Virus record (IMG/VR): IMGVR_UViG_3300014947_000001 | Strand: one strand, 5' to 3' | Source of the DNA: a virus | DNA length: 64,000 nt | Program-made: the position numbers and the translations under genes | The notes under the pieces: generated by a model | Database searches by the model: none | The model's input: the letters and a program-made list of their open reading frames with translations, nothing else | Told to the model about the DNA's origin: nothing | Shown: in pieces, positions 1-64,000 of the stretch | How the letters are laid out: every line of letters starts with the position of its first letter | Position numbering within the stretch: position 1 is the first letter of the stretch

Positions 1-914
1 ATCGAAAAATCCCTTGTGTTGTAAATATCGGTGTGTTTACAGAAGGAACCGACATTCCGTTAATCGAAACTGTCATCATTGCAAGACCGACACAAAGTGA
101 TGCGTTATTCTGTCAGATGGTTGGCAGGGGATTACGTTTGTCGCCGGGAAAAGAAGCTCTGACACTTGTTGACTGTGTGGGTGTCTCGAAAAAAGCCCCA
201 GTAAATGTTGGCGACTTATTTGGTCTTAATATGAAAGTTGTTCCGAAAGAAAAACGTAATCGGCTACAGGGGATTAAGATCACAGAAATGGAAACAAAGA
301 TTGAGACGATTTTAGACGGTCCGGATAGTTGGATCAACACCGAAGTCCGTGTGAAATTGTTTCGTGATGAAAACAATGTTGACCTGCGTGAAATCAATTT
401 TGTTCCAATGGGAAATAACAGTTTAGTCCTTTCTCTTGGGGATGGAAAAGCAATTCGAATCCCTGAAACCGATGCTCTTGGTAAAACTCAGGCAATCTTG
501 GAGAAAAAGGAAGACAATAATGTTGTAAGCCATGCTATCACGATTGCTCAGAAACTTCAAAGTGTTATCGATGATGTTCGCGTCTATTTGCTGATGAACG
601 AAAAAGATAGTAAAGCATTATGGGATATGTCTATCGTTCACGCATGGGGAGACGCAAAAGCAAGTCAGAAACAGATCGATTATGTTAAAGTGTTGGCTCA
701 TGAGCGTATGCAGGATTTATGTGATGTTAATCTGAACGCAATTACCAAACGGCAAGCTTCGGCGCTCATTGATAGATTGTCTGCAATGCCAAGAAAACAG
801 TTTTTGAATTCGGAGTATGGCAGACAAAAACAAACGGCGACAAGACAAACGACGCCGAAAACGCAAAGAAGAACCGTTCCGGATGGATTTAAAGGAACAA
901 CTGGTTGGTATTAG
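1..914 (+). CDS. SF2 helicase C-terminal fragment (5' partial, continues upstream of window)
   Basis: Frame open to window start; motif-V-like VFTEGTDIP and motif VI QMVGRGLRL; ~250-aa C-terminal extension. Confidence 0.6.
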   Translation, partial: RKIPCVVNIGVFTEGTDIPLIETVIIARPTQSDALFCQMVGRGLRLSPGKEALTLVDCVGVSKKAPVNVGDLFGLNMKVVPKEKRNRLQGIKITEMETKIETILDGPDSWINTEVRVKLFRDENNVDLREINFVPMGNNSLVLSLGDGKAIRIPETDALGKTQAILEKKEDNNVVSHAITIAQKLQSVIDDVRVYLLMNEKDSKALWDMSIVHAWGDAKASQKQIDYVKVLAHERMQDLCDVNLNAITKRQASALIDRLSAMPRKQFLNSEYGRQKQTATRQTTPKTQRRTVPDGFKGTTGWY

Positions 915-976
915 GAAACAGAAAGGCTACTTATTTTGTATTGAATAGGTAGTCTTTTGTTACAATTCTTTGCAAT

Positions 977-1010
977 TTCCTGACGAGTTCTCTAAATTTT
1001 GAGCCTTATT
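977..1010 (+). promoter_or_regulatory. Family-1 motif (CTGACGAG-N13-TGAGCCTTATT), putative element-specific promoter
   Basis: ttcctgacgagttctctaaattttgagccttatt; ~30 nt upstream of the 1041 start. Confidence 0.5.
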
Positions 1011-1040
1011 GCATGTAGATGTGAAAAAGGAGAAAACGGT

Positions 1041-1322
1041 ATGAAGAAAATCGCAGTACTTGTAACAATTGTATCAACACTTTTGTTGGTTTTGGTTGGA
1101 TGTAATAAACAATCCGTAAACGCAAACCAGGAAGATCAGTTAGGACAATTTGAAGTTACCCAATATGAATCCGCTCATTATTTAGATATCAATAAGTATA
1201 TCGTGTTTGTGGATAAAGATACAAACGTTATGTATTTGTTTGTCGATGGCGGTGATAATGGTGGTGTGACTTATATGGTAAATCCGGATGGATCTCCAAA
1301 ATTATATACCGACTCGGAATAG
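1041..1322 (+). CDS. small lipoprotein
   Basis: RBS aaaggagaaaacggtATG; signal peptide with lipobox LVGC. Confidence 0.6.
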   Translation: MKKIAVLVTIVSTLLLVLVGCNKQSVNANQEDQLGQFEVTQYESAHYLDINKYIVFVDKDTNVMYLFVDGGDNGGVTYMVNPDGSPKLYTDSE

Positions 1323-1642
1323 GCAGGTTCTGTTGTTATAGGAAAGCGAAGACCGTTAATCGGATTATGTGAGGCTTCTAAATTATACGGAGCCGAAAAT
1401 GTAACGTTTAAGAAGTAGGGCTGGAATTCTCGGTTACTTGTATCCGAGATCACGAGAATTTATTTCGAGTGATTCAACGCCTGTGGAGTACAGATCACTC
1501 ATTACCATTCGTGATTTGGAGAGTTGAATGTTTACATTCAATCTCTACAGATGAAAGCCCGTTTTATTTCCATGTTTTGTATATTTACTCAGTATACATA
1601 AAATACATATTTATACAGTAGAAAGGAAGTGAATCATCCGTT

Positions 1643-2773
1643 ATGAATAAAGCGATCAAATACAGAATTTATCCGACAACTGAACAGAAGATCTTATTTG
1701 CTAAAACCTTTGGCTGTTGTCGGAAGGTCTATAACCTGATGCTTTCTGACAAGATCAGTTCCTACCAGGTATCAAAATCCTTTGGTAAGCAGACTCCTGC
1801 CATGTATAAGGACGAATTTCCTTATCTCAAGGAAGTGGACAGTCTTACGCTTGCCAATGCACAGATATACTTACAGACTGCAATGAAGAACCACTTTGAC
1901 AAGAAACGGAAGAAACGTACCGGATTTCCAAAATTCAAATCTGCAAAACGAAGCCGCAGGTCTTACACAACAAATAACCAGAACGGTACTGTTGCTCTTG
2001 TACAAAACGGGATCCGTCTTCCAAAGACTGGTATTGTAAAAGCGGTGATCCACAGATATCCGGAAGAAGATTGGATCATAAAATCTGCAACAGTCTCTCA
2101 GGACAGTGCGGGAAATTACTACGCTTCAGTACTCTTTGAGTTTGAAAAAGAGATCATTCCTGTCCCTGTCTCAGACAATGTGATCGGTCTGGACTATGCT
2201 TCAGACGGGTTATATAAAGACAACTATGGTAATACCGGTTCGGACCATAAGTTTTTCCGGGAAAGCCAGAAGAAATTAAGAAGAGAACAGAGACGTCTTT
2301 CCCGCATGACCGGGTCTAAAAAGGATGAACCAAAGTCAAACAACTATATGAAACAACAGATTAAGGTCAACAAGATCTACCGTCATGCAGCCAACCAGAG
2401 ACTCGACCATCTGCACAAATTATCTACCGGGATAGCCAACCGGTATGACATTGTCTGTGTGGAAGACCTGGACATGAAATCCATGTCAAATAAGAGTTTC
2501 GGAAACGGAAAAGCGACTATGGATAATGGTTACGGTATGTTTCTCAAAATGCTGGAGTACAAACTGAATGACAGAGGAAAGTATTTCATCAAGGTTGACA
2601 AGTGGTATCCAAGCAGCCAGATCTGCAGTCATTGCGGAAAGCGTCACCCGGAGATGAAGAACCTGCATAATCGTACCATGATCTGTGACTGTGGTTTCGA
2701 ATATGACCGTGACGTAAATGCAGCAATCAATATCAGGAATGAGGGTTTACGGATCTTAAAAGAAGCTGCGTAA
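1643..2773 (+). CDS. tnpB: TnpB (IS605 OrfB) RNA-guided endonuclease
   Basis: N-terminus MNKAIKYRIYPTTEQ; RuvC-I IGLDYASDG, RuvC-II VCVEDLD, zinc finger CSHCG...CDCG, RuvC-III DRDVNAAINI. Confidence 0.9.
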   Translation: MNKAIKYRIYPTTEQKILFAKTFGCCRKVYNLMLSDKISSYQVSKSFGKQTPAMYKDEFPYLKEVDSLTLANAQIYLQTAMKNHFDKKRKKRTGFPKFKSAKRSRRSYTTNNQNGTVALVQNGIRLPKTGIVKAVIHRYPEEDWIIKSATVSQDSAGNYYASVLFEFEKEIIPVPVSDNVIGLDYASDGLYKDNYGNTGSDHKFFRESQKKLRREQRRLSRMTGSKKDEPKSNNYMKQQIKVNKIYRHAANQRLDHLHKLSTGIANRYDIVCVEDLDMKSMSNKSFGNGKATMDNGYGMFLKMLEYKLNDRGKYFIKVDKWYPSSQICSHCGKRHPEMKNLHNRTMICDCGFEYDRDVNAAINIRNEGLRILKEAA

Positions 2774-2950
2774 ACGAGGATATTCTTATCCTTTTCCTCA
2801 TCCTTATCCTAAAATTGTAGGCTGGGAACCAGCCGAACATATACGCTTGTGGACATCATGTAAGACTTTGCAGTACATATTTCTACCGTATTGCAAAGCG
2901 GTGATGGATGAAGCAAGAAGCTCGGTTACTTGTAGCCGAGTAGTTCACAT
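2700..2950 (+). ncRNA. putative omega-RNA (reRNA) from the tnpB 3' end and right end
   Basis: By analogy with IS200/605 TnpB systems; right-end hairpin at 2925-2944; extent not determined. Confidence 0.3.
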
Positions 2951-3080
2951 GGGACGTATACCAAATGGGGAAGTACCAAAACAAAAGAGACACCGTATAG
3001 AGAAGTATTTGCAGCCGTATGTTTTGAAAGCGATATCGTCAATTCGTACGAGAACTAGAATTTAAGGAAGGTGAATTATT

Positions 3081-3284
3081 ATGTATAGATATTTTGTTTC
3101 ATTTACACATATGTCAGACAAACAAAAAGGTTGTGGCAACGTTGTTCTTGAATCCGACCACAAAATCAATGATTTTGACAACCTTGATGATGCCAACAAA
3201 TGGATTAGAGACATGCAGAAATGGATCGAAGATAACGGTAATGTTAAAAACGTTATCATCATGAACTTCCAATTATTGAATTAG
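3081..3284 (+). CDS. hypothetical small protein
   Basis: RBS aaggaaggtgaattattATG. Confidence 0.4.
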   Translation: MYRYFVSFTHMSDKQKGCGNVVLESDHKINDFDNLDDANKWIRDMQKWIEDNGNVKNVIIMNFQLLN

Positions 3285-3304
3285 GATAATTAAGGAGACG
3301 CTTT

Positions 3305-3481
3305 ATGAAAAACAAAGAGGAGCTGGAATCAGTATTAAATGATTTCGATGTGTTGTTGCAGAAAAACGTTGAAACTGAATTATATTGTGACCGTATGACG
3401 TTTGCAGAGCTTCGGGAGTGGCAGAAACAAATCGAAGAAATCAATCAGAGACTCCATAATATCGCAAACAAAATTGGGTAA
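3305..3481 (+). CDS. hypothetical small protein (58 aa, absent from ORF track)
   Basis: RBS taaggagacgctttATG; MKNKEELESVLNDF... Confidence 0.35.
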   Translation: MKNKEELESVLNDFDVLLQKNVETELYCDRMTFAELREWQKQIEEINQRLHNIANKIG

Positions 3482-3501
3482 CAAATGAAAGGGTAAACAG
3501 T

Positions 3502-4089
3502 ATGAGTAATTATCTGATTTGTTGGGAAGAAAATAATATTAAGCAATGGGATATGGTGAAAGAAGACGATCATCAGAGTTTTCTCATGAACCTGCTACTT
3601 AATGAAAAAGTAAACCAGTCTTCGATTTTTGTAATTCCGACAACCGGTATTTCTGGTATATGGTTAGATTCAAGCAGTCATAAATCTAATCGTGTTGATT
3701 TTTGGAATTTCTTTGAAGACTACGGACTCACATATACAAAACCGGTTCCGAAGAAAGAAGCAGAAGCTCCGTTGCGAGAAATTCAGGAACGACATAGTGA
3801 TAACACGAAATATGGGTTTGTCTCTCCGGAAGGAAAATACTTTCATTGTGGATACCAAGGTCATGCCGCCTTGGCAGACCGTATTTGTTTTGGAATGGTA
3901 GAAACCAACAATGCAGAACATTATTTGGAAACACATGGCTGGTGCAAGATATACAAACCGTTGTCATACAATACATACAGTGTCTACATGGACGGAAAAT
4001 CCATATTAACAGAAGCTCAGTTAAAAACGCTTTTCGAACTCGGTCTTGAGAATGCGAAAGATCTCAAAGATATGATTCAAAAAGATTGA
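3502..4089 (+). CDS. hypothetical protein
   Basis: RBS gaaagggtaaacagtATG; 195 aa. Confidence 0.5.
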   Translation: MSNYLICWEENNIKQWDMVKEDDHQSFLMNLLLNEKVNQSSIFVIPTTGISGIWLDSSSHKSNRVDFWNFFEDYGLTYTKPVPKKEAEAPLREIQERHSDNTKYGFVSPEGKYFHCGYQGHAALADRICFGMVETNNAEHYLETHGWCKIYKPLSYNTYSVYMDGKSILTEAQLKTLFELGLENAKDLKDMIQKD

Positions 4090-4092
4090 GCA

Positions 4093-4126
4093 TTCCTGAC
4101 GAGAAATTCATATTTTGAGCCTTATT
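4093..4126 (+). promoter_or_regulatory. Family-1 motif
   Basis: ttcctgacgagaaattcatattttgagccttatt; ~40 nt upstream of the 4163 start. Confidence 0.5.
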
Positions 4127-4162
4127 ATGTATAACAAGTGAAGAAGAAGAGAGGTATATGAT

Positions 4163-4456
4163 ATGTCAGTGACGCATGATATTATCGATGTTCGTAGTAT
4201 AGAGCTATTGTGCAAAATCAAACAACAAGGACTGGAGGTATGTGGTATGAACTTATTAGAACACAAAATCATTGAAATCCATAGTGTGAAAGATGTAACA
4301 AGTGCATTTGTAGAACATTGCGGTTACAAACCAGACGAACCATTATTAACAGTTAACCTTACTTTTGACTGCTACGGTCTTCGCGAAACAAAGGATGTTA
4401 CTTTTTGGCAGTCAACTTTTGAAAAAGTAAAAGAAGCAGGTTATTATATGGCGTAG
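4163..4456 (+). CDS. hypothetical protein
   Basis: RBS agagaggtatatgatATG. Confidence 0.45.
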   Translation: MSVTHDIIDVRSIELLCKIKQQGLEVCGMNLLEHKIIEIHSVKDVTSAFVEHCGYKPDEPLLTVNLTFDCYGLRETKDVTFWQSTFEKVKEAGYYMA

Positions 4457-4473
4457 CCGGAAAGGAAATTATT

Positions 4474-4818
4474 ATGAACAAAGAGACAAAAGCGATCGAA
4501 CAGCTTAGAAGAATTAGCAGGAATCTTGAAAATATAGGAGAAACCGAAGATTATACAGATATTGCAATCGAAGCTATTCAGAAAAACAAAGAATACCAGG
4601 AGCTCGAATCCCGTCTACAGAATATCTTTGGTGGCGAAGTTCCATTATCTATGATCGTAGACGAACTGGAGCTCAAATTGAAAGAACCGGACAATCCACA
4701 TCCGATCAACGCAAAGATTCTTACATATGAGGATACCGCAGAATGGGAAAGATATAAAGAAATCGGTACGGCAGACGAATGCGAAGCGGCTGTGAAGTTT
4801 ATGAAGCAAAATGCTTGA
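4474..4818 (+). CDS. hypothetical protein
   Basis: RBS ggaaaggaaattattATG. Confidence 0.5.
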   Translation: MNKETKAIEQLRRISRNLENIGETEDYTDIAIEAIQKNKEYQELESRLQNIFGGEVPLSMIVDELELKLKEPDNPHPINAKILTYEDTAEWERYKEIGTADECEAAVKFMKQNA

Positions 4819-4982
4819 TAAATATTGACGGATTTCGTTTCTTGTGTAAAATATAAGTATAAGACTAGGTCAGGAAGCATACGGTGCTCTGGCCATTTCT
4901 TTTTGTTTCGGAAACGGTATGTCATAGGAACAAGAGAATGGGATCAAAATTAATTGTAAATTTTCTGTTCCTTTCTGTGCGT

Positions 4983-5016
4983 TTCCTGACGAGGTTTCTG
5001 AAAAGTGAGCCTTATT
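4983..5016 (+). promoter_or_regulatory. Family-1 motif
   Basis: ttcctgacgaggtttctgaaaagtgagccttatt; no ORF in the next 120 nt (possible small RNA or peptide). Confidence 0.45.
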
Positions 5017-5137
5017 AAAGATGTAACAAACAGAGGAAACAGAAAAATTAAAACAATTTCAAGATTCTTAAAACCTGATTCCAATTTCAGTTGTCTAATA
5101 ATTGTAACAAGAAAAAAAGAAACATAAATGCGTGAAT

Positions 5138-5170
5138 ATCTGACGAGGTTTCCAAAAAGTGAGCCTTATT
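5138..5170 (+). promoter_or_regulatory. Family-1 motif
   Basis: atctgacgaggtttccaaaaagtgagccttatt; ~50 nt upstream of the 5220 start. Confidence 0.5.
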
Positions 5171-5219
5171 AGATATATAACGTAAACGAAAATGATTCAT
5201 TTACAGGAGGAAACGAAAA

Positions 5220-6767
5220 ATGAAAAAACGAATACTGGCTTTAGCATTGGTGTTAACCATGTGTGTTGGAGCCGCAACAACCACAACTGCAAGTGCAGCA
5301 ACGAAATCAAGTAGAATGACTGTAACTCAGTTTGCGAAAACAGAACAGCCATCTGCTTACAAAGTAAAAATCACAAAGTCAGACAGAGCAATGCTTAAGA
5401 AGTTATTCAATGCAAAAGAATATGCAGCAATGTATCCGGATGTATACAAAGCTTATGGAAACAACGAAAAGAAACTCTGGCAGCATTTTATCACATTTGG
5501 TATCTATGAGGGACGTTCTATTAATGAAAACCTTAATATTATGGCTTACAGTTCTGCATACCCGGATCTTAGAATGGCATATGGAAACGATCTGATGAAG
5601 TATTATAAACATTATGCTACATACGGATATAAGGAAGATCGAAATGTCAAAACATTGAAAGATGCCGCAAACGCAGGTATCAAAGTGATCGGCATGGATG
5701 GTAATTACATTGAGACACCAGCAGTAAGCGATCCTGGTAAAGATACAACTTCCACTGGAAATACAAACCAGACAACTCCTAATACGGGTAACACAAATAC
5801 ATCCTCTGGTTCTGCAAATACAAGCAATTCCGGAAATACAAACGGATCAGTAAACAATAATACTGGTAATACAAGCAACGCAGGCAATACAAACGGCGGC
5901 ACAAAAAATGATTCAAATAATTCTGGAAATACAACTTCGACGCCAAATGAGACGCCTGCAAAACCGGATAAACCATCAACACCGGATAAACCGTCAACAC
6001 CGGACACACCATCCGTAACAGAATGCGATCACGGTGATTTTACATACGAGAAATCTAGTGTATCTGGTAAGCATTATAAAGTATGCGGAAAATGTCACGA
6101 AAAGATCGAAGAATCCTGCGTTGACGGATATATTCAGCTCGGCGATGATAGACATGTACATGGTTGCTATTTATGTGGTGACTACGGCAACAATGAAATA
6201 AGTCAGTGTTGGTCTATGAGATATGGCGAAAAAGATGGTTTCCATACAGCATACTGTTTATGTGGACGAGCAATGAGCGCACCTGAGAAATGCGACTACG
6301 AATTACGTTGGCTGACAGGCAATATCCACGGAGAAATCTGTAAAGTATGTGGCGAGGTTTCAAACGTCAAAGAGTGTACACCTACTTATGTTTATAATAG
6401 TGAAGATACTCAGAATATCAGCCACAATGTTGTATGCGCAGACTGCGGTCATATTTTTGAAACAGAAGCTTGTACACTGAAAGTCATTCCATCTTCTGAT
6501 GGTACTCATAAAACAGTATGTACAGTATGTGGTCACGAAGAACCAGAAGAAGCTTGCGAATATGAATGCACGTTCGACGAAATCGACAATTCCACAGGTG
6601 TAAACAAGTATTATCATGTACAGAAATGCAAGATCTGCGGTGCTGAGAAAGATCGTGAAGAATGTACTTATGTTCCTGTAGACGGAGATTCCAGTAAAGA
6701 GAAATGTACTGGATGTGGAAACGTAAGAACAGTTGCACAGAATACTATCCCAGAAGACGATAAATAG
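5220..6767 (+). CDS. secreted Cys-rich repeat protein
   Basis: Signal peptide; duplicated ~45-aa N-terminal motif; G/N/T/S low-complexity region; PDKPSTPDKPSTPDTPS linker; many CxxCG pairs. Confidence 0.7.
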   Translation: MKKRILALALVLTMCVGAATTTTASAATKSSRMTVTQFAKTEQPSAYKVKITKSDRAMLKKLFNAKEYAAMYPDVYKAYGNNEKKLWQHFITFGIYEGRSINENLNIMAYSSAYPDLRMAYGNDLMKYYKHYATYGYKEDRNVKTLKDAANAGIKVIGMDGNYIETPAVSDPGKDTTSTGNTNQTTPNTGNTNTSSGSANTSNSGNTNGSVNNNTGNTSNAGNTNGGTKNDSNNSGNTTSTPNETPAKPDKPSTPDKPSTPDTPSVTECDHGDFTYEKSSVSGKHYKVCGKCHEKIEESCVDGYIQLGDDRHVHGCYLCGDYGNNEISQCWSMRYGEKDGFHTAYCLCGRAMSAPEKCDYELRWLTGNIHGEICKVCGEVSNVKECTPTYVYNSEDTQNISHNVVCADCGHIFETEACTLKVIPSSDGTHKTVCTVCGHEEPEEACEYECTFDEIDNSTGVNKYYHVQKCKICGAEKDREECTYVPVDGDSSKEKCTGCGNVRTVAQNTIPEDDK

Positions 6768-6782
6768 AATACAAAACAACGA

Positions 6783-6820
6783 AGCCTGTGAGTAAAATCA
6801 TGGGCTTTTGTTTTGTTAAC
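6783..6820 (+). terminator. rho-independent terminator
   Basis: aagcctgtga-gtaaaa-tcatgggctt hairpin followed by ttgttttg. Confidence 0.5.
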
Positions 6821-6832
6821 GAAATTATTGAA

Positions 6833-6866
6833 TTCCTGACGAGGTTTCCGAAAAATGAGCCTTATT
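6833..6866 (+). promoter_or_regulatory. Family-1 motif
   Basis: ttcctgacgaggtttccgaaaaatgagccttatt. Confidence 0.5.
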
Positions 6867-6895
6867 GTAAATAGAAAACACAACGAGGTGACATG

Positions 6896-7181
6896 TATGA
6901 GTAATAATAAGATGGATTTCTTAGAGGCCGTATTAATTGTAAAAACAAATCTTTCCATGGATGCCATTGATAAAGCTTTTGAACCCGATATTGCTACCGC
7001 ACTCAAAACAATTGTATCCGAACTGGATGACGAGATGAATAAAGCAAGACAAAGTGGATATACACGCGGATACATTGCAGCTGAGTGCGAAAAAGATAAA
7101 GTTATCGAAAAGTTGGTAAACACTTTGGAAAGTCAGAAAATGCTTGAAGATATCGAACCGGAGGATTTGGATCGTGAGTAA
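6896..7181 (+). CDS. hypothetical protein
   Basis: RBS aacgaggtgacatgtATG; start re-assigned (the ORF-track start lies inside the motif). Confidence 0.45.
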
Positions 7182-7764
7182 TTTTGATACATTTTTGACA
7201 CGACTGCGTTGGGATTCAACGTACGAGAATTTTACAGATATGACGTCATTTCGGACTGACAGTATTGTTTATGAATTCAAAACGCCATTGTCGAAAAAAG
7301 ACCAAAATGCTTTTATTGATTTTCTTGGGGATTCAAAACATTTGAAGACAATTATGCCGGATGACTTCTGTAACTTCTTTTTGAATCATCGGATCGAGTT
7401 TGAAATTAAGTTTCAGTATGATTTCAATCTGCCTTTCAAACAGAATTATCGGTATCTTAAGACGATTCGTATTCTAAGAAAGTCACTAAAAAGAATGGAA
7501 CCAAACAGATGGCATACGATTTATGCAGTTAATCAGAATTATCCAACTAAGGACTGCTATTGTTGTGTGCAGACAGAAGAGGACTATAAGAATCGGCTCA
7601 TGTCGTTAGCATTCTTTCATGAAAAAGAGCATTGTTTTGTTCCTTTGGTCCCTTCAGAAGAGGACATGATAGACGATATTAAATATTGGCGAATGTATAA
7701 CAATCCAAAACCGTTAATATATTGCAGTTCAAAGCCGTTTTCTGACGAGGTTTCCGAGAAGTGA
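7174..7764 (+). CDS. hypothetical protein
   Basis: GTG start with RBS ggaggatttggatcGTG; overlaps the upstream gene. Confidence 0.4.
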   Translation: MSNFDTFLTRLRWDSTYENFTDMTSFRTDSIVYEFKTPLSKKDQNAFIDFLGDSKHLKTIMPDDFCNFFLNHRIEFEIKFQYDFNLPFKQNYRYLKTIRILRKSLKRMEPNRWHTIYAVNQNYPTKDCYCCVQTEEDYKNRLMSLAFFHEKEHCFVPLVPSEEDMIDDIKYWRMYNNPKPLIYCSSKPFSDEVSEK

Positions 7765-7772
7765 GCCTTATT
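7738..7772 (+). promoter_or_regulatory. Family-1 motif
   Basis: ttttctgacgaggtttccgagaagtgagccttatt; ~50 nt upstream of the 7820 start. Confidence 0.5.
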
Positions 7773-7819
7773 ATAGACAAGACGTAGGAAACTATTAATA
7801 GAAAACGGAGGAACTACTA

Positions 7820-8257
7820 ATGTTTAAAACAATCCATTTTGACAAAGAAGACGATTTATTTGTTATACCAACAATCGTAATCAGTAAAATAGATACAAAA
7901 TATGTAAAAGCAACCAATATACATATTGCATGGCTTCGGTATTCTTTGGTATTCATTTGCAAGAAAGCAGCAGCAACACCTAAGAAACAAGAGAAAGATG
8001 GAGAAGCTAACAAACCAGTCGGTGGATATGACAGCGTAACCAAAAAGGAGAAGATTGCATTTGTATTGTCTTGTTTCGGTTTCATAATGTCAATCATAGC
8101 GTTATGCTTTGGTTGTGTTCAACATTGGGGCTTTTATGTGATGACCGCATTTGGAGCAATTGCTGGTTGTTGTGCTTTGTTTTTGCTTGTATTTTCATTT
8201 GCAATCGAAGGGGAAGAAACATTAAATTCCATTACAAAGAAAGAAAAGGAGAAGTAA
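7820..8257 (+). CDS. membrane protein
   Basis: RBS aaacggaggaactactaATG; two C-terminal transmembrane segments. Confidence 0.5.
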   Translation: MFKTIHFDKEDDLFVIPTIVISKIDTKYVKATNIHIAWLRYSLVFICKKAAATPKKQEKDGEANKPVGGYDSVTKKEKIAFVLSCFGFIMSIIALCFGCVQHWGFYVMTAFGAIAGCCALFLLVFSFAIEGEETLNSITKKEKEK

Positions 8258-8489
8258 AACGTTATGAACAAAAGAGTAACCCATAAAATCAGAATTGTAG
8301 TGTTGGTACATTCAGTCACAGCTTGGAGATCCGATTTGTGCTTATTCCGGCGATAGTGTATATTATGAAGTGTGCTCTGCTCTGCCGAAAACTACAAAGT
8401 TATCCATTGATGGAAAAGCGTTGTATATACATAGAGCTAATTTCCAGATCATCGATACATCATTATTGGACTAAATGAGGATTAAAAAT

Positions 8490-9113
8490 ATGAGTAATAT
8501 TATTAGTTTTGAGGACAAGAAGGAAGACAAAGAACTCATTGAGTTGTTAGAACAGTTCGAAAAACATATGCCAACCAAAGAAGAATTAGAAGCAAGAATC
8601 AACAGTATTAAAGATCTGTATGATTTTCATTATGATATTGACGATCCAGATTATTTAGATCGAACGCAGGAAGTGACAAAACGATCATTTTCTGAGCTCG
8701 TAGATGCATTTCATAACTATAATCCGGATTCCGAGTTTTCAAAGAAGCAGTATCTGAAAAGATTACGTAATTTTGATACATGCCGTGTTTTCCTTTCTGA
8801 CTATTTGGGAGCTAATTTCGAGATATCCGATGAACCGATTACAGAATTGGATGATCTGATAACAGACCAGTACTTGCACGCTATTGATGATAACAGAAAA
8901 CAGAGATCTGCAGAGGAATTCACAGCAGATATTGAATCGTATATCCCTACCGTATATCGTGCTTATGAAATTATATTCGATATGTTAAAGAGCAAAGACA
9001 GCAGATGTCGCAGTTTGGATATGTATACGCTGATGCTTTCAAATCTTGAATACTATCCGTTTCTTGATTACAAATTGGCATGCGAAAGAAACAGAGAAGA
9101 CCAGAGCAAATAG
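8490..9113 (+). CDS. hypothetical protein, tandem paralog 1
   Basis: MSNIISFEDKK...; paralog of 9265-9879 (same N- and C-termini, ...NREDQSK). Confidence 0.55.
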   Translation: MSNIISFEDKKEDKELIELLEQFEKHMPTKEELEARINSIKDLYDFHYDIDDPDYLDRTQEVTKRSFSELVDAFHNYNPDSEFSKKQYLKRLRNFDTCRVFLSDYLGANFEISDEPITELDDLITDQYLHAIDDNRKQRSAEEFTADIESYIPTVYRAYEIIFDMLKSKDSRCRSLDMYTLMLSNLEYYPFLDYKLACERNREDQSK

Positions 9114-9147
9114 GCCCTAGTCTTTTTCTTATTGTTCTGATACAAAA

Positions 9148-9179
9148 ACTGACGAGGTTTCCCAAAAGTGAGCCTTATT
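9148..9179 (+). promoter_or_regulatory. Family-1 motif
   Basis: actgacgaggtttcccaaaagtgagccttatt. Confidence 0.5.
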
Positions 9180-9264
9180 GTTAGTGTATAAATTCTGGTA
9201 AAATATTGGTATACTAGATACACAGTACAGAAAAGAATAGGAAACAAAGATATGATTTAAAAAT

Positions 9265-9879
9265 ATGAGTAACATTATTGATTTCGAGGATGAGAAGATT
9301 AACAGAGATTTAATAGACTCATTGACAAAAATTGAGCCGTATCTGCCAACACAAGAAGAAATCGAAAAAGATCTTCAAGAGATTAAGGATAAATATGATT
9401 TTCATTATACTGTAAACGATCCTTCGTATCTGACAAAAGTTCACGAAGTTTTAAATCAGACATTTTCTGAATTAGTAGAGGTTTTCAAAAGCTTTGATTC
9501 TAATTCTGAATTTTCAAGAAAACAATATCTTAAGAAACTGAAAGCATTCGATACTTCTCGAATTCTGTTGGATGAATATATTTCATCACGTTATGAAATT
9601 GCGGATGATCCAGTTCCGGAGCTCGATAAATGTCTTGAAATTGTAAACGATAATTATGTGGAACGTACAGAATCAGAATTGAAAGCTGATATCGAAAGAT
9701 ATATTCCAATGGTTGACAAAATGTATGATATCGTATTTGATATGCTTCAAAACAACGACAGTAGATGTAGCAGTCTCGATATGTATATGATCATGATGTC
9801 AGGACTTTGTTTTCATCCGTTTAATGCTTATCGGAGTGCATATACAAGAACGAAAAACAGAGAAGACCAGAGCGTATAA
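9265..9879 (+). CDS. hypothetical protein, tandem paralog 2
   Basis: MSNIIDFEDEK...NREDQSV. Confidence 0.55.
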   Translation: MSNIIDFEDEKINRDLIDSLTKIEPYLPTQEEIEKDLQEIKDKYDFHYTVNDPSYLTKVHEVLNQTFSELVEVFKSFDSNSEFSRKQYLKKLKAFDTSRILLDEYISSRYEIADDPVPELDKCLEIVNDNYVERTESELKADIERYIPMVDKMYDIVFDMLQNNDSRCSSLDMYMIMMSGLCFHPFNAYRSAYTRTKNREDQSV

Positions 9880-9900
9880 GCCCCGGTCTTTTCTTTTGTT

Positions 9901-10107
9901 TTAAGCGATCGCCTGCAACAAAGTCAGTAAATCTTCCTTTGTCACTAACATGGTATCCGAAATGCCTTGTTTAACAAGTAATTCAGATAACCTTGTACTT
10001 GCGTATCCGTTTTCGTTTGAAAAATAATTCAATTCGCTTTTTACGTTTACGCTAAGGAAGTTTTTCCATCCCTTTGGCATCTCTTTCGCTTTATTAACGT
10101 TAATCAT
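9901..10107 (-). CDS. hypothetical small protein
   Basis: 68-aa ORF convergent with neighbours; RBS gggaggaacat. Confidence 0.35.
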   Translation of the reverse strand: MINVNKAKEMPKGWKNFLSVNVKSELNYFSNENGYASTRLSELLVKQGISDTMLVTKEDLLTLLQAIA

Positions 10108-10210
10108 TTTATGTTCCTCCCTTTATTCGTACCATTTTTCGTTTCCCTAAATATGTGTTCCATCTTCTGTGTGTAACTGATTGTAATCTATACTTCTTTG
10201 TAACAAACTT

Positions 10211-10223
10211 GCACATATTTAAT
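10211..10223 (+). promoter_or_regulatory. Family-2 motif (GCACATATTTAA), putative promoter
   Basis: tttgtaac-N8-gcacatatttaat; ~35 nt upstream of the MCP start. Confidence 0.45.
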
Positions 10224-10259
10224 CCGAAAAAAAGCAACAGTAAAAAGGAGAGAAATTAA

Positions 10260-12062
10260 ATGAAATCATTGGCAAAGAAACTCAGTTTAATCTTTGTAGG
10301 CATCGTCTTAGTCACCTGTATCGTTCTTATCACGTTTGCAGGGTTAGCTTTTAATCGATTAGAGCGGACCTCAGAGGAAATTCTTTATGAGACAACATTG
10401 AATGGATATAAAACAGAGATCAAAAGTGAAGTCCAAGGAGCAGTATCCGTTGTTCGTGGGTTTTATGATTCCTACAGAAATGGAATCATAACAGAAGACA
10501 TCGCAAAGAGTGAAGCAAAAGAAGCGTTACGCAATATGCGGTACGGTGATGATAATTCCGGTTATTTTTGGATTGATGATACAAACTATAACCTCGTTAT
10601 GCATCCAATCCTTTCAGAACAGGAAGGAACGAACCGGAAAGATCTTGAGGACAAAAATGGAGTTAAGATCATTCAGGAAATCATGAAAGTTGCAGATAAT
10701 GGTGGATATAATGAGTTTTATTTCACAAAATCAGACGGCAAAACAGTAGCCCCAAAAGTAGCGTATTCTTTATCGTTTCCAGAATGGAACTGGGTGATCA
10801 CCACTGGCGTATATACAGATGACATTCAATCAATATTGTCTTCTTCCGCAGAGATAACGCGTACAAAAGCAATAAGCCGTAACAGTATCATATTTATGAT
10901 AGCGATTGGTGTTGTTCTTTATATATTAATGTTCTTCTTTTGTTTGTTTATCTGCAAAAAGCTCGTCTTGGTTATTAATCAGGTAAAGGAAAATTTAAAC
11001 AGTATCGCAGACGGTGACCTAACCGGACGGATTGACGGTAAGATCCTAAACAGAAAAGATGAACTCGGAAATATTGTAGTTCACACAAATAAAGCAGTCG
11101 AATCGTTCTGCAATAGCATTGCAACATCAAAACAGACTGCCATTACCGTGAACGAAAACAGTGCTGAAATATCCGGACTCGCAAACAGTGCTCTCGAAGC
11201 GACTGCTCAGGTTGCGGAAGCGATCAGTAATATAGCCGGAGATGCGACAACACAAGCAGGTGTCGTAAGTGATGTTGTGAAAAATATTGATACAATGAAC
11301 TGTAACGTCGAAGAAGTAAGTAATTCCGTTGACGACATCAGTCATTATGCGTGCGAATTAAATGAAGCCAGCGAAGACATGAAAGATAAAATGGATGCAA
11401 TGTCTAAAGGCAGCATGCAGATGTCAACACAGATTGAAAATATTTACAATCAGATTATGAAGACAACAGAGTCTATCAACAAAATGCAAGATGTATTAAA
11501 TGTTATCCAGGATATCGCTTCCCAGACAAACTTATTGAGTTTGAACGCAAGTATTGAAGCAGCAAGAGCCGGTGACAGCGGTCGTGGATTCTCTGTAGTA
11601 GCTTCTAATATTCGGGAATTATCAGAAAATACATCAAAAGAATTAAGTAATATTCGAGATATTATTGGAGAGCTCACTTCAAGTTTCGAAGAATGTAACG
11701 CTTCTATTGATACCGTCGTTGGTACAAATAAACAAAATGCTGAATACACAGGTCTGGTGATCAATTCATTTGATACTGTATTCGATGATATTAAGAATAC
11801 GAATGAAAATGTTTCTCATGTAACCACACTTACAAAACAGATTAGTGACATGATGAACCAGATCGCAGAGGGTATTGAAACCGTACAGCGAGGTGCTGAA
11901 AGTACAGCAGCTGCAACCGAAGAAGTTACGGCTTCCAGTGAAGAATTAAACGCTCTGATGCATAATATTACAGAAAACTGCAGGATCATGACAACCGAAG
12001 CCGAAAGTATGGTTGTGGATCTTAGTAAATTCAAGCTGGAAAAAGAAACAAAAACTGAATAA
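10260..12062 (+). CDS. methyl-accepting chemotaxis protein (Cache-like sensor, HAMP)
   Basis: Two transmembrane segments; Cache-like periplasmic domain; conserved signalling motif [32 protein letters not shown]. Confidence 0.9.
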
Positions 12063-12155
12063 CCATATACTTGATCCAGTGGATTCTCATTAATCGGAAA
12101 CGAAAAATGGGAAACTGCTGGATTTTCTTCATATTTTTGTATACTTTTTGTAAGT

Positions 12156-12189
12156 TTCCTGACGAGGTTTCCGAAAAGTGAGCCTGTTA
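12156..12189 (+). promoter_or_regulatory. Family-1 motif
   Basis: ttcctgacgaggtttccgaaaagtgagcctgtta. Confidence 0.5.
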
Positions 12190-12224
12190 ATAGATGATAA
12201 AACAAAAGAAAGGCAGGACTTACA

Positions 12225-12509
12225 ATGTTATACACAAAGTGTGAAGACTGTGCATACGAAAACGGATGTTCCTTAAAAGAGGATACCGATGATCTTCGCG
12301 GATGTGCGGGTCATAGTAAACGAAAAGAACCGATCACGGCAGAGACGTTTATGGATATTCCTTTAACACCGGAAGAAAGCAGATTTGTAAAAGAAATCGC
12401 CGCAGATCTTTTAATACGAAAAAGAGCGGTTCCGGATGAGTCGGATCTATTGAAAGAGATTCTATATCGAGCAATGCTTGTCTCTGGATCCGAAGTACCG
12501 GAACACTAA
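12225..12509 (+). CDS. hypothetical protein
   Basis: RBS aaaggcaggacttacaATG. Confidence 0.4.
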   Translation: MLYTKCEDCAYENGCSLKEDTDDLRGCAGHSKRKEPITAETFMDIPLTPEESRFVKEIAADLLIRKRAVPDESDLLKEILYRAMLVSGSEVPEH

Positions 12510-12801
12510 AAATAGGAGGACTTTATTTATGACAAATCCATGGAGTAAGATCAAAGAGTTTGTACACGAAAACGACGGAAACACAGATGCAACGTTATCA
12601 TTGTCAATGGATGAATTACAAAATGGTAGGCAGAAAGCCCACGACTTTAGTCGTATGGATGAATGATTACCTCTAAACATTAGAAACAATAATAGAAACC
12701 AATAACAGAAACCAATAACAGAAACAAAATACAGGTCCAGACATAGACCTTTCGCTTGGAGAATAGATACATGGGTATTGAAATCCCATAAGTGATAAAT
12801 C

Positions 12802-12999
12802 TTGAAAACCTCAGATATATCCTGGTCTTCGTGTCAGGTGAAGCTGAGTAAATCTAAAGAATCCCATGGTTTTAACCGTTGGAGTATGTCAAAGTGGTTA
12901 ATTCAGGAACATATGGAAAACAGATCATTGAAACAAGTGATCGAAAAGAATTCCGATGAGAAACGTTTAGATAAGATTAGATATAGGAGACCGTTATGA
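12802..12999 (+). CDS. hypothetical small protein
   Basis: ORF only. Confidence 0.25.
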   Translation: MKTSDISWSSCQVKLSKSKESHGFNRWSMSKWLIQEHMENRSLKQVIEKNSDEKRLDKIRYRRPL

Positions 13000-13187
13000 T
13001 AGATAACGAAAACATGAAGTACAGCTTTATATTACAGGATTTAGATACCAACAAACGCATTTTCCTTGATTCGGTTACAGATCTTGGAAAACCAGGGGAT
13101 GAAACATATATCAGCATCCGCAAAGATGATGTTAAAACAAGACATCATGTAACTGTATTAGAACGAAAAACCATCAATCAAACATAA
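12996..13187 (+). CDS. hypothetical small protein
   Basis: RBS aggagaccgttATG; overlapping stop/start. Confidence 0.35.
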   Translation: MIDNENMKYSFILQDLDTNKRIFLDSVTDLGKPGDETYISIRKDDVKTRHHVTVLERKTINQT

Positions 13188-13205
13188 GCAAAAAGGAGAA
13201 AAATC

Positions 13206-13430
13206 ATGAAAAATAAAGGAAACGAAATCAAAGACAAAGTTAAAAAGTACATAAAAGAAAACCCGGTAGCACTATTCAGTACCATTTGTGTACTGTTTGA
13301 AATTGTTTGCTCTTGTGTTTTTATCGAGAGAACGAGTTTTGTTTCCTTTACAATTATGATGTTAACAACTTCTATCAGTCTGGAACTTCATGAGAAAATG
13401 CTTCCAGAGAATAAAAATAATTGGTTTTAA
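13206..13430 (+). CDS. small membrane protein
   Basis: RBS aaaaggagaaaaatcATG; one transmembrane segment. Confidence 0.4.
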   Translation: MKNKGNEIKDKVKKYIKENPVALFSTICVLFEIVCSCVFIERTSFVSFTIMMLTTSISLELHEKMLPENKNNWF

Positions 13431-13442
13431 GGAGGAATACCA

Positions 13443-13973
13443 ATGGCAAGTAGAGAACAATTGTATTGTGATTATATCACAGAACTTAAAATGTATAATC
13501 CGAATCTGATGTTTATGGATAATACTCGGATTTTTAAGAACTTCAAAGAGGTAAGCGCATTTTCAGACCTCGAGTGGCTCGATATCTATGATGGAGTTGA
13601 ATGCGTAGGCTTCATTTTGCTTACAAACGGATCGCATTGTCCTATAAATTATGATTGGTTTGTAATGGAATGCTATATTGATGCAAAACATCGCAGGAAT
13701 CACCTTATGAGACATGCAATGGATCAGGTGGTTCAGACACATCAAGGCAAAATTGGTTTGTTTATTCTGTGTCAGAATCTTGTAGCCAGTGCTTTTTGGA
13801 AAAATTACACATCAAGAACAACAATCTGGCCACATTTACAGTTAACAAAGATACCTATCATGAAAACATCCGTACCCAGTTCTGTTGACTGCTATGAATT
13901 AGCGTTCGAAATTAGTGACCAAAAAAGTTGCAGCCAGAATAAGCGAGCACAAACAATTCCGGCATACGAATAA
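13443..13973 (+). CDS. hypothetical protein
   Basis: RBS aaggaggaataccaATG. Confidence 0.5.
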   Translation: MASREQLYCDYITELKMYNPNLMFMDNTRIFKNFKEVSAFSDLEWLDIYDGVECVGFILLTNGSHCPINYDWFVMECYIDAKHRRNHLMRHAMDQVVQTHQGKIGLFILCQNLVASAFWKNYTSRTTIWPHLQLTKIPIMKTSVPSSVDCYELAFEISDQKSCSQNKRAQTIPAYE

Positions 13974-14015
13974 TCGGAAACGAAAACAAATACACATACA
14001 AAAGGAGATACCATT

Positions 14016-14591
14016 ATGAATTATGTACCATATGTTATAGACAATACAAACGGACACGAATATCACTCAGACTTATTTAGTCGTCTTTTAAGTTCCAGGA
14101 TCATTATTTTGAGTGGGGAAGTAGATGATGACATGGCAAGTCTTGCAGTTGCTCAGCTTTTGTACCTGGAATCTTTGGATCCGAATAAGGATATCCAGAT
14201 TTATATTAATAGCCCAGGCGGATCCGTTACAGCGGGTATGGCAATTTACGATACCATGCAGCATGTAAAATGTGACGTATCTACAATCTGTGTCGGATTA
14301 GCAGCTTCTATGGGCGCCTTTCTTTTAGCTGGCGGAACTTCCGGAAAACGATTCAGTCTTCCAAATGCGGAAATCATGATCCACCAGCCAAGTGGGGGCG
14401 CAAAAGGACAGGCTACCGATATTCAGATCGCTGCTCAGAATATCCAGCGTACGAAAAATAAGTTAAACGAATTGTTGGCAGCAAATACAGGACGTACCTT
14501 AGAAGAAGTTACATATGATACTGACCGAGACAACTTTATGAGTGCCGAAGAAGCTTTAGAGTACGGACTTATCGATCAGATCATCCAGTAG
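14016..14591 (+). CDS. clpP: ATP-dependent Clp protease proteolytic subunit ClpP
   Basis: Full-length ClpP with Ser (AASMGA) and His (IHQPSGG) catalytic motifs; high similarity to Bacillus ClpP throughout. Confidence 0.95.
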
Positions 14592-14663
14592 CAAACTGTA
14601 CAGCTTACAAAAGAAAGGAGGGCAGATAGAGACCGGAATTAACTGGTTTTTGTCTGCCTATGG

Positions 14664-15227
14664 TTGCCTATGAAACAATTTAGAAATGCATCAGATATTA
14701 CTGTAGATAGTTGTCCTATCGTAAAAGGCGGATACATTCAGCTTCCGGTTCCAATTGTGATATCCGAAGAATGGATGCAGGCTCCGTCTATTGCGGACGG
14801 ATACGATTCAAACGGAACCAGCGTATTATATCCGCTGCGCAGTTTTCAGATTACAGAAAATGATCTTCGTCCGTTCTTTGGTCGTACTATTTATGCAATT
14901 CCAGATGATGGTGTTTATTATTCGCATTTGGAACTGATCCGGCAGGATGTGATTATGGATTACGGGTATATGACCGACGCCGAGTTCCAGGATTTTCTTA
15001 CGGAAAGCGACGAATATATTGAGCGCATTACAAATCAGTATTCTGCGATTAGTGACTTATTAATCACGCGCATTTGGAATTATCGCCTGTTTGAACGAAA
15101 TAAAACAACCGGGCGCTACTTAGACGCATACAAAACATTGTGCACGATCAGTGTTCTACAGTTATTACTGATCATTTCTGTGAACACTCCTAAATTTAAC
15201 CTGAGTATCTGTTTTGAAGAAACATAG
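14664..15227 (+). CDS. hypothetical protein
   Basis: ORF of 187 aa. Confidence 0.4.
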   Translation: MPMKQFRNASDITVDSCPIVKGGYIQLPVPIVISEEWMQAPSIADGYDSNGTSVLYPLRSFQITENDLRPFFGRTIYAIPDDGVYYSHLELIRQDVIMDYGYMTDAEFQDFLTESDEYIERITNQYSAISDLLITRIWNYRLFERNKTTGRYLDAYKTLCTISVLQLLLIISVNTPKFNLSICFEET

Positions 15228-15246
15228 ACGAAAAAGGAGAATTCCA

Positions 15247-15888
15247 ATGAGTTCAAAGACAATAAAAGAATTCTACAAAGAAAAGGTTACAAAAGAAGGC
15301 ATGATGGAAGAGGATGTAAGGAAATCTAATAGTACATTCTACACAAATAATTTTGAAGCTGTTAGCCGATGGAGAAAGAAGTACCTATCAGAATACGCTC
15401 CAATTCCGGAATTCAAAACCAATATATACATATATGGACCTGGTGGTATAGGAAAAACAGTTGCGTCTCAGGCAGCTGCAAAAAGTTTGTTTCCGGATGC
15501 AGTAAATCCATATTTTCAAACATTTGCGGAAACCAGAAATTTGAAATGGTATGATGGACAGCCTGTTATCATCTGGGATAACTGCATGAGTTCTGATCTG
15601 CTGAGAATGTTTGGGCGTCAGAAATTGTTTGATATTTTGGATACACAACCAACGGACACAAAATGCAAAACAAATTCAGGATCGGTTCGTCTTGTAAACT
15701 CAATCAACATTATCAACAGTATAGAACCGTATGATGTGTTTTTGGATGGATTATGCAAAAGCAAGGAAGACAAAGATCAGGTATGTAAATTGTTTCCGAT
15801 TATTATGGAACTTCATGAGGACGATTACGATATTCTCTACAACACAGACTTGTTTTCAAGTATATTAAGGAATCAAAGTAATAGATAA
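15247..15888 (+). CDS. P-loop NTPase (SF3-helicase-like)
   Basis: RBS aaaaggagaattccaATG; Walker A YIYGPGGIGKT, Walker B VIIWDN, downstream Asn (motif C-like). Confidence 0.5.
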   Translation: MSSKTIKEFYKEKVTKEGMMEEDVRKSNSTFYTNNFEAVSRWRKKYLSEYAPIPEFKTNIYIYGPGGIGKTVASQAAAKSLFPDAVNPYFQTFAETRNLKWYDGQPVIIWDNCMSSDLLRMFGRQKLFDILDTQPTDTKCKTNSGSVRLVNSINIINSIEPYDVFLDGLCKSKEDKDQVCKLFPIIMELHEDDYDILYNTDLFSSILRNQSNR

Positions 15889-15962
15889 GAGAGCGTCAAC
15901 TCTCTTCTTATCCTTATCCTCATCCTTATTCTCAAAAAATGTATTCCTTTGCAAATTGGTCG

Positions 15963-15974
15963 CCCATATTTAAT
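15963..15974 (+). promoter_or_regulatory. Family-2 motif
   Basis: ctttgcaaattggtcgcccatatttaat. Confidence 0.35.
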
Positions 15975-16330
15975 ACTGAGCAAACAGGTAAGCTGTTTGT
16001 AAAGTAGATTTATTCATATCTGAACTGTAATCCTAAAGGTGTTATAGCAGTTCGCCGGTTTTATTCATTTTCCGGTCCATTGTAGCACGTGAGTACATCT
16101 TATCGACAGGAACACGTGGTTATGAATCTGCATACTGGTTCATAACACATCATAATCATTGCTGACACACCGATGCGAATTGACGCGGGGACCCAATGTA
16201 GAGATGATTATTATGGCACCTCCTTTCGTATACGTCAGGATTTGTATACTAACCTTTGTTTTCTTATACGTTGCATCGTGTTTGGATACACTTCCTGGCG
16301 TTTTTTTGTTCTTGGAGACAGTATGTAAAA

Positions 16331-16340
16331 CCCATATTTA
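16331..16340 (+). promoter_or_regulatory. Family-2-like motif
   Basis: aacccatatttataaac ~40 nt upstream of the 16380 start. Confidence 0.35.
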
Positions 16341-16379
16341 TAAACAACAAATATTTTAAATCATAAAGGAGAAAACAAC

Positions 16380-17366
16380 ATGAAAAACAACATGAACGAA
16401 ATGAACGACGAAATGGAAATCACTTTAAATGAAAGCTATACGTTTCCTGTGATCTCAAAAGAATCTTTCATGAGACTGGCTGATATTGCAGCTTCCACAA
16501 TCAAAACTTTGGAACCAAAGTTTAAGGAGATCAAAACTGATTTTAACGAAGGAATCATGCTTATCGTTGCTAATACGTCGAATGTGATGACGGCAAAAGC
16601 CGACCTGAATGGATTGTATGACAAATTCTGTCGTGTTGAAGAGTTATCCGCAAATACTCAGATGTCATCGGAGAAACGATTGGAATATCAGATTAACAAA
16701 ATCTCTTCCATGATTGCTGGTTTATTGAGTAAAACATTATCTGGCTTTCAGTCTATGAAAGATTACAATACTTCTGAGCTTGATCAGTATCTCGATTATG
16801 AAAATGCAAGAGAAAGACTGATTGCAGTACCTGTCAATATGGACGACTTTGATAAAACAAAGTTCGTCTGCAAAGAGGTTGCTCCTGGTATTGGGTATAC
16901 TGCAAAAATCCTTATCTCTGATAATAAAACGGATTCTGTCACTGCACTGGTTACAAACGAAATGGCAAAAGATTATGGTGTAAGTTTAGAGGAACTTATG
17001 AGCGCCGCTCTTACAAATACCATGGTTATGTTCCCGGCAGTAAAAGAAAACGTTACAGAGAAAATGGGATTCAGAGGATATGCAATAAATGCAGGGTCTT
17101 ATGCAAATGGAGCGATCGCAACCTTTTATCCTGGCGTCTTAAAAACTGTTGCCGAACAGTTAGAAACCGAAAAGATAATCGTTTTCTTAAGCAACAAACT
17201 TGAGGCGATCTGCATTCCGGTTGCAGGAGTTGACGATTCCCTTGTTCTTGGTATCATGAGTACACTTCTTAATTCTGTGAAGAAGTACGCTCCGCATACG
17301 TTCTTTTCTAATCGGATTTACTCTTATGACAGTAGTGTAGACAGATTGAAACTAATGGTGTTTTAA
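16380..17366 (+). CDS. hypothetical protein
   Basis: RBS aaaggagaaaacaacATG; 328 aa. Confidence 0.5.
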   Translation: MKNNMNEMNDEMEITLNESYTFPVISKESFMRLADIAASTIKTLEPKFKEIKTDFNEGIMLIVANTSNVMTAKADLNGLYDKFCRVEELSANTQMSSEKRLEYQINKISSMIAGLLSKTLSGFQSMKDYNTSELDQYLDYENARERLIAVPVNMDDFDKTKFVCKEVAPGIGYTAKILISDNKTDSVTALVTNEMAKDYGVSLEELMSAALTNTMVMFPAVKENVTEKMGFRGYAINAGSYANGAIATFYPGVLKTVAEQLETEKIIVFLSNKLEAICIPVAGVDDSLVLGIMSTLLNSVKKYAPHTFFSNRIYSYDSSVDRLKLMVF

Positions 17367-17378
17367 CTAAAACAAAGC

Positions 17379-17423
17379 AAACCATCTATCGTACTCGGTA
17401 GGTGGTTTTCTTTATGTTCGTTT
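17379..17423 (+). terminator. rho-independent terminator (G.U-wobble stem, strand-specific)
   Basis: aaaccatctatcg-tact-cggtaggtggttt followed by tctttatgttcgttt. Confidence 0.6.
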
Positions 17424-17434
17424 GCAGATGTGAC

Positions 17435-17448
17435 TTACATATTTAAGG
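17435..17448 (+). promoter_or_regulatory. Family-2 motif
   Basis: tttgcagatgtgacttacatatttaagg. Confidence 0.45.
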
Positions 17449-17484
17449 TAACCGATAATCATGCAAATAAAGGAGGAAAACACA

Positions 17485-18036
17485 ATGAGAAAGATGATCA
17501 ACGCGGTGTCATTTTTGGCAATGTTGAAAGAAAAATGCTATTATGTCAGTGCTTTTGGTGAGAACGCAGAACTTGGTATCAAATACACTGATATTGAAAA
17601 ACTTGTAAACGAATTACCGGATACAAACGAAATTAATCAAGATGCTGGAACAACGAATGTTTCGTTTTCTGAAGATGGAAAGTGCTTAACAGAGTATAGT
17701 TCTGAAGAAAACTTATCCTATATTGTTCCGGATAATGTTGAATCTATTGGACCGTTTGCCTTTTCTGGTATTAGAAAACTAGAAATGATTCAGTTTTCAA
17801 ATAATGTTAGAATCATTCATTACCACGCTTTTGCGAGTTGTCCAAATTTGCGATGTGTTGCATTGCCTGATAATTTACAGGAAATTGGATTTGAAGCGTT
17901 CAATCATTGTTATAATTTAGATTCCGTAATTTATAAAGGTATCAAATATCAATCCAAATTCGTGCTCGAAAAAGTACTAAAAGATAATGGAGTCCAAGTT
18001 GGGTATGCTGTATTTGATAACACGGACCTGGACTAA
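17485..18036 (+). CDS. LRR-family protein (short member, BspA-type repeats)
   Basis: RBS aaaggaggaaaacacaATG; motifs SIGPFAFSG..L..I.F; C-terminal YKGIKY like the large LRR paralogs. Confidence 0.55.
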   Translation: MRKMINAVSFLAMLKEKCYYVSAFGENAELGIKYTDIEKLVNELPDTNEINQDAGTTNVSFSEDGKCLTEYSSEENLSYIVPDNVESIGPFAFSGIRKLEMIQFSNNVRIIHYHAFASCPNLRCVALPDNLQEIGFEAFNHCYNLDSVIYKGIKYQSKFVLEKVLKDNGVQVGYAVFDNTDLD

Positions 18037-18045
18037 AACAAAGCA

Positions 18046-18088
18046 AACCATCTATCGCCTCCGGTAGGTGGTTTCTTTATGTTCGTTT
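18046..18088 (+). terminator. rho-independent terminator (duplicate of 17379)
   Basis: aaaccatctatcgcctccggtaggtggttt followed by ctttatgttcgttt. Confidence 0.6.
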
Positions 18089-18100
18089 GCAGATGTTGGT

Positions 18101-18111
18101 TCCATATTTAG
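18101..18111 (+). promoter_or_regulatory. Family-2 motif
   Basis: tttgcagatgttggttccatatttagaataacc. Confidence 0.45.
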
Positions 18112-18147
18112 AATAACCACTAATCAAATCTTAAAGGAGGATCTACA

Positions 18148-18732
18148 ATGAAGAAAATATTAGAAATCGAATCAAGTAAGTACAGTATCGAATACGAGGA
18201 AGGTAAAGAATGGATTTATAGTGTTAAACGCTACGGAGTTGATACCGGAAGCGACCTAAAGACGAACATCGTATTCGATATGTTTCAGATGATTCTTAAT
18301 TTGCAGGCAAAGAATGAAAAGCTGAAAATGACACAGGAGAATTCATCATCCAGAGTAGCGATTACAAGCGATGGGAAAGTGTTACGTGCTTTTTCAGATG
18401 AGGAGGCTACGTCTTATTCGATTCCGGATGGAGTTACAACGATCGCTCAAAGAGCGTTTTCCGAATTGGAAAATCTTAAATCTGTTGACATCCCAGATAG
18501 CGTTCAATTTATCATGCAGAATGCGTTTGAAGACTCAGGCTTATCCAGTGTCGTTTTGCCAGCCAATATAAAAGTAATTGATGAGTACGCTTTCTTTTTC
18601 TGCCAAAAGTTATCGTCTGTAGGATACAAAGGAGAGATATATACTTCTATTTCTAAGCTCGAAAAGGCTTTAAAAGAAAATAGAGTAATAATAGGATACC
18701 ACTCATTTGCCTCAACCGCTTTAGCCTTGTAA
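18148..18732 (+). CDS. LRR-family protein (short member)
   Basis: RBS taaaggaggatctacaATG; IPDGVTTIAQRAFSELENLKSVDIPDSV; C-terminal YKGEIYT. Confidence 0.55.
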   Translation: MKKILEIESSKYSIEYEEGKEWIYSVKRYGVDTGSDLKTNIVFDMFQMILNLQAKNEKLKMTQENSSSRVAITSDGKVLRAFSDEEATSYSIPDGVTTIAQRAFSELENLKSVDIPDSVQFIMQNAFEDSGLSSVVLPANIKVIDEYAFFFCQKLSSVGYKGEIYTSISKLEKALKENRVIIGYHSFASTALAL

Positions 18733-18738
18733 AAAAAT

Positions 18739-18778
18739 CAAACCATCTATCACATCGGTAGGTGGTTTCTTTATTTTC
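18739..18778 (+). terminator. rho-independent terminator (third copy)
   Basis: aaaccatctatcacatcggtaggtggttt followed by ctttattttcg. Confidence 0.55.
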
Positions 18779-18798
18779 GCATTTCTTTGTAATCACTC

Positions 18799-18812
18799 CG
18801 CACATATTTAAT
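18799..18812 (+). promoter_or_regulatory. Family-2 motif
   Basis: tttctttgtaatcactccgcacatatttaatc. Confidence 0.45.
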
Positions 18813-18881
18813 CATAGTGTTCGAAATAAGTCTTTTTCGACGATCATTTTACAAGAACACAAAGAGAAGGAGATAAAAAAT

Positions 18882-20195
18882 ATGAGAAAACAAAAGGTAA
18901 TTACAGTTGTTTTGGCATCCGGTATGTTGATTGCATGTTTTTCTGGATGCGGATTTGAAAAGGTTACAGCAGAAGACCTCGTAAATAATGCATGCAATAT
19001 GGACGCAATCGAATCTTTGGATGCCGACATAGCTCTCGTGATGGATGTCGATGTCGATGCAACTTCATTATTTACACCGTATAACGCAGACGAAGATTCT
19101 GATTCCGGCAGCGACTCAAAATCAAATACAAAGATGAATATCACACTTGATGCTGACTGCAATGCAAAAGCTGCAAATGATCTGGCGTATATCAGTGGCA
19201 ACGTAGAAGCCGGAATCTTTGGAATGACTTACAATGTTAAGGTTGAAAATTATACGGACGCCCAAAATGGTGTTTCTTATTCCTATGACAGCGATTCCGA
19301 TGTCTGGGTGAAATCAGACCTCGAAGATGATTCAGATTCACTCGACTTAGAAACATTAAAACAATATGTATCGTCAGACATTTTTGAAGATCTTGTTCTG
19401 GTAAACGAAAAAGATAAGAAAGCAGAAACTTATGAAGTAACCGGAACGATATCTTATGACAGTATTGCTGATCTGCTTGGTGATAAGGTTGACGATATGT
19501 TTTCTGGATTCGATCCAAAAGGCATGACTCTGGATGCCGCAATGAACTTTGACCGGAAAACAAAACAGTTAGAGACTATGAAGGTTTCTGTCGATCCGGA
19601 TTCTATGAATACCGATGTACTCGATATCAATGAGTTTTCAATCACTGTTACCATCAACAGTCTTAAAGATGTTAAACTTGAGATTCCAAAAGATGTAAAA
19701 GATAATGCGATCGAAGAAGGTTCTTCTACCATTGATGACGATGACTTTTTGATCGATGATATGGAAGTCTACCCGGAATGGTCAGAGACAGAAGACGACG
19801 AATTTGGTATGGAAAGCTCTGAATCCGAAGCTGCTGAATCCGAGAATCAGACATCCCAGTCTACAGACGGTCAGACTTTAGCTCAGTTTTATTTCGAAAC
19901 CGATGATCTTTCGTTTTCAGATGTAAAGGAGATTTTGTCTGCTTATTACAATCAGATCGGCGACATGGATCCGCAGGCGATCGCTTCGTTTGCAACATTC
20001 ATGAACAACTATACATTTGATACATTCGACGCAACCCTTGACACATACGAAGATTGGGCATCAGAAGATAAGATTGCACTTGCTATTATGTATGACCTCG
20101 GGATCGTAGACGACGAACTGTTATCAGAACATAATGTTAGCCTGGACAGTGTGAAATCATATATAGGAATCTATGTAAGCCCGTACGAATCATAA
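18882..20195 (+). CDS. acidic lipoprotein
   Basis: RBS agaaggagataaaaaatATG; lipobox IACFSGCG; Asp/Glu/Ser-rich. Confidence 0.6.
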   Translation: MRKQKVITVVLASGMLIACFSGCGFEKVTAEDLVNNACNMDAIESLDADIALVMDVDVDATSLFTPYNADEDSDSGSDSKSNTKMNITLDADCNAKAANDLAYISGNVEAGIFGMTYNVKVENYTDAQNGVSYSYDSDSDVWVKSDLEDDSDSLDLETLKQYVSSDIFEDLVLVNEKDKKAETYEVTGTISYDSIADLLGDKVDDMFSGFDPKGMTLDAAMNFDRKTKQLETMKVSVDPDSMNTDVLDINEFSITVTINSLKDVKLEIPKDVKDNAIEEGSSTIDDDDFLIDDMEVYPEWSETEDDEFGMESSESEAAESENQTSQSTDGQTLAQFYFETDDLSFSDVKEILSAYYNQIGDMDPQAIASFATFMNNYTFDTFDATLDTYEDWASEDKIALAIMYDLGIVDDELLSEHNVSLDSVKSYIGIYVSPYES

Positions 20196-20238
20196 TTATA
20201 GACATCATGTTATTTTTCGTATTACTTTGTAATCGTTC

Positions 20239-20252
20239 CGCACATATTTAAC
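20239..20252 (+). promoter_or_regulatory. Family-2 motif
   Basis: ttactttgtaatcgttccgcacatatttaac (near-duplicate of 18781-18812). Confidence 0.4.
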
Positions 20253-20664
20253 AAGTAATACCATACGAATCATAATTATCTTGATAAGGAGAGACTAGGT
20301 TCAAATCCATAAAATTTGTTTGATGGATCATGCATCTGTAAAGATGCGGAATCTCGAAGCTTCGTTATTTAAACCTAACTCTCCAAATCGCGAATGATAA
20401 TGAACGATCAGTACTCCACCGGAGATGAATCGCGAATGAAAATGAGTGATCAGTACTCCGTAGGAGTTGATTCAAGCACACCACGAACCTAAAGCTTCGT
20501 GTGAACTTGATTTGTTCTGTACTTGATCGATATCACGTTTTAAACAGAATATATATATCACGAGAACTTGTTTCGAATGATTTATCCTCAGTAAGACGTC
20601 AACTCAATCGTACAGTTTCAAATACATACAACAATTAACAACACAAAGAAAGGATGTTAAAACC

Positions 20665-21141
20665 ATGAAAAGAAAATTTGTATCATTTCTCACAGGAGCA
20701 TTATTGCTCGCAACCGTACCAATGCAGACATTAGCAGCCGACGCTTCCGTCACAACCGTTGATGTAACACAGGCGGGAACTCAGACAGCAACCGTAACTT
20801 ATACTCAGGACAGTGCATTCACAGTTACGATTCCAAAATCAATTACACTGTCTAGTGCGAAAACAGCAACTTATGATGTCAAAGTAAAAGGCGATATCAA
20901 GAAATCAGAAAAGATCACAGTTACTCCGGATGCAACCGTATCTATGACAGATGCCAATGGTAAAGACGCCGTAGATGTTACAATCACACAGGCAGAGAAA
21001 GAGTTTGCAGCCGATAATGTAAATGCAACAGAAGGAAGCTCTACAACAGGTTCTGTTGACGGATCTAATCTTACAGCCGGTAGCTGGTCTGGAACATTAA
21101 ACTTTGCGATCGATAAAGTTGCCGCAACACAATTGCCGTAA
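20665..21141 (+). CDS. secreted protein carrying only the N-terminal domain of the LRR family
   Basis: Signal peptide; [18 protein letters not shown]...LTAGSWSGTLNFAID homologous to the N-terminal domains of 23296, 24829 and 35363. Confidence 0.6.
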   Translation: MKRKFVSFLTGALLLATVPMQTLAADASVTTVDVTQAGTQTATVTYTQDSAFTVTIPKSITLSSAKTATYDVKVKGDIKKSEKITVTPDATVSMTDANGKDAVDVTITQAEKEFAADNVNATEGSSTTGSVDGSNLTAGSWSGTLNFAIDKVAATQLP

Positions 21142-21162
21142 CCCAATAAGTTTGGTTGTCTA

Positions 21163-21198
21163 TGGACTCATCCACGTGATGGGTCCTTTTTCTTTGTG
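21163..21198 (+). terminator. rho-independent terminator
   Basis: ggactcatc-cacgt-gatgggtcc followed by tttttcttt. Confidence 0.55.
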
Positions 21199-21200
21199 TT

Positions 21201-21233
21201 TTCTGACGAGAAACCAATTTCCTGAGCCTTATT
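21201..21233 (+). promoter_or_regulatory. Family-1 motif
   Basis: ttctgacgagaaaccaatttcctgagccttatt. Confidence 0.5.
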
Positions 21234-21265
21234 GTTAATAGCATTTAAACAAGGAGGAACACATT

Positions 21266-21625
21266 ATGACACAGGAAGAACGTAATACAATTGCAGAAAA
21301 CATTTACACTCAAGAACTAAAGGAATTCATACAGTATATTATTTTATCAATTTTGCTATTCGTGGTCTATTCTGTACTGGCTATAATGAGCGCCTTTATT
21401 GCTATCCATAACCCAGACATATTTAAACCGTGGTTTTTTGCGATACCTGTAACCTGTGGTCCGGTTTATGTTCTTATAAAGCCAATCAATGATTGCAAGA
21501 TCGAAATACAGTACATAAAACTACTTCGCCAGACCATCAACACCAACGATTACGAAATCAAAGAAGTAACCGGAGAATATCAGCTCTTTGAAAAGGAAAC
21601 CGGTATTCAGATTACAATTCCGTGA
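21266..21625 (+). CDS. small membrane protein, tandem paralog 1
   Basis: RBS aacaaggaggaacacattATG; two transmembrane segments; its stop TGA lies inside the next Family-1 motif. Confidence 0.5.
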   Translation: MTQEERNTIAENIYTQELKEFIQYIILSILLFVVYSVLAIMSAFIAIHNPDIFKPWFFAIPVTCGPVYVLIKPINDCKIEIQYIKLLRQTINTNDYEIKEVTGEYQLFEKETGIQITIP

Positions 21626-21651
21626 CGAGTTTCCTGAGTTGTGAGCTTGTT
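21618..21651 (+). promoter_or_regulatory. Family-1 motif (variant: GTGACGAG...TGAGCTTGTT)
   Basis: tccgtgacgagtttcctgagttgtgagcttgtt. Confidence 0.4.
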
Positions 21652-21683
21652 CAATAGTAAACAAAGAGAAAGGAGTTCTTTGA

Positions 21684-22079
21684 ATGAACGAAAAAGACAA
21701 AGAAGTAATTGCAGAGAAAATATACAAGAAATCAGAGGAAAACAGAAAACGACACTTCGCGTTTTGGGTACTATTTTTAGCTGTCTTTTTAGCGTTGGCA
21801 GGTTATGGCGTTTACCTTGAGTATCGTGATCGCACAATTTGGGCTGCTGCTGTATTTGTTATCCTATATGTCTATGTTTTTGGAAATTATATTGTAAACC
21901 TCATCAACTACTACAAAACAGGGAAAGCAGCGACTGATAAACTCAGAGAAATTCTTGACAGTAAGAGTTATGATATTGTGAAGTTTTCGGAAATTGTAGA
22001 CTTCGATAACTTAAATATCAAACTCAACAATGTAACCGCACTTTTGGATACCGTTAATGGTACATATTATTTTGGTTAA
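21684..22079 (+). CDS. small membrane protein, tandem paralog 2
   Basis: RBS gaaaggagttctttgaATG; two transmembrane segments. Confidence 0.5.
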   Translation: MNEKDKEVIAEKIYKKSEENRKRHFAFWVLFLAVFLALAGYGVYLEYRDRTIWAAAVFVILYVYVFGNYIVNLINYYKTGKAATDKLREILDSKSYDIVKFSEIVDFDNLNIKLNNVTALLDTVNGTYYFG

Positions 22080-22100
22080 CAAGGAGGTCAACTGCTAATC

Positions 22101-23201
22101 ATGATGCCGATGCCACCACTTTTAATGAATTCGTTAACAACATCGAGCCGTGTTATGACATCGAATGGTCATCGTCGCCGTTCTCGTTCGTACGAAAATG
22201 ATAGTTCGTACGAAGATGATGATTCATACGAAGATGATGATTCATACGAAGATGATGATCCGGATGAAACACCCATGGATCTAAAAATATTAAACAGACT
22301 TGCTGTGTTTACCGGTAGGATTGCTTCGTTTTTTAATCGTATTTCTTTGTTTTTTACTCGCACATATTTAAACCGTCAGAAAAAACATGACGGAAAGGAA
22401 ACGAATAAAATGAGTAAAGAAATTGAAAACGAAAACAAACAGAACACAGAGCAGCAGGAACCGGAAATTAAGGCTCCAACAATCGAAAACGCAGATGTAG
22501 AAAACACAAGCACGGAGCCAGAGACTTCGGTTCCAAAACAGCCGGAGAGCCAAGATCAGTCAGAAGTAGACGCCGACTACAAGTATACCGAAGAAGATTT
22601 AAGGAAAGCAGGCTGTTCCGATATTCAGGATGCAACCGAAAATGTAGTTATCTCAGATCCGGCTTCAGAGTTTTCTGGAAACAAATCAGAAGACAAAGAA
22701 GAGAAGCCAGAGAAAAAGAAAACCATACGAAAGGTTGCTGCAGCAGTGATCGCAATCATCATTATCATCCTGTTATTACTTCTTAGATCATGTGGCGGCT
22801 GTGGTCCGGCAAACACACCGACGGCACCAAACAGACCAGACATTGAAATTGAAGGCGATAACAAGTGGGACGGAACCATTCAGGACCAGACTGAGACAGC
22901 GATCACAGAGTCTATTGAAATTCCTGAATACTCAAATCTAGGTGTATCAAAAGATAATCCGACGATTCGTCTTGGTAATCCGGAAGCGAACACTGTATAT
23001 CTGCAGTATCAGATCATAAAAGATGATGAAGTTATCTTTGAGACCAAAGCAATAAAACCTGGTAACATGGTAGAAGCGAATATGTATGAGTTGCTGGATG
23101 AAGGAAAAAACGAAGTCACTATTAGCATCAATACATATGATGTTGAAACGGAAACCGCTTGTAATGGAGCAACCCAGGCAGTAACGATTACTGTATATTA
23201 A
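22101..23201 (+). CDS. membrane protein with acidic SYEDDD repeats
   Basis: RBS acaaggaggtcaactgctaatcATG; (SYEDDD)x3; transmembrane segment ~aa 210; a Family-2 motif lies inside at 22359 (alternative start MSKEIENE at 22412). Confidence 0.45.
   Translation: MMPMPPLLMNSLTTSSRVMTSNGHRRRSRSYENDSSYEDDDSYEDDDSYEDDDPDETPMDLKILNRLAVFTGRIASFFNRISLFFTRTYLNRQKKHDGKETNKMSKEIENENKQNTEQQEPEIKAPTIENADVENTSTEPETSVPKQPESQDQSEVDADYKYTEEDLRKAGCSDIQDATENVVISDPASEFSGNKSEDKEEKPEKKKTIRKVAAAVIAIIIIILLLLLRSCGGCGPANTPTAPNRPDIEIEGDNKWDGTIQDQTETAITESIEIPEYSNLGVSKDNPTIRLGNPEANTVYLQYQIIKDDEVIFETKAIKPGNMVEANMYELLDEGKNEVTISINTYDVETETACNGATQAVTITVY
22359..22373 (+). promoter_or_regulatory. Family-2 motif internal to an ORF
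   Basis: tttctttgttttttactcgcacatatttaaacc followed by RBS-like ggaaaggaaacg and ATG at 22412. Confidence 0.35.
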
Positions 23202-23212
23202 AAATAGAGTGC

Positions 23213-23250
23213 TAATTAGGGCTCATCCAATGCGGTGAGCTCTTTTTGTA
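23213..23250 (+). terminator. rho-independent terminator
   Basis: gggctcatccaatgcggtgagctc followed by tttttg. Confidence 0.45.
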
Positions 23251-23295
23251 TTATGTGGTATGAATTCGGAAGTGGAGATATAGGAGGTTGTTTAT

Positions 23296-24711
23296 ATGAA
23301 ATGGAAAACATTAATAGGTTTATTTCTTTTTGCGATAACATTGATAGTGATATCTTTTGATGATACCACTATTTTTGCTGACGATACAGTAAACCAACCT
23401 CTGTTTACCATTACAATTCCAAAACAGCTTACGATTGATGCTGACAAATGCGTAGAATACCAGGTTTGCGTACACAGGAATAGAACCAATGCTGGTACAG
23501 TAACCGTTATCCCGGATACGGAAGTAGTGTTATCAGACAGTAAAGGAAAAGCTGACGTTACCGGACAAGTGGCTCAAGATCAGACGCAATTTGAGTTTGC
23601 AGCAGACGGAGCCGATGAACAGGTAACAAATGGAACTGTCACCGCAAATGACTTAACGGCAGGAGACTGGACTGGCGCTTTCAATTTTAAAATCGATATG
23701 CAGGAAACGAAAATTGGTGACGATATAACATTAACCAGTGACAATCTTGCAGTTTATAACATATCAACATCCGGCGACGTCGTAATTCCTGAGTATGTAA
23801 CAGATACCGGCGGAGTCAAACATAAGGTTACTTCTATTAATGAATATACTTTTGGCGGCTGTTCTGAAGTAACATCCATAACGATTCCGAAAAGTGTGAC
23901 ATCCATAGGTAATTGTGTAGTTTCTGATTGCGATAAATTGGTTTCAATTATTGTGGATTCTGAAAATCCTGTATACGATAGCAGAAACAATAGCAACGCA
24001 ATCATTGAAACTGAGACAAACCGATTAATACAGGGATGTAACACTACGGTTATTCCAGAAACCGTTACAACAATTGGGCAGTATTCATTTAGTTATTGTA
24101 ATTTACTCGCTACCATTTCAATCCCAGATAGTGTGAAATCTATTGAGAAAAGGGCTTTTGATTCTTGCGAGAATTTAACCTCAATCACAATACCAGACGG
24201 TGTGACAAGTATTGACAGTGATGCATTTGCATGGTGTTCCAATTTAACATCAATTTGTATTCCGAATAGCGTTACCCATTTAGGTGGCTATTTGTTTTAT
24301 AATTGCACGTCACTGACATCAGTAACGCTTCCAGAAAATATAGAATCGATTCCTGGTGGAACATTTGATGGATGTCAAAGTTTAGCATCCATTACAATTC
24401 CGAATAGTGTAACATCGATTGGAAGTGATGCGTTTTACGGTTGTAAACAATTGACATCTATAGATATCCCAAATTCGGTTACAATATTAGGTTCCTTCTC
24501 TATTGCAAATTGTACCGGATTAACATCTACTTCTATTCCGGATAATATTACTTCTATTGGAGAACGAGCATTTGGAAGCTGCACGAATCTTTCATCAGTT
24601 ACTTATAAAGGAAATACGTATACAAACAAAACTAATATTGAAACGGTACTTGCGGAAAATAATGTTGCTCTCGAAAACGTAATATTCGACAATACAGCAT
24701 TATCTGAATAA
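23296..24711 (+). CDS. BspA-type leucine-rich-repeat surface protein
   Basis: Signal peptide; family N-terminal domain; ~12 LRRs of the form L(T/A)SI.IP.SVTSIG..AF..C; ends YKGNTYT. Confidence 0.75.
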   Translation: MKWKTLIGLFLFAITLIVISFDDTTIFADDTVNQPLFTITIPKQLTIDADKCVEYQVCVHRNRTNAGTVTVIPDTEVVLSDSKGKADVTGQVAQDQTQFEFAADGADEQVTNGTVTANDLTAGDWTGAFNFKIDMQETKIGDDITLTSDNLAVYNISTSGDVVIPEYVTDTGGVKHKVTSINEYTFGGCSEVTSITIPKSVTSIGNCVVSDCDKLVSIIVDSENPVYDSRNNSNAIIETETNRLIQGCNTTVIPETVTTIGQYSFSYCNLLATISIPDSVKSIEKRAFDSCENLTSITIPDGVTSIDSDAFAWCSNLTSICIPNSVTHLGGYLFYNCTSLTSVTLPENIESIPGGTFDGCQSLASITIPNSVTSIGSDAFYGCKQLTSIDIPNSVTILGSFSIANCTGLTSTSIPDNITSIGERAFGSCTNLSSVTYKGNTYTNKTNIETVLAENNVALENVIFDNTALSE

Positions 24712-24764
24712 TGTTTTCATCAATAAAGTGGATTCTTCTTTTCGTTTCCTCTGTCCATGTTCAG

Positions 24765-24777
24765 ACCATATTTATCT
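24765..24777 (+). promoter_or_regulatory. Family-2-like motif
   Basis: gaccatatttatc ~50 nt upstream of the 24829 start. Confidence 0.35.
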
Positions 24778-24828
24778 TGTTACTCGTGAACAATTTATAC
24801 TGAACACAAAGAAAGGAAACGAAATATT

Positions 24829-26406
24829 ATGAAACGAAAAGCAGTGAGTTGTCTGCTTGTTCTGGCTGCGATCATGACGATGACGCCTACGATTCCAACA
24901 ATGGCAGCCGAAAACCCGGACAACACAACACAGGAAGCAACAACGACAGGAACTCAAGGAGCTACTATTACATATCAACAGGATTCCGCTTTTACCGTCA
25001 CCATTCCGAAGACGATCACATTAGGACAGAATAAGAGTGCAACCTATGGCGTCAAAGTAAAAGGTGACATTTCTGGGAATGAAACGGTTACCGTTACTCC
25101 TGATGCCACCATGCAGTTGACGGATTCGAATGGAAAGGCTGCGGTTACTGGAACAATTACTCAGGATGTTACAGAGTTTGCAGCCACAGAAGTGAATCTT
25201 CCAGATGGCAATAGTACAACTGGTAACATTGAAGCAAACGAACTTACGTCGGGAGACTGGTCAGGAAATTTTGAGTTTGCGATCGGTGTCAATAAAGAGT
25301 TAATCGCTGGACTTTATGACGCAGATGGAAAGATGGTTTGTACTTGGGAAGAGAGTGGAATCGATATCGAACAAGATTACACAGACTCATCTGGGAACAA
25401 TCCTTACACAACAACAACATCATCTGCTTATTATGTAATTACGAATAATTTTCCAACAGCTACATCTGTTGTTATCCCAGACGGTATCACCCACATTGGA
25501 AGTGAAAATTTTGATGGTTGTAAAAATATATCATCTATTGCGATTCCAGACAGCGTAACAAGTATTGGTAAATATGCATTCCAAGAAACAGGTATTACCA
25601 ATGTTGATATACCTGATAGTGTAACATCTTTTGGTGATGGTGTGTTTTGTAATTGCTCTAATCTTACAAATATTTCAATTCCAGAAGGTGTAACAAGTAT
25701 TGGATTTGGTGTATTTAAAGATTGCACTGGATTAACCTTAATTACAATACCAGACAGTGTAACAAGTATTGGAATTAGCACATTTAATAATTGTAACTCC
25801 TTAACATCCATTACGATACCAGATAGTGTAACAAGTATTGGAAATGCAGCTTTTTTTGGATGTGAAAAACTTGCAAATATCACAATCCCAGACAGTGTAA
25901 CAAGCATTGGACATCAAGCATTTAATGGTTGCAAAGGCTTAACATCCATTACAATACCAGATGTTGTAACAAGTATCGGGAGAGGCACATTTTGGGGATG
26001 TTCTAGCTTAAACTCAATCACAATACCAGACAGTGTGACAAGTATTAATAGTAATGCATTTAATGGTTGCAAAGGCTTAACATCCATTACAATACCAAAC
26101 GGTGTAACGAATATTGAAGGTGCCGCATTTAAAGGATGTTCAGCATTACCATCAATCACAATACCAGATGGCGTAACAAGCATTGGATATAGTGCATTTG
26201 AGGGTTGTAAAGGTTTAATATCTATTACAATACCAAACGGTGTAACGAATATTGGATATTATGCATTTAATAGTTGTTCAAACCTTGCATCTGTAACCTA
26301 TAAAGGACAGACCTACACAAGCATATCAGCACTAACAACAGCACTGAAAAATGATAAAGTAAAAATGGAATGGGATGTATTTAAAGGCACAGCCTTAACC
26401 AATTAA
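24829..26406 (+). CDS. BspA-type leucine-rich-repeat surface protein
   Basis: Signal peptide; N-terminal domain [17 protein letters not shown]; ~14 LRR units [11 protein letters not shown]; ends YKGQTYTS. Confidence 0.8.
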
Positions 26407-26427
26407 TCCCATACCCCTTATTCCAAG

Positions 26428-26460
26428 AAAAGTCACACATCAAAGTGTGGCTTTTCTTTA
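26428..26460 (+). terminator. rho-independent terminator
   Basis: aaaagtcacac-atcaa-agtgtggctttt followed by ctttat. Confidence 0.6.
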
Positions 26461-26502
26461 TGACCTACAATCATTCGTCAACAAACAGAAACTTTTCTCA
26501 TT

Positions 26503-26536
26503 TTCCTGACGAGTTTTCCAAAAAGTGAGCCTTGTA
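26503..26536 (+). promoter_or_regulatory. Family-1 motif
   Basis: ttcctgacgagttttccaaaaagtgagccttgta. Confidence 0.45.
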
Positions 26537-26600
26537 ATATTCGTAAACAACAATAGCCGTCATTCATCAGAGAAAACTCGTTTTAGTTTGCAAGCATGCG

Positions 26601-26613
26601 TACCATATTTAAT
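26601..26613 (+). promoter_or_regulatory. Family-2 motif
   Basis: gcgtaccatatttaatacg. Confidence 0.35.
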
Positions 26614-26635
26614 ACGTAAGCAAAATGATGAATGG

Positions 26636-27095
26636 AGACATCATGCGCAATACGAACTGAATACTTCTATTCTTGAGTATGTCAAGCCAGAAATTCGGAA
26701 CACATATGTGTTTCCTATCAGTTCACAATGCGCAAAGAGAATTACGAACAGGATACTTCTATTACATAATTGAAGGTTTGAGTAATGAAAGCTAGTAACT
26801 TTCATTTACTCATGTATGTGATAATACCCTTTATGGGTATCTTACCTGTTCACAAAACTATGGCTGCTGTTCGTTACGGCAGCTTTTCTCTTTTTGTTTA
26901 CAAGAAAACGTATTACTTTGTAAATCGCCCGCACATATTTAACTATGTAGAGGGGATTAAAATAATCGCACAAAGAAACTGGATACTTCTATTGGGTAAA
27001 TCCATACAACTGCTAATTGTATTTTCTTACATTGCAGAATTGCAGTGTAATACCAGTTCATATCAGCGAATAGAGATTACGAAATGGAATACTTC
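26636..27095 (+). repeat. four dispersed ~34-bp direct repeats (GCGCAA.AGA.TTACGAA..GGATACTTCTAT)
   Basis: Copies ending at ~26668, ~26760, ~26990 and ~27095 within an 860-bp non-coding region upstream of 27318. Confidence 0.6.
26931..26943 (+). promoter_or_regulatory. Family-2 motif
   Basis: tactttgtaaatcgcccgcacatatttaac. Confidence 0.4.
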
Positions 27096-27317
27096 TATAA
27101 AAACAATTGATGCTGGTCTTTTGACCTGCCATCAGAATTCTCGTGAAATGAGAACAGAATGTGAAGACCTAACATGGTTTTCGTGTTCTGATTGTGTAAT
27201 GTTCGAAAGAGCATGGTATCCATTCATATTCGGCTGCTGGTTTTTCTAGCAGCCTTTCTCTTTGTTAACTAATAATCATTCATACATATATCAAGCATAT
27301 CATGGAGGAAACTAATT

Positions 27318-29906
27318 ATGTTAAACGAAAAAGACCTTGTAACCAAATATCGTGAGACCATCTATCAGGAAACAGGCACGTGGATAATGCCTTCTGTTGA
27401 GATTAATGAAAATCCATCAGATCGCGCTATGCAGCTTGTTTTGTCTACAAACCGCAACCTTGAAACTTATGGACGTACCATGTCTCTTTCTCTTCTTGAT
27501 ACCATGGTTTCGCTTCCTGAGTCTGAGATCGTAAAAGAATGTCAGAAGCTTATGAAATCTGTGCGCGAATCCAGTCAGGCGGAAGCGTTCCAGAATGCTA
27601 CCGTATTTTATCCTGATTTCCCTGAACAGGTAATGGAAATGAGTGAAGTAGAGCAGTACATCAATCAGCTGGCAGAATATTTCAACCCGGATTTACGTCC
27701 AGAATTTGAAGCATCAGAACGTAATCCATTACTTGAAGACTTTAATCGTAACTTAAAACTGATCGAAACGGATAATTACTACCTGATCCATGAGACTATG
27801 CATGACCGTATGTTTTCGGCAGCTTCGTTATCAAAACCTAAAATGGAGACGTTGCTTAACTATATGCATGACACAAACGAATGGTTTTCATGGGTTTATG
27901 AGCAGGCTATTCCTAATCGAGAAAATAAGGCAGCCATTGCTTTCGACATCACAAAAAACAGTAACCTTACATCTCGTGCAAAAGATGATATGCTGCATAA
28001 ATTGGTTACCGAAGCAACTGATGTTCTTCGTCTGGCTGCAGAATTATCAAACGGAAAGACTCATACGGTAAAAAGCAAAGCGAAAGTATTTGTTTGGAAT
28101 CCGAAAAAGGGAGAAACTCGTGATAATGGACATCTGGAATGGCGTACAAAACGTAATCAGGAAACAATTGAGAATAAACCAGGTCTTGCCGGTAAGGTTT
28201 ACTTTAAATTATCACGTTCGGAAGCAAGAATGATGAATAGCCTTTTGGATAAGACGCACGATCTGTTTACTGCAGTCTGGCTTCGTCCTGATTTGTTTAA
28301 GACTTTTTCAAAATCCGTACCAAGAGATACCGTTTATTCTCGTTTACAGAAAGCGTACGATAATCTGTATTCCGGACAGAAGGTAAACGAGATTGGAGTG
28401 CCAATCGTATCACCTTATGCTGTCGTACAGAAAGCTTTAGACGCCGTTCGTTCTGGTGCCGATGATGCGCTTGCTTTGACCGAAAAGGCGGCACACGATT
28501 TTCCTGGCGTCTTCAATCGTAACTTCATTCAGTTTGCGGTTGCTGGAATCAAACATGATCAGTTACAGGCTATTTGTGATATTTATGCCGCAAACGCATA
28601 TGAAACACCGATCCGTGAGCAGTTAAAGCTGTATAACCTGGTTGACTTGTATGAAAAAGGACTTCCATATCGTGCCATTCACGTCGCAAAACTTGGTCGT
28701 TTCGTAAAAGAGGAAAGTACTTATCATTTTGCAGAAGACCAGGCGCAGATGATCAAAAAAGGAATCATTGATTCTGTTTCAAAACAGCTTCAGACTCATG
28801 ACAATTTAGGTCGCGTTTATATAGATCCGAATGTTGTGGACATGCTGCTTCCAGAAAACGGAGAGAGAAGCTCCTCAAAAGGTAGTTCCTTAACTTCTGG
28901 ATCCATTATGAAAGGCGACAAAAATTGCAATATCATCCGTCAGTTTATTGGCTGGCAGAATCAAAATCAGGAGCGTATTGATATTGACACCTCTGCTGCT
29001 TTCTATGATAAAGATTTAAACCTTATTACAGAATGCGCTTATTATGATCAGAAAGCATATGTGCAGAAAGATGATAAATCCAGAGATCTTGTCGCTATTC
29101 ATGGTGGTGATATCACAAGTGCACCTGTATTCTCAGCCGAATATATGGATATCGATAAGCAGAAATGTAGGGAAGCGGGTATCAAGTATATGGTATTGTC
29201 AGTGAATAGTTACAGCAATGTTCCATACAATAAACTTGATGTCGTAAAATTCGGATTCATGCAGAGACAAGGTTCTTTAGATCCAAATGTATGGCATGAC
29301 AAATGGAATGAGTTTAATGGTCAGATTTTTGAACCATCTACCGTAGAAGCACTCATTGACCTTAACTCCGAATCAACAGCAACGGTTCCTCTTATCTATG
29401 ATGTCGAAAAGGACGAATTTATCTGGGTAGACAAACCATTGGAACACGAAAAAGGACTCCAGAATATTGCAAACGTAGCATATATGAACGCAACGGAAGC
29501 TTTGATTCACCGGTATACAAACAACTATACACCATCACTTGGTGACTTGGTTGCAGCTTATGTATGCGCTGGTAAAGCAACAGAAGTTTTTGAACCTACA
29601 GAAGCTGATATGATCTTTACCATGAAACCGGAACTGTATACAGAGAACAAAGAGCTGCCGTTACAACCGGATGCTAAGGTCGTTTCCACAAATGACTTCG
29701 ATTACATCGCATCCGAACTTATGGCAGCAGGTAAAAAGGAACCGGATATCGAACATATCGCTGGAGACATGAGCATTTCCGGACCGAGAGATGAACATAT
29801 AGCTGGTGACATGAATGTTTCTGAGTTCCGTCAGGACGCTAATGATACCGGTTTCTATTCGGAAGAGAATGTAGAACCGGATGATATTGGCGATATCGTA
29901 GACTAA
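27318..29906 (+). CDS. large protein with a C-terminal TerD-like domain
   Basis: RBS catggaggaaactaattATG; 862 aa; residues ~530-680 (IGWQNQ..IDIDTSAAF..AIHGGDIT..YMVLSVNSYS..FGFMQ) align to the TerD fold but lack GDGDDE. Confidence 0.55.
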   Translation: MLNEKDLVTKYRETIYQETGTWIMPSVEINENPSDRAMQLVLSTNRNLETYGRTMSLSLLDTMVSLPESEIVKECQKLMKSVRESSQAEAFQNATVFYPDFPEQVMEMSEVEQYINQLAEYFNPDLRPEFEASERNPLLEDFNRNLKLIETDNYYLIHETMHDRMFSAASLSKPKMETLLNYMHDTNEWFSWVYEQAIPNRENKAAIAFDITKNSNLTSRAKDDMLHKLVTEATDVLRLAAELSNGKTHTVKSKAKVFVWNPKKGETRDNGHLEWRTKRNQETIENKPGLAGKVYFKLSRSEARMMNSLLDKTHDLFTAVWLRPDLFKTFSKSVPRDTVYSRLQKAYDNLYSGQKVNEIGVPIVSPYAVVQKALDAVRSGADDALALTEKAAHDFPGVFNRNFIQFAVAGIKHDQLQAICDIYAANAYETPIREQLKLYNLVDLYEKGLPYRAIHVAKLGRFVKEESTYHFAEDQAQMIKKGIIDSVSKQLQTHDNLGRVYIDPNVVDMLLPENGERSSSKGSSLTSGSIMKGDKNCNIIRQFIGWQNQNQERIDIDTSAAFYDKDLNLITECAYYDQKAYVQKDDKSRDLVAIHGGDITSAPVFSAEYMDIDKQKCREAGIKYMVLSVNSYSNVPYNKLDVVKFGFMQRQGSLDPNVWHDKWNEFNGQIFEPSTVEALIDLNSESTATVPLIYDVEKDEFIWVDKPLEHEKGLQNIANVAYMNATEALIHRYTNNYTPSLGDLVAAYVCAGKATEVFEPTEADMIFTMKPELYTENKELPLQPDAKVVSTNDFDYIASELMAAGKKEPDIEHIAGDMSISGPRDEHIAGDMNVSEFRQDANDTGFYSEENVEPDDIGDIVD

Positions 29907-29924
29907 AATTATGGAAGACGAAGA

Positions 29925-30004
29925 TTGCGGTTCCGAGATGATCGGTTCCGCTTTCTTTGTGTTCAAAAAGAAAAGCCAAAATATACGGAACCGGATGAAC
30001 GGAA
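29925..30004 (+). repeat. compound palindromic element built from GGTTCCG/CGGAACC heptamers (copy A)
   Basis: gcggttccg-N7-cggttccgc ...34 nt AT-rich... cggaaccg-N6-cggaaccc; second copy at 60490-60571. Confidence 0.55.
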
Positions 30005-30034
30005 CCCAAAGTCGTTAATAACACGTTCTTAAAG

Positions 30035-30047
30035 CCCATATTTAACT
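30035..30047 (+). promoter_or_regulatory. Family-2 motif
   Basis: aaagcccatatttaactg ~45 nt upstream of the 30093 start. Confidence 0.4.
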
Positions 30048-30092
30048 GTATGAGTAAAAAACCAGAGATTTTCAAGAAGGAGGAAAAGAATC

Positions 30093-31883
30093 ATGGCAGA
30101 CAAAAAGAAACCTGTAAACGAAAGTCAACTTGAGAACGAAATTGATTGGTCTGCATATACTGCTGCCCAAACAAGAGAAATCCGTGAAGGTTTGGATGAT
30201 GGACTTGATGTATCTATTTATGCAGATCCACAGTACAACGCAGAACAGATGAATGAGATCAAACTTGGATTACGGACTGGCATTGATGTGACACAATATG
30301 CGGATCCGACATGCAATGCAGATAAGATGTATTTCATCCGAGAAGGATTAGAAAACAATCTTGATGTGTCAAAATATATGGATCCGAAATTTACGGAAGG
30401 TCAGCTTCGTATCATCATGACAGGTCTGAAAGAAGGATTAGACGTATCTGCTTATGCGAAACCAGAATACGATATTGTTCAGATGTATTATATCTTGAAT
30501 GGTTTGGAAAATGGATTTGATGTATCGAAATACGCAGATCCAAAGTATACTTCTGATCAGATGGCGATCATCCATATGGTGATGAAAGAAGGCTATGACG
30601 CATCAGCACTTTGTAATCCAGAGTTTAGTACCACACAGATGCATTATATCAGAAGCGGTTTGATTTCCGGAATTGATGTTACAAAATACGCAGATCCGGC
30701 ATTTTCAACAGAACAGATGTCAAGTATCATTTACGGTCTCGAGAAGGGTATTGATGTTACACCGTATGCAGATCCTAAATTTACATCACAACAGATGGAT
30801 TCTATTATGTTTGGTCTTGAACAGGGTGTTGATGTCTCTGTTTACGCAAACCAGCAGTTTACACAAAAGCAGATGGATGTGATATGTTTCAGTTTGATGG
30901 ATGGTATGTCTGTTTCTGATGTTGCCAAATTTGCGGATCCGGCTTTTTCTGTCGAACAGATGAATGAAATCAAGGATGGGGTGCGAGATAATCTGGACGT
31001 CTCTATTTATGCGGATCCGGAACTTACACCACAACAGATGCATAACATTTACCTTGGGCTGAGTGCAGGAATCAATGTTACAAATTACGTTAATATGATT
31101 AAAGGGATCGAATCAGATCCGGAAAAAGAGGTAAAATCGCTTTTGAGTCAGATGGATATGTATCAGAAACATCAGTTGATGCTTGGATTCGAAAGCAATG
31201 TGGATGTACTAAAGTATATGGATCCGAGATATGACTGGAAACAAATGAGACAGATCCGGTATGGTCTGGAAAAAGGATTAAACGTTTCCATTTATGCGGA
31301 TCCGAAATATGACAAGTACCAGATGGATGCGATTCGGCGTGGCATGGAATCCGGAATTGATGTTTCAAAATATGCGGATCCTGTTTTTAATGCCTTCCAG
31401 ATGTTTGAGCTTAAAAAAGCTATGGAATCCGGAATTGATGTATCGTTCTATGCGAAACCTGAGTTTGATTCTTATCAGATGCGACAGATTTCAGAAGGAT
31501 TGCGACACGGTTTGGATTTTGCATCCGTTTACACATATGCAGATCCAGTATTTAACGGATTTCAAATGAATGAGATCCGAATTGGAATGGAATCCGGACT
31601 TGATGTTTCTGTATATATGGATCCGGAATACACTAATGAACAGATGAAACAGATTCGGTATGGTATGGATCATAATATCGATGTATCCAGATATGCGGAT
31701 CCGAGTATTAGCGCTTCAGATATGGAGGAAATCAGACAGCATCTCGAATATGGAGCCCCGATTACCGGAGATATCAATATAGGCGCACTTAATATGTCAG
31801 ACACAATGACATTGGATGACCAAAACGCATTGGATAACCCTGAGTTCGATGACTTAGATGATCCTGGAGACATCGGAGATTAA
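30093..31883 (+). CDS. tandem-repeat protein (~19 x 31-aa repeats)
   Basis: RBS agaaggaggaaaagaatcATG; repeat consensus GLD.GLDVS.YADP.F...QM..I; acidic C-terminus. Confidence 0.7.
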   Translation: MADKKKPVNESQLENEIDWSAYTAAQTREIREGLDDGLDVSIYADPQYNAEQMNEIKLGLRTGIDVTQYADPTCNADKMYFIREGLENNLDVSKYMDPKFTEGQLRIIMTGLKEGLDVSAYAKPEYDIVQMYYILNGLENGFDVSKYADPKYTSDQMAIIHMVMKEGYDASALCNPEFSTTQMHYIRSGLISGIDVTKYADPAFSTEQMSSIIYGLEKGIDVTPYADPKFTSQQMDSIMFGLEQGVDVSVYANQQFTQKQMDVICFSLMDGMSVSDVAKFADPAFSVEQMNEIKDGVRDNLDVSIYADPELTPQQMHNIYLGLSAGINVTNYVNMIKGIESDPEKEVKSLLSQMDMYQKHQLMLGFESNVDVLKYMDPRYDWKQMRQIRYGLEKGLNVSIYADPKYDKYQMDAIRRGMESGIDVSKYADPVFNAFQMFELKKAMESGIDVSFYAKPEFDSYQMRQISEGLRHGLDFASVYTYADPVFNGFQMNEIRIGMESGLDVSVYMDPEYTNEQMKQIRYGMDHNIDVSRYADPSISASDMEEIRQHLEYGAPITGDINIGALNMSDTMTLDDQNALDNPEFDDLDDPGDIGD

Positions 31884-31885
31884 TT

Positions 31886-31948
31886 ATCATACAGTACCAC
31901 AACAAAAACACCCTCAGACTCAAAAATGAGTTCCATGGGTGTTTTTCT
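31886..31948. terminator. bidirectional terminator between convergent genes
   Basis: aaaacaccc...gggtgtttttcttttg. Confidence 0.45.
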
Positions 31949-31953
31949 TTTGC

Positions 31954-32574
31954 TTAGTTTTCGGTTGTTTCAGGTCTAAGTCCGGAAACAATGTTTTGGA
32001 TATACTCGTAGGTCTGCGGACAGTAAGTCTGTAAATTTTCTGGCTGCTGCACATAGATCTGGAACGCTTCAGCAAAATATTCGACAGCTGTGTCCGTGTT
32101 ACTATGATGTGTTTTCCAGAATGAGCTTACATTATTATGTTCTACAGCGAATATATCGTTAAACGTCTGCGAATTTGAGGTAAACCCGCAAGAATAATCA
32201 ATAGCATGTCCGACTTCATGTACGATTGATGGTTCTGCTTTCTTTCGATTGTCAATATAGATAACCTTGTCGTTATAGACGGTTAAAGCGAGAATCGATC
32301 CTGTATATCCATATCGTTTACCAAAACTCTGAGCTGAGCAGATGAATGTCCAGCCTTGGTCCTCCAGATATTGTCTTACATTCTCTGGGATTCCTAAATA
32401 GTACGCATTTACATTGTTGACTCTGGTCTTCGAAACTTTTCCTTCTGCCTGGACAACATTACTCTGTGTACAAACATCTGCTGCAAATCCTGATACCGGT
32501 GTTTGGATAACCATAGCAATTGCCAGTACAAGTCCTACCATACATTTCTTGAAACTGAAACCTCTCTGATTCAT
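31954..32574 (-). CDS. secreted zinc metalloprotease-like protein
   Basis: Signal peptide; HExxH zincin motif IVHEVGHAID. Confidence 0.55.
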   Translation of the reverse strand: MNQRGFSFKKCMVGLVLAIAMVIQTPVSGFAADVCTQSNVVQAEGKVSKTRVNNVNAYYLGIPENVRQYLEDQGWTFICSAQSFGKRYGYTGSILALTVYNDKVIYIDNRKKAEPSIVHEVGHAIDYSCGFTSNSQTFNDIFAVEHNNVSSFWKTHHSNTDTAVEYFAEAFQIYVQQPENLQTYCPQTYEYIQNIVSGLRPETTEN

Positions 32575-32618
32575 TTCTTTTGTTTCCTCCTTTAGTGTGC
32601 TTGTTTTTTTTGTTCAAT

Positions 32619-32633
32619 ACTTTAAATATGGGT
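32619..32633 (-). promoter_or_regulatory. Family-2 motif (minus strand)
   Basis: Plus-strand ctttaaatatggg = cccatatttaaag on the minus strand, ~45 nt upstream of the 32574 start. Confidence 0.4.
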
Positions 32634-32816
32634 TTCAGCGCACACGAATGCCGGAAACGAATCATTCGTCAACATATACAAAAATGCATGAATATACGAA
32701 AACAGGCTTGTGCAAAACAGCGAACAGTAATAAAATGTTGAATTGTTGGAGAAAACCTAAAACCGATTCCTGTTTTCTACTGTCTTTTAAGTAGACGGAT
32801 AGAAAGGAGGGATTGC

Positions 32817-32972
32817 ATGGATGAACACAGAGAGGAAATCATTCATGAGGAACCATGCCGGGAGATGTTATGGTTTCAGGAGCTGGCACAACAAGACCAG
32901 AACGGATATACAGTAAACAAAACGAAAGTGAGAAAGATATTAGAGTACATATTACGGAGGATGAAAAATGAA
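32817..32972 (+). CDS. small protein (51 aa) translationally coupled to the sigma factor
   Basis: RBS gaaaggagggattgcATG; its stop overlaps the sigma start (ATGAATAG); absent from ORF track. Confidence 0.35.
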
Positions 32973-34929
32973 TAGCTACACCGAAGCAGTACAAAAAGCA
33001 ATGAAAGGAGACCAGGAAGCGTATACGTACCTGTATGAGAAAACGTATACGAAATGTTTTTACCTGGCGAGGAAGTTTTTAAACAGCGAGCACACAGCAC
33101 AGGATATCGTTCAGGATGCCTATGTGAAGGCTTTTAAGTCTCTGGATACCTTAGAAGACCCGGAGAAGTTTCAGTCATGGATCGGAACGATTGTGTCGAA
33201 CCTTGCCAAAAACGAACTGAAACGAAGAAAGGTAACCTTGTTCTCTGAAACAGAAAACGAAGACGGACAGGATATCAGTGATACCTTTGTGGATGACCGT
33301 GTGTCTGTTCAGCCGGAAGTCGTTATGGATCAGAATGAGACAACGAGACTGATGAAAGAGATCATTGATACTTTGACAGATGAACAGCGCATCTGTGTCA
33401 CAATGTTCTATATGGAACAGATGTCTGTAAAAGAAATGGCGTCCGTGCTTGAAGTATCAGAGAACACCGTTAAGAGCCGCCTGAATTATGGCAGACAAAA
33501 GATCAAAGACAAAGTATTAGACCTCGAAAAGAAAGGTACCAAGCTTTATGGTCTTGCTCCGATTCCATTCTTCCTGTTGCTGCTTAAAGAGGACGTCAAA
33601 GCGGCACAGGCAACACAGATTCCGTCAATGTCGGCTGCAGTGTCTTCAGCAACCAAAGCAGTTGCAACCGCAGCAGGAACCGGAAGTACCGTTGCCGGAA
33701 CAACCGCAGCCACAGTAGCAGCAGGCGCCGGAAAGGGAATCGCAACAAAGGTGATCGCAGGCATTGTCGCCGGAACGCTTGTTATCGGAGGTGGAGCAGC
33801 AGCGATTGTGCATATGCAGGGGCAGAGCGGAAATCATTATAAACTTGCAAAATCAATTTCAGATTTACCTGACTGGGCGTATGATAGTACAAATGGATTA
33901 AAATATATAAGCATTCAAGATTATAAATATCCAATTAGTTTAATTTTAGATTATGATAAGGATATGGTGGAGCGTGGCGAGGTTAAGTATTATTCCAATC
34001 CAGGTCATACAGGATATGAAGGAATGAAATGTGATCCAAAAGTTTGGTATTTTGGAGAATATAATGGACGTATCTATTATGTGGATAGAGCTAATACAGA
34101 GAATCTACGTTATCATTTATACCGTGTGCCAAAAGCTTCTGATTATGATTTATATTTAGAAGATTCAGATACTTATATGGCTTCTATATTTAATGATCTT
34201 AATGCAAGAAGTTCAGATAGTTTTTTATTTACATATGATGAAGATGAACATAATCAATATGTTGCGATTGAGGATATGATCAATTCTGACGGCTATAGTT
34301 TTGATGAATGGTACTGCATTACAGAAGATGACCTTATTCCGGATGCTGTAGATGCATACAATGATTGGGTTGCAAATGGGGAGGCAGAGATGAATGCCAT
34401 ATATGCATCCCATATCACTGTAACAGAATCAGTCCCGGAAACAGAAACAGAAACCGAAGAAGTAGTGGAAGAAGTAACTGAGGAACCGACAGAAACGGCT
34501 CCGGAAGAAACAGAAGTACAGGAAGCAGAAGGGGAGACCGTTGATCAGAGCGGAAATATTCCGGTTCCGAACTATACGCCAACTGGCAATTTCTGGAATA
34601 CACCTGGTTCTTACTCAAGCAATGATGGACAGACATTATCATTAAGCATGTTTACGGAAGACGGTGGAGTAGAAGGATGGTGCGGAAACATAAATGGCGG
34701 ATCAGTAGGTTCTCTGGAAGTCTTCAATTATGGTGATAAGATCTATTATCTGAAGAAAGCAGACAGTTCCTATTCGAATTTCACAGACAGCGGATATGCA
34801 TTTACTTTGGAACCGTCCGGAGAAACACTTGACATTTATGGGGAAACCTATGATATAATACTTTTGAAGTTGTACTATAATGGTGTACTTCAAGGAGAGT
34901 ACTATGAAACAGACCTCTATCAATCATAA
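32968..34929 (+). CDS. ECF-type sigma-70 family protein fused to a transmembrane segment and large C-terminal extracytoplasmic domain
   Basis: Region 2 (DIVQDAYVKAF..FQSWIGTIVSNL); region 4 (EQRICVTMFYMEQMSVKEMASVLEVSENTVKSRL); Ala/Gly/Thr-rich transmembrane segment ~aa 215-265; ~380-aa C-terminal domain. Confidence 0.75.
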   Translation: MNSYTEAVQKAMKGDQEAYTYLYEKTYTKCFYLARKFLNSEHTAQDIVQDAYVKAFKSLDTLEDPEKFQSWIGTIVSNLAKNELKRRKVTLFSETENEDGQDISDTFVDDRVSVQPEVVMDQNETTRLMKEIIDTLTDEQRICVTMFYMEQMSVKEMASVLEVSENTVKSRLNYGRQKIKDKVLDLEKKGTKLYGLAPIPFFLLLLKEDVKAAQATQIPSMSAAVSSATKAVATAAGTGSTVAGTTAATVAAGAGKGIATKVIAGIVAGTLVIGGGAAAIVHMQGQSGNHYKLAKSISDLPDWAYDSTNGLKYISIQDYKYPISLILDYDKDMVERGEVKYYSNPGHTGYEGMKCDPKVWYFGEYNGRIYYVDRANTENLRYHLYRVPKASDYDLYLEDSDTYMASIFNDLNARSSDSFLFTYDEDEHNQYVAIEDMINSDGYSFDEWYCITEDDLIPDAVDAYNDWVANGEAEMNAIYASHITVTESVPETETETEEVVEEVTEEPTETAPEETEVQEAEGETVDQSGNIPVPNYTPTGNFWNTPGSYSSNDGQTLSLSMFTEDGGVEGWCGNINGGSVGSLEVFNYGDKIYYLKKADSSYSNFTDSGYAFTLEPSGETLDIYGETYDIILLKLYYNGVLQGEYYETDLYQS

Positions 34930-35294
34930 GAAATGCTGAGGAGTATACAGACTCTACGGAAGCGAATCCGGCTTCCAAATTAATTGTTGACAGGTTCAAA
35001 AATGCCAAATTCGTTGGCAGGATTGTTTCCTTGTATATGGAGATAATGAGAGAAATCTCTAATCAAGCACACTCCGGATCTTTAGATCCGCGAGTGCTTG
35101 ATTGACAACGAAGGGTTCTCTCGAAGCAAAGACCATTGAACTACTAACGTTCAATCGTATAAAGCTTCGGGGTTAGAACCCAGAGTTACGATATCTCCAA
35201 GTGTGTTTATTTGTTACGAAAGAGAGCTTACCTATATGGTAGGCTCTTTTTCGTTTCCCATACTTTGTTTCCATATATATCGTTTCCTTTGTAT

Positions 35295-35313
35295 CTTTGT
35301 AACCTATATTTAG
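35295..35313 (+). promoter_or_regulatory. Family-2-like motif
   Basis: ctttgtaacctatatttag. Confidence 0.35.
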
Positions 35314-35362
35314 TATATGTAACCTAACAACACACATCCAAGAAAGGGATAGGGAAAGAGTT

Positions 35363-36331
35363 ATGAAACAAAAAACAGTTCGTTTCCTGTCATTTTTGTC
35401 TGCTTTATGTATGGTAACCACACAATCGGTACCTGCGTTAGCTGCAGACAGTACTCAGGAAACAAATATAGCTGGTAAACAATCAGCCATCGTAAACTAT
35501 GAGCAGGCATCCGCCTTTTCGGTTACAATTCCAAAAGCAATTGTGTTAAATAGTAACAAGAATGCTACCTACAACGTGAAAGTCAAAGGTGATATTGCCG
35601 GAAATGAAAGCGTACCCGTTATTCCGGATGCAACAGTAACCTTAAACGACGTAAATGGCAAAACACCAGTAACAGGAACTATTGATCAGGTAAAGACAGA
35701 GTTTTTGTGCAATGAGATTGCAGCAGATGATGGATGTTCGACCGATGGTAAGATCACTGCTGATTCGTTAACATCCGGTGATTGGTCTGGCGTATTCAAA
35801 TTCGAAATTGATGTAGACAAAAAGATAGATGCTGGACTTTATGACACAAATGGAGTAATGCTATGTTCTTAGGAAGATAGTGGAATTAATCCAGAAAAGA
35901 ATTATGTACCATATGGCGGATCTCCTGATTATTTTATCGATGCTATAAATTCAGCATATTATGTAATTAACAAAAAATACCCTTCTGTTATCAATATTGT
36001 AATTCCAAATAACGTATATCAGATTGGTAATCATGCTTTTGCCAATGATAATAATGGTCATTCTGTTTATACTGTCGAGAATGTTTTTATTCCTAATAGT
36101 GTAACGAAGATAGGAAATATGTCTTTTTCTTATTGTGAAACTCTTAAATATGTTTCAATCTCCAACAATATAACTAGTATAGGTTCTAAAGCCTTTTACA
36201 CCTGTACGTCGTTAATTTCCGTCAAATACAGAGGAACTGTTTACGATACAAAATCAGTGCTAGAAGCAGTATTGGTCGCTAACGGAGTAAATGTCAGTGC
36301 AGATGCATTCGAGAAAACAGCTTTAAAATAA
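35363..36331 (+). pseudogene. BspA-LRR family member interrupted by an in-frame TAG (TGG->TAG)
   Basis: 35363-35872 and 35873-36331 share one frame; MLCS*EDSGIN here versus [11 protein letters not shown] in the 24829 paralog, placing the stop at the conserved Trp codon. Confidence 0.6.
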
Positions 36332-36448
36332 TATCAAACTTGGAATTCGATTTATTTCTGGCTCCTTTTCTTATTGCCCTTTCATTTTTCTTCCTTTATA
36401 ATAGAAGTCAGTATGAATTAACACAAATCTGACATTAAGCACACACAA

Positions 36449-37282
36449 ATGGAGAAAACCAATATGGAGAACAATAACCGGTTACAAATGGATGGAATAC
36501 AGAACGAAAAGAATACGAAATGGTCGAAAATAAAACAAATAATGTTAAAAGAGTTGATGAATTTTGCCGTTGTAATCGTAATTTTAGCAGTTGTTTTAGT
36601 CATCGTGAATATTGCGTTTCCAAATCTCAAGAATAGAGCATACGTCTGGTATTATAATCTGAATCATCCATATATTGAAAACGACGCTTATCTTCCAAAT
36701 GCATTCTATCGTCAGGGTCAAAATGATTATTACGCACTCGGAACCTGTGGACTGACCTCCATTGCGAATGCGATCAATATCATAACGGACTCTACATTAT
36801 ACACGGAAAATGACGTTGTAAAAATTGCTATGGATAACGATCTATGTGTAAAAGACACGTTTCCGGAAACCATGGGAGCAACTCAGACAAGCGACCTCGT
36901 TCAGATTGTTGATATTTTAGATCCAGAAGGTTTTATCCAGGTAACGGTATACAATAGCCAGAATATGCTTTCTGTAGACGAGCTGGCAGATCTCATTTCG
37001 GATCCCAAAACAGCTGCAATCGTCAGTGTGGATTCCGTTGCAATGACAGCCGATGATTTAGCAACTAGAACCTATAAAAACAATAATTCGGCTGCTGATC
37101 ATAGAATCACAGTATATGATTGCATTTATGACGGATCCGGAAATGTAACGGATTTCAAGATTGTTGATTCTGGATTTGGTCTTGATCAGGTTTCTAAAGA
37201 ACGTTTCCAGATTATGTATGAAGGCGATGAAATCCATTCTATTGACGAGGAATCAATCATTCTGTTAACGTATACAAAATAA
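36449..37282 (+). CDS. membrane-anchored papain-fold (C39/BtrH-like) cysteine peptidase candidate
   Basis: N-terminal transmembrane segment; Q...C spacing in RQGQNDYYALGTCGLTS; downstream His in AADHRITVYD. Confidence 0.4.
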   Translation: MEKTNMENNNRLQMDGIQNEKNTKWSKIKQIMLKELMNFAVVIVILAVVLVIVNIAFPNLKNRAYVWYYNLNHPYIENDAYLPNAFYRQGQNDYYALGTCGLTSIANAINIITDSTLYTENDVVKIAMDNDLCVKDTFPETMGATQTSDLVQIVDILDPEGFIQVTVYNSQNMLSVDELADLISDPKTAAIVSVDSVAMTADDLATRTYKNNNSAADHRITVYDCIYDGSGNVTDFKIVDSGFGLDQVSKERFQIMYEGDEIHSIDEESIILLTYTK

Positions 37283-37306
37283 GAAATCTGATTTGAACAA
37301 ATCTCA

Positions 37307-37345
37307 TAACCACTTGCCTGTTGCGGTAGGTGGTTCTTTTTTTTG
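37307..37345 (+). terminator. rho-independent terminator (G.U-wobble stem)
   Basis: aaccacttgcc-tgtt-gcggtaggtggtt followed by cttttttttg. Confidence 0.55.
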
Positions 37346-37358
37346 TTTCGTCTTTCTC

Positions 37359-37374
37359 GAACCATATTTAATAC
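37359..37374 (+). promoter_or_regulatory. Family-2 motif
   Basis: tctcgaaccatatttaatac. Confidence 0.4.
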
Positions 37375-37605
37375 AAAATAATTTATATACAATTCAAGGA
37401 GGAAACGAATTATGGCAAAAAACAGAGAAATTCAATGTGTGCATTATGTGTGCGAATGAAACTGTGATCTTGGAAAAGACGGTACATTTCGTCATCAGTG
37501 TCAGACCTGCAAAACATACAAGAAGAAACCAGGTGGAAAACCGGCACGTACTGATAACAGACGTCAGAAGATGGAACGCATTCAGAGAAAGGAAAGGTAT
37601 TAGTA

Positions 37606-38003
37606 TGAATAAGCTAGTAAAAGTAATCAGTCCCAGAAAAGAACGAGAAGTTCCGAAGTACTTTAGAGAATTCTGGATACATAATCAGAAAACAAACAAA
37701 CGAAGTGATAAAGCAGATATTCTTGGTTATAGTTTCCCGTGTTTTGAAGACGGAACTGTCGACACAAACGACAGCTCCTACGAAAGCTGGAAACAAAATT
37801 ATGAATATTGTATTTCACATCCAGAGGAGTTTGACGATGCTGGTGTTATTATTCAAAGTATCACTGTCGTCGAACCAGCAACTTACCTGTGTAGCTGCGG
37901 TAACGACGTTGACATGGTTCCTTTTAAGGATGGATTGTGTTGGTGTTATCGTTGTAAACAAAGGTACACACTTACAGGTATCCCAGTTCCGGCAGACACA
38001 TAA
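37606..38003 (+). CDS. hypothetical protein with C-terminal zinc ribbon
   Basis: RBS aggaaaggtattagtATG; CSCG...CWCYRC; start chosen over the ORF-track start. Confidence 0.4.
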
Positions 38004-38286
38004 TTAAAACGAATTGAGCTTGCTTTATTGCAGGCTCTTTTTACGAAATTTCATTTGTACTACTTCCGTTTTCGCCTACAGTACGTCGTTAAATTAATAT
38101 TTAACGACGTACTGATGATATAGAAACTACACTATTCCTTTCGCTTGAACTTCCATTTCTCTTCCAAATTTATCATCCGCAAATATGAATACAAAACTAT
38201 AAACAAGAACATAGGCTTTGCAAAACTCAAAAAATCTTGGCATAAGAAAAAGAGATCACAACAATGTGACCTCAATTTCTTTTTCC

Positions 38287-39141
38287 TTACATTAGAAAAC
38301 AATTTGTTCCATGACCGGCTTTCAGATCAGATGAACCAACCTTTACAGCATTTGCCATTAAGTTTACGTCATTTGCATGTCCGTCACGAATCGCCGCTTC
38401 AATCAGATCTGAAGCTCCGTGCGCAATTACCAGGACACGAAGTGCATGCAGCTGATCACGCATCATTTCGAGATCGACGTCTCTGTCAACATCATGCTGT
38501 CTTAAGTGTTCGTTGTACTTATCTTCGATCTCAAACAGTTTTGTCATCCGATCGATGTCGTCCAGTGCCTCTTTGTACTTGCTGCGGCATAACCGGTTGA
38601 TTTCTGCAGACCGTTTTAATTCCCGCATCTTCTCGTTCTTTTTTCGAAGCTTGGTCCTCAGACGGTCAACTTCTTCTGCAAGGTCACCGATCTGTCTGTT
38701 GAGCTGACGTCTTTCTTTCTCTTCCAGATGTTCCTGACCCATGATGTAACCACCATGTTTACGAACGGATGGTAATACCTCATGCGTTACCCAATGCTGG
38801 AAATCGGACGCAGATTTTGCTTCGGAATGCATTAACAGATCATAAAAACCGCACTCATTGATGATCCATTTATCGGAATAATCGTTTGGGTTTTGCCATA
38901 AAATGGCTTTGTCCGCTGTGGACAAAGCCTTATATTTCAAGGCTTTGCGGTCTTCTTTTCGAACAAATCTCGTGATTGCATGTCCTTTGGCACTTGAATT
39001 ATCATACCCAAGTTTGTCTGCAACTTCTCGCCCAATAAACCAAATTGTTCCTTCTTCATCCTGTAATAAATGAAGAGATCCGAATACATCATTTAAAAAT
39101 TCAGATGCATCAAATTTACTACTGCTACTGCTGTTATCCAT
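38287..39141 (-). CDS. BRO-N domain antirepressor-like protein
   Basis: RBS aaaggagcttacatATG; BRO-N motifs WFIGREVADKLGY..AI; coiled-coil C-terminus. Confidence 0.7.
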   Translation of the reverse strand: MDNSSSSSKFDASEFLNDVFGSLHLLQDEEGTIWFIGREVADKLGYDNSSAKGHAITRFVRKEDRKALKYKALSTADKAILWQNPNDYSDKWIINECGFYDLLMHSEAKSASDFQHWVTHEVLPSVRKHGGYIMGQEHLEEKERRQLNRQIGDLAEEVDRLRTKLRKKNEKMRELKRSAEINRLCRSKYKEALDDIDRMTKLFEIEDKYNEHLRQHDVDRDVDLEMMRDQLHALRVLVIAHGASDLIEAAIRDGHANDVNLMANAVKVGSSDLKAGHGTNCFLM

Positions 39142-39182
39142 ATGTAAGCTCCTTTCATACATATATGATTAGTGGTTTCGTA

Positions 39183-39194
39183 CTAAATATGTGC
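39183..39194 (-). promoter_or_regulatory. Family-2 motif (minus strand)
   Basis: Plus-strand ctaaatatgtgc = gcacatatttag on the minus strand, upstream of the BRO gene. Confidence 0.4.
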
Positions 39195-39261
39195 TCTTTG
39201 TTATCGAGACAAATGAACATTTTTCAATACTATTCGTTGCGGATTTCTTTGTTTCATCCTC

Positions 39262-39276
39262 GTCCATATTTAATCT
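39262..39276 (+). promoter_or_regulatory. Family-2 motif
   Basis: cgtccatatttaatc ~35 nt upstream of the 39312 start. Confidence 0.4.
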
Positions 39277-39311
39277 GAGGTACTATGGGTATTTCAGAAA
39301 GGATATTAAAA

Positions 39312-40841
39312 ATGAAACCAGTAACTGATTACGAAAAGATAAAAGACTTACTATTTAATAGTGATAAAAACTTATTTATTACAGGACCCGGAGGAACCGG
39401 AAAGACTTATCTTATAAATTCATATCTTGCAACAGCAACCAATGCTATCGTATGCGGAACGACCGGTATGGCAGCGGCAAACATTGGTGGGGATACGATG
39501 CATCGGATCTTTGCAATTCCAGTACCAGCATGCGGAGCCGACTTAAAGAAGATTGATCAATCCCGTATCAAGCCATTGATCAAAGCGGATGTTGTGATCA
39601 TTGATGAGATCTCAATGTGCAGAAACGATACCTTTTCTTTCATGTATAAAGTACTCAAAAAAGCTGAGCGTCTAAAAGGCAAGCGAATCCGTCTTATTGT
39701 CGTCGGAGATTTTTCACAATTACCTCCAGTCGTCACAACTTCGGACGCCAAATTATTGAAAAAGTTCGGATTCGATACATCCGGATTCGCATTTACAACC
39801 AAAGAATGGGGAACCTGTAAATTTACAGTATGTGAGTTGACGGAAGTCCGTAGACAAAGTGACGTCGAATTTATTAAGGAATTACACAGAGCCAGACTTG
39901 CAGATAAAAAGTGTATTCCCTATTTCAATGGGTTTCTGACCGATATACCGCCTGATGATGTGATTCGATTATGCGGAACCAATGCTGAAGTGGAAAAGAT
40001 CAACCGGATGTATTTAGACAGTCTGCCAGGACTGCCGGTCCCCTATCAGTGTACAAAAGAAGGGAGAATAACCGGTAATTACATCGACGAGATCATTTTG
40101 CTCAAAGAAGGCGCCCGGGTAGTGTTCCTTGCAAATGATATCAAATGTCAGTACAGGAACGGACAAATGGGCACGGTACTCTCTTGCTATCCTGACCATG
40201 TTCTTGTACAAGTGGATGGGAAAGAAATTAATGTATACCAACATGAATTTATCCATTATGAATACAAAGTGAAAAGCAATACTCTGCTTCGTGATGAAGT
40301 CGGCGTCGTAAAACAGATCCCTCTTCGTCTGGCTGCTGCAATTACAATCCATAAATCTCAGGGAAAAACATTCGACGCTATGGTACTTTCGCCTAAGATA
40401 TTCGCTGCCGGTCAGTTATATGTAGCACTCTCTCGGGTTACCGGACCAGATGGACTTTATCTGACAGAGCCGGTTGTTGAAGATTATCTGATGTCTGACA
40501 AAACGGTTCTTAAGTTCTACAAAAATGGATATACCTGGACATACACAAAGAAAAAGACAGCAGATAGTAGGAATAAAGCGAGTTCTAAGTCTACTACTGC
40601 TACTAAGAAAACAACAGCAAAAACAGCTGGTTCCAAAACTTCGAAAACGGTAACTTCGAAAACGAAAACTGCCGGAACCAAAACTTCAAAAACTACTGTG
40701 AAAAAGACGAAAACGGTAACAACGAAACAGAATGGAGTAAAAACAGCCGGAACCAAAACTTCCGGTTCCAATAAAATGCAGACAACAAAGAAAACCAACG
40801 CAAAAGGAACCAAAAAGACGGGTTCTAAAACAACCACATAG
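39312..40841 (+). CDS. PIF1/RecD-like SF1 helicase with Lys/Thr-rich C-terminal tail
   Basis: Walker A ITGPGGTGKT, motif II VVIIDEISM, QLPPV; ~90-aa K/T/S/A low-complexity tail. Confidence 0.8.
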   Translation: MKPVTDYEKIKDLLFNSDKNLFITGPGGTGKTYLINSYLATATNAIVCGTTGMAAANIGGDTMHRIFAIPVPACGADLKKIDQSRIKPLIKADVVIIDEISMCRNDTFSFMYKVLKKAERLKGKRIRLIVVGDFSQLPPVVTTSDAKLLKKFGFDTSGFAFTTKEWGTCKFTVCELTEVRRQSDVEFIKELHRARLADKKCIPYFNGFLTDIPPDDVIRLCGTNAEVEKINRMYLDSLPGLPVPYQCTKEGRITGNYIDEIILLKEGARVVFLANDIKCQYRNGQMGTVLSCYPDHVLVQVDGKEINVYQHEFIHYEYKVKSNTLLRDEVGVVKQIPLRLAAAITIHKSQGKTFDAMVLSPKIFAAGQLYVALSRVTGPDGLYLTEPVVEDYLMSDKTVLKFYKNGYTWTYTKKKTADSRNKASSKSTTATKKTTAKTAGSKTSKTVTSKTKTAGTKTSKTTVKKTKTVTTKQNGVKTAGTKTSGSNKMQTTKKTNAKGTKKTGSKTTT

Positions 40842-40864
40842 GCACAAAATAAGGAGACTATTAT

Positions 40865-41917
40865 TTAGTCTCCTTTGTTTTCTTCTGATTTGTTGGTATC
40901 TTCGTATTTGATGCCTCGGATCAGCTGTTTTCGTTCTTCTGACATCGTTGTGTAAAAATCTTTCGTCGTCTGAATGTTTTTGTGACCTAATGCGGTGGCA
41001 GTCAAATACAAATCTCCTGTTTGATTATAAAGTTTTGTTCCGAAAGTACGTCTTAAGGTATGAGGAGTTACATGCTCTCCAATGGTATCTCCATACGCTT
41101 TGATCATTCGTTCTACGGACCGTACTGATAACCGATCGCCAGTTGCATGTCTTGATGATAAAAATAATGCCCGGTTTGCGTCATCGTAAGGTTGTCTTTC
41201 AAAATCAATATAACGATCGATAGCTTTTCGAACCACATCATTTATAAGTACGTCCTCCTCTTTTCCTCCCTTTCTTGTTACGTGGATTGTCATTGTATTC
41301 CGATTAATGTCATCAATATTTAGATTACATAATTCAGAAACACGGATTCCAGTATACGCAAGTGTTGTTATGATTGCAATATTTCTATACTTTGTATTTT
41401 CAAGATAAAACAAAGATTCTGGTTTTCCAACACAAGCCTTCACATTATTCAACAATTCTACTGTTTCGTCACTTGTTAGTGGTCGTTTCTTTTCCAATTC
41501 CGCTTTTGGTCTATCTATTAATTTTGCAACATTCATAGAAAGTCCTTTGAATGTAACCAGATATTGGAAAAAAGCTCGCATACAGCTTAGCTTTTGTGCT
41601 CTTGCTTTTGCTTCATTATGTACTGTTTCATACTCAGTCATATGCAAACGTAAATAACTCATATATTTTTGCATATCAAGAGCATTGATTTGATTTAACA
41701 TATCTATTGTGATATCGCTATATTCAGAAATCAAAGAATTTCGGTCAATCAAAAATTGAAAGAAATTACGAATATTATATGCATATGAAATCATCGTATT
41801 GTAAGATCTGCCCAATGTTCCGTCACAATAATCAAAATAGTCTTTTACGTAGTCTGGAAGATCTACTTTTAACCTATTCAATTGTTGCAGTTTTTTGTAT
41901 TTTACATCTTCTTTCAT
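40865..41917 (-). CDS. int: tyrosine site-specific recombinase / integrase
   Basis: Catalytic motifs R..(ELCNL), HTLRRTF, LGHKNIQTTKDFY; start re-assigned to MKEDVKYKK. Confidence 0.9.
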   Translation of the reverse strand: MKEDVKYKKLQQLNRLKVDLPDYVKDYFDYCDGTLGRSYNTMISYAYNIRNFFQFLIDRNSLISEYSDITIDMLNQINALDMQKYMSYLRLHMTEYETVHNEAKARAQKLSCMRAFFQYLVTFKGLSMNVAKLIDRPKAELEKKRPLTSDETVELLNNVKACVGKPESLFYLENTKYRNIAIITTLAYTGIRVSELCNLNIDDINRNTMTIHVTRKGGKEEDVLINDVVRKAIDRYIDFERQPYDDANRALFLSSRHATGDRLSVRSVERMIKAYGDTIGEHVTPHTLRRTFGTKLYNQTGDLYLTATALGHKNIQTTKDFYTTMSEERKQLIRGIKYEDTNKSEENKGD

Positions 41918-41956
41918 AATGAATATTATAGAACGAATACGAAAAAATGGCAACAA

Positions 41957-41989
41957 ATCTGACGAGTTTTCCATACTTTGAGCCTTATC
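41957..41989 (+). promoter_or_regulatory. Family-1 motif
   Basis: atctgacgagttttccatactttgagccttatc; overlaps the integrase 5' region on the opposite strand. Confidence 0.45.
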
Positions 41990-42031
41990 ATATGTAAACA
42001 AATAATTCGAAAACAAAAGGAGATTTTTACA

Positions 42032-42313
42032 ATGAGAACAATCAAGGAAGATACGGTTAAAGAAGCAATCGATTTCTATGGTGCGAACATTCAGGCAACA
42101 ATCTGTATGGAAGAATGCGCAGAGCTTATCCAATGCATCAGCAAAGAGATTCGAGGCAAATCAAACATTGATCATCTTGCTGAGAAAATGGCAGATGTAT
42201 GTATCTGTATTGAGGCTTTAAAACAGATTTATGGTATTTCAGATGAGCAGATGCAGTTCTGGATTGATTTCAAACAGAAACGTATCGAGGATCGTATGTT
42301 GAAAGGAGAATAA
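42032..42313 (+). CDS. MazG-like nucleotide pyrophosphohydrolase
   Basis: RBS aaaggagatttttacaATG; EECAELIQ...EKMADV, typical of all-alpha NTP-PPases. Confidence 0.5.
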   Translation: MRTIKEDTVKEAIDFYGANIQATICMEECAELIQCISKEIRGKSNIDHLAEKMADVCICIEALKQIYGISDEQMQFWIDFKQKRIEDRMLKGE

Positions 42314-42316
42314 CTT

Positions 42317-42739
42317 ATGATCATTCGAATGACAGTGCACGATAACGATTTCCAAGATATCATGAGCTGTTTTGTTCATAATTTGTATAATGGATTGACT
42401 TCGATTTCAACAGATTTATACACAAAATATACGCTCGAAGGCCCGGATAGCGAGGCATTTGATGAATATATACAGTGCTCTATTCGTGTAAACAAAATTC
42501 GAGAATTGCTTAATCCGAATACAACACTTGTACTGTCTGATGACGAAAAGCAACTTATTCTTCAGAGAGTTAAAAGCATATTCGATGATTATGTTACACA
42601 TCACGAACCGAATAAAAATGCAGCCGATTATCTTCGGAACCAATTTGAGGCTTCCATCATTGGATGTGTAACAGACAGAGACGAAAACGGAGAAGCCTGG
42701 TATTGGTTCCAAACATCCGGCTGCGTCATGAACCAATAA
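42317..42739 (+). CDS. hypothetical protein
   Basis: RBS gaaaggagaataacttATG. Confidence 0.45.
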   Translation: MIIRMTVHDNDFQDIMSCFVHNLYNGLTSISTDLYTKYTLEGPDSEAFDEYIQCSIRVNKIRELLNPNTTLVLSDDEKQLILQRVKSIFDDYVTHHEPNKNAADYLRNQFEASIIGCVTDRDENGEAWYWFQTSGCVMNQ

Positions 42740-42757
42740 CAGGAGGAGGCTATATTT

Positions 42758-42937
42758 ATGTTTCTGAGATTCATGATTTTCATGGGTATATTCATTATCT
42801 CCGCAGTTTGTAGCTTTATTATGACAGAACTGCGTGAGCAGCACCCTGAAAACAAACGATATAAAATATACTGCATATTGAGTTTTATCGTCGTTGCAAT
42901 TGCAATAATTGTAGGGTTATACATATTAAGACACTGA
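42758..42937 (+). CDS. small membrane protein (59 aa)
   Basis: RBS acaggaggaggctatatttATG; two transmembrane segments. Confidence 0.4.
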   Translation: MFLRFMIFMGIFIISAVCSFIMTELREQHPENKRYKIYCILSFIVVAIAIIVGLYILRH

Positions 42938-43003
42938 TCAGCGAAAAAGAGAAGTCTACTCTTATGCTTCTCTTTTTTTTTGTTATTCCTTTGTTCAGAA
43001 CTC

Positions 43004-43017
43004 ACACATATTTAACT
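43004..43017 (+). promoter_or_regulatory. Family-2 motif
   Basis: ctcacacatatttaactg ~50 nt upstream of the 43066 start. Confidence 0.4.
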
Positions 43018-43065
43018 GTAGCAGGGAAAATTCCTGTAAACATTGATTAGTGGAGGAAACAAATA

Positions 43066-43923
43066 ATGGCAAAGGAAAACTATATTTCGCTTAAGGGTCA
43101 GTTACGAGGCGATGTTCGTTTTGTGACGGATCCGGACACTGGTGAAATTACATCCGCAATGTTCCCATTATACGTATTAAGACGTAATATTTGGGATCGC
43201 GCAGGTAATCTCTCACCGAAATTCGACAGACCGATCATTTTGACATCAGACAAAGAGATCATCAGAGCTGTCAAAGAACTTAAGAAGTACGATATCGTCG
43301 AAGTAAAAGGATCGTTCCGTACTAAAATGTCATCTCGACATAAGGTTTGCGAGGCTTGTGGAGAAACTACCACTGTAAACGCCCCTATCCAGCTTATCAA
43401 TCCGTCTTTCGTTGGCGCTGTCGTAACAAACATTCAGAATAACACAGAAGGACTCAATTATCTGTTAAATGTAGCAGAGATTTCAAATATCGCTAAAGTG
43501 ATCGGACGTGTGTGTTGTCCTACAGATTCGATCACAATGGCAGAAACCGAAAATGGCGTTCCATATTGCAGATATCAGCTTGCTGTAAACCGAAAGCTTT
43601 ATGTTGCTGATTCTGATGGAGAAGAAGATCATGCAGATTACCCTGTTGTAATCAGTTATGGCGATATCGCTTATGATGACCATGATGTTTTGCAACAGAA
43701 TGCTCTTGTTTACCTGGATGGATATATTCATGTGATCCAGCAGGAAAGGACCACAATCTGTCCACATTGTGGAGCAACGATTCCTTATAAAACGGCTTCT
43801 ATGACGCTGAGTCCATATTCTATGGAGTACTTACGAGATTTCAAAGATGATGTTCTCGAGTCTACACATATGGTCGACGAACCAAGAGAAGACGAACCGC
43901 TTCATGATTCGGATAAAGAATAA
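43066..43923 (+). CDS. SSB-like protein with two OB-folds and zinc ribbons
   Basis: RBS tagtggaggaaacaaataATG; N-terminus ISLKGQLRGDVRF resembles SSB beta1; internal duplication; CEACG and CPHCG. Confidence 0.4.
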   Translation: MAKENYISLKGQLRGDVRFVTDPDTGEITSAMFPLYVLRRNIWDRAGNLSPKFDRPIILTSDKEIIRAVKELKKYDIVEVKGSFRTKMSSRHKVCEACGETTTVNAPIQLINPSFVGAVVTNIQNNTEGLNYLLNVAEISNIAKVIGRVCCPTDSITMAETENGVPYCRYQLAVNRKLYVADSDGEEDHADYPVVISYGDIAYDDHDVLQQNALVYLDGYIHVIQQERTTICPHCGATIPYKTASMTLSPYSMEYLRDFKDDVLESTHMVDEPREDEPLHDSDKE

Positions 43924-43927
43924 CTAA

Positions 43928-44161
43928 TTGGAGGAAAGTATTATGACTGATTACGACAGAAAATGGGTTAAATGGTTACTCCTTGGTATGGTTCTTGGTT
44001 ATGTGGTTGGAAAAGTGATTACGGTATTGCTTGGAATCGTTATTACAGACGAAGCGATTTACGAATTTGTTAAATTGATTCCAGCTGGAATGTCCGTGCT
44101 TGGTTTATTCCTCGTACTCTTCCGTTACAACAAAGAAAAAGAAGACCAGCTTGGCGAATAA
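43928..44161 (+). CDS. small membrane protein
   Basis: RBS attggaggaaagtattATG. Confidence 0.4.
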   Translation: MEESIMTDYDRKWVKWLLLGMVLGYVVGKVITVLLGIVITDEAIYEFVKLIPAGMSVLGLFLVLFRYNKEKEDQLGE

Positions 44162-44366
44162 CATATAATTCAGCAAAAAAAATGGCACCGTTTGAGAGTT
44201 TACTATCTCTTTCGGTGCTATTTCGTTGTTTTCAATCGTTTTGTAAACGTTCATTCCGGTGCCGCTGCCTTACGAATGCCAGTACACCAGAAATCATTTT
44301 CTATTATCGCCAGTGCGTCGCTTTTCTTTTGATTTACGACGTACTAATGGCGGATCTACCTACATC

Positions 44367-45125
44367 CTAATTTCCGAAAACATCATGATTTCGACGTTCT
44401 ATAGCCAAATCATCCATAACTTTCTGATTTTCACTTATCTTCTGCAGTCTTTCTCCCATTTTTACAGCCACTCTTTCTGTTTCCGGCATTTCGTAAACCA
44501 TATAATCAGTCCAATATTCCCAGCACGACCATGTTTTAATCTCTGGTTTGTACTCAACCAAACTGTTTACGATTTTACTGAGCAACTTATGATCTGTCTC
44601 ACGTTCGAACAGGCGCAAACATTCCAGTATTCTTGAAATGCGCAATAAGTTATGGTTTCCGTTTTGTAACCACTCTTCTATGCGCGCTTTATGGAATACC
44701 CATGATGTACGCCGACCTTTCGTAACCACAACGATCGTGTCATCTCCTTTTTCCTCCAGCTCGATATTACTCATAAGCTGCACCCCATAAAACAGGAGCA
44801 TTCTCATGAACATCCGGTGAAGGTTTTCTTTCACCAAACCAATATCTGCGAGTTTCTTAGCCTGCTCCCTGGATATTACGGGTGCCAAAGCGTTATATTT
44901 AGACTGCGTTTCTGTTGGAAATACCCATTGAATATACGAATGGTCGTTCTCTAACTGTAAATCATTATATCGGATGATCTGGTTGTAAGTTCGTCCATGT
45001 CTATCAGTTCCGGTCCCGATCAAAAATGACTCCAGGTTTGCAGTCTCATTTTTGTTTTCTATATTTGGTTTTGTCTTTGGTTTCCTGAAGAATGAAAACA
45101 TATGAATTCTCCTCTCTTTTCTCAA
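44367..45125 (-). CDS. hypothetical protein
   Basis: 252-aa ORF; alternative start MFSFFRK possible. Confidence 0.45.
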   Translation of the reverse strand: MRKERRIHMFSFFRKPKTKPNIENKNETANLESFLIGTGTDRHGRTYNQIIRYNDLQLENDHSYIQWVFPTETQSKYNALAPVISREQAKKLADIGLVKENLHRMFMRMLLFYGVQLMSNIELEEKGDDTIVVVTKGRRTSWVFHKARIEEWLQNGNHNLLRISRILECLRLFERETDHKLLSKIVNSLVEYKPEIKTWSCWEYWTDYMVYEMPETERVAVKMGERLQKISENQKVMDDLAIERRNHDVFGN

Positions 45126-45140
45126 ACATTTTTATATTTC

Positions 45141-45152
45141 TTAAATATGGAT
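45141..45152 (-). promoter_or_regulatory. Family-2 motif (minus strand)
   Basis: Plus-strand cttaaatatgga = tccatatttaag on the minus strand, upstream of the 45125 start. Confidence 0.35.
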
Positions 45153-45206
45153 GACGAGAGATCAAAGAAAAACAGCCCTGTTTCCAGAGCTGTCGTGTTT
45201 CCTATT

Positions 45207-45608
45207 TTATTCATTTGTTTCGGAAGCTTCATCTATCGTTTCCGGCTCTACTGCTTCTCCCATCAACTCAGAATAATGCATGAAAAGCATTACGATCGGA
45301 CAACAAACAAAATAGATCATACCAATAGCAAATCCCATAAGTACGAAGAATATTGTTATCAGTAGTCCTACAAGGCTAAATCCCGGGAATGTCAGATGAC
45401 TTGTAAAAATACGAAAAGCCCTACTTAACGCATACAACAGGGCAGTCCAACCATTGATCAATAGGTATGACACTACAGCCATCGGAATTCCGATCAGATA
45501 CCCACCTTCTTCAGCATAATAACCCGTCATAAAAACCGTTACGATCGGTGTTGTAATTGACATAATTGCTGCTGCTATCATTCTTTTACTCCATGTTACA
45601 TTTTCCAT
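45207..45608 (-). CDS. multi-transmembrane protein, tandem paralog
   Basis: RBS gaaaaggagatttaggattATG; four transmembrane segments. Confidence 0.5.
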   Translation of the reverse strand: MENVTWSKRMIAAAIMSITTPIVTVFMTGYYAEEGGYLIGIPMAVVSYLLINGWTALLYALSRAFRIFTSHLTFPGFSLVGLLITIFFVLMGFAIGMIYFVCCPIVMLFMHYSELMGEAVEPETIDEASETNE

Positions 45609-45708
45609 AATCCTAAATCTCCTTTTCTTTTTGTTATATGTTATTTTTAGGTTACACTTATTAGACAAGCAAAATCGTCAACAGGTTTTAAAGATTACAA
45701 AATATTTC

Positions 45709-46074
45709 TCATTCTTCTACAACCCAATTGCTAAGATCATAAAGAAGCATCAGGATAAATGCGATTACAAACCCAATATTCAAGACGATTGCTGCTGTAT
45801 TTCCGGTACATAAACTCATAAGGAATACCATTATGACAAATGCAATAAAAGTACCCCAAAGAGAGAATGTTGAAATAAATACCAATACAAGAGCTGTAAC
45901 TACCACATAGATGGAAGCGGTGCTGCCTACGAATTCCACAATGTCGAATAACATTGTCCTGTCTTCGCTAAGCCGGTCAATAAAAGTTGGAATAGCCTCG
46001 AATACTACAAACAAAGCCATCAGGGCTACCTTAACCAGTGTGAATACTACATACAATACATTTACAGATTTCAT
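45709..46074 (-). CDS. multi-transmembrane protein, tandem paralog
   Basis: RBS cgaaaaggagaaaacgaaaATG; conserved upstream element CTTATTAGACA.AGCAAA...AACAGGTTTTA shared with 45207. Confidence 0.5.
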   Translation of the reverse strand: MKSVNVLYVVFTLVKVALMALFVVFEAIPTFIDRLSEDRTMLFDIVEFVGSTASIYVVVTALVLVFISTFSLWGTFIAFVIMVFLMSLCTGNTAAIVLNIGFVIAFILMLLYDLSNWVVEE

Positions 46075-46524
46075 TTTCGTTTTCTCCTTTTCGTGTTTGA
46101 AATTTTTGTTCCGTATACTTATTAGACAGAGCAAATCACAAACAGGTTTTACGAAAACGAAAAATATTTATAAAAAGTTTCTGAGATAGTAAATCGCATG
46201 CAAAAATATAGAGCTCGACACGTGAATACGAGCATTTGTTTAGCATCATTGGAGCCCAAATATACGCATGCAGACATACCGAAAATGACGTTATTTTTAA
46301 AAAAGCGTCAAATGAGTTTGAAAACACAGACACCGCAAACCCAGTAAATTCAAGAGTTCTGGACTTTTCAAAACATGGTGTCAAAAGCCCCTATGGGTAC
46401 CCGAAGAAAGATTTGACACCATCCTGGGTTTCAAAGCCTGTTATCCTTTCAAGTTCTCTCAAACACTGAAAACTGAGCATAAGAAAAACAGCCCTGAATT
46501 TCAGAGCTGTCGTTTTCTCATTTG

Positions 46525-46722
46525 TTATTCTTTTGTTTTTTGAAGCCCTTTCCACGTAGCATGAGTTTTGCACCATTCTTTGTCTCCATTTGCACATGGG
46601 CTACTCTGATCGGCTTCGTATGTACAGAACTCGCACACCAGCTGGTCTCCATACATTAATTTCTGAATGATGGTCTTCGCTTGCTGCAGTTCTTTCCTAT
46701 ATCTTCTCTTTTGTCGTTTCAT
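46525..46722 (-). CDS. small Cys-containing protein
   Basis: 65 aa; CEFC...C..C. Confidence 0.3.
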   Translation of the reverse strand: MKRQKRRYRKELQQAKTIIQKLMYGDQLVCEFCTYEADQSSPCANGDKEWCKTHATWKGLQKTKE

Positions 46723-46759
46723 TCGTATTTTGACCTTTTCTATATTTTCTTTCGTTCTG

Positions 46760-48241
46760 TTAATCGATAACCGGTGAGAATATACTCAGTTGGTCGATCA
46801 TATCTTCCGGGTTATCCTCTGATTTATTGAAATAGAAATCTAAATCCTGGATCTCGATATCAGTGAGTGCAAAGAATTCTATATAATACATTTGTTTTGT
46901 TGCTTGATATCTGTAATTTTTGATGAAAATTCCTTTCTCTTTGTATTCCTCAAGCGCTTCTGCAATTGCTGCATTGTTATCCTTTTTATTAGCATCTCCA
47001 AAGTTTACCCAGCGCAGGAAGCTCTCGTACTTAATATTCATCGGATATACTTGTACTTCCATACCTTTTTCTACGGCTGTCTCGTAAGCTGATACTCTTT
47101 GTTTCATGAATGGATAATACAAGATGCGAGCCGTATTATCTTCCAGATTGTTTAACGGTTCTGCTGGCATCTTTCTGATCTTATTTTCCTTGATCTCATC
47201 CATCAGATACTGAGACATTACAATGTAAATGATATTCTGTTTCTCATCTCGTTCACATTCTGCAATCAATCGTCGACCACCGGTCACATTATCGAATGAG
47301 TATGATTCAAACCCTAATGCCCACATCTTATAGCATCGATTCCAGATATCTTCATACTGGTTCGCACTTGGATTCGATTTTACATTGCCACTGATTGCAT
47401 GGTATATATCAATAATTCGAATCGGCAACGGACGAACAGTGCTTGAACTTTGTTCCCACTGCAGTATCAGATAAGATAGTATCTGTAAATCTTTGGAATC
47501 GAATAGTTGGATACTCTCTTTCTTTTTAAACATATCTGGAGGAAACGTCATGACAGTTCTGTGTTTTCCGTCTTCGCTGCGGTATACTTCAAGTTTTCCG
47601 TTCTGCAGATCTTCCTTTTTGACCATCTGTTTTTTGTTTACGAATAATGAATTCGCGCTAATGTCGTCAACTCCTACGTAAACAACTGAAGACAGGTCAA
47701 ATCCGTAATCCTCCTCCGCTATATTCAATATGTTGATGGTGAGATCCATAATAAAGTCTTTTTCCTGTGCTTTTGGTGTTTTCTTTCCTTGACCAGGGAA
47801 ATCGATCATTTTGGTATCGTTATCTAATGCCCATTCTTTTATGATACGCAACTGTTCTTGTTCCATTGATGGAAAATCCGGATACACTTTATTATTCAGA
47901 ACGAGCTGTCCTGTCAGATTGTATACGGTTAATGCGTCACGATAAAAATAGGAATCCGATTCATTTTTCCATTCATTTGTCTCTACCATGTCGGAACAAT
48001 TCTTATAGTATCGATTTTTCTTTCTGATAAGTGCTTTTTTCTTTACACCAGCTATCTTTCTTAGTTCTATTCTATCTGTTGTTCCGAGTTCCTCAATTAA
48101 CACACTTTCCACGAAGGATTCTATCGGTTTATTAAATATTTTGTAACGATCTTTTCTGTTTTCGTGATATTCAATAATGGCTGGATCTACTTTGCTCGTT
48201 ATTTTGTTAATGAAACTTTTTGAATACTTGATCGAACCCAT
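46760..48241 (-). CDS. putative replication protein (adjacent to iterons)
   Basis: 493 aa; transcribed divergently from the iteron array; no recognisable motif. Confidence 0.4.
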   Translation of the reverse strand: MGSIKYSKSFINKITSKVDPAIIEYHENRKDRYKIFNKPIESFVESVLIEELGTTDRIELRKIAGVKKKALIRKKNRYYKNCSDMVETNEWKNESDSYFYRDALTVYNLTGQLVLNNKVYPDFPSMEQEQLRIIKEWALDNDTKMIDFPGQGKKTPKAQEKDFIMDLTINILNIAEEDYGFDLSSVVYVGVDDISANSLFVNKKQMVKKEDLQNGKLEVYRSEDGKHRTVMTFPPDMFKKKESIQLFDSKDLQILSYLILQWEQSSSTVRPLPIRIIDIYHAISGNVKSNPSANQYEDIWNRCYKMWALGFESYSFDNVTGGRRLIAECERDEKQNIIYIVMSQYLMDEIKENKIRKMPAEPLNNLEDNTARILYYPFMKQRVSAYETAVEKGMEVQVYPMNIKYESFLRWVNFGDANKKDNNAAIAEALEEYKEKGIFIKNYRYQATKQMYYIEFFALTDIEIQDLDFYFNKSEDNPEDMIDQLSIFSPVID

Positions 48242-48324
48242 TCTGTTATCCTCCGTTCTTATAGCATCATTATAATTGTTTTTGGTCCGTTGTGCAATTG
48301 ATAGAATTTGGCACTGCTTCTTTC

Positions 48325-49075
48325 GTTATTGCTTCATTTGGTACCGTATTTTTCGATAAGCGTTCATTTGGTACCTGTTTCTTTCGATAAACACTCATTT
48401 GGTGCCGTATTTTTCGATAAATCTAATTTGGTGCCGTATTTTTCGATAAACACTCATTTGGTACCGTATTTTTCGATAAATCTAATTTGGTACCATATTT
48501 TTCGATATTTCTCATTTGGTACCGCATTTTTCGATAAACGTTCATTTGGTACCGCATTTTTCGATAAGTTCTCATTTGGTACCTGTTTCCTTCGATATTT
48601 TTCAATCGGTGCCATATTTTTCGATAAACGTTCATTTGGTACCGCATTTTTCGATACAGCTTCATTTGGTGCCATATTTTTCGATATTTCTCAAAAGGTA
48701 CCATATTTTTCGATAAGCATTCATTTGGTACCATATTTTTCGATAAAATCTCATTTGGTACCTGTTTCTTTCGATATTTTTCAAACGGTACCATATTTTT
48801 CGATAAGCATTCATTTGGTGCTATATTTTTCGATAAAACTATTTTGGTACCTGTTTTCTTCGATATTCACTCATTCGGTACCGTTTCTTTCGATATTGAT
48901 TCATTTGGTACCTATTTCTTTCGATTCTGTGCATTCTTTTCGATAAACGACTTTTCTTTCGATAAAACAAATTTTGACCCCTGTTTTTTCGATATTCACT
49001 CATTCGGTACCGTTTCTTTCGATATTTTCTCATTCGGTACCTACTGGTTCGATTTATTCGTTTTTGTTTCGATTT
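48325..49075. repeat. iteron array (~22 x ~31-bp direct repeats), candidate origin of replication
   Basis: Unit TCATTTGGTACCGTATTTTTCGATAAACG; core TTTGGTACC(G/A)TATTTTTCGATA; lies between divergent rep-like genes. Confidence 0.8.
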
Positions 49076-49155
49076 CTGCTGTTTTGGGAACCCTTTACTT
49101 TTGTCGATTAAACTGTTATGTTTGTGGAAAATGTTAGAAGAAAGGAGTTGACGCG

Positions 49156-50286
49156 ATGTCTGCAAATATCTATTTTGAACACGAATATCCAGATACGACA
49201 ATAATAAACACAGCCGCAGTCGTAACAGCAATTCGATGTCAAAAGAATCATTACCTTACAGATGTTATCACAACAGACATCGTGGACCCTGATTCTAGTA
49301 ACTGTTACGCGTGCCCTTATTACAAAAAAGGTGTTAATTGTGCGAAATCCTGTGATCAGAAACAATTTGTCAAAAAACAGGTTCGTACCTATATTAATGA
49401 GCACAATCGTTTCGGGTACAAAAAAGAGCTTCCTACACTTGCAATCAAACTTTTTCTGTACCTGCACTTTTTGCGCTCAGATAAATTCGGGTACCTTCGT
49501 ATTGAATTAGAAGAAGCTGCAACTATTTTATCCTGTTCCAGGCGTTCTGTCATTCGTAATTTACATACGTTGTCGGAACGTGGTTATATTTCATATACAA
49601 AAGGTCTATATACAGGAACATACCAAGTGTTTCTATTGTCGTCAACCGAAAACAAGAAAACTGCATCCCAGGGTGGACGTGGTTATTTTGTGCTGTCTTA
49701 CGATATGTTTAAGATCCTTCTTGGATGTCAGACGATCAATGAACTAAGGCTTCAGTTAAGAGGCGTTATTTCAACTCTTGAAGGTGCAACGAAAAATCAG
49801 ATCCTTCATGAGACTTCTTATGCTGACATTAAACGCATGCTTCCAGCGTATGCAACAAAGAAACTTATCAGAAATACGATTACATCAGATCATTTCTGTC
49901 AGATGTTCGGTGTAAAGTTATCAAAAGAACGTTCCTTCTTTTATATTACAATGAAAGAAGAATACAATCCAATTCGTATCAAATCGGCTAAAGTAGATGA
50001 TGCCAAAGCAACAATTGAATCTGCCTTAAGTCGTATCAATGCAGACATCACAAAAGTCAACAAAAAACAAAAGACAAAGATTTCTCTACTATCTTTAACA
50101 AATGAGGATATTCGAGACGTTGCTAATATTTCGCTACAACTGCCAGTATCCTGCATTGTACAAGCATTGTCGCGTTTCCATGAGACATATATCAAAAAAG
50201 GGGAACGGATCAGAAGTATCGGGGCTATGGTACGAACACTTGCTTGGGATATTTATGGATACCAAAAACTCGTTCCCGGAACTTAA
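49156..50286 (+). CDS. replication initiator / replisome organizer with winged-helix domain
   Basis: RBS gaaaggagttgacgcgATG; wHTH LAIKLFLYLHFL...ELEEAATILSCSRRSVIRNLHTLSERGYI. Confidence 0.55.
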   Translation: MSANIYFEHEYPDTTIINTAAVVTAIRCQKNHYLTDVITTDIVDPDSSNCYACPYYKKGVNCAKSCDQKQFVKKQVRTYINEHNRFGYKKELPTLAIKLFLYLHFLRSDKFGYLRIELEEAATILSCSRRSVIRNLHTLSERGYISYTKGLYTGTYQVFLLSSTENKKTASQGGRGYFVLSYDMFKILLGCQTINELRLQLRGVISTLEGATKNQILHETSYADIKRMLPAYATKKLIRNTITSDHFCQMFGVKLSKERSFFYITMKEEYNPIRIKSAKVDDAKATIESALSRINADITKVNKKQKTKISLLSLTNEDIRDVANISLQLPVSCIVQALSRFHETYIKKGERIRSIGAMVRTLAWDIYGYQKLVPGT

Positions 50287-50829
50287 TGATTCTAAAACTA
50301 CATATTTGTTACTGCCTGGATGTCAATGCCGGGCTTTTTGTTTTGTCCGTATACTTTATTTTGTCTATAAAATAGTGGTTATTTTGTACGGATACATCGT
50401 TTTGTCCTCGTAATGGTGGGTTAATATCTTGATTGGGGACTTTTATTTTTATCCACATTGGACAGAAATCAAGATTTTGCGACATCATTGTGTTTCTTGT
50501 GACTGTAATCGGTTTTATTTGTACAGTTTATAAATTTGGTACGTGGATTCTTGTTTTCTGGACAGACGTTTCCGTTTTGGTGACCGAACTATCAGGTTTT
50601 ACGACACTTTGGTTTCTTACAAATGGTCACGAAATGCAGGAAACATCAGGGTTTACAGACTTTGCTGTTATCTATTATGAAATATGCTATACTGATATAT
50701 ATGATGTACTGATAACTGTTATTATGTATATGATATCAACACATATATATATTCATAAGAAACAAAGATTTGTTACAGTGAAGCCTTTTGTGACATAAAA
50801 CAGATGTTGGAAAATATGGAGAAATAATT

Positions 50830-51015
50830 ATGCTTGACTTTGTCTTTGGTCCCAGAAATGGAGAAAAAGAAATCGAACTGTCTAATGAGGAACGAGAGTT
50901 TCTTGCAAACTACCGGAAATTGAATTTGAAACAGAAACGATTTGTAAAGAAACTGCTTCATAATACCAGAAACAAAACCGATTTCGAAAAGGAACAGATT
51001 TTGACGAAGTTTTAG
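50830..51015 (+). CDS. hypothetical small protein
   Basis: RBS ggagaaataattATG. Confidence 0.35.
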   Translation: MLDFVFGPRNGEKEIELSNEEREFLANYRKLNLKQKRFVKKLLHNTRNKTDFEKEQILTKF

Positions 51016-51194
51016 CAAAACTAAAGGACGAAACGGTAAGAAAATAAGCTCTAATTTTGTGGATGCCTCTGTGAAAGCGTATATGCCTCATAGAGCCATT
51101 TTGTAGTTTAGATGAAGAATGTTTCGAGTAAGAGACATTTTGCTCTTGTATGGCAATTCTGTTGCGCCACTTTTCGATTTCCTTCAAAAGAAAC

Positions 51195-51240
51195 GGAGAG
51201 AAACGAAAAGAAAACAGACCTTCAGAAATCGAAGATCTGT
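51195..51240 (-). terminator. rho-independent terminator (minus strand)
   Basis: Minus-strand acagatcttcgatttctgaaggtctgt followed by tttcttttcg. Confidence 0.5.
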
Positions 51241-51270
51241 CTCTTTGACTGTTTTCTGATTGTATTCTGT

Positions 51271-52044
51271 TTATGGCAGGTAGTCAATGGTTATATACTG
51301 AAGATTTCCATCAAGGAATTCGAACTTGTAACCATACTGACCATAATACTTAGTTGAATCCTTCTTGTATTCTACTGTGTCAGTTGTGTGGCTTTCACCT
51401 TCGTATGTTCTGTTGTCTGTTGGATCGCTTTCGTTTGCGAGCAATTCGTCTAAAGTCATATCAACAGGAAAAGCAAACGACATTACGTTCTGTGTTTCTC
51501 CAATATGCATTGGTAAGTATACTTCGCTGATGTAACACTCGGATGCTGTTTTGCCTGCATCTGAATCGTTGAATACATATACCTGTCCACTCCAATAGTC
51601 CCCTAATGTGATGCGGAATCCACTGGACTTGCTGTTTTTATTCAAATTATTCGATGCATTTGCAATATCATCCTCATTAAACGGAACTCCGTCATCGATC
51701 AGTTCCTGTAATGTAGTCTGACCTAATGTATATGTTTTTCCGTTGATCGCAAACTGCATGTTATCAAAATCGACATAGCTGCCACCGATTGTTGCGGTTT
51801 CTGCTGATTTTGTATCAGCAGTTTCTGTTGATTCATCGACCGCTTCTGTTTCTGTTTCGATCACTATCTCGGTTGCCTCTACCTCATCCGGCTGTTCTGT
51901 TTCAACTTCTGTTTCTGTTTCAGCGGATGCTTCTGTTGCAACCGTGGTCTTTGTGTCTTTTGTTGAAGCTGATGTACCGCATCCGGTAGCTAACATACCG
52001 AGACACATACTGGCTAACAACAATGTTACTGCTTTCTTTTTCAT
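51271..52044 (-). CDS. lipoprotein
   Basis: MKKKAVTLLLASMCLGMLATGC lipobox; Thr/Glu-rich linker. Confidence 0.65.
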   Translation of the reverse strand: MKKKAVTLLLASMCLGMLATGCGTSASTKDTKTTVATEASAETETEVETEQPDEVEATEIVIETETEAVDESTETADTKSAETATIGGSYVDFDNMQFAINGKTYTLGQTTLQELIDDGVPFNEDDIANASNNLNKNSKSSGFRITLGDYWSGQVYVFNDSDAGKTASECYISEVYLPMHIGETQNVMSFAFPVDMTLDELLANESDPTDNRTYEGESHTTDTVEYKKDSTKYYGQYGYKFEFLDGNLQYITIDYLP

Positions 52045-52556
52045 CTTAATACCTTTAACAAGCCATGTGCGGAGACCCGCGCCTTCAGTCGTGGGAGGAG
52101 CACTCATGGCTATGTCGTTCCCTTTCTTTGTTCTGTCAAATTGTTACTCAAACACACTCCGAAGCTTAGCATTATAGAACATTAGCAGTTCTATAATCTT
52201 GGCTTACTAACTGATCTGCACGCCAGTAGGTGGCAGGTTTCAGTACAGGAGGACATCACGAGAGTTTATCTCGAGTGAACTGTACTCCGAAGGAGTGGTA
52301 TCACTTAAGGTTTGAAATACCAGGACATCTGGATCTTCTCTGAAGTTTCCCAGTGTTTTTTTTTATGGTATTCAAAGCTGTCTGATGTGGTCTTGAAATA
52401 CAGACTCAATCCCTCAATAAATTGAGCGATGTAGTCTCTCCGTTGCAGAAACGTTCAAGACATCCCTACATGGTAGGTTTCACAGGACTCTTCGTCCTGC
52501 AGTCTTACGGTCTCAGTTGGAACCGCAAAGAGTTATTTCTAAACTCTTTAATACCA

Positions 52557-52590
52557 ATAAGGCTCACATTTTGGAAACCTCGTCAGGAAA
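52557..52590 (-). promoter_or_regulatory. Family-1 motif (minus strand)
   Basis: Reverse complement ttcctgacgaggtttccaaaatgtgagccttatt; no ORF for ~450 nt downstream. Confidence 0.45.
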
Positions 52591-52756
52591 TTACAAAATA
52601 TTTCTAATTATTTTGTACATGAACGGAGTTTCCTCTGCACACCATAAGGTGGCAGCTTCCACTCCTTACTCCTTTGTGATGGGTAGTTGACAATGTGATA
52701 GTTCCTTTCTTTATAATTGCGGATTATTCGGAACGTTACTTATTGTTCCTTATTTA

Positions 52757-52768
52757 CTAAATATGTAC
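52757..52768 (-). promoter_or_regulatory. Family-2 motif (minus strand)
   Basis: Plus-strand ctaaatatgtac = gtacatatttag on the minus strand. Confidence 0.3.
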
Positions 52769-52773
52769 AAGTT

Positions 52774-53265
52774 TCAAGCAAAGAAAAACAGACCCTCATA
52801 AGAAGATCTGTTTTCTGTTTTACGGCTTAGTTTGTTCCTGTGCTGCCGAATCCCTCGATTTTCACCAACTAACTGTTCCTTTTCATGGAATATAATTCGT
52901 GGCTGATTCTCAATAATGCGGAACTGACAGATACGGTCATTTACATGGATTTCGGTATCGCGTGTTGCGTATACTGGCATCATCCATTCATCATCGTTTC
53001 CACAATAAGAGTTATCGATGATTCCGATACTATTTGTCTGGATAAGTCCCCATTTCTTGAATGTTGAGCTACGCGGTGCAACATATGCTTCGAAACCGTA
53101 AGGGATTTTCATGGCAATTCCAAGTGGGATCAATGCAAAGTCGCCTTTCTTCAGTTTCATTTCTTTGGCGGCTCTAAGGTCGATCCAATCTGACTTGTCA
53201 TCAATATAAGTCAATTTTTCAATATCCGGATTCAAATACCGGACGTCAATGTCTGCATGTGTCAT
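52774..53265 (-). CDS. dut: dUTP diphosphatase (motif V out of frame)
   Basis: Motifs I DWIDLRA, II PRSS, III GIIDNSYCGND and IV RICQFRI in frame; motif V GFGSTG is encoded in another frame after a C3/G3 tract (~52840). Confidence 0.75.
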   Translation of the reverse strand: MTHADIDVRYLNPDIEKLTYIDDKSDWIDLRAAKEMKLKKGDFALIPLGIAMKIPYGFEAYVAPRSSTFKKWGLIQTNSIGIIDNSYCGNDDEWMMPVYATRDTEIHVNDRICQFRIIENQPRIIFHEKEQLVGENRGIRQHRNKLSRKTENRSSYEGLFFFA

Positions 53266-53383
53266 TGCTTTTGTTCTCCTTTAGTTTGTTTTTGTTGTTT
53301 CGTTTACTACATTGCCGATCTTCACAGTCTTCGCAAAACTGGTAAGTAACATTGTGATCAACGATTGGACAGTAACGACTCAT
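53246..53383 (-). CDS. tiny Cys-rich protein (46 aa)
   Basis: RBS gaaaaggagagtaaaccttATG; C..V...C..C..C. Confidence 0.3.
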   Translation of the reverse strand: MSRYCPIVDHNVTYQFCEDCEDRQCSKRNNKNKLKENKSNDTCRH

Positions 53384-53423
53384 AAGGTTTACTCTCCTTT
53401 TCTTGTATGTTATTTTGTTACAT

Positions 53424-53438
53424 CTTAAATATGTAATG
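53424..53438 (-). promoter_or_regulatory. Family-2 motif (minus strand)
   Basis: Plus-strand cttaaatatgtaatg. Confidence 0.35.
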
Positions 53439-53546
53439 AATGGGCTTAACCTAGAAGCCATGATGCTTGAACTACTAACGTTTAAGTGTATTACAGCTTC
53501 GTTTCCAAAAACAAAGACAGGTTATTACTCCTGCCTCTGTTTCATT

Positions 53547-54227
53547 TTAAAATCGACCTAATCTGACCGATACATCACAAATACTATCTTCGAGCTTTTC
53601 TTTAATTCGCTTTGCGCATTCCTCTTTGTCTGTATCAGATATTTTTGTTGGATCAGGATATTCTTTGTTTAATTCCCTGCAAACGTACTCTGCTTTTTGT
53701 CCGAGTTTGTATCCTTTTTCTTTGTATCGTTTGTAATCAGGAGCAATATCAATTGAATTTGAATCAAATACGGTCCAGGTATTATAACCTTTGATTAACA
53801 AAGCAACACAGAAAACAAATACAAGAATGATCGTCACGTTGATGTTAATGAACAACATCGGCGATAAAAACAGGGTGATTATTGGAATTAAGATCCAGGA
53901 AGTAATGATTCTGAATTTTTCCTGTTTATTCAAATATTGTAATAAATCCTCTGTCATTCTTGTACAACAATGTTCGAATCGATTTTTGTCTTGATCACAA
54001 TAAATGAAAATATTATACTGCTTGAAATCGTTAGGGACTGAAACAAATCTTTTAGCTACCAGTTTCGGCAAGAAATATTCGATTGCGATCGCTGCTACAA
54101 TAATCATAACGGGACCGACACATAATCCGAGTAACTTTAAGATCAATCTAAGGGTCTCGAAATACCCCATGCCGTCTGCGTGTTGCAACTGGTTAATAAT
54201 TTTTACAAGTTCGTCTGTTTGAAACAT
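53547..54227 (-). CDS. MFxTEEL-family membrane protein, paralog 1 of 4
   Basis: N-terminus MFQTDELVKIINQLQHA; three to four transmembrane segments. Confidence 0.6.
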   Translation of the reverse strand: MFQTDELVKIINQLQHADGMGYFETLRLILKLLGLCVGPVMIIVAAIAIEYFLPKLVAKRFVSVPNDFKQYNIFIYCDQDKNRFEHCCTRMTEDLLQYLNKQEKFRIITSWILIPIITLFLSPMLFININVTIILVFVFCVALLIKGYNTWTVFDSNSIDIAPDYKRYKEKGYKLGQKAEYVCRELNKEYPDPTKISDTDKEECAKRIKEKLEDSICDVSVRLGRF

Positions 54228-54267
54228 AATACTTTTCTCCTTTTCTTTTGATGGTTTATTTGTTACG

Positions 54268-54280
54268 TCTTAAATATGTG
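54268..54280 (-). promoter_or_regulatory. Family-2 motif (minus strand)
   Basis: Plus-strand cttaaatatgtgc = gcacatatttaag on the minus strand, ~40 nt upstream of the 54227 start. Confidence 0.4.
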
Positions 54281-54458
54281 CCCGATATTAATGGAGAAAC
54301 CGGTGTTCTATATGATAAGTTGGGCACAAAAATACCGGATGCTAACACACTCATACGGAAACAAAATATCAGGGAACAAAAAGTATTGCTAAACTGATTA
54401 ATCGATTTACTTTCTTTTTGTTCCCATAAATATTCGTTTCCGATAATTCTATCGTTTA

Positions 54459-55157
54459 TCAGTGATCACATAGATGAATCACACAGATGACAGCTTTGCA
54501 ATACCGATCATTTACGGCTGCATTTATAATTTGTTCTATCTCATATTTATCCATATGCTTCAATTTCTTTGTATCTATAGTTTTAAATGCTTCCTGGATT
54601 TTCTCACAAAACTGATTTCTGATTTCTGTTTTGTTTACAGAGTTTTCCTTTGCTATATCGCTCCAATCATAGCAACCAAAACTGTCGTTACAGAAAAACA
54701 ATGTAAGTACAAGTCCTACGATTATACAAAATGTAAATATACCAAAAAGAACTTTTGTATGGTCATTAAAAAGAAATGGACTTAATAACAATAATACAAT
54801 TACAGAGAAGCCACAGGTTATTTTATAACGCAAGAATCCCCGTTTACAAAGTAGTTTTTCATAATCACGACTTTCTTCCCAATCAGACGGCTTCAAAAAA
54901 TCTTTGTCTTTCTTTCGTTTAAGAACGAAGTGATAATCGTATAACTTCATTGTGTCTGACACTGGCGTTAATTTGTATGAAATCCATTTTGGTCCCAATA
55001 CTAAAATCACTATTAAACTGATAACAAACAGTGTGGGACCTGCACATAGTCCAATTAATTTAAAAATCAGCAGTAGTGTATCGAAATACCCGAGTCCGCT
55101 TCCTTGTGCATGCTGCAATTGATCAATTATTTGTTGTAATTCTTCTGTATGAAACAT
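54459..55157 (-). CDS. MFxTEEL-family membrane protein, paralog 2
   Basis: MFHTEELQQIIDQLQHA; transmembrane segments. Confidence 0.6.
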   Translation of the reverse strand: MFHTEELQQIIDQLQHAQGSGLGYFDTLLLIFKLIGLCAGPTLFVISLIVILVLGPKWISYKLTPVSDTMKLYDYHFVLKRKKDKDFLKPSDWEESRDYEKLLCKRGFLRYKITCGFSVIVLLLLSPFLFNDHTKVLFGIFTFCIIVGLVLTLFFCNDSFGCYDWSDIAKENSVNKTEIRNQFCEKIQEAFKTIDTKKLKHMDKYEIEQIINAAVNDRYCKAVICVIHLCDH

Positions 55158-55196
55158 ATATAATCTCCTTTCGTTTCCTCTGACTTAACTATTCAT

Positions 55197-55230
55197 AATA
55201 AGGCTCAAAATACCGAAAACTCGTCAGGAA
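55197..55230 (-). promoter_or_regulatory. Family-1 motif (minus strand)
   Basis: Plus-strand aataaggctcaaaataccgaaaactcgtcaggaa. Confidence 0.5.
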
Positions 55231-55320
55231 ACAAAATATCAGGGAACAAAAAGTTGGTAAATTAATTAATTAATTGGTTTACTTTCTTTTTGTTCCCATG
55301 AATATCCGTTTCCGAAACAG

Positions 55321-56016
55321 TCACTCTCTGCTAATAAGGATCTTATAATAAGGATCGTTTACCCTTATGCCTAAAATTCGAGCGATTTCCTTTTTACTCA
55401 TATCTTTCAACTGATTTGCATCAATCTCTTCAAAAGCTTTTATCACTTTTTCAGCAAACTGATCTTTTGTCTCTGATAATTTATCTTCCTTTGCGATATC
55501 TTCCCAGCCCTTGAGTTCTGATTCATAATCATAAACTACATATACATATAGAAGAACACTACCCATAACGATCATAAATGCATAAGCAGGAAACCTCATT
55601 ATTTCACTAAAAAAGAAAGGACTTATCAGTAGTGATACAATTACTGAAAAAACGCATGTTATCTTATAACGCAGGAAACCTCGTTTACAAAGTAACTTTA
55701 GGTAATCGCTGGTATATTTAATTGTGTTGAACTGTAGAGGTGAATCTCTCTGCAAACGATATTTCCCATTTTTACACTTAAGAATAAAATAGCAATTATA
55801 CCGTTTCATGTTATCCGGAGTTGGTGTTAATTTGTATGAAATCCATTTTGGAATCCATATTAAAATTAATATCAAACAAATAACAAACAGGATTGGTTTT
55901 GCACATAATGCAATCAGTTTCAGGATTAAAAGCAGTGTGTCAAAATAACCGATTCCGTCTACTTGTGCATGTTGTAACTGATCAATGATTTTTTGCAATT
56001 CTTCGGTGTGAAACAT
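55321..56016 (-). CDS. MFxTEEL-family membrane protein, paralog 3
   Basis: MFHTEELQKIIDQLQHA. Confidence 0.6.
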   Translation of the reverse strand: MFHTEELQKIIDQLQHAQVDGIGYFDTLLLILKLIALCAKPILFVICLILILIWIPKWISYKLTPTPDNMKRYNCYFILKCKNGKYRLQRDSPLQFNTIKYTSDYLKLLCKRGFLRYKITCVFSVIVSLLISPFFFSEIMRFPAYAFMIVMGSVLLYVYVVYDYESELKGWEDIAKEDKLSETKDQFAEKVIKAFEEIDANQLKDMSKKEIARILGIRVNDPYYKILISRE

Positions 56017-56055
56017 AGATAATCTCCTTTCATTTCCTCTGATTTAACTATTCAT

Positions 56056-56089
56056 AATAAGGCTCAAAATACTGAAAACTCGTCAGGAA
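56056..56089 (-). promoter_or_regulatory. Family-1 motif (minus strand)
   Basis: Plus-strand aataaggctcaaaatactgaaaactcgtcaggaa. Confidence 0.5.
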
Positions 56090-56190
56090 ACAATAAATTA
56101 GGGAGCAAAAAGTCGGTAAACTAATTAATTGGTTTACTCAACTCTTGCTCCCTAAACATCTGTTTCCGAAATAATCAGTAACTGAATTCG

Positions 56191-56919
56191 TTAGATTTCA
56201 GGAAACGGAAAACGAATAGAACAACAGTCAGATACTATATGCTCATCCATATATTTTTCAAACTCAATTGGTGTCATTTCTACTTTATCCTTTTTCAGTG
56301 AGAATACCTCTTTGTACAGTTGTTCTTTGATATTGGATTCAATCTCATTGATACTTGATAGTTTTTGAATATTTCCATATATTGCCCAATGGTTTTCGTG
56401 GCAGAGTGATCGAAAATTAATATCATCAATTTCAGTTGTTAGGTAATAACCATCTTTAGTCTTATTTCCTACAATCCAATATAAAAAGATACAGACAACT
56501 GTAATGTAGGTTAACATAGTACCGAAGCTTACGAATAAAAATGGACTTAACAAAAAACACGCAATTAAGGATAAAACGGTTGTTATCTGATATCTTAGAT
56601 GTCCGCGTTTTTCAAGGATTGCTTTATATTTCTTCGTAAACCTTATTCCTTCAAAATGAAGATCATTTAGATTTTTATATCCCCAGCTGCACAAAAAATA
56701 ATATGGCTTCATGTCTTTTTCTAGCGGTATCAGAATTTGCGGTAAATATTTTGGAACAAAATACAATACTGCAAAGACTGCAAACACAAATAAAATCGGT
56801 CCCGCACACAGTCCGATTAATTTCGTAATCAACAGCAAGGTATCAAAATAACCAAGACTGGCTCCATGAGAACTCTGTAATTGATCAATGACTTGTTTTA
56901 ATTCTTCTGTATGAAACAT
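56191..56919 (-). CDS. MFxTEEL-family membrane protein, paralog 4
   Basis: MFHTEELKQVIDQLQSS. Confidence 0.6.
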   Translation of the reverse strand: MFHTEELKQVIDQLQSSHGASLGYFDTLLLITKLIGLCAGPILFVFAVFAVLYFVPKYLPQILIPLEKDMKPYYFLCSWGYKNLNDLHFEGIRFTKKYKAILEKRGHLRYQITTVLSLIACFLLSPFLFVSFGTMLTYITVVCIFLYWIVGNKTKDGYYLTTEIDDINFRSLCHENHWAIYGNIQKLSSINEIESNIKEQLYKEVFSLKKDKVEMTPIEFEKYMDEHIVSDCCSIRFPFPEI

Positions 56920-56951
56920 ATATGTATTCTCCCTTCGTTTTTACTTGTTAA

Positions 56952-56985
56952 CAATAAGGCTCAATATATCGAAAACTCGTCAGAA
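56952..56985 (-). promoter_or_regulatory. Family-1 motif (minus strand)
   Basis: Plus-strand caataaggctcaatatatcgaaaactcgtcagaaaa. Confidence 0.5.
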
Positions 56986-57092
56986 AAATACAAGAAAAAG
57001 GAATGGAAATGTATTCCGTTTCAGATGTTTTTCTTGTCTTCATCATAATCATAATCCTCTCCCTTATATCCTTTTCCTGCTTTTCGATCTTC

Positions 57093-57776
57093 TTATTTTT
57101 CTACTGTCAGAACTAACTGAACCGTACCAATCTCATCTGAATCACTAACATGTACCGTAAGATTATAGGTTTTTGTGTTCGAATCATTACAGAGATCATA
57201 TGCTGGCCACGATGTTTGGAATCCAACATCATAGATTGATTCTACAATACATTCGTCTCCTTCTGTTACTGTAAAGCTTAATGACCTTGTAATATCTCGG
57301 TATTCGTATTCTTTTGCCAGATCGCTAAAATCAATATACTTATGGTCTTTGTTTACAGTTGCAATCCACTTTTTGGGCAACCCATTCTCTTGCATTCCCT
57401 CAAAGCTGCTATATTCGGATACTACATTGGAATGCGATTCGATGGTTGCTGTTTGTTCTGCTTGCGTAATATCCGTATCTGAATTATCGTGATATAATAA
57501 TGAAAAACTAGTAACGAGTATAGCACAAACAACAACAACAACGACTAGTGCATAAGCTTCAACAATTATGAATGTGTTCGGCTTGTATTTCTTACTTTTC
57601 TTAGAATTGTCTGCTACTTTTGTTGACTTTGTCCCGTTTTTCTGTTTCATAAGCTGTTTCATGTAATCATAATGATATGCGCTGTCTTCCGAATCTTTAG
57701 AATCCGACGTCTTTTTCGACTCTGTTTTTGGTTTGTCTTCTGCCTGTTTCGGTTCCTTAAATTTGTATAATACCAT
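57093..57776 (-). CDS. single-pass membrane protein downstream of the SPFH gene
   Basis: RBS taaggagatccATATG; Lys/Ser/Asp-rich N-terminus, transmembrane segment, beta-rich C-terminal domain. Confidence 0.5.
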   Translation of the reverse strand: MVLYKFKEPKQAEDKPKTESKKTSDSKDSEDSAYHYDYMKQLMKQKNGTKSTKVADNSKKSKKYKPNTFIIVEAYALVVVVVVCAILVTSFSLLYHDNSDTDITQAEQTATIESHSNVVSEYSSFEGMQENGLPKKWIATVNKDHKYIDFSDLAKEYEYRDITRSLSFTVTEGDECIVESIYDVGFQTSWPAYDLCNDSNTKTYNLTVHVSDSDEIGTVQLVLTVEK

Positions 57777-57839
57777 ATGGATCTCCTTATAGAAAACAAA
57801 GGCTGCTACACAACGCAACAGCCTCTGTATTGATTTTGT

Positions 57840-58796
57840 TTACTGGCTTAACTGGAACAATGTATTGATCTTGTCGCTTAGCATTGTCTCTGGCAGTTTT
57901 CCATCCCAGCCTTTGACATAGTAATACTGAACGAGTTCTGGATGCGCATTTAACTGATCTCCGACTGCTGACATGATTGCAGCATCTTTCTTTCCCTGAT
58001 ACTCAGCAGAATCAGCCTGGATCTGAGCGACCTCTGCGTCTGCTTTTGCGGCTACGATTGCAGAGTCAGCTTCTGCCTGTGCTGCCGTTACTTTACGTTT
58101 TGCTTCTGCTTCTGCTTCCAGGTTTAATCTTTCCTGCTCTGTCTTTGCTGTTAATTTGTTCTGGACTGCTGTTACTTTCGCTTCTGCTGCGCTTGTGAAT
58201 TCGTCACTGAAATCGATATTTTCGATTGCGGTTGCAGTTAATCTAATGTTATAACTTGCAAGATCATCAATCAAATCGGTTTGAATTAAAGCAGCAACCT
58301 TATTACGGTCTTCAATCAATTCATTTGCAGTGTATTTTGCAAATCCGGCTTTCACTGCTTCCTGTACACGTGGAACAATAACTGTGTCATAGTAGTTAGA
58401 ACCGATTGTACGATAAATATCCTGTGCATTCTGCTGGCTAATCTGATAGTTGACGGTGTATGTAAGTGTTACTTCCTGAATATCTTTTGAGAAGCAGGTC
58501 ATATCTACTTGTGCTTTTTGTACACGGTTATCCATTTTTACAACCTTTTGCCAAGGCTCTACAAAAGCTATACCTGCATCTAATGTCTGCGATTCGACTC
58601 GTCCGAATGTAGTTAAAATTCCGGTATATCCAGTCGGTACGGTTCGGACACATCCGAAACCACAGAGTATAAGTCCGAATACAGCAAGAAACTGTCTCTT
58701 TCTAAAATGCATCTCTACTGCATCGTCTGTAAACTCAATACCCAAAACGAAGAATAATACTATAGTTGCAATAATGCCTAGAACGAATAAAAACAT
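57840..58796 (-). CDS. SPFH/band-7 (stomatin/prohibitin/HflKC-like) membrane protein
   Basis: N-terminal transmembrane segment; SPFH core; Ala/Glu-rich coiled-coil (EAEAEAKRKVTAAQAEADSAIVAAKADAEVAQ). Confidence 0.85.
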   Translation of the reverse strand: MFLFVLGIIATIVLFFVLGIEFTDDAVEMHFRKRQFLAVFGLILCGFGCVRTVPTGYTGILTTFGRVESQTLDAGIAFVEPWQKVVKMDNRVQKAQVDMTCFSKDIQEVTLTYTVNYQISQQNAQDIYRTIGSNYYDTVIVPRVQEAVKAGFAKYTANELIEDRNKVAALIQTDLIDDLASYNIRLTATAIENIDFSDEFTSAAEAKVTAVQNKLTAKTEQERLNLEAEAEAKRKVTAAQAEADSAIVAAKADAEVAQIQADSAEYQGKKDAAIMSAVGDQLNAHPELVQYYYVKGWDGKLPETMLSDKINTLFQLSQ

Positions 58797-58842
58797 ATTA
58801 AATCCTCCTTTGTTTTTTTGTTATGTTTTCGTTTCTAAACCT

Positions 58843-58876
58843 GATAAGGCTCACTTTTTGAAAACCTCGTCAGGAA
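58843..58876 (-). promoter_or_regulatory. Family-1 motif (minus strand)
   Basis: Plus-strand gataaggctcactttttgaaaacctcgtcaggaa. Confidence 0.5.
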
Positions 58877-58915
58877 ATTGCAAAAAAAATCAAATTTGTT
58901 TCGTAATACGGTTCG

Positions 58916-58927
58916 AGCACATATTTA
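58916..58927 (+). promoter_or_regulatory. Family-2 motif
   Basis: cgagcacatatttagaataacc, ~40 nt upstream of the 58966 start; divergent from the 58843 Family-1 motif. Confidence 0.4.
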
Positions 58928-58965
58928 GAATAACCACTAATCGCATATTAAAGGAGGAATTGAAT

Positions 58966-59454
58966 ATGAGAGAAATACTTAAAACAGGAACATTGCAGGA
59001 AGTAATCGATACATTAGAGTCCGAAATTGAGGAATACGATATGAATTCTATCAAAGCGGACTTAACTAGTAACGATACATTTCTGCTTTGTGATCCAGTA
59101 GTCTTTATTCCTGATGTGAATCTTTTTGCCGTTTGCATGGAATACTGTCTTGGAGATGCCGACGGAATGGCTGACTGGTGTGGAACCTTTATATTCCGCA
59201 TCAAAAACGTATCCGGGAACCCTACTATTACAGATTATGGTTACGAATCCGACGATATCATGACAACATTGTATAATTACACACATGTTGACACAGATAA
59301 GTTGGCGTCCATGTCTGCAGGTCTTTTTACCGGAGACCTTGATCAGATCGCAGCTCTTTTGGAAAACGCAATCCTGGGAATCGAACTTCCAGATCCAGAT
59401 GCCGTCTCCGAAGTAACGACTGCTTTTGAAACGGCGCCCGCAATAGCATTCTAA
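58966..59454 (+). CDS. hypothetical protein
   Basis: RBS aaaggaggaattgaatATG. Confidence 0.5.
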   Translation: MREILKTGTLQEVIDTLESEIEEYDMNSIKADLTSNDTFLLCDPVVFIPDVNLFAVCMEYCLGDADGMADWCGTFIFRIKNVSGNPTITDYGYESDDIMTTLYNYTHVDTDKLASMSAGLFTGDLDQIAALLENAILGIELPDPDAVSEVTTAFETAPAIAF

Positions 59455-59462
59455 ACACAAAA

Positions 59463-59500
59463 GAAACCACTTACCAATTACGGTAGGTGGCTTCTTGTTT
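59463..59500 (+). terminator. rho-independent terminator (G.U-wobble stem)
   Basis: aaaccacttacc-aatta-cggtaggtggctt followed by cttgtttt. Confidence 0.5.
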
Positions 59501-59509
59501 TATGATTTT

Positions 59510-60043
59510 TCAAGATGTCTTATCGAATTGATAGCAATCGTATTCTATAATACATCCGATCTCATTGGTTTTGCATAGAATTGAAAGTCCACGTTCATAA
59601 CGTGCATCGCATCCATCTCTGTGTACGCAATGCCTGCAGTTAATAAGACATGCTTCCAGAAATTCGTCCGGAAATGTTTCGAGATCCTTCCATTCAGACT
59701 TCGACGCATATTGTTTTACTAATTTGTAACCTTTTGCGAGTTCACAATGTACGATATCCTGGTTCATCTTCGGAGTAACACAATACAGATTTCCTTCTCC
59801 GTCATCCCAGATTGACATCTTTTTGAAATGATACTTGAAGAACCGATGAATTTTGTTTACAAGGAAGCAAATGATACTTAGAACCCAACCAACCGGACCG
59901 ACAGCAAGAAGTCCTGTAACTGTGTCATTATCAAAAGCGATGTACAAAATAGTGGATACCAATGAACACAGTAGCCAAATAATAAGAACAAGTTTTATAG
60001 ATACCATAATATAATCTCCTTTTCTCTTATGACTTATTATCAT
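59510..60043 (-). CDS. membrane protein with Cys-rich C-terminal domain
   Basis: N-terminal transmembrane segments; CRHCVHRDGC...C. Confidence 0.45.
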   Translation of the reverse strand: MIISHKRKGDYIMVSIKLVLIIWLLCSLVSTILYIAFDNDTVTGLLAVGPVGWVLSIICFLVNKIHRFFKYHFKKMSIWDDGEGNLYCVTPKMNQDIVHCELAKGYKLVKQYASKSEWKDLETFPDEFLEACLINCRHCVHRDGCDARYERGLSILCKTNEIGCIIEYDCYQFDKTS

Positions 60044-60067
60044 AAATATGGAATTCCTAGTATTGCA

Positions 60068-60463
60068 TTAATTATCAGAAACATTCACATGCAATTTACT
60101 TTCATCCAGATACAAAAATCCCCATTCGTATCGTATTGTTTCAATATGTGTTGGTTTCTCGTTATCGACGACAGTTGGTAACCCACGTGTTGAAAACGAT
60201 TCTCCGGACTCATAATCAATATGTGTTATCTCGGATGTTATCGGTTTTCGAAAGGTTGTAAACAAAACAGCGATAACTGATAGAGAAATCAAAGATCCGA
60301 TACTCCAAAGACCGACCAAAACGGTTAACATTTTTGTTAGTTTTTGTTTTAATGACAAATCATCATGTTTACTATTCATTTTTCGAACTAAATAACTGAT
60401 TCTCGGAATAAACAAAATGAATATTACAGCTAAAACGAGAACCATAAATGCGATTACGTTCAT
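60068..60463 (-). CDS. single-pass membrane protein, tandem paralog
   Basis: ...THIETIRYEWGFLYLDESKLHVNVSDN; paralog of 60570-61004. Confidence 0.5.
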   Translation of the reverse strand: MNVIAFMVLVLAVIFILFIPRISYLVRKMNSKHDDLSLKQKLTKMLTVLVGLWSIGSLISLSVIAVLFTTFRKPITSEITHIDYESGESFSTRGLPTVVDNEKPTHIETIRYEWGFLYLDESKLHVNVSDN

Positions 60464-60489
60464 GGATTTCCTCCGTATTCCTATTATTT

Positions 60490-60571
60490 CGGAACCGCTC
60501 TTTCGGAACCTATTGACTTAGAAACTATTATGTTTCCTAAAACAATCGGTTCTAAAATATTCGGTTCCGCT
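60490..60571. repeat. compound palindromic GGTTCCG/CGGAACC element (copy B)
   Basis: tcggaaccg-N6-cggaacc ...36 nt... cggttct-N7-tcggttccgc; same architecture as 29925-30004. Confidence 0.55.
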
Positions 60572-61004
60572 ACTGTTGGTCCAACATTTCATCAGAAAGA
60601 TTTACGTGCAGTAATGTTTCCTTTTCATACAAAAAGCCCCACTTGTACGTAATCGTCTCAAAATGTGTTGAATTTTCTTCGTCTACGATTGCTGTCACGT
60701 TTTTCGGGATCTCTTCTCCGGACTCATATGATACCGGAATTGTCTCTACTGATACGGGCTGCCGGAATCTAGGGTATAATCCCATAAGAAAAATACTTGG
60801 ACATAATGCCAAGACTACATATACAGCAATTAAGGTTTCTGTTTTAAGTCCGGGAGCTACATTGAGCCCTGGTTCTACCGTGTCTCCATTAGAATCCATT
60901 GCTTCGATTGCTGCTATATCATCAACTGTCGATTTATGGATAATCGGAATGAAGATTACGGACACAGTTATTATCATGATCAACACAAATAACATAATAT
61001 GCAT
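60570..61004 (-). CDS. single-pass membrane protein, tandem paralog
   Basis: ...THFETITYKWGFLYEKETLLHVNLSDE. Confidence 0.5.
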   Translation of the reverse strand: MHIMLFVLIMIITVSVIFIPIIHKSTVDDIAAIEAMDSNGDTVEPGLNVAPGLKTETLIAVYVVLALCPSIFLMGLYPRFRQPVSVETIPVSYESGEEIPKNVTAIVDEENSTHFETITYKWGFLYEKETLLHVNLSDEMLDQQ

Positions 61005-61048
61005 GATTTTAATATCCTTTCTTTAATGACTGTTAGTTGTTATCTATT

Positions 61049-61082
61049 ACAAGGCTCATGAACTCGTAAACTCGTCAGGAAA
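61049..61082 (-). promoter_or_regulatory. Family-1 motif (minus strand)
   Basis: Plus-strand acaaggctcatgaactcgtaaactcgtcaggaa. Confidence 0.45.
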
Positions 61083-61297
61083 TCCAAAGATTCAAAACAA
61101 AAGTACAAAACATCAGAACTCACTTCCCCAGAGTTCAAATCTACGTTTTAAAGTACAAAACGAAGATTATACTCTTGGAATACAGAGTTCAAATCTTCTA
61201 CCTAAAGGCAGAAGATAACCCTTACCCGAGTAAACGAGTAAGGGTTGTAAACTTCACAGTATAAAACTTTATTACAGAGACTGGTTTTCGAGTTCTA

Positions 61298-61562
61298 GGT
61301 ATACGCTACCTGGAAATAGCCAGGGTCTATAACTCCTAATTCACGCCATGAGCTGCTGCTTGTGGTATACGCTACCTGGAAATAACCAGGGTCTATAACA
61401 TACATCTTTATTCGAAAACATGAGAAATAGGTATACGCAACACGGAAACAACCAGGGTCTATAACTAATGTTTTCAATATCCTGGGATATGCACAACCCG
61501 GGAATAACCAGGATCTATAACATTCTTTATAACGGAAGTGGTGTGCGCTATTTGGAAATAAC
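61298..61562 (+). CRISPR. orphan CRISPR-like mini-array (two intact 36-bp repeats, two 30-nt spacers, then three degenerate repeats)
   Basis: R1 ggtatacgctacctggaaatagccagggtctataac (61298-61333); R2 at 61364-61399 (1 mismatch); spacers 61334-61363 and 61400-61429; R3-R5 progressively degenerate with ~18-nt spacers; internal hairpin CCTGG-aaatag-CCAGG. Confidence 0.5.
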
Positions 61563-61584
61563 CTTTCTTTCTTTTGTTGTTATC

Positions 61585-61596
61585 TTAAATATGGGT
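61585..61596 (-). promoter_or_regulatory. Family-2 motif (minus strand) facing the array
   Basis: Plus-strand cttaaatatggg = cccatatttaag on the minus strand. Confidence 0.35.
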
Positions 61597-61715
61597 GAGT
61601 AATTTACAAAGGAATACAATTTGATGATAAGGAGAAGGATGAGGCTAAGGGAAGTTTGCATCATCACAAAACAAATAAAAGATCCCACGCAAAAACAAGC
61701 AGGATCTCTATATTC

Positions 61716-62930
61716 TTAAACTAATTCTGATTCTGTGACCGAATGGATTACGATCTTCTTTTTCTTACATCCACCGATCAACCATGCAGTGTACTGTTTA
61801 ATTACCTGGTCTCGGATGCTACTATCTAACATTCTACATCCGTAAACTCCATTCGCAAACTCATGTAATTGTGTTCGCATATCTGCATCCAGTTCGATCG
61901 GTAACTGATAGGCTAATCTCAGCGTTTCCAGTGTTTTGTCAATAATCTTGTCGACTGCCTCTTCAGATAACTTATGATAGTTGACAATCAAAGGGAAACG
62001 ACCAATCATTTCGTAACTTGCCCCCATTTTAATCATATCTTCTCTTGTGATCTCATCGAACATATCATTATCCTGGGTTCTGGCTCCGAATCCTAAATTA
62101 TTCTTTGCCGCATTCTTTTTCTGCTCTCTGGATTCATTAAACGAACCTAAACCAATAAACATCGTATTGGATGTATCAATATAATATCCAGTTGGCTGAC
62201 CATTCAAAATAAACGGAACTTCACGACCTTCAATAATAGTTAATAACTGATTTTGGACCGCAGCAGATGTGTTTGCTCCTTCTGCAAATGAAGGAATCAG
62301 TTTCTTGTCGAATTCATCCATAAATACGATTCCATAACCATTTGTGCCATTCTCCATGAGCTCATCTACTAGTATCGAACTTCCGGCACCAACAATGCCT
62401 TCTTCCGTAATCACAGATACATCTACTTGTGAGATTGTAAGCTCTGGAATCTCTGTTTTAAAATAATTGCGGAGTGACCGGTATGTTTCTGTTTTTCCGC
62501 AGCCAGATGGAGCAGCCATAAGCATATTGTTATTCACTGGGTTCCCAAGAGCAACGTTTGTGAGATAGTTATATACGTTTGCAAGTATTAAATCGAGATT
62601 GTCCTGTCCTATAACATCTTTGTGAATTGTGTTTCGAAACTCTGTAAACGGAACACGACCAAGCCATTCCTTAATGCTGAGTTTTAAATCCTCAATCTGT
62701 TCTGCTGTGTAATCATCTTCATCCATCATCATATTTGGATCTATATCGCCAGACATTAGCTGAATTAAAAACTGCTGTGGCTGTTCGGAAACCATTTCTT
62801 TCGGATCCTGTTCTTTTGTTTTTTCGGTTGGTTTCTTTTCTTTCGGATCCTTTTTTGTCGGTTTCTTGGCTTCGTTTGTTTCTACTTCTGTTAATTTCTT
62901 ATTTGTGAGTGATTCGTTTTTCGGTTCCAT
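61716..62930 (-). CDS. ClpX-like AAA+ unfoldase lacking the zinc-binding N-domain
   Basis: Walker A APSGCGKT, Walker B GIVFMDEFDKK, IGF-like loop NLGFGA, ClpX C-domain EDMIKMGASYEMIGRFPLIVNYHKLSEEAVDKII; Lys/Glu-rich N-terminus. Confidence 0.8.
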   Translation of the reverse strand: MEPKNESLTNKKLTEVETNEAKKPTKKDPKEKKPTEKTKEQDPKEMVSEQPQQFLIQLMSGDIDPNMMMDEDDYTAEQIEDLKLSIKEWLGRVPFTEFRNTIHKDVIGQDNLDLILANVYNYLTNVALGNPVNNNMLMAAPSGCGKTETYRSLRNYFKTEIPELTISQVDVSVITEEGIVGAGSSILVDELMENGTNGYGIVFMDEFDKKLIPSFAEGANTSAAVQNQLLTIIEGREVPFILNGQPTGYYIDTSNTMFIGLGSFNESREQKKNAAKNNLGFGARTQDNDMFDEITREDMIKMGASYEMIGRFPLIVNYHKLSEEAVDKIIDKTLETLRLAYQLPIELDADMRTQLHEFANGVYGCRMLDSSIRDQVIKQYTAWLIGGCKKKKIVIHSVTESELV

Positions 62931-62957
62931 AAAAATACCTCTCTTTCACTTAGCTAT

Positions 62958-62968
62958 CCTAAATATGG
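62958..62968 (-). promoter_or_regulatory. Family-2 motif (minus strand)
   Basis: Plus-strand cctaaatatgg, upstream of the clpX-like gene. Confidence 0.4.
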
Positions 62969-63006
62969 TTATCTTGTCTGCAGACAAATGACACGCATTC
63001 TCTCAA

Positions 63007-63020
63007 CCCATATTTAGAAC
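63007..63020 (+). promoter_or_regulatory. Family-2 motif
   Basis: cccatatttagaac, divergent from 62958. Confidence 0.4.
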
Positions 63021-63058
63021 AGAAACAATAAACACACAGAGAGGAGATTAGAAACGAT

Positions 63059-63496
63059 ATGGAACAGAAAGGGACATTTTCAATTACTGTTGAAGCTGGA
63101 TATCAGTTGAAATTCCGTCAGACTGTAGACGAATTATTAAGACCTATCAACACGAATCCTGATTACAGTAACGTTAGAAATTACATCACAAATATGGACC
63201 GCGATACTGGAATCATGTCTGTTAAAACGACTTTAACAACACAGGAAAACGTTGATGTAGACGAATCCGAATGTTATCAGAAACCACATTTGTATGATGA
63301 AAACGATGGACAGTGGTATCCAGGTGTCTATAACGATGAACCGAAGTTTGAATACGACGCGAATGGGATCATGACAGATCTAAAATCTGTGATCAAAAAG
63401 ATGGATCCTATTGGGCAGGTATTCATTAAATTTGGTTCCGTTCGAACAGACGACTATGAAAAAGATTTGGATGACAAATTCGTAGGTTGCCTGTAG
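63059..63496 (+). CDS. hypothetical protein
   Basis: RBS agagaggagattagaaacgatATG. Confidence 0.5.
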   Translation: MEQKGTFSITVEAGYQLKFRQTVDELLRPINTNPDYSNVRNYITNMDRDTGIMSVKTTLTTQENVDVDESECYQKPHLYDENDGQWYPGVYNDEPKFEYDANGIMTDLKSVIKKMDPIGQVFIKFGSVRTDDYEKDLDDKFVGCL

Positions 63497-63511
63497 TAGA
63501 AAACAAAAAGA

Positions 63512-63550
63512 AGAGTCGGCGATAAACCGACTCTTTCTCTTGTTTTTCGT
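63512..63550 (+). terminator. rho-independent terminator
   Basis: agagtcgg-cgataaa-ccgactct followed by ttctcttgttttt. Confidence 0.6.
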
Positions 63551-64000
63551 CATAATACTTCCGTATAGCCCAAAGTTTTCAAATATTCGGAAACCGCAGA
63601 CAGAGATTCCTTTATTTTGCTGATTTGATCTGGAATACACGATTTTGTTGCGACTTCCAGATTCTTCCTTTGTTCTGTAAATTTATTGTTGATCTCTATT
63701 TCGCGTTTTATTCAATTCAGATCTTGCATCAGATCTTTTTTATGAAACACCACTTGAACACTCCCCAGAGCTAAAACTCAGGGGATCCTATTGTCTGATT
63801 TAATTGAGACAACGTACTCGTCTGTACATACGGTCTCTGCTTAGCCGGTATTTCCTTTCGGAAGATACTTACCACACAGAGACTAAGTCACAGATGAGAT
63901 GAATCTGCAGATCACGATACCATGTCTAAAGCATTGATCTTTAACAGGGTATTGTAAGTGCATTGTGTTCTCTTCTGACATTCCGGAACTTTTGCCGTAA

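Follow-up and report, generated by a model that had tools for sequence, protein, structure and literature searches.

A repeated bipartite signal in the window

The window, by which we mean the whole 64,000-nt stretch of DNA analyzed here, contains 18 copies of a 31-base signal of the form CTGACGAG-N12-TGAGCCTTATT, versus approximately zero expected. Twelve copies lie on the plus strand (980-41959) and six on the minus strand (52586-61078), and both the number and the strand split given in a preliminary description of this DNA were borne out by a pattern search and a position weight matrix (PWM) scan. The exact pattern CTGACGAG-N{10,16}-TGAGCCTTATT was matched 12 times in the window and never in 100 shuffles, and 17 matches were recovered when up to three mismatches were allowed, versus 0.02 expected. 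The PWM scan brought the total to 18 with a weaker copy at 21622 (GTGACGAG..TGAGCTTGTTC, 19.7 bits). The remaining 17 copies score between 35 and 58 bits and, besides the 18 copies, the scan found no site in the window above 8 bits. The copies are as follows.

980-1010, plus: exact; terminator-like hairpin upstream; start of a 93-aa lipoprotein-like ORF 30 nt downstream
4096-4126, plus: exact; ATG at 4163, 36 nt on
4986-5016, plus: exact; first of a tandem pair, no ORF until the second copy, 154 bp on
5140-5170, plus: exact; 49 nt to the ATG at 5220 of a 515-aa protein
6836-6866, plus: exact; terminator upstream, ATG 30 nt downstream
7742-7772, plus: exact; ATG at 7820, 47 nt on
9149-9179, plus: exact; terminator upstream, next ORF (9265) ~85 nt downstream
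12159-12189, plus: three mismatches, TGAGCCTGTTA; head of a long plus-strand gene block that includes ClpP
21203-21233, plus: exact boxes, divergent center; terminator upstream, ATG at 21266, 32 nt on
21622-21652, plus: the weak 18th copy; upstream of the gene at 21684
26506-26536, plus: two mismatches; leader of ~250 nt, then an ORF at 26785
41959-41989, plus: one mismatch; divergent from the integrase gene, ATG 42 nt on
52556-52586, minus: exact; strongly structured 442-nt leader (z = -4.25), then a gene ending at 52107
55197-55227, minus: exact; terminator upstream, ATG of a 232-aa paralogue 39 nt on
56056-56086, minus: exact; terminator upstream, ATG of a 231-aa paralogue 39 nt on
56953-56983, minus: exact; terminator upstream, ATG of a 242-aa paralogue 33 nt on
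58843-58873, minus: one mismatch; 46 nt to the ATG of an SPFH/Band-7 protein
61048-61078, minus: two mismatches; ATG at 61004, 43 nt on

The center had been described as variable and 12 to 14 nt long; instead, exactly 12 nt separate the two boxes in every copy, and the center is itself constrained, with the consensus gTTTCCaAAAAg. The motif is strictly directional and non-palindromic. Conservation ends past TTATT, with the exception of a pyrimidine-purine step (Y37-R38) that is conserved at 89% and 94%, respectively, among 113 non-redundant copies. Relative to this step, the motif spans approximately -37 to -8, which is the footprint of a core promoter.

Gene context and the nature of the signal

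All 18 copies are intergenic and, as had been claimed, oriented like the next gene, and about half of them directly follow a terminator-like hairpin. The short distance to a start codon that was also claimed holds for 14 of the 18, in which an SD-preceded start lies 27 to 49 nt past the end of the motif, and fails for the copies at 4986, 9149, 26506, and 52586, where the leader is long or no ORF is nearby. On related contigs, an SD-preceded start was found 21 to 120 nt downstream on the sense side of 87 out of 117 non-redundant copies, but on the antisense side of only 8 of the same 117.

The directionality of the motif and its core-promoter distance from genes support the view that it is a bipartite, promoter-like DNA signal. 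It could alternatively be a structured 5'-UTR RNA or a ribozyme, since CUGACGAG resembles the hammerhead CUGANGA box and CTGACGAG fits the hammerhead core pattern CUGANGA. However, RNAalifold predicted zero pairs across the 18 copies, Rfam returned no match at gathering thresholds and none at an E value below 0.5, and the start site that we propose below would leave most of the motif untranscribed. A recombination or cassette site would account for the mosaic gene content that is found between motif copies across related contigs, but the indel junctions seen when the window is compared with L025 (16361/29809) fall away from the motif copies. We consider these RNA and recombination readings hardly credible.

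The motif is restricted to one family of large elements

A search of 185,579 reference species genomes with the motif returned no matches. In IMG/VR, by contrast, at least 120 clustered matches were found on at least 37 contigs, a single contig carrying as many as 16 copies, whereas a control pattern with the same information content gave 20 matches, all of them singletons on unrelated contigs. The motif-bearing contigs belong to a single family of large elements whose genes include those for ParAB, DNA polymerase, NrdD, and ThyA. Contigs 180302 and 185101 are 92 to 99.8% identical to the window across most of their shared parts, whereas many other contigs have only the 34-bp motif in common with it in blastn comparisons. 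The parts of the element examined showed no virion genes. The source is most likely a large, uncharacterized gut phage/plasmid-like element, with a probable size above 150 kb and a gut Lachnospiraceae bacterium as its probable host. This specificity for the element family fits a dedicated, element-encoded sigma factor, as the preliminary description had proposed. Its suggestion that the motif delimits the element does not work here, as there are copies up to either end of the window and more of them outside it.

The ECF sigma encoded in the window

32968-34929, plus: fusion of an ECF-type sigma, a TM segment, and an extracellular domain; the earlier candidate, rejected as the motif reader

The membrane-tethered ECF sigma is the sole sigma-like gene within the window and had been named as a candidate reader of the motif. 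Promoters of ECF (group 4) sigmas resemble the motif in being bipartite, in having two highly conserved boxes, and in being usually autoregulated, and the geometry of the motif is also compatible with their 16-17-bp spacing. However, ECF promoters typically combine an AAC -35 box with a CGT -10 box, and both are absent from the motif. Despite the usual autoregulation of ECF sigmas, the ECF operon is not preceded by a motif copy in the window, nor is it in six further loci that include the upstream region. A close ECF homologue occurs on only one motif-bearing IMG/VR contig, versus at least 37 that carry the motif. Moreover, this ECF sigma is a member of a widespread chromosomal Lachnospiraceae family in which the sigma domain is highly conserved, yet the motif is found in none of the reference genomes and is absent from the 20-kb neighborhoods of two chromosomal homologues, where the best PWM score was 9 bits, the level of shuffled sequence. 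Based on the motif-free operons, the poor co-occurrence, and the missing AAC/CGT signature, this candidate was rejected, and it is very unlikely that the ECF sigma reads the motif as its own promoter class.

A 342-aa RpoD-like sigma as the candidate reader

The better candidate is most likely a 342-aa RpoD-like sigma that is encoded by the element family and lies outside the window itself. In the two closest relatives of the window, its gene is located ~8-9 kb past the position of the right end, on the minus strand and adjoining parAB. In L012, a motif copy lies directly upstream of the sigma gene (phrog_351, 2.6e-63). The sigma is also present at 94-100% identity on contigs 180302, 185101, and three others, and in each of these five a motif copy scoring 44-50 bits is found 110 nt upstream of the sigma ATG. 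Homologues with 50-60% identity (P0122-P0125) keep a variant of the motif at the same upstream place, such that the motif lies ~110 nt upstream of the sigma gene in 10 of the 10 loci examined (50-100% sigma identity). Since the sigma gene carries the motif promoter, the class is probably positively autoregulated.

The sigma gene was found on 5 of the at least 37 motif-bearing IMG/VR contigs in a search for close relatives. No sigma was seen in the retrieved parts of contigs that have the backbone "divergent pair" of motifs in common with the relatives; the sigma would be expected to the left of this pair, and as these contigs extend for under 31 kb on that side, truncation accounts for its absence. 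The ends of contigs do not explain its absence from motif-bearing contigs 184041, 182473, and 178437.

The RpoD-like sigma comprises regions 1.2-4.2 and is ~40% identical to primary sigmas. Its clade retains the sigma-70 residues for the -35 box, the TG, and position -12 (R584, E585, R588, Q589, H455, E458, Q437, and T440). The head that reads the -10 box is essentially canonical, with the residues of the -11A and -7T pockets conserved. P0125 alone carries T440I/R441K (E. coli numbering) in sigma region 2.4, and at its locus four of six motif copies read TGGTCC or TGGACC rather than TGAGCC, a change at -13/-12 in the 17-bp register; this covariation of sigma and motif is confined to one lineage. 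Residue 440 is the classical determinant of -12 specificity, as Siegele et al. are said to have reported in 1989.

Promoter geometry and competing explanations

The canonical extended -10 promoter of sigma-A/sigma-70 is TTGACA-N14-TGn-TATAAT. The -35-like box of the motif, cTGACg, agrees with TTGACA at four of six positions, the fixed distance between the boxes corresponds to a 17-18-bp spacer, and, with a 17-bp spacer, the invariant TG occupies -15/-14, the extended -10 position. The statement that the motif does not match sigma-70 is thus correct for the -10 box and incorrect for the rest of the geometry. The -10 hexamer would be GCCTTA or CCTTAT rather than TATAAT, and neither a -11A/-7T pair nor TAnnnT is placed by any register with a 16-19-bp spacer. 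Further differences are the partly conserved spacer (TTTCC..AAAA), which is unusual for a pure sigma-70-type promoter, and the absence of the motif from bacterial chromosomes. A canonical sigma head combined with the lack of TAnnnT could indicate that recognition is unusual, that a cofactor is involved, or that another protein reads the downstream box.

The motif could instead be a composite of a weak host sigma-A promoter and a site for an element-encoded regulator, either an activator or a global repressor acting at operators. TGAcGAG and TGAGCC would then be half-sites of a tandem dimer, with the RpoD-like sigma gene as one more target. The two boxes share TGA-G and are ~19-20 bp apart, roughly two helical turns, and a protein contacting the whole 30 bp could explain the partly conserved spacer. 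A TATTAT-like hexamer (TAnnnT) is present at positions 28-33 in 38% of copies, where it would need a 21-bp spacer, and the canonical head of the RpoD-like sigma should prefer such a sequence. Plasmids also provide a precedent in KorA and KorB of IncP-1, which are global regulators with many operators per plasmid. Against this, the motif is directional and lacks a palindrome, its span from the Y-R step is that of a core promoter and not an activator position, and TAnnnT is missing from the whole of positions 24 to 45 in 43 of 113 copies. Additionally, no candidate regulator emerged from Pfam and PHROG scans of the window, in which the ECF sigma and a single HTH protein resembling a replication initiator were the only such proteins. 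We regard a regulator site as unlikely.

Other machinery could be encoded in an unsampled part of the element, such as a second divergent sigma, a sigma-appropriation pair, or a phage RNA polymerase. The sampling covered only about half of the best-covered related contigs, most ORFs have no family assignment, and the -10 box misfits the canonical head of the RpoD-like sigma. However, no RNA-polymerase-like protein and no second sigma appeared among the ~80 proteins scanned, and the RpoD-like sigma gene is always preceded by a motif copy. The promoters of single-subunit RNA polymerases form one uninterrupted block of ~20 bp, unlike the bipartite motif with its relative of the -35 box TTGACA. 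This explanation appears quite improbable.

Our preferred hypothesis, to which we assign a probability of roughly 0.55, is that the motif serves one transcription class of the element as its core promoter, with the element-encoded 342-aa RpoD-like sigma as the reader. From sequence comparison, host core RNA polymerase and this sigma would form a holoenzyme that recognizes cTGACGAG as its -35-like box, with TGAGCCTTaT serving as an extended, non-canonical -10 region 17-18 bp away when counted between hexamers. Transcription would start ~7-8 nt past TTATT on the conserved pyrimidine-purine step, giving short leaders of 20-40 nt with little besides a ribosome-binding site. With the sigma gene under the same promoter, such a dedicated class would reinforce itself and jointly switch on many separate cargo or accessory units, putatively those for lipoproteins, membrane proteins, MCP, BspA-LRR proteins, ClpP, dUTPase, and SPFH. 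No motif copy accompanies replication, partition, integrase, or the ECF operon, for which the host sigma would presumably serve.

Comparison with known element-encoded sigma factors

Bacillus phage SPO1 encodes the middle and late sigma factors gp28 and gp33/34, which have dedicated promoters with the consensus sequences AGGAGA-N17-TTTNTTT and CGTTAGA-N18-GATATT. As proposed here, the mobile element puts its own sigma in place of, or beside, that of the host, and host core RNA polymerase is thereby steered to a -35/-10 consensus that is specific to the phage and recurs along its genome. The SPO1 sigmas are, however, small and highly divergent, their consensus sequences are unrelated to the present motif, and they serve middle and late classes, whereas no temporal class can be given to the present motif and the element has no virion genes in the parts examined.

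A second comparison is SigN (ZpdN) of the Bacillus subtilis plasmid pBS32, which is plasmid-encoded, has an autoregulatory promoter, and controls a plasmid-confined regulon that was defined experimentally by Rend-seq and in vitro transcription (PMC6751061). Its consensus, TTTACGTTT..TAGATA (PMC6751061), is unrelated to the present motif, SigN is weakly ECF-like rather than RpoD-like, and its system is known from experiment whereas ours is deduced from sequence. The two systems nonetheless share a promoter class that is restricted to the element and not found on the chromosome, a sigma on a large plasmid with phage-like content, a single conserved bipartite promoter before many plasmid operons, and a sigma gene under what, in the present element, would be its own promoter class and would likewise create positive feedback.

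Motif copies in the window

A search for the pattern CTGACGAG-N(10-16)-TGAGCCTTATT returned 12 exact matches in the window, as against none in 100 dinucleotide-preserving shuffles, and with three mismatches allowed the number rose to 17, where 0.02 were expected. A position weight matrix (PWM) built from these copies recovered a weaker 18th copy at 21622, which scores 19.7 bits; the other copies score 35-58 bits and everything else in the window scores 8 bits or less. Based on the pattern matches and the PWM scan, there are 12 copies on the plus strand (980 to 41959) and six on the minus strand (52586 to 61078), which agrees with the count given in the preliminary description. The motif had been described there as two flanks around a variable center of 12-14 nt. 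Instead, all 18 copies have exactly 12 nt between the two boxes, and the center is non-random, with the consensus gTTTCCaAAAAg. The extended consensus reads tTTcCTGACGAG-gTTTCCaAAAAg-TGAGCCTTATT, and conservation ends directly after TTATT.

All 18 copies are intergenic and are oriented towards the next gene. The motif ends 27-49 nt 5' of an SD-preceded start codon in 14 of them. The claim that each copy is oriented like its adjacent gene is thus correct throughout, while the claim of a short distance to the start codon holds for those 14 and has the following four exceptions.

Copies that depart from the usual placement
4986 (+): no ORF before the tandem copy at 5140
9149 (+): leader of ~85 nt
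26506 (+): leader of ~250 nt
52586 (-): 442 nt before the next gene, with a much more stable fold than shuffles (z = -4.25)

Approximately half of the copies are preceded, within 75 nt, by a strong hairpin with a T-rich tail, which gives the layout terminator, motif, short leader, gene.

Several of these regions have features of their own. The tandem copies at 4986-5170 (+) are 154 bp apart, and the first of them, which lacks an ORF, could be the promoter of a short RNA or else a remnant. The 442-nt stretch that follows copy 52586 (52108-52549, minus strand) has a minimum free energy of -128.6 kcal/mol, compared to -104.2 kcal/mol for shuffled sequence, and has no match in Rfam; it is a candidate for a structured non-coding RNA transcribed from the motif, or else for a long leader with a regulatory role. 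The 242-nt leader that follows copy 26506 (26543-26784, plus strand) is moderately structured (z = -2.5). Lastly, at 54459-56919 (-) there are three tandem paralogues of 232, 231, and 242 aa, with a MFHTEEL.. start and no family match; a separate motif copy and a terminator are located upstream of each.

We also considered whether the motif is an RNA element or a recombination site. The CTGACGAG box is similar to the CUGANGA box of hammerhead ribozymes, a likeness that appears to be coincidental. A search of the motif against Rfam gave nothing at gathering thresholds and nothing at E below 0.5, ARAGORN found no tRNAs, and RNAalifold predicted zero base pairs across the 18 copies. There is thus neither a conserved secondary structure nor a matching Rfam model. 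Readings of the motif as an RNA or as a recombination site are extremely improbable, and the initial view of a promoter and not a structured RNA is supported.

Distribution outside the window

The exact 31-nt pattern, with 19 specified bases, has no match in a collection of one genome per species from 185,579 bacterial and archaeal species and is found at 19 loci in IMG/VR. A relaxed pattern is found at 120 or more IMG/VR loci, and copies rescored with the PWM are on at least 37 IMG/VR contigs of 25-120 kb each, nearly all of which derive from metagenome 3300045988. Up to 16 copies are present on the retrieved parts of one contig. As a control, a pattern of equal information (TGGWCC for TGAGCC) gave 20 single hits in IMG/VR, on unrelated contigs only. 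Taken together, the lack of genome matches, the clustering on one contig family, and the singletons given by the control show that the proposed promoter class is confined to the element family. A literature search with the motif string returned unrelated primer matches only.

At several motif-bearing loci, the DNA similarity to the window detected by blastn is limited to the 34-bp motif. These loci nonetheless have a backbone region in common with the closest relatives of the window. In this region, two divergent motif copies are separated by 103 bp, usually with a third copy 140 bp further, as on contig 180302.

Backbone motif copies on contig 180302
74947 (-): left copy of the divergent pair
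75050 (+): right copy of the divergent pair
75190 (+): third copy

The same layout is kept in at least 10 other contigs that otherwise have no DNA in common with the window. Among 117 non-redundant copies on related contigs, an SD-preceded ORF start is located 21-120 nt downstream in the sense direction for 87, versus 8 in the antisense direction.

The motif had been proposed as a signature for delimiting the element. However, contig 180302 (115 kb) begins at ∼33.7 kb of the window, with 95-99.8% identity over the overlap, and these genes are also carried by ENA scaffolds of up to 196 kb (ERZ28635297 scaffold_27) and 332 kb (ERZ28659293 scaffold_21). The element therefore runs well past both ends of the window, and the motif is unable to delimit it here.

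A sigma factor encoded by the element

In one of the loci retrieved from related contigs, L012, a motif copy is located directly 5' of a 342-aa ORF (L012, 518-1543) which encodes an RpoD-like sigma factor (phrog_351 at 2.6e-63) that scores far under the equivalog cut-offs of the NCBIfam RpoD models. The protein is present at 94-100% identity on five IMG/VR contigs, of which 180302 and 185101 represent the element type of the window. On these two, the gene is located ∼8-9 kb past the right end of the window. It has the orientation of the minus-strand motif block and adjoins a divergent parAB pair. The element encodes its own sigma factor, outside the window.

A motif copy of 44-50 bits is found 110 nt upstream of the sigma ATG in all five contigs. 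The small clade to which the sigma belongs (P0121-P0125) spans 50-98% identity, beyond which there is an abrupt drop to ∼40%, a level in common with ordinary bacterial RpoD proteins. In contigs that carry the 50-60% homologues, a variant of the motif occupies the same place in five out of five cases and more copies are found before other genes. Hence, the motif or its variant is located ∼110 nt 5' of the sigma ATG in 10 of 10 loci, across 50-100% identity, so that the promoter of the sigma gene would be of the same class as those of the regulon. Our current hypothesis, to which we assign a probability of roughly 55%, is that the 342-aa sigma reads the motif. The general proposal of a dedicated promoter is supported, and a better candidate for its sigma is encoded just beyond the window.

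Backbone contigs with no sigma gene in their retrieved parts have, without exception, their left end within 31 kb of the divergent motif pair. Since the sigma gene would lie left of this pair, its absence there is due to truncation. Truncation does not explain the large contigs 184041, 182473, and 178437, whose retrieved parts contain neither the backbone pair nor the sigma gene, and which count against assigning the motif to this protein. A tblastn search with the sigma against INPHARED and PLSDB gave nothing above ∼38% identity. In addition, a CATATTTAG(G) box is conserved at all sigma loci (L027-L036). It is located downstream of the motif and ∼50 nt 5' of the sigma ATG, with TTGnnn 16-17 bp 5' of the box. 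By analogy with the three sigN promoters, this box may be a second promoter, read by a host sigma, or an operator.

The preliminary description had suggested a different reader as one candidate, the following gene within the window.

Sigma-factor gene in the window
32968-34929 (+): ECF-type sigma fused to a transmembrane segment and an extracellular domain

The upstream region, the IMG/VR distribution, and two chromosomal homologue loci all fail to support this candidate. No motif copy precedes 32817/32968 in the window, nor does one precede the operon at those related loci whose sequence includes this region, and a close homologue is found on a single IMG/VR contig. The sigma domain is strongly conserved across many chromosomal Lachnospiraceae proteins, yet the motif is absent from reference genomes; the 20-kb surroundings of two chromosomal homologues are motif-free, with a best PWM score of 9 bits, equal to shuffle level. 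ECF promoters typically have AAC in the -35 box and CGT in the -10 box, and the consensus cTGACGAG..TGAGCCTTAT has neither. It is very unlikely that the ECF sigma reads the motif.

The ECF gene has several further features. Its soluble ECF domain covers residues 1-190, its extracellular domain is 400 aa in length, a 52-aa ORF precedes and overlaps its start (region 32817-34929, plus strand), and it adjoins a divergent anthrax-lethal-factor-like metalloprotease at 31954-32574 (-). The family is widespread in Lachnospiraceae, where one conserved sigma domain is combined with swapped C-terminal domains (LRR_5, SH3, Big_2), and the next gene in relatives encodes a 900-1100-aa LRR protein. The string AATCATTCGTCAACA is found at 32660, upstream of the ECF operon, and at 26469, just 5' of motif copy 26506. 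We considered GGAAACGAATCATT as a second motif and rejected it; its matches are mostly ribosome-binding-site contexts, and AATCATTCGTCAACA was found at those two sites only.

Proposed promoter architecture and the -10 region

In two respects the motif resembles a promoter of the sigma-70 family: the fixed distance between its boxes equals a 16-19-bp spacer, and it is located at core-promoter distance from start codons, co-oriented with the transcription units. As a -35 hexamer, cTGACg matches TTGACA at four of six bases, and it is separated by 17 bp from GCCTTA and by 18 bp from CCTTAT. The 17-bp register places an invariant TG at -15/-14, the extended -10 position, with GCCTTA as the -10 hexamer, while the 18-bp register has CCTTAT as the -10 hexamer with the invariant T30 at -7. 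Among 113 non-redundant copies, position 37 is a pyrimidine in 89% and position 38 a purine in 94%, and this pyrimidine-purine step, 7-8 nt past the box, is a plausible start site.

The -10 region is less easily reconciled with a canonical promoter. The TAnnnT of a housekeeping sigma-A promoter is found at positions 22-27 in none of the copies. It is present at positions 28-33 in 38% of copies, where it would require a 21-bp spacer, and 43 of 113 copies have no TAnnnT anywhere nearby. The A(-11)/T(-7) pair is absent from every register with a 16-19-bp spacer. By sequence comparison (E. coli sigma-70 numbering), the sigma clade keeps the -35-reading residues R584, E585, R588, and Q589, the TG-reading H455 and E458, the -12-reading Q437 and T440, and the melting residues Y430, W433, and W434; R448N is the sole clade-wide change at an otherwise invariant DNA-proximal position.

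A single member of the clade, P0125, carries T440I and R441K (equivalent to T159I and R160K in the 342-aa sigma), and at its locus four of six motif copies have TGGTCC or TGGACC in place of TGAGCC, a change at -13/-12 in the 17-bp register. T440I is reportedly the classical sigma-70 allele with altered -12 specificity (Siegele et al. 1989). The paired changes weakly suggest natural covariation, weakly because a single lineage is involved; the TGGWCC variant of the motif gave chance-level singletons in IMG/VR, with no independent replicate.

A canonical-looking -10-reading head set against a motif that lacks the A(-11)/T(-7) pair counts against reading by the RpoD-like sigma, as does the partly conserved spacer, which is unusual for such promoters. 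The downstream box could reflect an unusual mode of recognition, a cofactor, or a separate DNA-binding protein that reads the boxes. The last of these, in which a regulator acts at a weak promoter and has the sigma gene among its targets, we judge unlikely, and a reading by other, unseen machinery is more unlikely still. With regard to the RpoD-like sigma, a bolder proposal is doubtful, namely that a group-1-like (RpoD-type) sigma with canonical -35, TG, and -10 residues is an autoregulated master switch for an element-wide regulon and uses promoters whose -10 region, GAGCCTTAT, lacks the -11A/-7T pair. If true, this would require a way of recognizing the -10 region or of melting the promoter that has yet to be described, or else a novel cofactor, and the switch would cover the cargo of a very large, abundant, uncharacterized phage-plasmid of gut Lachnospiraceae. 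That the reading head of the sigma is canonical and the -10 box is not TATAAT poses a specific and testable mechanistic question.

Relation to known systems

In function, the present system is closest to SigN of plasmid pBS32, with which it shares an element-encoded sigma, a putative promoter of its own class, and the confinement of this class to the element; the gp28 and gp33/34 sigmas of phage SPO1 work in a similar way. The sigma described here is RpoD-like, whereas SigN is ECF-like and the SPO1 sigmas are highly divergent. The consensus also differs, and the present system is known from sequence alone. The sigma clade and consensus are new, and the type of mechanism is familiar. In Bacillus subtilis, the plasmid-borne sigN gene has a promoter that belongs to the SigN class, and a MEME-derived consensus is found before many plasmid operons, with no such promoters on the chromosome (PMC6751061).

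For a family of large extrachromosomal or phage-like elements, the motif offers a signature that is clean and easily searched for, together with a regulatory model that can be tested. Such elements appear to be common in human-gut metagenomes, with hundreds of sequences in the sigma protein clusters. If the RpoD-like sigma does read the promoter, one autoregulated switch would govern the surface and cargo genes of the element, which encode a methyl-accepting chemotaxis protein (MCP), BspA-type LRR proteins, lipoproteins, and proteases, and the promoter-sigma pair could be an orthogonal expression module for Lachnospiraceae.

The element and its cargo

Besides the ECF sigma, the window encodes the following proteins.

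Other genes of the window
MCP, four BspA-type LRR proteins, ClpP, anthrax-lethal-factor-like protease
Bro-N protein, PIF1-like helicase, tyrosine integrase, TnpB, SSB-like protein
DnaD/replication-initiator-like protein, dUTPase, SPFH protein, ClpX-like AAA protein

Related contigs add ParA/ParB, RecJ, a DNA polymerase, NrdD, thymidylate synthase, and a CCA-adding enzyme. A PHROGs search found no virion genes among the ∼40 large ORFs of the window and related loci, and neither INPHARED phages nor PLSDB plasmids contain near-identical DNA. The element may represent a phage, plasmid, or phage-plasmid. Among chromosomal genes, those most closely related to the cargo are from Lachnospiraceae, and this similarity is the one hint of a Lachnospiraceae host. 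A complete sCache-MCP chemoreceptor is carried at 10260-12062 (+). Its nearest chromosomal relatives, at 53-59% identity, are from Lachnospiraceae MAGs, Clostridiales genomosp. BVAB1, and Acetatifactor, which suggests a motile host from the Lachnospiraceae.

At 1643-2919 (+), a TnpB with OrfB_IS605 and Cas12f1-like TNB domains is followed by a RAGATH-18-like hit (2846-2919). The hit is sub-threshold, with 29.7 bits versus a gathering score of 44.9, and is possibly the guide (omega) RNA of TnpB. At loci L021-L023 and L026, a degenerate motif copy (ACGACGAG..TGAGCCTTGTTA) precedes the insertion of a different TnpB, of 526 aa.

Near-identical terminator hairpins (AAACCATCTATCG..CGGTAGGTGGTTT) are located at 17379-17408, 18045-18074, and 18740-18768 (+), each behind one gene in a run of three, and the genes at 17485 and 18148 in this run encode small BspA-LRR paralogues. 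This arrangement suggests a recent tandem duplication of gene-plus-terminator units. Paralogues are also found in series on contig 180302, where at least five consecutive members of phrog_14105, of 328-457 aa, occupy 101.7-109.9 kb (L192); a further member adjoins motif copies in another related locus, L008.

Follow-up and report, generated by a model that had tools for sequence, protein, structure and literature searches.

What is the short sequence that recurs ahead of so many genes in this 64,000-nt stretch of DNA (referred to here as the window), and what would read it? Judging from its anatomy, the CATATTTA motif, termed Family 2, almost certainly serves as the principal promoter of an uncultured mobile element of very large size that resides in gut Firmicutes. 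It is proposed that this is a giant extrachromosomal element, either a megaplasmid or a jumbo phage, whose host is probably a member of the Lachnospiraceae. As a complete account, we favor, with a probability of roughly 0.5, a general promoter of this element that is read via a SigA-like sigma factor, which the element itself encodes shortly beyond the window.

The exact core occurs 34 times on the two strands of the window, versus 4.95 expected from 100 dinucleotide shuffles (sd 2.5, maximum 13). By a rough gene map that divides the window into 80% coding and 20% intergenic DNA, 27 of these copies are intergenic, compared to 1.08 expected under a first-order Markov model built from intergenic DNA only (300 simulations, maximum 5), and no other 8-mer is as frequent there as CATATTTA. 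These counts set the motif apart from a generic AT-rich feature, one of the outcomes that the first-pass annotation had named as counting against its reading. A position matrix run over both strands yields 36 matches of at least 8 bits, versus 3-6 in Markov controls, and adds one intergenic variant, TATATTTA at 35305. About 29 copies look functional, compared with the approximately 27 described originally.

When the C of CATATTTA is numbered 0, the 28 copies tallied carry an upstream box in fixed register, with T at -21 in 24, T at -20 in 26 and G at -14 in 19. The consensus among window copies is TTnCTTTG(Y)AA, followed by g-c-M directly 5′ of the core and A/G 3′ of it, which agrees with the TTTGYAA-N8-GCMCATATTTAA arrangement reported earlier. 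The full motif reads TTnSTTTG-N11-CM-CATATTTA-R(gATAAC), in which a moderately conserved box spanning -21 to -14 is separated by a constant 13 nt (G-14 to core) from a near-invariant block, C-M-CATATTTA-R, with gATAAC(A)AA preferred next. A recognizable upstream box is absent from about one third of the window copies. Two boxes at constant spacing, together non-palindromic, are compatible with a sigma-70-family architecture such as TTnSTT-17-TATTTA; two other registers are also conceivable.

All intergenic exact copies face the next downstream gene, the sole apparent exception, 52758(-), being judged against a doubtful 39-aa ORF; between it and the Family 1 copy at 52586(-) there is no clear ORF. 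In 20 copies, the core ends 30-55 nt 5′ of an ATG that is served by an AAGGAGG-type ribosome site, the distance for most intergenic copies being 36-55 nt; at related loci, 70 non-redundant copies have a median distance from core end to start codon of 40 nt (interquartile range 37-43). Many copies abut preceding terminator hairpins, which leaves no room for another promoter. Terminator-like sites occur at about twice the expected frequency, and sigma-70-consensus sites are not enriched (47 versus 62, 56 versus 61 and 63 versus 68 expected). Copies at 15965, 20243, 26604, 26934 and 61586 head units without a credible ORF. Some copies are overlapped by palindromes, such as TTGTCTGCAGACAA between 62960 and 63009.

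A second family, TGACGA-N14-GAGCCTTAT (Family 1), is present in 17 window copies and is as conserved as Family 2, so that the coexistence of two families described in the first-pass annotation stands. Its two divergent arrangements, near 58843/58916 and 62958/63007, were likewise recovered, as a Family 1/Family 2 pair at 58873(-)/58920(+) and a Family 2 pair at 62960(-)/63009(+), and are joined by two additional Family 2 pairs at 10148(-)/10214(+) and 39184(-)/39265(+). Pfam comparison bears out its list of genes served, comprising the LRR family, the helicase, the SSB-like gene (a faint match), BRO, the clpX-like gene, dut, the first MFxTEEL paralogue and the "MCP," which is a methyl-accepting chemotaxis protein and not a capsid protein. 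The other MFxTEEL paralogues use Family 1 instead.

Table 1. Copies of Family 2 in the window, with the Family 1 copies and ECF-type sigma features discussed in the text
Feature	Position (strand)	Core	Downstream gene or unit	Remarks
Family 2	1585..1614 (+)	1606-1613	TnpB-type transposase, ATG 1643	ATG 30 nt on; upstream box not clear
Family 2	10147..10176 (-)	10148-10155	68-aa ORF 9901-10107	divergent from 10214
Family 2	10193..10222 (+)	10214-10221	methyl-accepting chemotaxis protein gene 10260-12062	Pfam
Family 2	15944..15973 (+)	15965	~400 nt without credible ORF	strong upstream box
Family 2	16312..16341 (+)		gene 16380-17366 (DUF5688)	upstream box weak
Family 2	17417..17446 (+)	17438	LRR_5 gene 17485-18036	abuts terminator hairpin 17379-17408
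Family 2	18082..18111 (+)	18103	LRR_5 gene 18148-18732	after terminator 18045-18074
Family 2	18782..18811 (+)		gene 18882-20195	after terminator 18740-18768
Family 2	20222..20251 (+)	20243	~415 nt without credible ORF	strong upstream box
Family 2	22342..22371 (+)		gene 22410-23201	
Family 2	24746..24775 (+)	24767	LRR_5 gene 24829-26406	
Family 1	26506..26535 (+)			CTGACGAG-N13-GAGCCTTGT; tandem, upstream of Family 2 at 26604
Family 2	26583..26612 (+)	26604	~270-nt unit, terminator 26862-26893	Family 1 98 nt upstream
Family 2	26913..26942 (+)	26934	second unit, terminator 27232-27263	unit paralogous to that at 26604
Family 2	30016..30045 (+)		gene 30093-31883	upstream box not clear
Family 2	32622..32651 (-)		ATLF-like gene 31954-32574	
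ECF-type promoter candidate	32759..32786 (+)		small ORF + ECF sigma operon	AAAACC-N16-TGTCTT
52-aa ORF	32817..32975 (+)			overlaps start of ECF sigma gene
ECF-type sigma	32968..34929 (+)			regions 2 and 4 in aa 1-182
Family 2, one-mismatch variant	35284..35313 (+)	35305-35312	gene 35363-35872	upstream box good
Family 2	37342..37371 (+)		ORF ending 38003	after terminator 37308-37335
Family 2	39183..39212 (-)	39184	Bro-N gene 38287-39141	divergent from 39265
Family 2	39244..39273 (+)	39265	PIF1 helicase gene (to 40841)	orthologous copy kept in L005
Family 2	42986..43015 (+)	43007	SSB-like gene 43066-43923	faint Pfam match
Family 2	45141..45170 (-)		OGFr_N gene 44367-45101	upstream box is U-tail of terminator 45194-45171
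Family 2	52757..52786 (-)	52758		upstream box is tail of terminator 52815-52784
Family 2	53425..53454 (-)	53426	45-aa ORF, then dUTPase gene 52774-53265	
Family 2	54270..54299 (-)	54271	first MFxTEEL paralogue 53547-54227	
Family 1	58844..58873 (-)		Band_7 gene 57840-58796	back to back with Family 2 at 58920
Family 2	58899..58928 (+)	58920	gene 58966-59454	divergent from Family 1 58844-58873(-)
Family 2	60042..60071 (-)		gene 59510-60007	upstream box not clear
Family 2	61585..61614 (-)	61586	CRISPR-like array, 36-nt repeats, 61298-61575	top-scoring upstream box; faces array
Family 2	62959..62988 (-)	62960	ClpX-like AAA gene 61716-62930	divergent from 63009
Family 2	62988..63017 (+)	63009	gene 63059-63496	

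Similar anatomy is found in related DNA, where orthologous intergenic regions retain both boxes at the same distance from each other despite divergence of the spacer and flanking sequence. A relative whose ECF-type and SigA-like sigmas are 65% and 60% identical to those of the element retains TTCCTTTG, CATATTTA and the 13-nt gap, and the copy ahead of the SSB-like gene has the same boxes and gap in two related loci (L005 and L010) with a different spacer. Arrays of pentapeptide-repeat paralogues carry Family 2 once per gene. Further contigs amounting to 478 kb, retrieved via the Family 1 pattern, contain 423 Family 2 cores, or 8.85 per 10 kb (close to one for every gene), and Family 1 at 1.95 per 10 kb. 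A chromosomal Lachnospiraceae-like locus (20 kb) and a MAG contig (18 kb) contain 3 and 2 cores, respectively, as expected by chance, and none is promoter-like. Intergenic location, locked orientation, tight distance to the start codon, frequent placement after terminators and conserved boxes all argue for the promoter class originally claimed.

The probable reader of Family 2 is encoded on the same element, 8-9 kb past the right end of the window, on contigs that overlap this end at 97% identity. The protein is a SigA-like sigma of 341 aa without region 1.1, in which Pfam recognizes regions 1.2, 2, 3 and 4 and whose best solved relatives are Firmicutes SigA proteins (E = 1.6e-54). Conservation extends to the helix TRERVRQIE (region 4.2), to WWIKQxITR (region 2.4) and to the canonical residues that read the -35 and -12 positions, and clade-specific substitutions are located in regions 1.2 and 3.0. 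These two regions of sigma factors touch DNA around or just upstream of the -10 element. Apart from the ECF-type protein discussed below, Pfam and local searches of the sampled related DNA turned up no other sigma. Family 2 cores also adjoin its homologues of 60%, 56% and 51% identity, and in four of four lineages Family 1 and then Family 2 lie in tandem 5′ of its gene.

We propose that host core polymerase carrying the SigA-like sigma would read Family 2 and start 5-11 nt past the core. Given the median of 40 nt between core end and start codon, the resulting leader would be about 30 nt long and would contain a strong ribosome site. The changed regions 1.2 and 3.0 would contact DNA where the invariant block sits, and the tandem promoters ahead of the sigma gene suggest that the protein could boost its own production. 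A second class, served by another holoenzyme, would be formed by Family 1. From these arrangements, we infer the transcription start at Family 2, the register acting as the -10 element and the pairing of sigma with family. We propose Family 2 rather than Family 1 as the partner of the SigA-like sigma on grounds of abundance and parsimony, both families being invariant in all relatives found, so that there is no co-variation to separate them. Weighing against this reader, its canonical -35 and -12 residues predict a target resembling TTGACA/TATAAT, which Family 2 matches loosely and in a register (TTGyAA-16-TARGAT) with which one copy, described below, is at odds; the window copies that lack a recognizable upstream box also count against it.

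A doubtful alternative is that host RNA polymerase with host SigA reads Family 2, with the element's sigma reading Family 1 or something else. Host SigA could act directly, taking TTGyAA-16-TA(A/G)GAT as weak -35 and -10 elements, or through an element-encoded activator bound to the invariant CATATT block in the spacer. In this register, T-12, A-11, A-8 and T-7 of a -10 hexamer are provided with TTG about 16 nt upstream; across 70 copies, the corresponding T6 and A7 are invariant, and A10 and T11 are present in 54 and 42. This is the very register in which the copy at 18103 satisfies the sigma-70 consensus scan (TTTGCA-17-TAGAAT), but the other 28 of 29 fail it, and at one copy in a related locus (L011, 14564(-)) the ribosome site starts only 6 nt past the core, too near for the register required. 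In addition, promoters of host SigA are degenerate, and a block of 8-11 bp that hardly varies among about 29 window sites and hundreds of others in relatives would be unexpected; the chance-level occurrence of Family 2 in the chromosomal locus and MAG contig also counts against this reading. Consistent with a host reader, the element's sigma gene must be expressed before any of that sigma exists, and only Families 1 and 2 lie upstream of it.

It is likewise improbable, if conceivable, that Family 2 is read by a further sigma, or by a polymerase, encoded in an unsampled part of the element. Contigs of the element reach 171-332 kb and were examined in part, so that such a protein could exist, and the presence of two private promoter families points to a private reader for each, yet only one non-ECF sigma was found. 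However, no further sigma was detected by Pfam in 184 ORFs (71 from the window and 113 non-redundant ORFs from related loci), or by local searches of about 800 kb of related, partly redundant DNA with sigma probes (RpoD/SigA fragments, the SigA-like sigma and an ECF profile), which very divergent sigmas would escape. A single polymerase beta-like match was rejected as an element polymerase; its contig has 31% GC, is unrelated and had been picked up through a chance match to the Family 1 pattern.

The first-pass annotation had looked to the "element sigma" at 32968 for Family 2 activity. This protein is the only sigma found by Pfam inside the window, and its homologues co-occur with Family 2 in close relatives, but it is probably not the reader, and dependence on it appears very improbable. 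The ECF-type N-terminal portion is followed by a predicted transmembrane helix (approximately aa 258-282) and a C-terminal outside domain of about 370 aa, which fit a signal-gated regulator with a small regulon and not a general sigma serving hundreds of promoters. Its operon has no Family 1 or Family 2 copy upstream and is instead preceded by a third, separate motif of ECF style, AAAACC-N16-TGTC(A/T)T, with one copy in the window. The same motif precedes the operons of homologues of 44-100% identity, one of them in a plainly chromosomal context without Family 2, and the homologous operons examined (L003, L005, L135, L136 and L008) likewise have a small ORF called ahead of the sigma gene. Family 2 is absent from three loci that encode homologues (L007, L135 and L136).

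It is hardly credible that Family 2, instead of being a promoter, is bound as an operator by a DNA-binding regulator or acts as an RNA leader element (such as a processing site or translation signal), as the unusually tight start-codon distance, the conserved gATAACAAA 3′ of the core, which could be RNA, and the overlapping palindromes might suggest, since many copies directly follow terminators with no alternative promoter-like sequence 5′ of the gene, the constantly spaced boxes themselves form no palindrome, the motif heads ORF-less units and an Rfam search matched no family.

The geometry of Family 2 had been described at first as unlike that of sigma-70 promoters, a view not supported by TTnSTT and TATTTA at 17 nt; relative to TTGACA/TATAAT, the sequence of Family 2 differs and its geometry does not. 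Family 2 belongs to an already known kind, the mobile-element-specific promoter class.

The core of Family 2, CATATTTA, occurs 34 times on the two strands of the window, where 4.95 copies are expected and dinucleotide shuffles reach a maximum of 13. On a rough gene map drawn from ORF length and ribosome-site quality (77 genes, 80% coding), 27 of these copies fall within the 12,853 intergenic bases, against an expectation of 1.08 and a maximum of 5 in 300 first-order Markov simulations of the intergenic DNA alone. It is also the commonest 8-mer of that DNA, the median for 8-mers of the same composition being 2. The repeated upstream motif described in the first-pass annotation thus holds, and its intergenic excess and rank argue that it is not a generic AT-rich feature equally common in coding sequence. 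Every intergenic copy faces the next gene, and 20 copies end 30-55 nt 5′ of a start codon with an AAGGAGG-type site ahead of it. A matrix scan of the window added one variant, TATATTTA at 35305, and copy 26934, although inside a doubtful ORF, appears genuine; with these two, the window holds about 29 sites.

Numbered from the C that opens the core (position 0), the window consensus reads T-21 T-20 n C T T T G-14 (Y A A), eight variable bases, g c M, CATATTTA and A/G, with the upstream box in position in two thirds of the window copies and not recognizable in about a third. Pooling the window with related loci gave 142 copies, of which 70 were independent after removal of near-duplicates. In this set the box (TTnSTTTG) is carried by T-21 (62/70), T-20 (65/70), C or G at -18, T from -17 to -15 and G-14 (40/70), with G-14 and the core invariably separated by an in-register gap of 13 nt. 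C-2 is present in 46 of the 70 copies and A or C at -1 in 65; the base after the core is a purine in 64, followed by a preference for g-A-T-A-A-C-A-A-A. The distance from core end to start codon has a median of 40 nt (interquartile range 37-43), and a sequence preference for a purine at +12 (63/70) and A at +13 marks candidate start sites. The copies are therefore placed as sigma-70-family promoters would be, co-oriented with genes and with room for a leader and ribosome site. Terminator-like hairpins occur at about twice the expected frequency, several of them directly 5′ of a Family 2 copy, so that the typical unit runs from a terminator through Family 2 and a short leader with a ribosome site into the gene. 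In some of these, the U-tail of the terminator doubles as the upstream box (TTTCTTTG). Taken as a whole, Family 2 is very probably a promoter.

The first-pass annotation considered the geometry of the motif to be unlike that of sigma-70 promoters, a view that did not survive closer inspection: two boxes lie at a fixed distance, a 16-18 bp spacer is possible, and TTnSTT, 17 nt and TATTTA constitute one valid bipartite reading. In this register (A), the boxes span -21 to -16 and +2 to +7; in a second (B), TTGyAA at -16 to -11 is separated by 16 nt from TA(A/G)GAT at +6 to +11; and in a third (C), CATATT at 0 to +5 serves as the -10 element, with the purine at +12 as start site. The upstream bases conserved best are those of register A, whose hexamer, however, ends in A; registers B and C keep the A at position 2 and the T at position 6, a pair that TATTTA does not have. 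The shortest leaders were tried as a means of fixing the register. One copy, at 14564(-) of related locus L011 and found also in L033, has its ribosome site 6 nt and its ATG 21 nt past the core, which is evidence against register B; as the single informative copy, it is not decisive.

Thus, the motif differs from host promoters by sequence and not by geometry. Host SigA could read it, possibly with an activator, and copy 18103, in register B, does match the host consensus (TTGACA, 16-18 nt, TATAAT; pass at 9 of 12 positions); it is the one copy of 29 that passes, and SigA-type consensus sites are not enriched anywhere in the window. The best host-type site of the scanned regions lies elsewhere, at the integrase gene, which has neither Family 1 nor Family 2. 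If any gene is expressed by the holoenzyme of the host itself, the integrase is the most evident candidate.

Family 2 is conserved well beyond the window. The core is kept 5′ of orthologous genes in two related loci, L003 and L005 (35% GC), whose ECF sigma factors show 80% and 65% identity, respectively. Alignment of the intergenic regions 5′ of the SSB-like and OGFr_N genes, and of the one separating Bro-N from the helicase, shows no change in TTCCTTTG, in CATATTTA or in the length of the gap, while the spacer and flanks have diverged. The density is higher still in other parts of the element family: arrays of pentapeptide-repeat paralogues carry one Family 2 copy per gene, and a further 478 kb of contigs, fetched via the Family 1 pattern, contain 423 cores (8.85 per 10 kb). 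Hence Family 2 is not a special class but the upstream signal of the element in general. A 15-base Family 2 pattern run against IMG/VR gave mostly chance hits among the matches listed and became informative only once these were filtered for motif density. Literature searches found no description of the Family 2 consensus, motif strings returning chance matches alone, nor of the element's transcription.

The element itself is a giant extrachromosomal one, plasmid or phage. The GC content of the window is 38%, its ribosome sites are strong and of Gram-positive type, and Pfam searches of all 71 ORFs found no phage structural genes. They did find a chemotaxis receptor, five BspA-type LRR proteins, ClpP, a ClpX-like ATPase, one sigma, an integrase, PIF1 helicase, Bro-N, dUTPase, TnpB transposase, Band_7 and an ATLF-like protease. 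The gene content of related loci also includes ParA-, ParB- and ParM-like proteins, Mob_Pre, NrdD, RtcB, topoisomerase, thymidylate synthase, PhoH and NAD-salvage genes; no terminase, sortases or secretion genes were seen in the sampled part of the element. Metagenomic contigs of 89-289 kb encode proteins identical to those of the window, and contigs of up to 332 kb encode close relatives; all are from human-gut assemblies, and the element's proteins are recorded in hundreds to more than 1000 assembly blocks. Megablast in 24 kb pieces gave no match to reference phages or PLSDB plasmids, phage protein searches gave remote matches only, and a genome-collection scan with the ECF sigma returned a single 1-kb MAG contig. 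An RNA polymerase beta-like protein was rejected as the element's own, as it lies on a 31% GC contig whose Family 1 match is a chance occurrence inside coding sequence; capsid-type Pfam matches among loci fetched by Family 1 were likewise not attributed to the element.

Five Family 2 copies head stretches without a credible ORF (Table). Two of these copies, together with one of Family 1, head a pair of paralogous units of ~270-300 nt, each containing two copies of ACGAAnnGGATACTTCTAT and a matching terminator. This layout is kept in L003 and L005, and although gene callers place an ORF of 143-154 aa there, the units look non-coding. Two further stretches of ~400 nt after strong Family 2 copies, the second with a 42-nt direct repeat, have no Rfam match and may possibly be non-coding RNAs; the window as a whole contains no Rfam family and no tRNA. 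The fifth copy lies directly 5′ of a CRISPR-like mini-array with four to five copies of a 36-nt repeat (GTTATAGACCCTGGCTATTTCCAGGTAGCGTATACC) at a 66-nt period, in which the promoter-nearest repeats are the most degenerate. There are no cas genes in the window, only a TnpB-type gene. Elsewhere, the palindrome TTGTCTGCAGACAA lies between two divergent Family 2 copies and over both upstream-box positions, and could possibly be an operator.

Positions of the features discussed in the text (window coordinates unless a related locus is named)
Feature	Position	Strand	Remarks
Family 1 copies (starts)	980, 4096, 4986, 5140, 6836, 7742	+	
Family 1 copies (starts)	9149, 12159, 21203, 26506, 41959	+	
Family 1 copies (starts)	52586, 55227, 56086, 56983, 58873, 61078	-	
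Family 2 copies heading no credible ORF	15965, 20243, 26604, 26934, 61586		
Terminators abutting Family 2 copies	45171-45194, 52784-52815, 17379-17408, 18045-18074, 18740-18768		U-tail doubles as upstream box, e.g. 45194-45171(-), 52815-52784(-)
Paralogous units	26406-27318		Family 1 (26506) and Family 2 (26604, 26934) at their heads
ACGAAnnGGATACTTCTAT copies in the units	26653, 26745, 26975, 27081		
Terminators of the units	26862-26893, 27232-27263		
Stretches without credible ORF	15973-16380, 20251-20665		~400 nt
CRISPR-like mini-array	61298-61575	-	directly 3′ of Family 2 copy 61586(-)
TnpB-type gene	1643-2773		
Palindrome TTGTCTGCAGACAA	62968-63008		between Family 2 copies 62960(-) and 63009(+)
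Integrase gene	40865-41974	-	
Host-type site at the integrase gene	41953-41925	-	TTGCCA-17-TATAAT (11/12)
Five MFxTEEL paralogues	53547-57776	-	
First MFxTEEL paralogue	53547-54227	-	Family 2 copy 54271
Three other MFxTEEL paralogues (starts)	55157, 56016, 56919	-	Family 1 copies 55227, 56086, 56983
ECF-type motif	32759-32786		5′ of small ORF and ECF sigma operon
ECF-type motif	L003 9792; L005 4680 (L005/L006)		5′ of ECF sigma operon
ECF-type motif	L135 1728 and 79		homologue of 49% identity
ECF-type motif	L007 6299 (L007/L008)		homologue of 44% identity
ECF-type motif	L136 8188 and 11056		chromosomal homologue
SigA-like sigma gene	L139 10001-11023 (IMG/VR contig 3300045988_180302)	- (window orientation)	about 8.4-9.4 kb beyond the window's right end; adjoins guanylate kinase and ParA/ParB-like genes
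Palindromic boxes TTGTCACGTGACAA	L201 480-1200		between partition genes and SigA-like gene

An ORF screen of the related loci revealed a candidate reader outside the window, a 341-residue SigA-like sigma with Pfam regions 1.2, 2, 3 and 4. Among solved structures, the SigA proteins of B. subtilis and C. difficile come closest to it (E about 1e-54). Five IMG/VR contigs carry the gene, one of which also contains a sequence 97% identical to the C-terminal part of the ECF sigma gene of the window. The SigA-like locus overlaps window positions 62129-63753 at 97% identity, which places the gene about 8.4 kb further on. Compared with bacterial RpoD and SigA, the protein has no region 1.1; the region 4.2 helix (TRERVRQIE) and region 2.4 (WWIKQxITR) are canonical. 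Clade-specific changes lie elsewhere: PVRMY is replaced by AMTDY in region 1.2, regions 2.1-2.2 contain a two-residue insertion and a change of LIQEGN to VVMEGN, and a 20-residue RpoD/SigA stretch at the 2.4/3.0 junction is replaced by YNNNNMIRIPIHANEGLHRY. The only specific relatives share 60, 56 and 51% identity, the next being bacterial RpoD at ~40%. In all four lineages the gene adjoins a guanylate kinase gene or is near ParA and ParB genes, and in all four it is preceded by Family 1 and then, ~50-80 nt later, by Family 2. Between the partition genes and the SigA-like gene of one distant relative there are at least ten palindromic boxes, possibly iterons or a centromere.

Because Family 2 is dominant and element-wide, and the SigA-like protein is the sole sigma of general type that was found, the most parsimonious model would have it, with the host core polymerase, read Family 2 and amplify itself through the Family 2 copy nearest its gene. 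Regions 3.0 and 1.2, both substituted, would face DNA within or just 5′ of the -10 zone, at the invariant block, which makes the model physically plausible; the base presumably read by each conserved or substituted residue follows the sigma-70 literature. To the whole statement, that Family 2 is a promoter and the SigA-like sigma its reader, we would give a probability of roughly 0.5. An undiscovered factor could be the reader instead. Pfam searches of 184 non-redundant ORFs and local searches of ~800 kb of related, partly redundant DNA found no further sigma, using probes (RpoD/SigA fragments, the SigA-like sigma and an ECF profile) that very divergent sigmas would escape.

In the same model, Family 1 would be a second promoter class with another reader. 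Its consensus in the window, tTTcCTGACGAG.TTTCcaaAaa.TGAGCCTTATt, is represented by 17 copies, and in more distant relatives the constant part is reduced to TGACGA-N14-GAGCCTTAT. The exact pattern is found in just 60 stretches of the whole of IMG/VR, nearly all from this element family (three are evident chance matches of different GC content), and its density in the sampled relatives is 1.95 per 10 kb. The assignment of the two families to readers could also be the reverse. Both families are unchanged across relatives whose ECF sigma (65% identity) and SigA-like sigma (60, 56 and 51%) have diverged; sigma divergence and motif change therefore show no co-variation that could assign a family to a sigma. 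Two other ideas about Family 1 were set aside: a hammerhead ribozyme, suggested by the resemblance of CTGACGAG to CUGAUGAG, was rejected for want of an Rfam match and given the promoter-like anatomy, and a TTTGCAA box shared with Family 2 (it also lies 5′ of some Family 1 copies) proved too inconsistent to be a separate element. Among the MFxTEEL paralogues, the Family 2 copy that the first-pass annotation assigned to the first gene was confirmed and three others have Family 1, so that, as judged by their upstream motifs, paralogous genes have been put under different promoter families.

The reader originally proposed for Family 2, the sigma encoded at 32968, probably has a different target. 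This membrane-anchored protein carries ECF-type regions 2 and 4 in residues 1-182, followed by a hydrophobic helix near residue 270 and ~370 more residues. Its sigma domain has homologues of 50-60% identity in Lachnospiraceae genomes, with varied C-terminal domains (LRR_5, SH3 and Big_2 among them), and one homologue sits among ordinary chromosomal genes. ECF promoters typically combine an AAC-core -35 with a CGT/GTC-core -10 some 16-17 nt away, and ECF sigmas usually transcribe their own operon. Family 2 has neither an AAC-type -35 nor a CGT/GTC-type -10, and no copy of Family 1 or Family 2 precedes 32817 or 32968. The operon carries instead an ECF-style motif, AAAACC-N16-TGTC(A/T)Tata(a/g)g, which occurs directly 5′ of the small ORF and sigma operon at six independent loci (44-100% protein identity). 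The L136 version is looser (AAACC, 17-nt spacer) and 164 nt upstream; in L135 and L136 the motif is additionally found 5′ of a neighboring gene. The window contains exactly one such motif, against ~0.03 estimated by chance. Given this conservation and the custom of ECF autoregulation, AAAACC-N16-TGTC(A/T)T is probably the target of the 32968 sigma, whose regulon within the window would then be its own operon, a side circuit. L007, L135 and L136 encode homologues of this sigma yet have neither Family 1 nor Family 2. Deletion of the sigma within the window would thus probably address the wrong target.

Nor does Family 2 match the promoters of sporulation sigmas: these have CATA-type -10 elements, with -35 boxes of AC (SigK), ATA-type (SigE) or GnATA (SigG), and the core does start with CATA, but TTnSTTTG resembles none of these boxes and CATATTTA is no exact fit to CATAnnnTA or CATnnTA.

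A bolder and rather doubtful reading is that this giant, highly prevalent gut element has a nearly closed transcription system of its own, in which a primary-like sigma without region 1.1 would use rebuilt regions 3.0 and 1.2 to read an invariant "specifier" block, CATATT(TA) in Family 2 and GAGCC(T) in Family 1, to give two promoter classes. The canonical -35/-12 readout would be kept, and the two specifiers, at or just 5′ of the -10 element, would be set on an otherwise similar scaffold. Such promoters would head almost all genes, several non-coding units and the CRISPR-like array, and the tandem of Family 1 and Family 2 before the sigma gene would act as a switch. Were this so, a plasmid-like element would carry a natural orthogonal housekeeping-type sigma/promoter pair.

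If Family 2 is the main promoter, it supplies a one-line rule for marking transcription units, including the non-coding units and the CRISPR-like array, in a giant human-gut element that is widespread but uncultured. It would also point to a compact, testable circuit in which one SigA-like sigma and two private promoter families operate beside a separate, signal-gated ECF sigma, and a 30-nt near-invariant promoter with its sigma could serve as an orthogonal expression part for hard-to-engineer Lachnospiraceae and related Firmicutes.

Similar arrangements are known elsewhere. In the Bacillus phage SPO1, gp28 and gp33/34 are the sigmas for middle and late promoters, so that there, as here, a Firmicute mobile element has its own sigma-70-family protein and more than one class of conserved non-host -35/-10-type boxes. 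The SPO1 sigmas are small and highly diverged, whereas the candidate described here is primary-like, with regions 1.2-4.2 and canonical recognition helices; the box sequences also differ, and the present element may be a plasmid. Late promoters of T4, which gp55 reads, consist of the 8-bp TATAAATA at -10 without a -35 element. They and Family 2 both have, at the -10 position, an AT-rich 8-mer that hardly varies, and approximately a third of the window copies similarly have no recognizable upstream box, but most Family 2 copies do have a positioned one; Pfam and local searches, run without a gp55 probe, found no small divergent sigma of the gp55 type. The jumbo phages phiKZ and AR9 are likewise very large elements with a private promoter signature, but encode their own multisubunit polymerases; no such polymerase was found in the DNA sampled here.

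Extended -10 promoters (TGnTATAAT), which are read by sigma region 3.0 and common in Clostridia (PMC7438776), resemble Family 2 in having extra conserved bases overlapping or just 5′ of the -10 hexamer and a weak -35 dependence, and it is precisely in region 3.0 that the candidate sigma deviates from SigA. The extra bases of Family 2 are C-M-C-A-T-A... and not TG, however, and vary far less than those of any host promoter set. Group 5 sigmas of clostridial mobile elements (TcdR, UviA, BotR and TetR, along with unassigned sigmas of C. difficile conjugative transposons) (PMC7438776) are also encoded on mobile DNA and direct the element's own genes, as the SigA-like sigma would here. They serve a handful of promoters, whereas across a very large element Family 2 precedes roughly one gene in every kb, and the present sigma is primary-like and belongs to neither group 4 nor group 5. 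Among gut megaplasmids, the Hodors (GC 44.6-47.1%) carry Rep_3, ParA, ParB, ParM, several sortases and type IV secretion, and their description does not mention sigma factors or promoters (PMC12934698). Like them, the present element is filed in viral databases and has ParA/ParB/ParM-like genes and TnpB, with no terminase seen in the sampled DNA, but its 38% GC is outside the Hodor range. Overall, mobile elements that bring their own sigma and private promoters are well known; what is unusual here is a primary-like sigma, an extremely invariant core and two private promoter families in tandem before the sigma gene.

Follow-up and report, generated by a model that had tools for sequence, protein, structure and literature searches.

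A Bacterial-Type ClpP and a ClpX-Fold ATPase without Zinc-Binding Domain, Encoded in Trans on a Giant, Putatively Mobile Element of the Human Gut

Introduction

The DNA analyzed here (hereafter the window: a stretch of 64,000 nucleotides from IMG/VR virus record IMGVR_UViG_3300014947_000001) carries two components of a Clp-type protease, a bacterial-type ClpP and an AAA+ ATPase with the ClpX fold. The interpretation that we prefer, with a probability of roughly 0.45, is that of a trans-encoded Clp-type protease with a non-canonical choice of substrates, which is not demonstrably insulated from the Clp system of the host. The carrier is proposed to be a giant (~0.4 Mb) element of extrachromosomal type from human-gut Lachnospiraceae-like bacteria. 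Three points are new here: a partner ATPase from Lachnospiraceae that lacks both the zinc-binding domain (ZBD) and the RKH loop, an isoleucine in pore-1 in its clade, and a lineage-specific gating hairpin in ClpP. Clp genes on giant phages and plasmids have often been annotated but never explained, and the present case is both unusually tractable and unusually common. The main features are:

13443..13973, + strand: GNAT-like acetyltransferase, 176 aa, 42 nt upstream of ClpP; weak Acetyltransf_1 match (22.4 bits)
14016..14591, + strand: ClpP proteolytic subunit of bacterial type, 191 aa (Pfam, NCBIfam, alignment with S. aureus ClpP)
14670..15227, + strand: orphan protein, 185 aa, downstream of ClpP, with 78 nt up to its ATG at 14670
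61716..62930, - strand: ClpX-fold AAA+ ATPase, 404 aa (motifs, PDB search, AF2 model, Foldseek); Walker A at residues 141-147, pore-1 G178-I-V-G181, Walker B at 205-209, docking tripeptide L279-G280-F281, Arg finger at 310-312, sensor-2 at 364-366
62727..62930, - strand: coding region of the N-terminal ~68 residues of the ATPase, Cys-free, Lys/Glu/Pro/Thr-rich and predicted to be disordered, in place of the ZBD

The ClpP Subunit

An initial annotation of this DNA, made from the sequence alone, had described a canonical ClpP with an intact triad, and this description is correct. The protein matches Pfam CLP_protease (PF00574) with 275.8 bits (cut-off 20.2) over profile positions 3-180 of 182, and NCBIfam NF001368 with 311.7 bits, above the cut-off of 249; the TIGR00493 equivalog is narrowly missed (302.7 bits vs a cut-off of 308.6). 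Its alignment with S. aureus ClpP (4mxi) is free of gaps from 1-190 to 1-190, and the catalytic triad, S98/H123/D172, is invariant across the sequences of alignment A3. With a full-length match above the curated cut-off and a complete triad, it belongs to the MEROPS S14 ClpP family. Since it is 75% identical to P0240, a chromosomal Clostridia ClpP from a canonical tig-clpP-clpX-lon operon, it is of the bacterial housekeeping type.

One region departs from this pattern. The canonical N-terminal axial hairpin (EQTSRGERSYDIY; EQTSR-GERSYDIY in the chromosomal enzyme) is not present in the element ClpP lineage: in alignment A3, both of its arginines are replaced and two histidines are gained, the start of the helix that follows the hairpin is also altered, and the catalytic core is invariant between element-type and chromosomal ClpPs. 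The signature is common to element-type ClpPs down to 76% identity and is absent from chromosomal ClpPs. This is variation between lineages and provides no ground for excluding the element protein from the ClpP family. On the same alignment, the residues that we take to form the docking site of ClpP show conservative changes only. The N-terminal hairpins of ClpP gate the pore and touch the ATPase (PMC9035409), and the apparent remodeling of this gating hairpin in the element lineage is a new point.

Four metagenomic ClpPs in alignment A3 (P0216, P0218, P0222, and P0226) look chimeric, one half being element-type and close to the window protein and the other half chromosomal-type. They may be either assembly chimeras or the products of real recombination between element and host clpP; if they are assembly artifacts, both types of clpP co-exist in the samples concerned.

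The ATPase

The second protein has the Walker A (PSGCGKT) and Walker B (DEFDK) motifs and the IGF-type loop for which it had first been singled out, together with an Arg finger (GRF) and a sensor-2 motif (GCR). A PDB sequence search returned ClpX first (E = 2.8e-17), and in the alignment LGFGA stands exactly opposite IGFGA of E. coli ClpX and TEEGIVG opposite TEAGYVG; the same loop aligns to IGFNA of a Clostridia ClpX. In ClpX, the IGF loop docks into the hydrophobic sites of ClpP (PMC9035409).

In the profile searches that had been suggested, PF00574 was matched by ClpP, and the ATPase matched AAA_2 and AAA, the only Pfam families that it hits, but not ClpB_D2-small. The conserved ClpX C-domain that had been claimed is therefore found at the fold level, where Foldseek of the AF2 model backs a C-terminal small AAA+ domain, and not as a Pfam match. 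This model, based on a 24-sequence family alignment, has a mean pLDDT of 80.2, with residues 4-68 below 50 and predicted to be disordered. Its best 50 Foldseek matches in the PDB are all ClpX chains (E down to 5.6e-19, target TM-scores 0.69-0.79, ~24% identity). The best NCBIfam matches are also ClpX equivalogs, but far under their cut-offs (NF003745, 81 bits vs 359; TIGR00382, 73.5 bits vs 370.75). By these curated thresholds the protein is not a ClpX orthologue.

ClpX recognizes and grips its substrates via the ZBD, RKH, pore-1 (Tyr153), and pore-2 elements (PMC9035409). The ZBD is indeed replaced by a Lys/Glu-rich segment, as initially annotated: there is no Pfam match to zf-C4_ClpX (PF06689) in the ATPase, no cysteine occurs before residue 144, and residues 1-70 are dominated by K, E, P, M, and T. 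Compared with a canonical Clostridia ClpX (438 aa, ZBD present, tig-clpP-clpX-lon operon; 28% identity), a deletion of 5 residues that coincides exactly with GGRKH removes the RKH loop, the pore-2 loop has 3 residues fewer, and pore-1 reads GIVG instead of GYVG, with Ile for the pore-1 Tyr. The ATPase thus appears to retain the motor and the ClpP plug without any canonical ClpX recognition device. Altered substrate selection had been proposed because the ZBD is missing; with the RKH loop and the pore-1 aromatic residue gone too, the change is likely to be larger still. The Tyr-to-Ile replacement could also mean that the ATPase is a poor translocase.

Within the 5′ coding region of the ATPase, positions 62795-62883 contain an imperfect tandem repeat of 42 nt (2.1 copies, 77% match), which encodes the Lys/Glu/Pro/Thr-rich N-terminal segment; the sister proteins P0020 and P0021 differ in length at this place. 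Therefore, the low-complexity N-terminus may expand and contract by repeat slippage.

The ATPase Family

The ATPase belongs to a large, uncharacterized family, with 673 matches at E<1e-10. Its members are named "AAA family ATPase" or "ATP-dependent protease Clp ATPase subunit" in their sources, which are Lachnospiraceae MAGs and the isolates Lachnospira multipara, Pseudobutyrivibrio sp. LB2011, and Eubacterium sp. MSJ-21. A motif census was taken from an alignment of 120 members, 28 from the clade of the window protein (≥55% identity) and 92 more distant. Conservation of the machinery, the Walker A PSGCGKT included, is close to complete, with the Walker B DEFDK in 116/120, the Arg finger GRF in 119/120, and the sensor-2 GCR in 114/120. 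The ClpP-docking tripeptide, [ILVMF]-G-[FL], is found in 117/120, and because a flexible loop is otherwise hard to conserve so well, it is likely to be ClpP-binding.

The absence of a zinc finger is also a family trait, since the first 120 residues contain at most one CxxC motif in each of the 120 proteins. The region N-terminal to Walker A varies from 62 to 344 residues, and some of the long members have a distinct N-domain of ~200 aa in common. The RKH deletion spans 7-11 residues in the four other members displayed. At the pore-1 position, Ile occurs in 27/28 proteins of the window's clade, and each of the 92 more distant proteins has F or Y; the isoleucine thus appears to be a derived feature of the element lineage.

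Relatives at 37-49% identity are scattered over unrelated Lachnospiraceae settings, where ClpP is missing from the surrounding 10 kb and nothing else is shared with the window; they include copies in chromosomal islands of cultured Lachnospira multipara and Pseudobutyrivibrio. As most members lack a nearby ClpP, the family does not need the element ClpP, and to judge from these gene neighborhoods, it must as a whole presumably work with ordinary host ClpP or without any ClpP.

Gene Neighborhood, Co-Residence, and Selection

The ClpP gene had been said to sit alone among accessory genes. This is true in that no ATPase gene adjoins it, but it lies within a conserved GNAT-ClpP-orphan triad, which is kept in three diverged lineages (window 13443-15227, L035 9484-11207, L128 9454-11212). 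In the sister ClpP loci, a GNAT of 176 or 160 aa is found upstream and an orphan of ~188 aa downstream every time. Good ribosome-binding sites precede the GNAT and ClpP genes, and there is no terminator-like site on the + strand between 12000 and 15887. The L035 GNAT is 69% identical to that of the window, and the L128 orthologue carries a Pfam Acetyltransf_1 match; no sequence relative of the window GNAT was found in the PDB. Homologues of the orphan are confined to this element lineage, and its AF2 model (pLDDT 84.6) has no match with E<0.5 among PDB folds in Foldseek. PADLOC, applied to the ATPase, ClpP, and their neighbors, found no defense system: there was a weak generic AAA+ overlap (DolB, 37 bits), and the other nine proteins gave nothing. 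An acetyltransferase that adjoins a protease recalls the phage GNAT Rac, which triggers cleavage of host RNAP alpha, as quoted in PMC7824862.

ClpP and the ATPase are not co-transcribed, as their genes lie 47.1 kb apart in the window and on opposite strands. They do occur together on one molecule, and this co-residence has been observed on two, the window and scaffold MERR22-1_SAMEA4969186-S001_METAG-scaffold_9 (ERZ28616600, 409,469 bp). The latter carries ClpP at 170,118-170,693(+) and an ATPase 99% identical to that of the window at ~220.9-222.1 kb(-), with a spacing of ~50 kb and the same relative orientation.

Each gene is also conserved in sister lineages. ClpP has 82% identity in L035/L036 and 76% in L128, with local synteny kept, and in L035 it is the best-conserved of the genes in common (82% vs 25-69% for the others). 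The sister ATPase in L119 (78% identity) lies in a block that reads UvrD … 145-aa gene … ATPase … Band_7 … paralogue array … dUTPase. For ClpP and the ATPase alike, pN is 0.12-0.17 and pS is saturated at ~0.75; because non-synonymous divergence is low while synonymous sites are saturated, both genes are maintained by purifying selection.

One Protease or Two Independent Genes

According to the reading that we prefer, the element would carry two Clp components in trans, each with its own transcription and each conserved on its own. The first would be a bacterial-type ClpP, predicted to be catalytically competent, with a gating hairpin remodeled in the element lineage. The second would be a hexameric unfoldase with the ClpX fold, in which the ATPase machinery is preserved along with an [I/L/V/M]-G-F loop for the hydrophobic sites of ClpP. 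It would have lost the ZBD and the RKH loop, part of the pore-2 loop and, in the clade of the window protein, the tyrosine of pore-1, which has become Ile. Via LGF, the ATPase would dock on ClpP rings, whether the element's own, those of the host, or mixed, and would feed them a narrow, non-canonical set of substrates, chosen by its disordered Lys/Glu-rich N-terminus or by an unknown adaptor. A pore with a weak grip would favor loosely folded or already unfolded proteins. The element might thereby gain a degradation channel with its own specificity. The identity of the genes, their motifs and fold, their co-residence, their conservation, and the purifying selection on them are observed; physical docking between ATPase and ClpP, the choice of partner, and the substrates are what we infer here.

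Several lines of evidence argue for such a trans-acting protease: the canonical ClpP with its intact triad, the restriction of the 50 best structural matches of the ATPase model to ClpX chains, the alignment of LGFGA to IGFGA/IGFNA with the tripeptide present in 117/120 relatives, the presence of both genes on scaffold_9 in the arrangement of the window, their persistence with synteny in diverged sisters at a pN of 0.12-0.17, and the axial hairpin signature that the ClpP lineage has of its own. Other observations point away from it. The two genes lie on opposite strands with 47 kb between them, the ATPase family mostly lacks a nearby ClpP, the conserved operon partners of ClpP are the GNAT and the orphan rather than an ATPase, co-residence is known from two molecules only, and the pore-1 replacement could make the ATPase a poor translocase. 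The 75% identity of the element ClpP to chromosomal ClpP makes its cross-docking with host partners likely. The "private" ClpXP-like pair that had been postulated is not supported: the two genes are separate transcription units, and relatives of the ATPase occur without a ClpP within 10 kb. Likewise, we find no support for the substrates that had been suggested for it (a repressor and an anti-sigma domain).

The foremost competing explanation, which we regard as rather unlikely, is that the two genes are independent. ClpP would be an auxiliary subunit that serves the unfoldases of the host (ClpX, ClpC, ClpE) or joins host ClpP rings, maybe directed by the GNAT or the orphan, and the ATPase would use host ClpP, as its many relatives on Lachnospiraceae chromosomes presumably do. 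This would account for the GNAT-ClpP-orphan triad in three lineages, with its short gaps, its good ribosome-binding sites for GNAT and ClpP, and the lack of a + strand terminator-like site from 12000 to 15887. It would also fit the high identity to chromosomal ClpP and the conservative changes on its presumed docking surface, as well as the ATPase relatives without any nearby ClpP; for a role of the GNAT, Rac and the host protein cleavage quoted in PMC7824862 offer a precedent. However, both genes are retained together in the element backbone, and a hairpin that has been remodeled and has lost both arginines would be odd in a subunit that only plugs into unchanged host partners. Moreover, the GNAT match is weak (22 bits) and the orphan has no recognizable fold.

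It is less probable still that the ATPase is a ClpP-independent remodeling chaperone, acting on initiator, recombinase, or transposase complexes or in the assembly of element structures. ClpX itself remodels MuA, and the products of the window include an integrase, a TnpB, and a protein that resembles DnaD or a replication initiator. A weak grip is suggested by the pore-1 Ile, and translocase or assembly roles have been proposed for the ClpX/ClpA of jumbo phages (Iyer et al., PMC7824862). Without ClpP, however, the docking tripeptide would be dispensable, and it is kept in 117/120 family members.

A bolder form of the trans-acting protease, which we consider equally improbable, is an orthogonal one. 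The arginine-free, histidine-rich ClpP gate and the reduced motor would be co-adapted and insulated from host adaptors, ssrA tagging, and host unfoldases, with the GNAT possibly marking substrates by acetylation. If this were true, a giant gut element would have an addressable degradation pathway of its own; if the two proteins only add to host ClpXP, the story is an ordinary one of auxiliary genes.

The Element and Its Host

The gene content of the window supports a mobile or accessory element rather than a housekeeping clp locus, in agreement with the initial annotation. The window encodes TnpB, a tyrosine integrase, a Bro-N protein, a PIF1-like helicase, an SSB-like protein, the DnaD-like or replication-initiator-like protein, a dUTPase, and an ECF-type sigma factor with a long tail; further genes specify an MCP, BspA-type LRR proteins, a DUF5688 protein, an ATLF-like peptidase, and an SPFH protein. 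Neither terminase, portal, and capsid genes nor T4SS genes were detected among its 75 ORFs by Pfam and PHROGs, and there is no tRNA and no Rfam family in the window. Megablast of positions 12000-20000 gave no match in either the phage or the plasmid collections. The pointers to its class, plasmid or phage, are the DnaD-like or initiator-like protein, the integrase, and, in sister loci, an actin-like ALP_N partition gene, which would favor a plasmid.

Public assemblies, most of them from the human gut, contain the exact ClpP sequence in 3,514 index blocks. It lies on at least 1000 contigs, none of them above 1 Mb; among the matches listed, the longest contig has 469,570 bp and none exceeds 0.47 Mb. 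Two IMG/VR contigs carry the ATPase region. The GC content of the window is 33-42%, with a mean of ~38%; it is 27-30% in the Jug jumbo gut phages (PMC12880540) and 44.6-47.1% in the Hodor megaplasmids (PMC12934698). Both identities were discarded on GC, and genes for a sortase or for giant surface proteins were not seen in the window. The HiBC megaplasmids were also rejected, and the MODIFI preprint offered nothing that applied.

The initial annotation had named as its refuting case a region that is no mobile element and holds the host's own chromosomal clpP and clpX. This case is very improbable. Around the window genes there is no tig-clpP-clpX-lon synteny, whereas the 75% identical ClpP has it along with a ZBD-bearing ClpX. 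In addition, the scores of the ATPase fall far short of the ClpX equivalog thresholds, mobile and accessory genes crowd the window, which has almost no housekeeping content, and part of the element is in IMG/VR, with no ClpP contig above 0.47 Mb among those listed. It is hardly credible that ClpP is instead a ClpP-related phage prohead (head-maturation) protease, for although its best PHROG matches carry the annotation "head maturation protease," it scores 99.8 bits with NF045542, below the cut-off of 120, vs 311.7 bits with bacterial ClpP, it keeps the full N-terminal gating region without gaps vs S. aureus ClpP, and none of the 75 ORFs of the window is a capsid, portal, or terminase gene.

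Comparison with Known Clp Systems

With the bacterial ClpXP of E. coli, N. meningitidis, and Firmicutes, the window shares essentially the same ClpP enzyme and an ATPase that has the ClpX fold, with its motifs in the same order, an IGF-type loop in the homologous place, an Arg finger, and sensor-2. It differs in that the ATPase is only 24-28% identical to ClpX, has no ZBD, a deleted RKH loop, a pore-2 loop shortened by 3 residues, and GIVG for GYVG. Furthermore, the genes are unlinked instead of forming a tig-clpP-clpX operon, and the ClpP hairpin lacks both arginines.

Jumbo phages encode ClpP, ClpX, ClpA, and ClpS (PMC7824862), and Atu_ph07 alone encodes seven Clp-family proteins (PMC6102473). 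By tblastn, ClpX-annotated genes with 25-32% identity to the ATPase were found in phages G, Lak, SCTP-2, and Callisto and on plasmids. In IMG/VR, a canonical-type ClpX lies within 10 kb at 34/80 ClpP loci, and the alignments start in the zinc-finger region. Since the jumbo phages and these IMG/VR loci already display Clp genes, the idea of an element-encoded ClpXP is not new. Like the window, the carriers of the jumbo-phage genes (Atu_ph07, Bacillus phage G, Lak, SCTP-2, Callisto; groups 1, 2.2, and 3 of Iyer et al. 2021) are giant mobile genomes with their own ClpP and/or ClpX-like ATPases, whose functions are predicted. Unlike them, the window has its partner at a distance, from a separate, ZBD-less Lachnospiraceae family that is 25-30% identical to phage ClpX, and it contains no phage structural genes.

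The solved structures that match the ATPase best are those of ClpX-deltaN constructs. This engineered protein likewise lacks the N-terminal domain and keeps ClpP docking, which in the ATPase is a prediction. ClpX-deltaN retains RKH, pore-2, and Tyr153, so it still recognizes ssrA tags; the natural ATPase is also without RKH, a full pore-2, and the pore-1 Tyr. HslU (ClpY) offers another parallel, as the ATPase likewise lacks a ZBD and falls within the ClpX/HslU clade of AAA+ unfoldases, but it has no I-domain and bears an IGF-type loop in place of the C-terminal docking tail of HslU. It scores 38 bits with the HslU model (cut-off 362), and no HslV is present.

The ATPase family can be regarded as a natural "minimal ClpX," reduced to a motor and a ClpP plug, and the ClpP as an enzyme whose gate has been rewired. 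From the two one could learn how substrate choice and the matching of ATPase and peptidase evolve, and how an element of ~0.4 Mb manipulates proteolysis in abundant gut Firmicutes.

Other Features of the Element

A methyl-accepting chemotaxis protein with Cache and MCPsignal domains is encoded at 10260-12062 (+), and several BspA-type LRR surface proteins at 23296-26406 (+). The presence of the former implies a motile host, which fits Lachnospiraceae and not Bacteroides. The ECF-type sigma factor at 32968-34929 (+) has regions 2 and 4 in residues 1-182, fused to a C-terminal extension of ~470 aa that has no domain match; a separate sigma-70-type factor of 342 aa is found in neighboring parts of the element (L027/L029). 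At 53547-57818 (-) there is a tandem array of five paralogous genes of ~226-242 aa, with no Pfam or PHROG annotation. It sits downstream of the SPFH/Band_7 gene (57840-58796), and its copy number varies (3 in L119). Band_7 is the best-conserved gene of its block, with 89% identity in L119.

In the 710-bp gap that directly follows the ATPase stop codon lies a mini CRISPR-like array (61298-61521, - strand), unique in the window. Four direct repeats of 36 nt (GTTATAGACCCTGGyTATTTCCAGGTAGCGTATACC) with an internal palindrome, the one nearest the ATPase being degenerate, are separated by spacers of 20, 30, and 30 nt. No cas gene accompanies the array in the window (TnpB only), and the spacers match nothing in IMG/VR but the element's own array. 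The same three spacers are present in 13 copies of the element. However, L122 has one extra spacer of 30 nt at the ATPase-distal end of the array and a different spacer is found in L029, so that spacer content varies between copies of the element.
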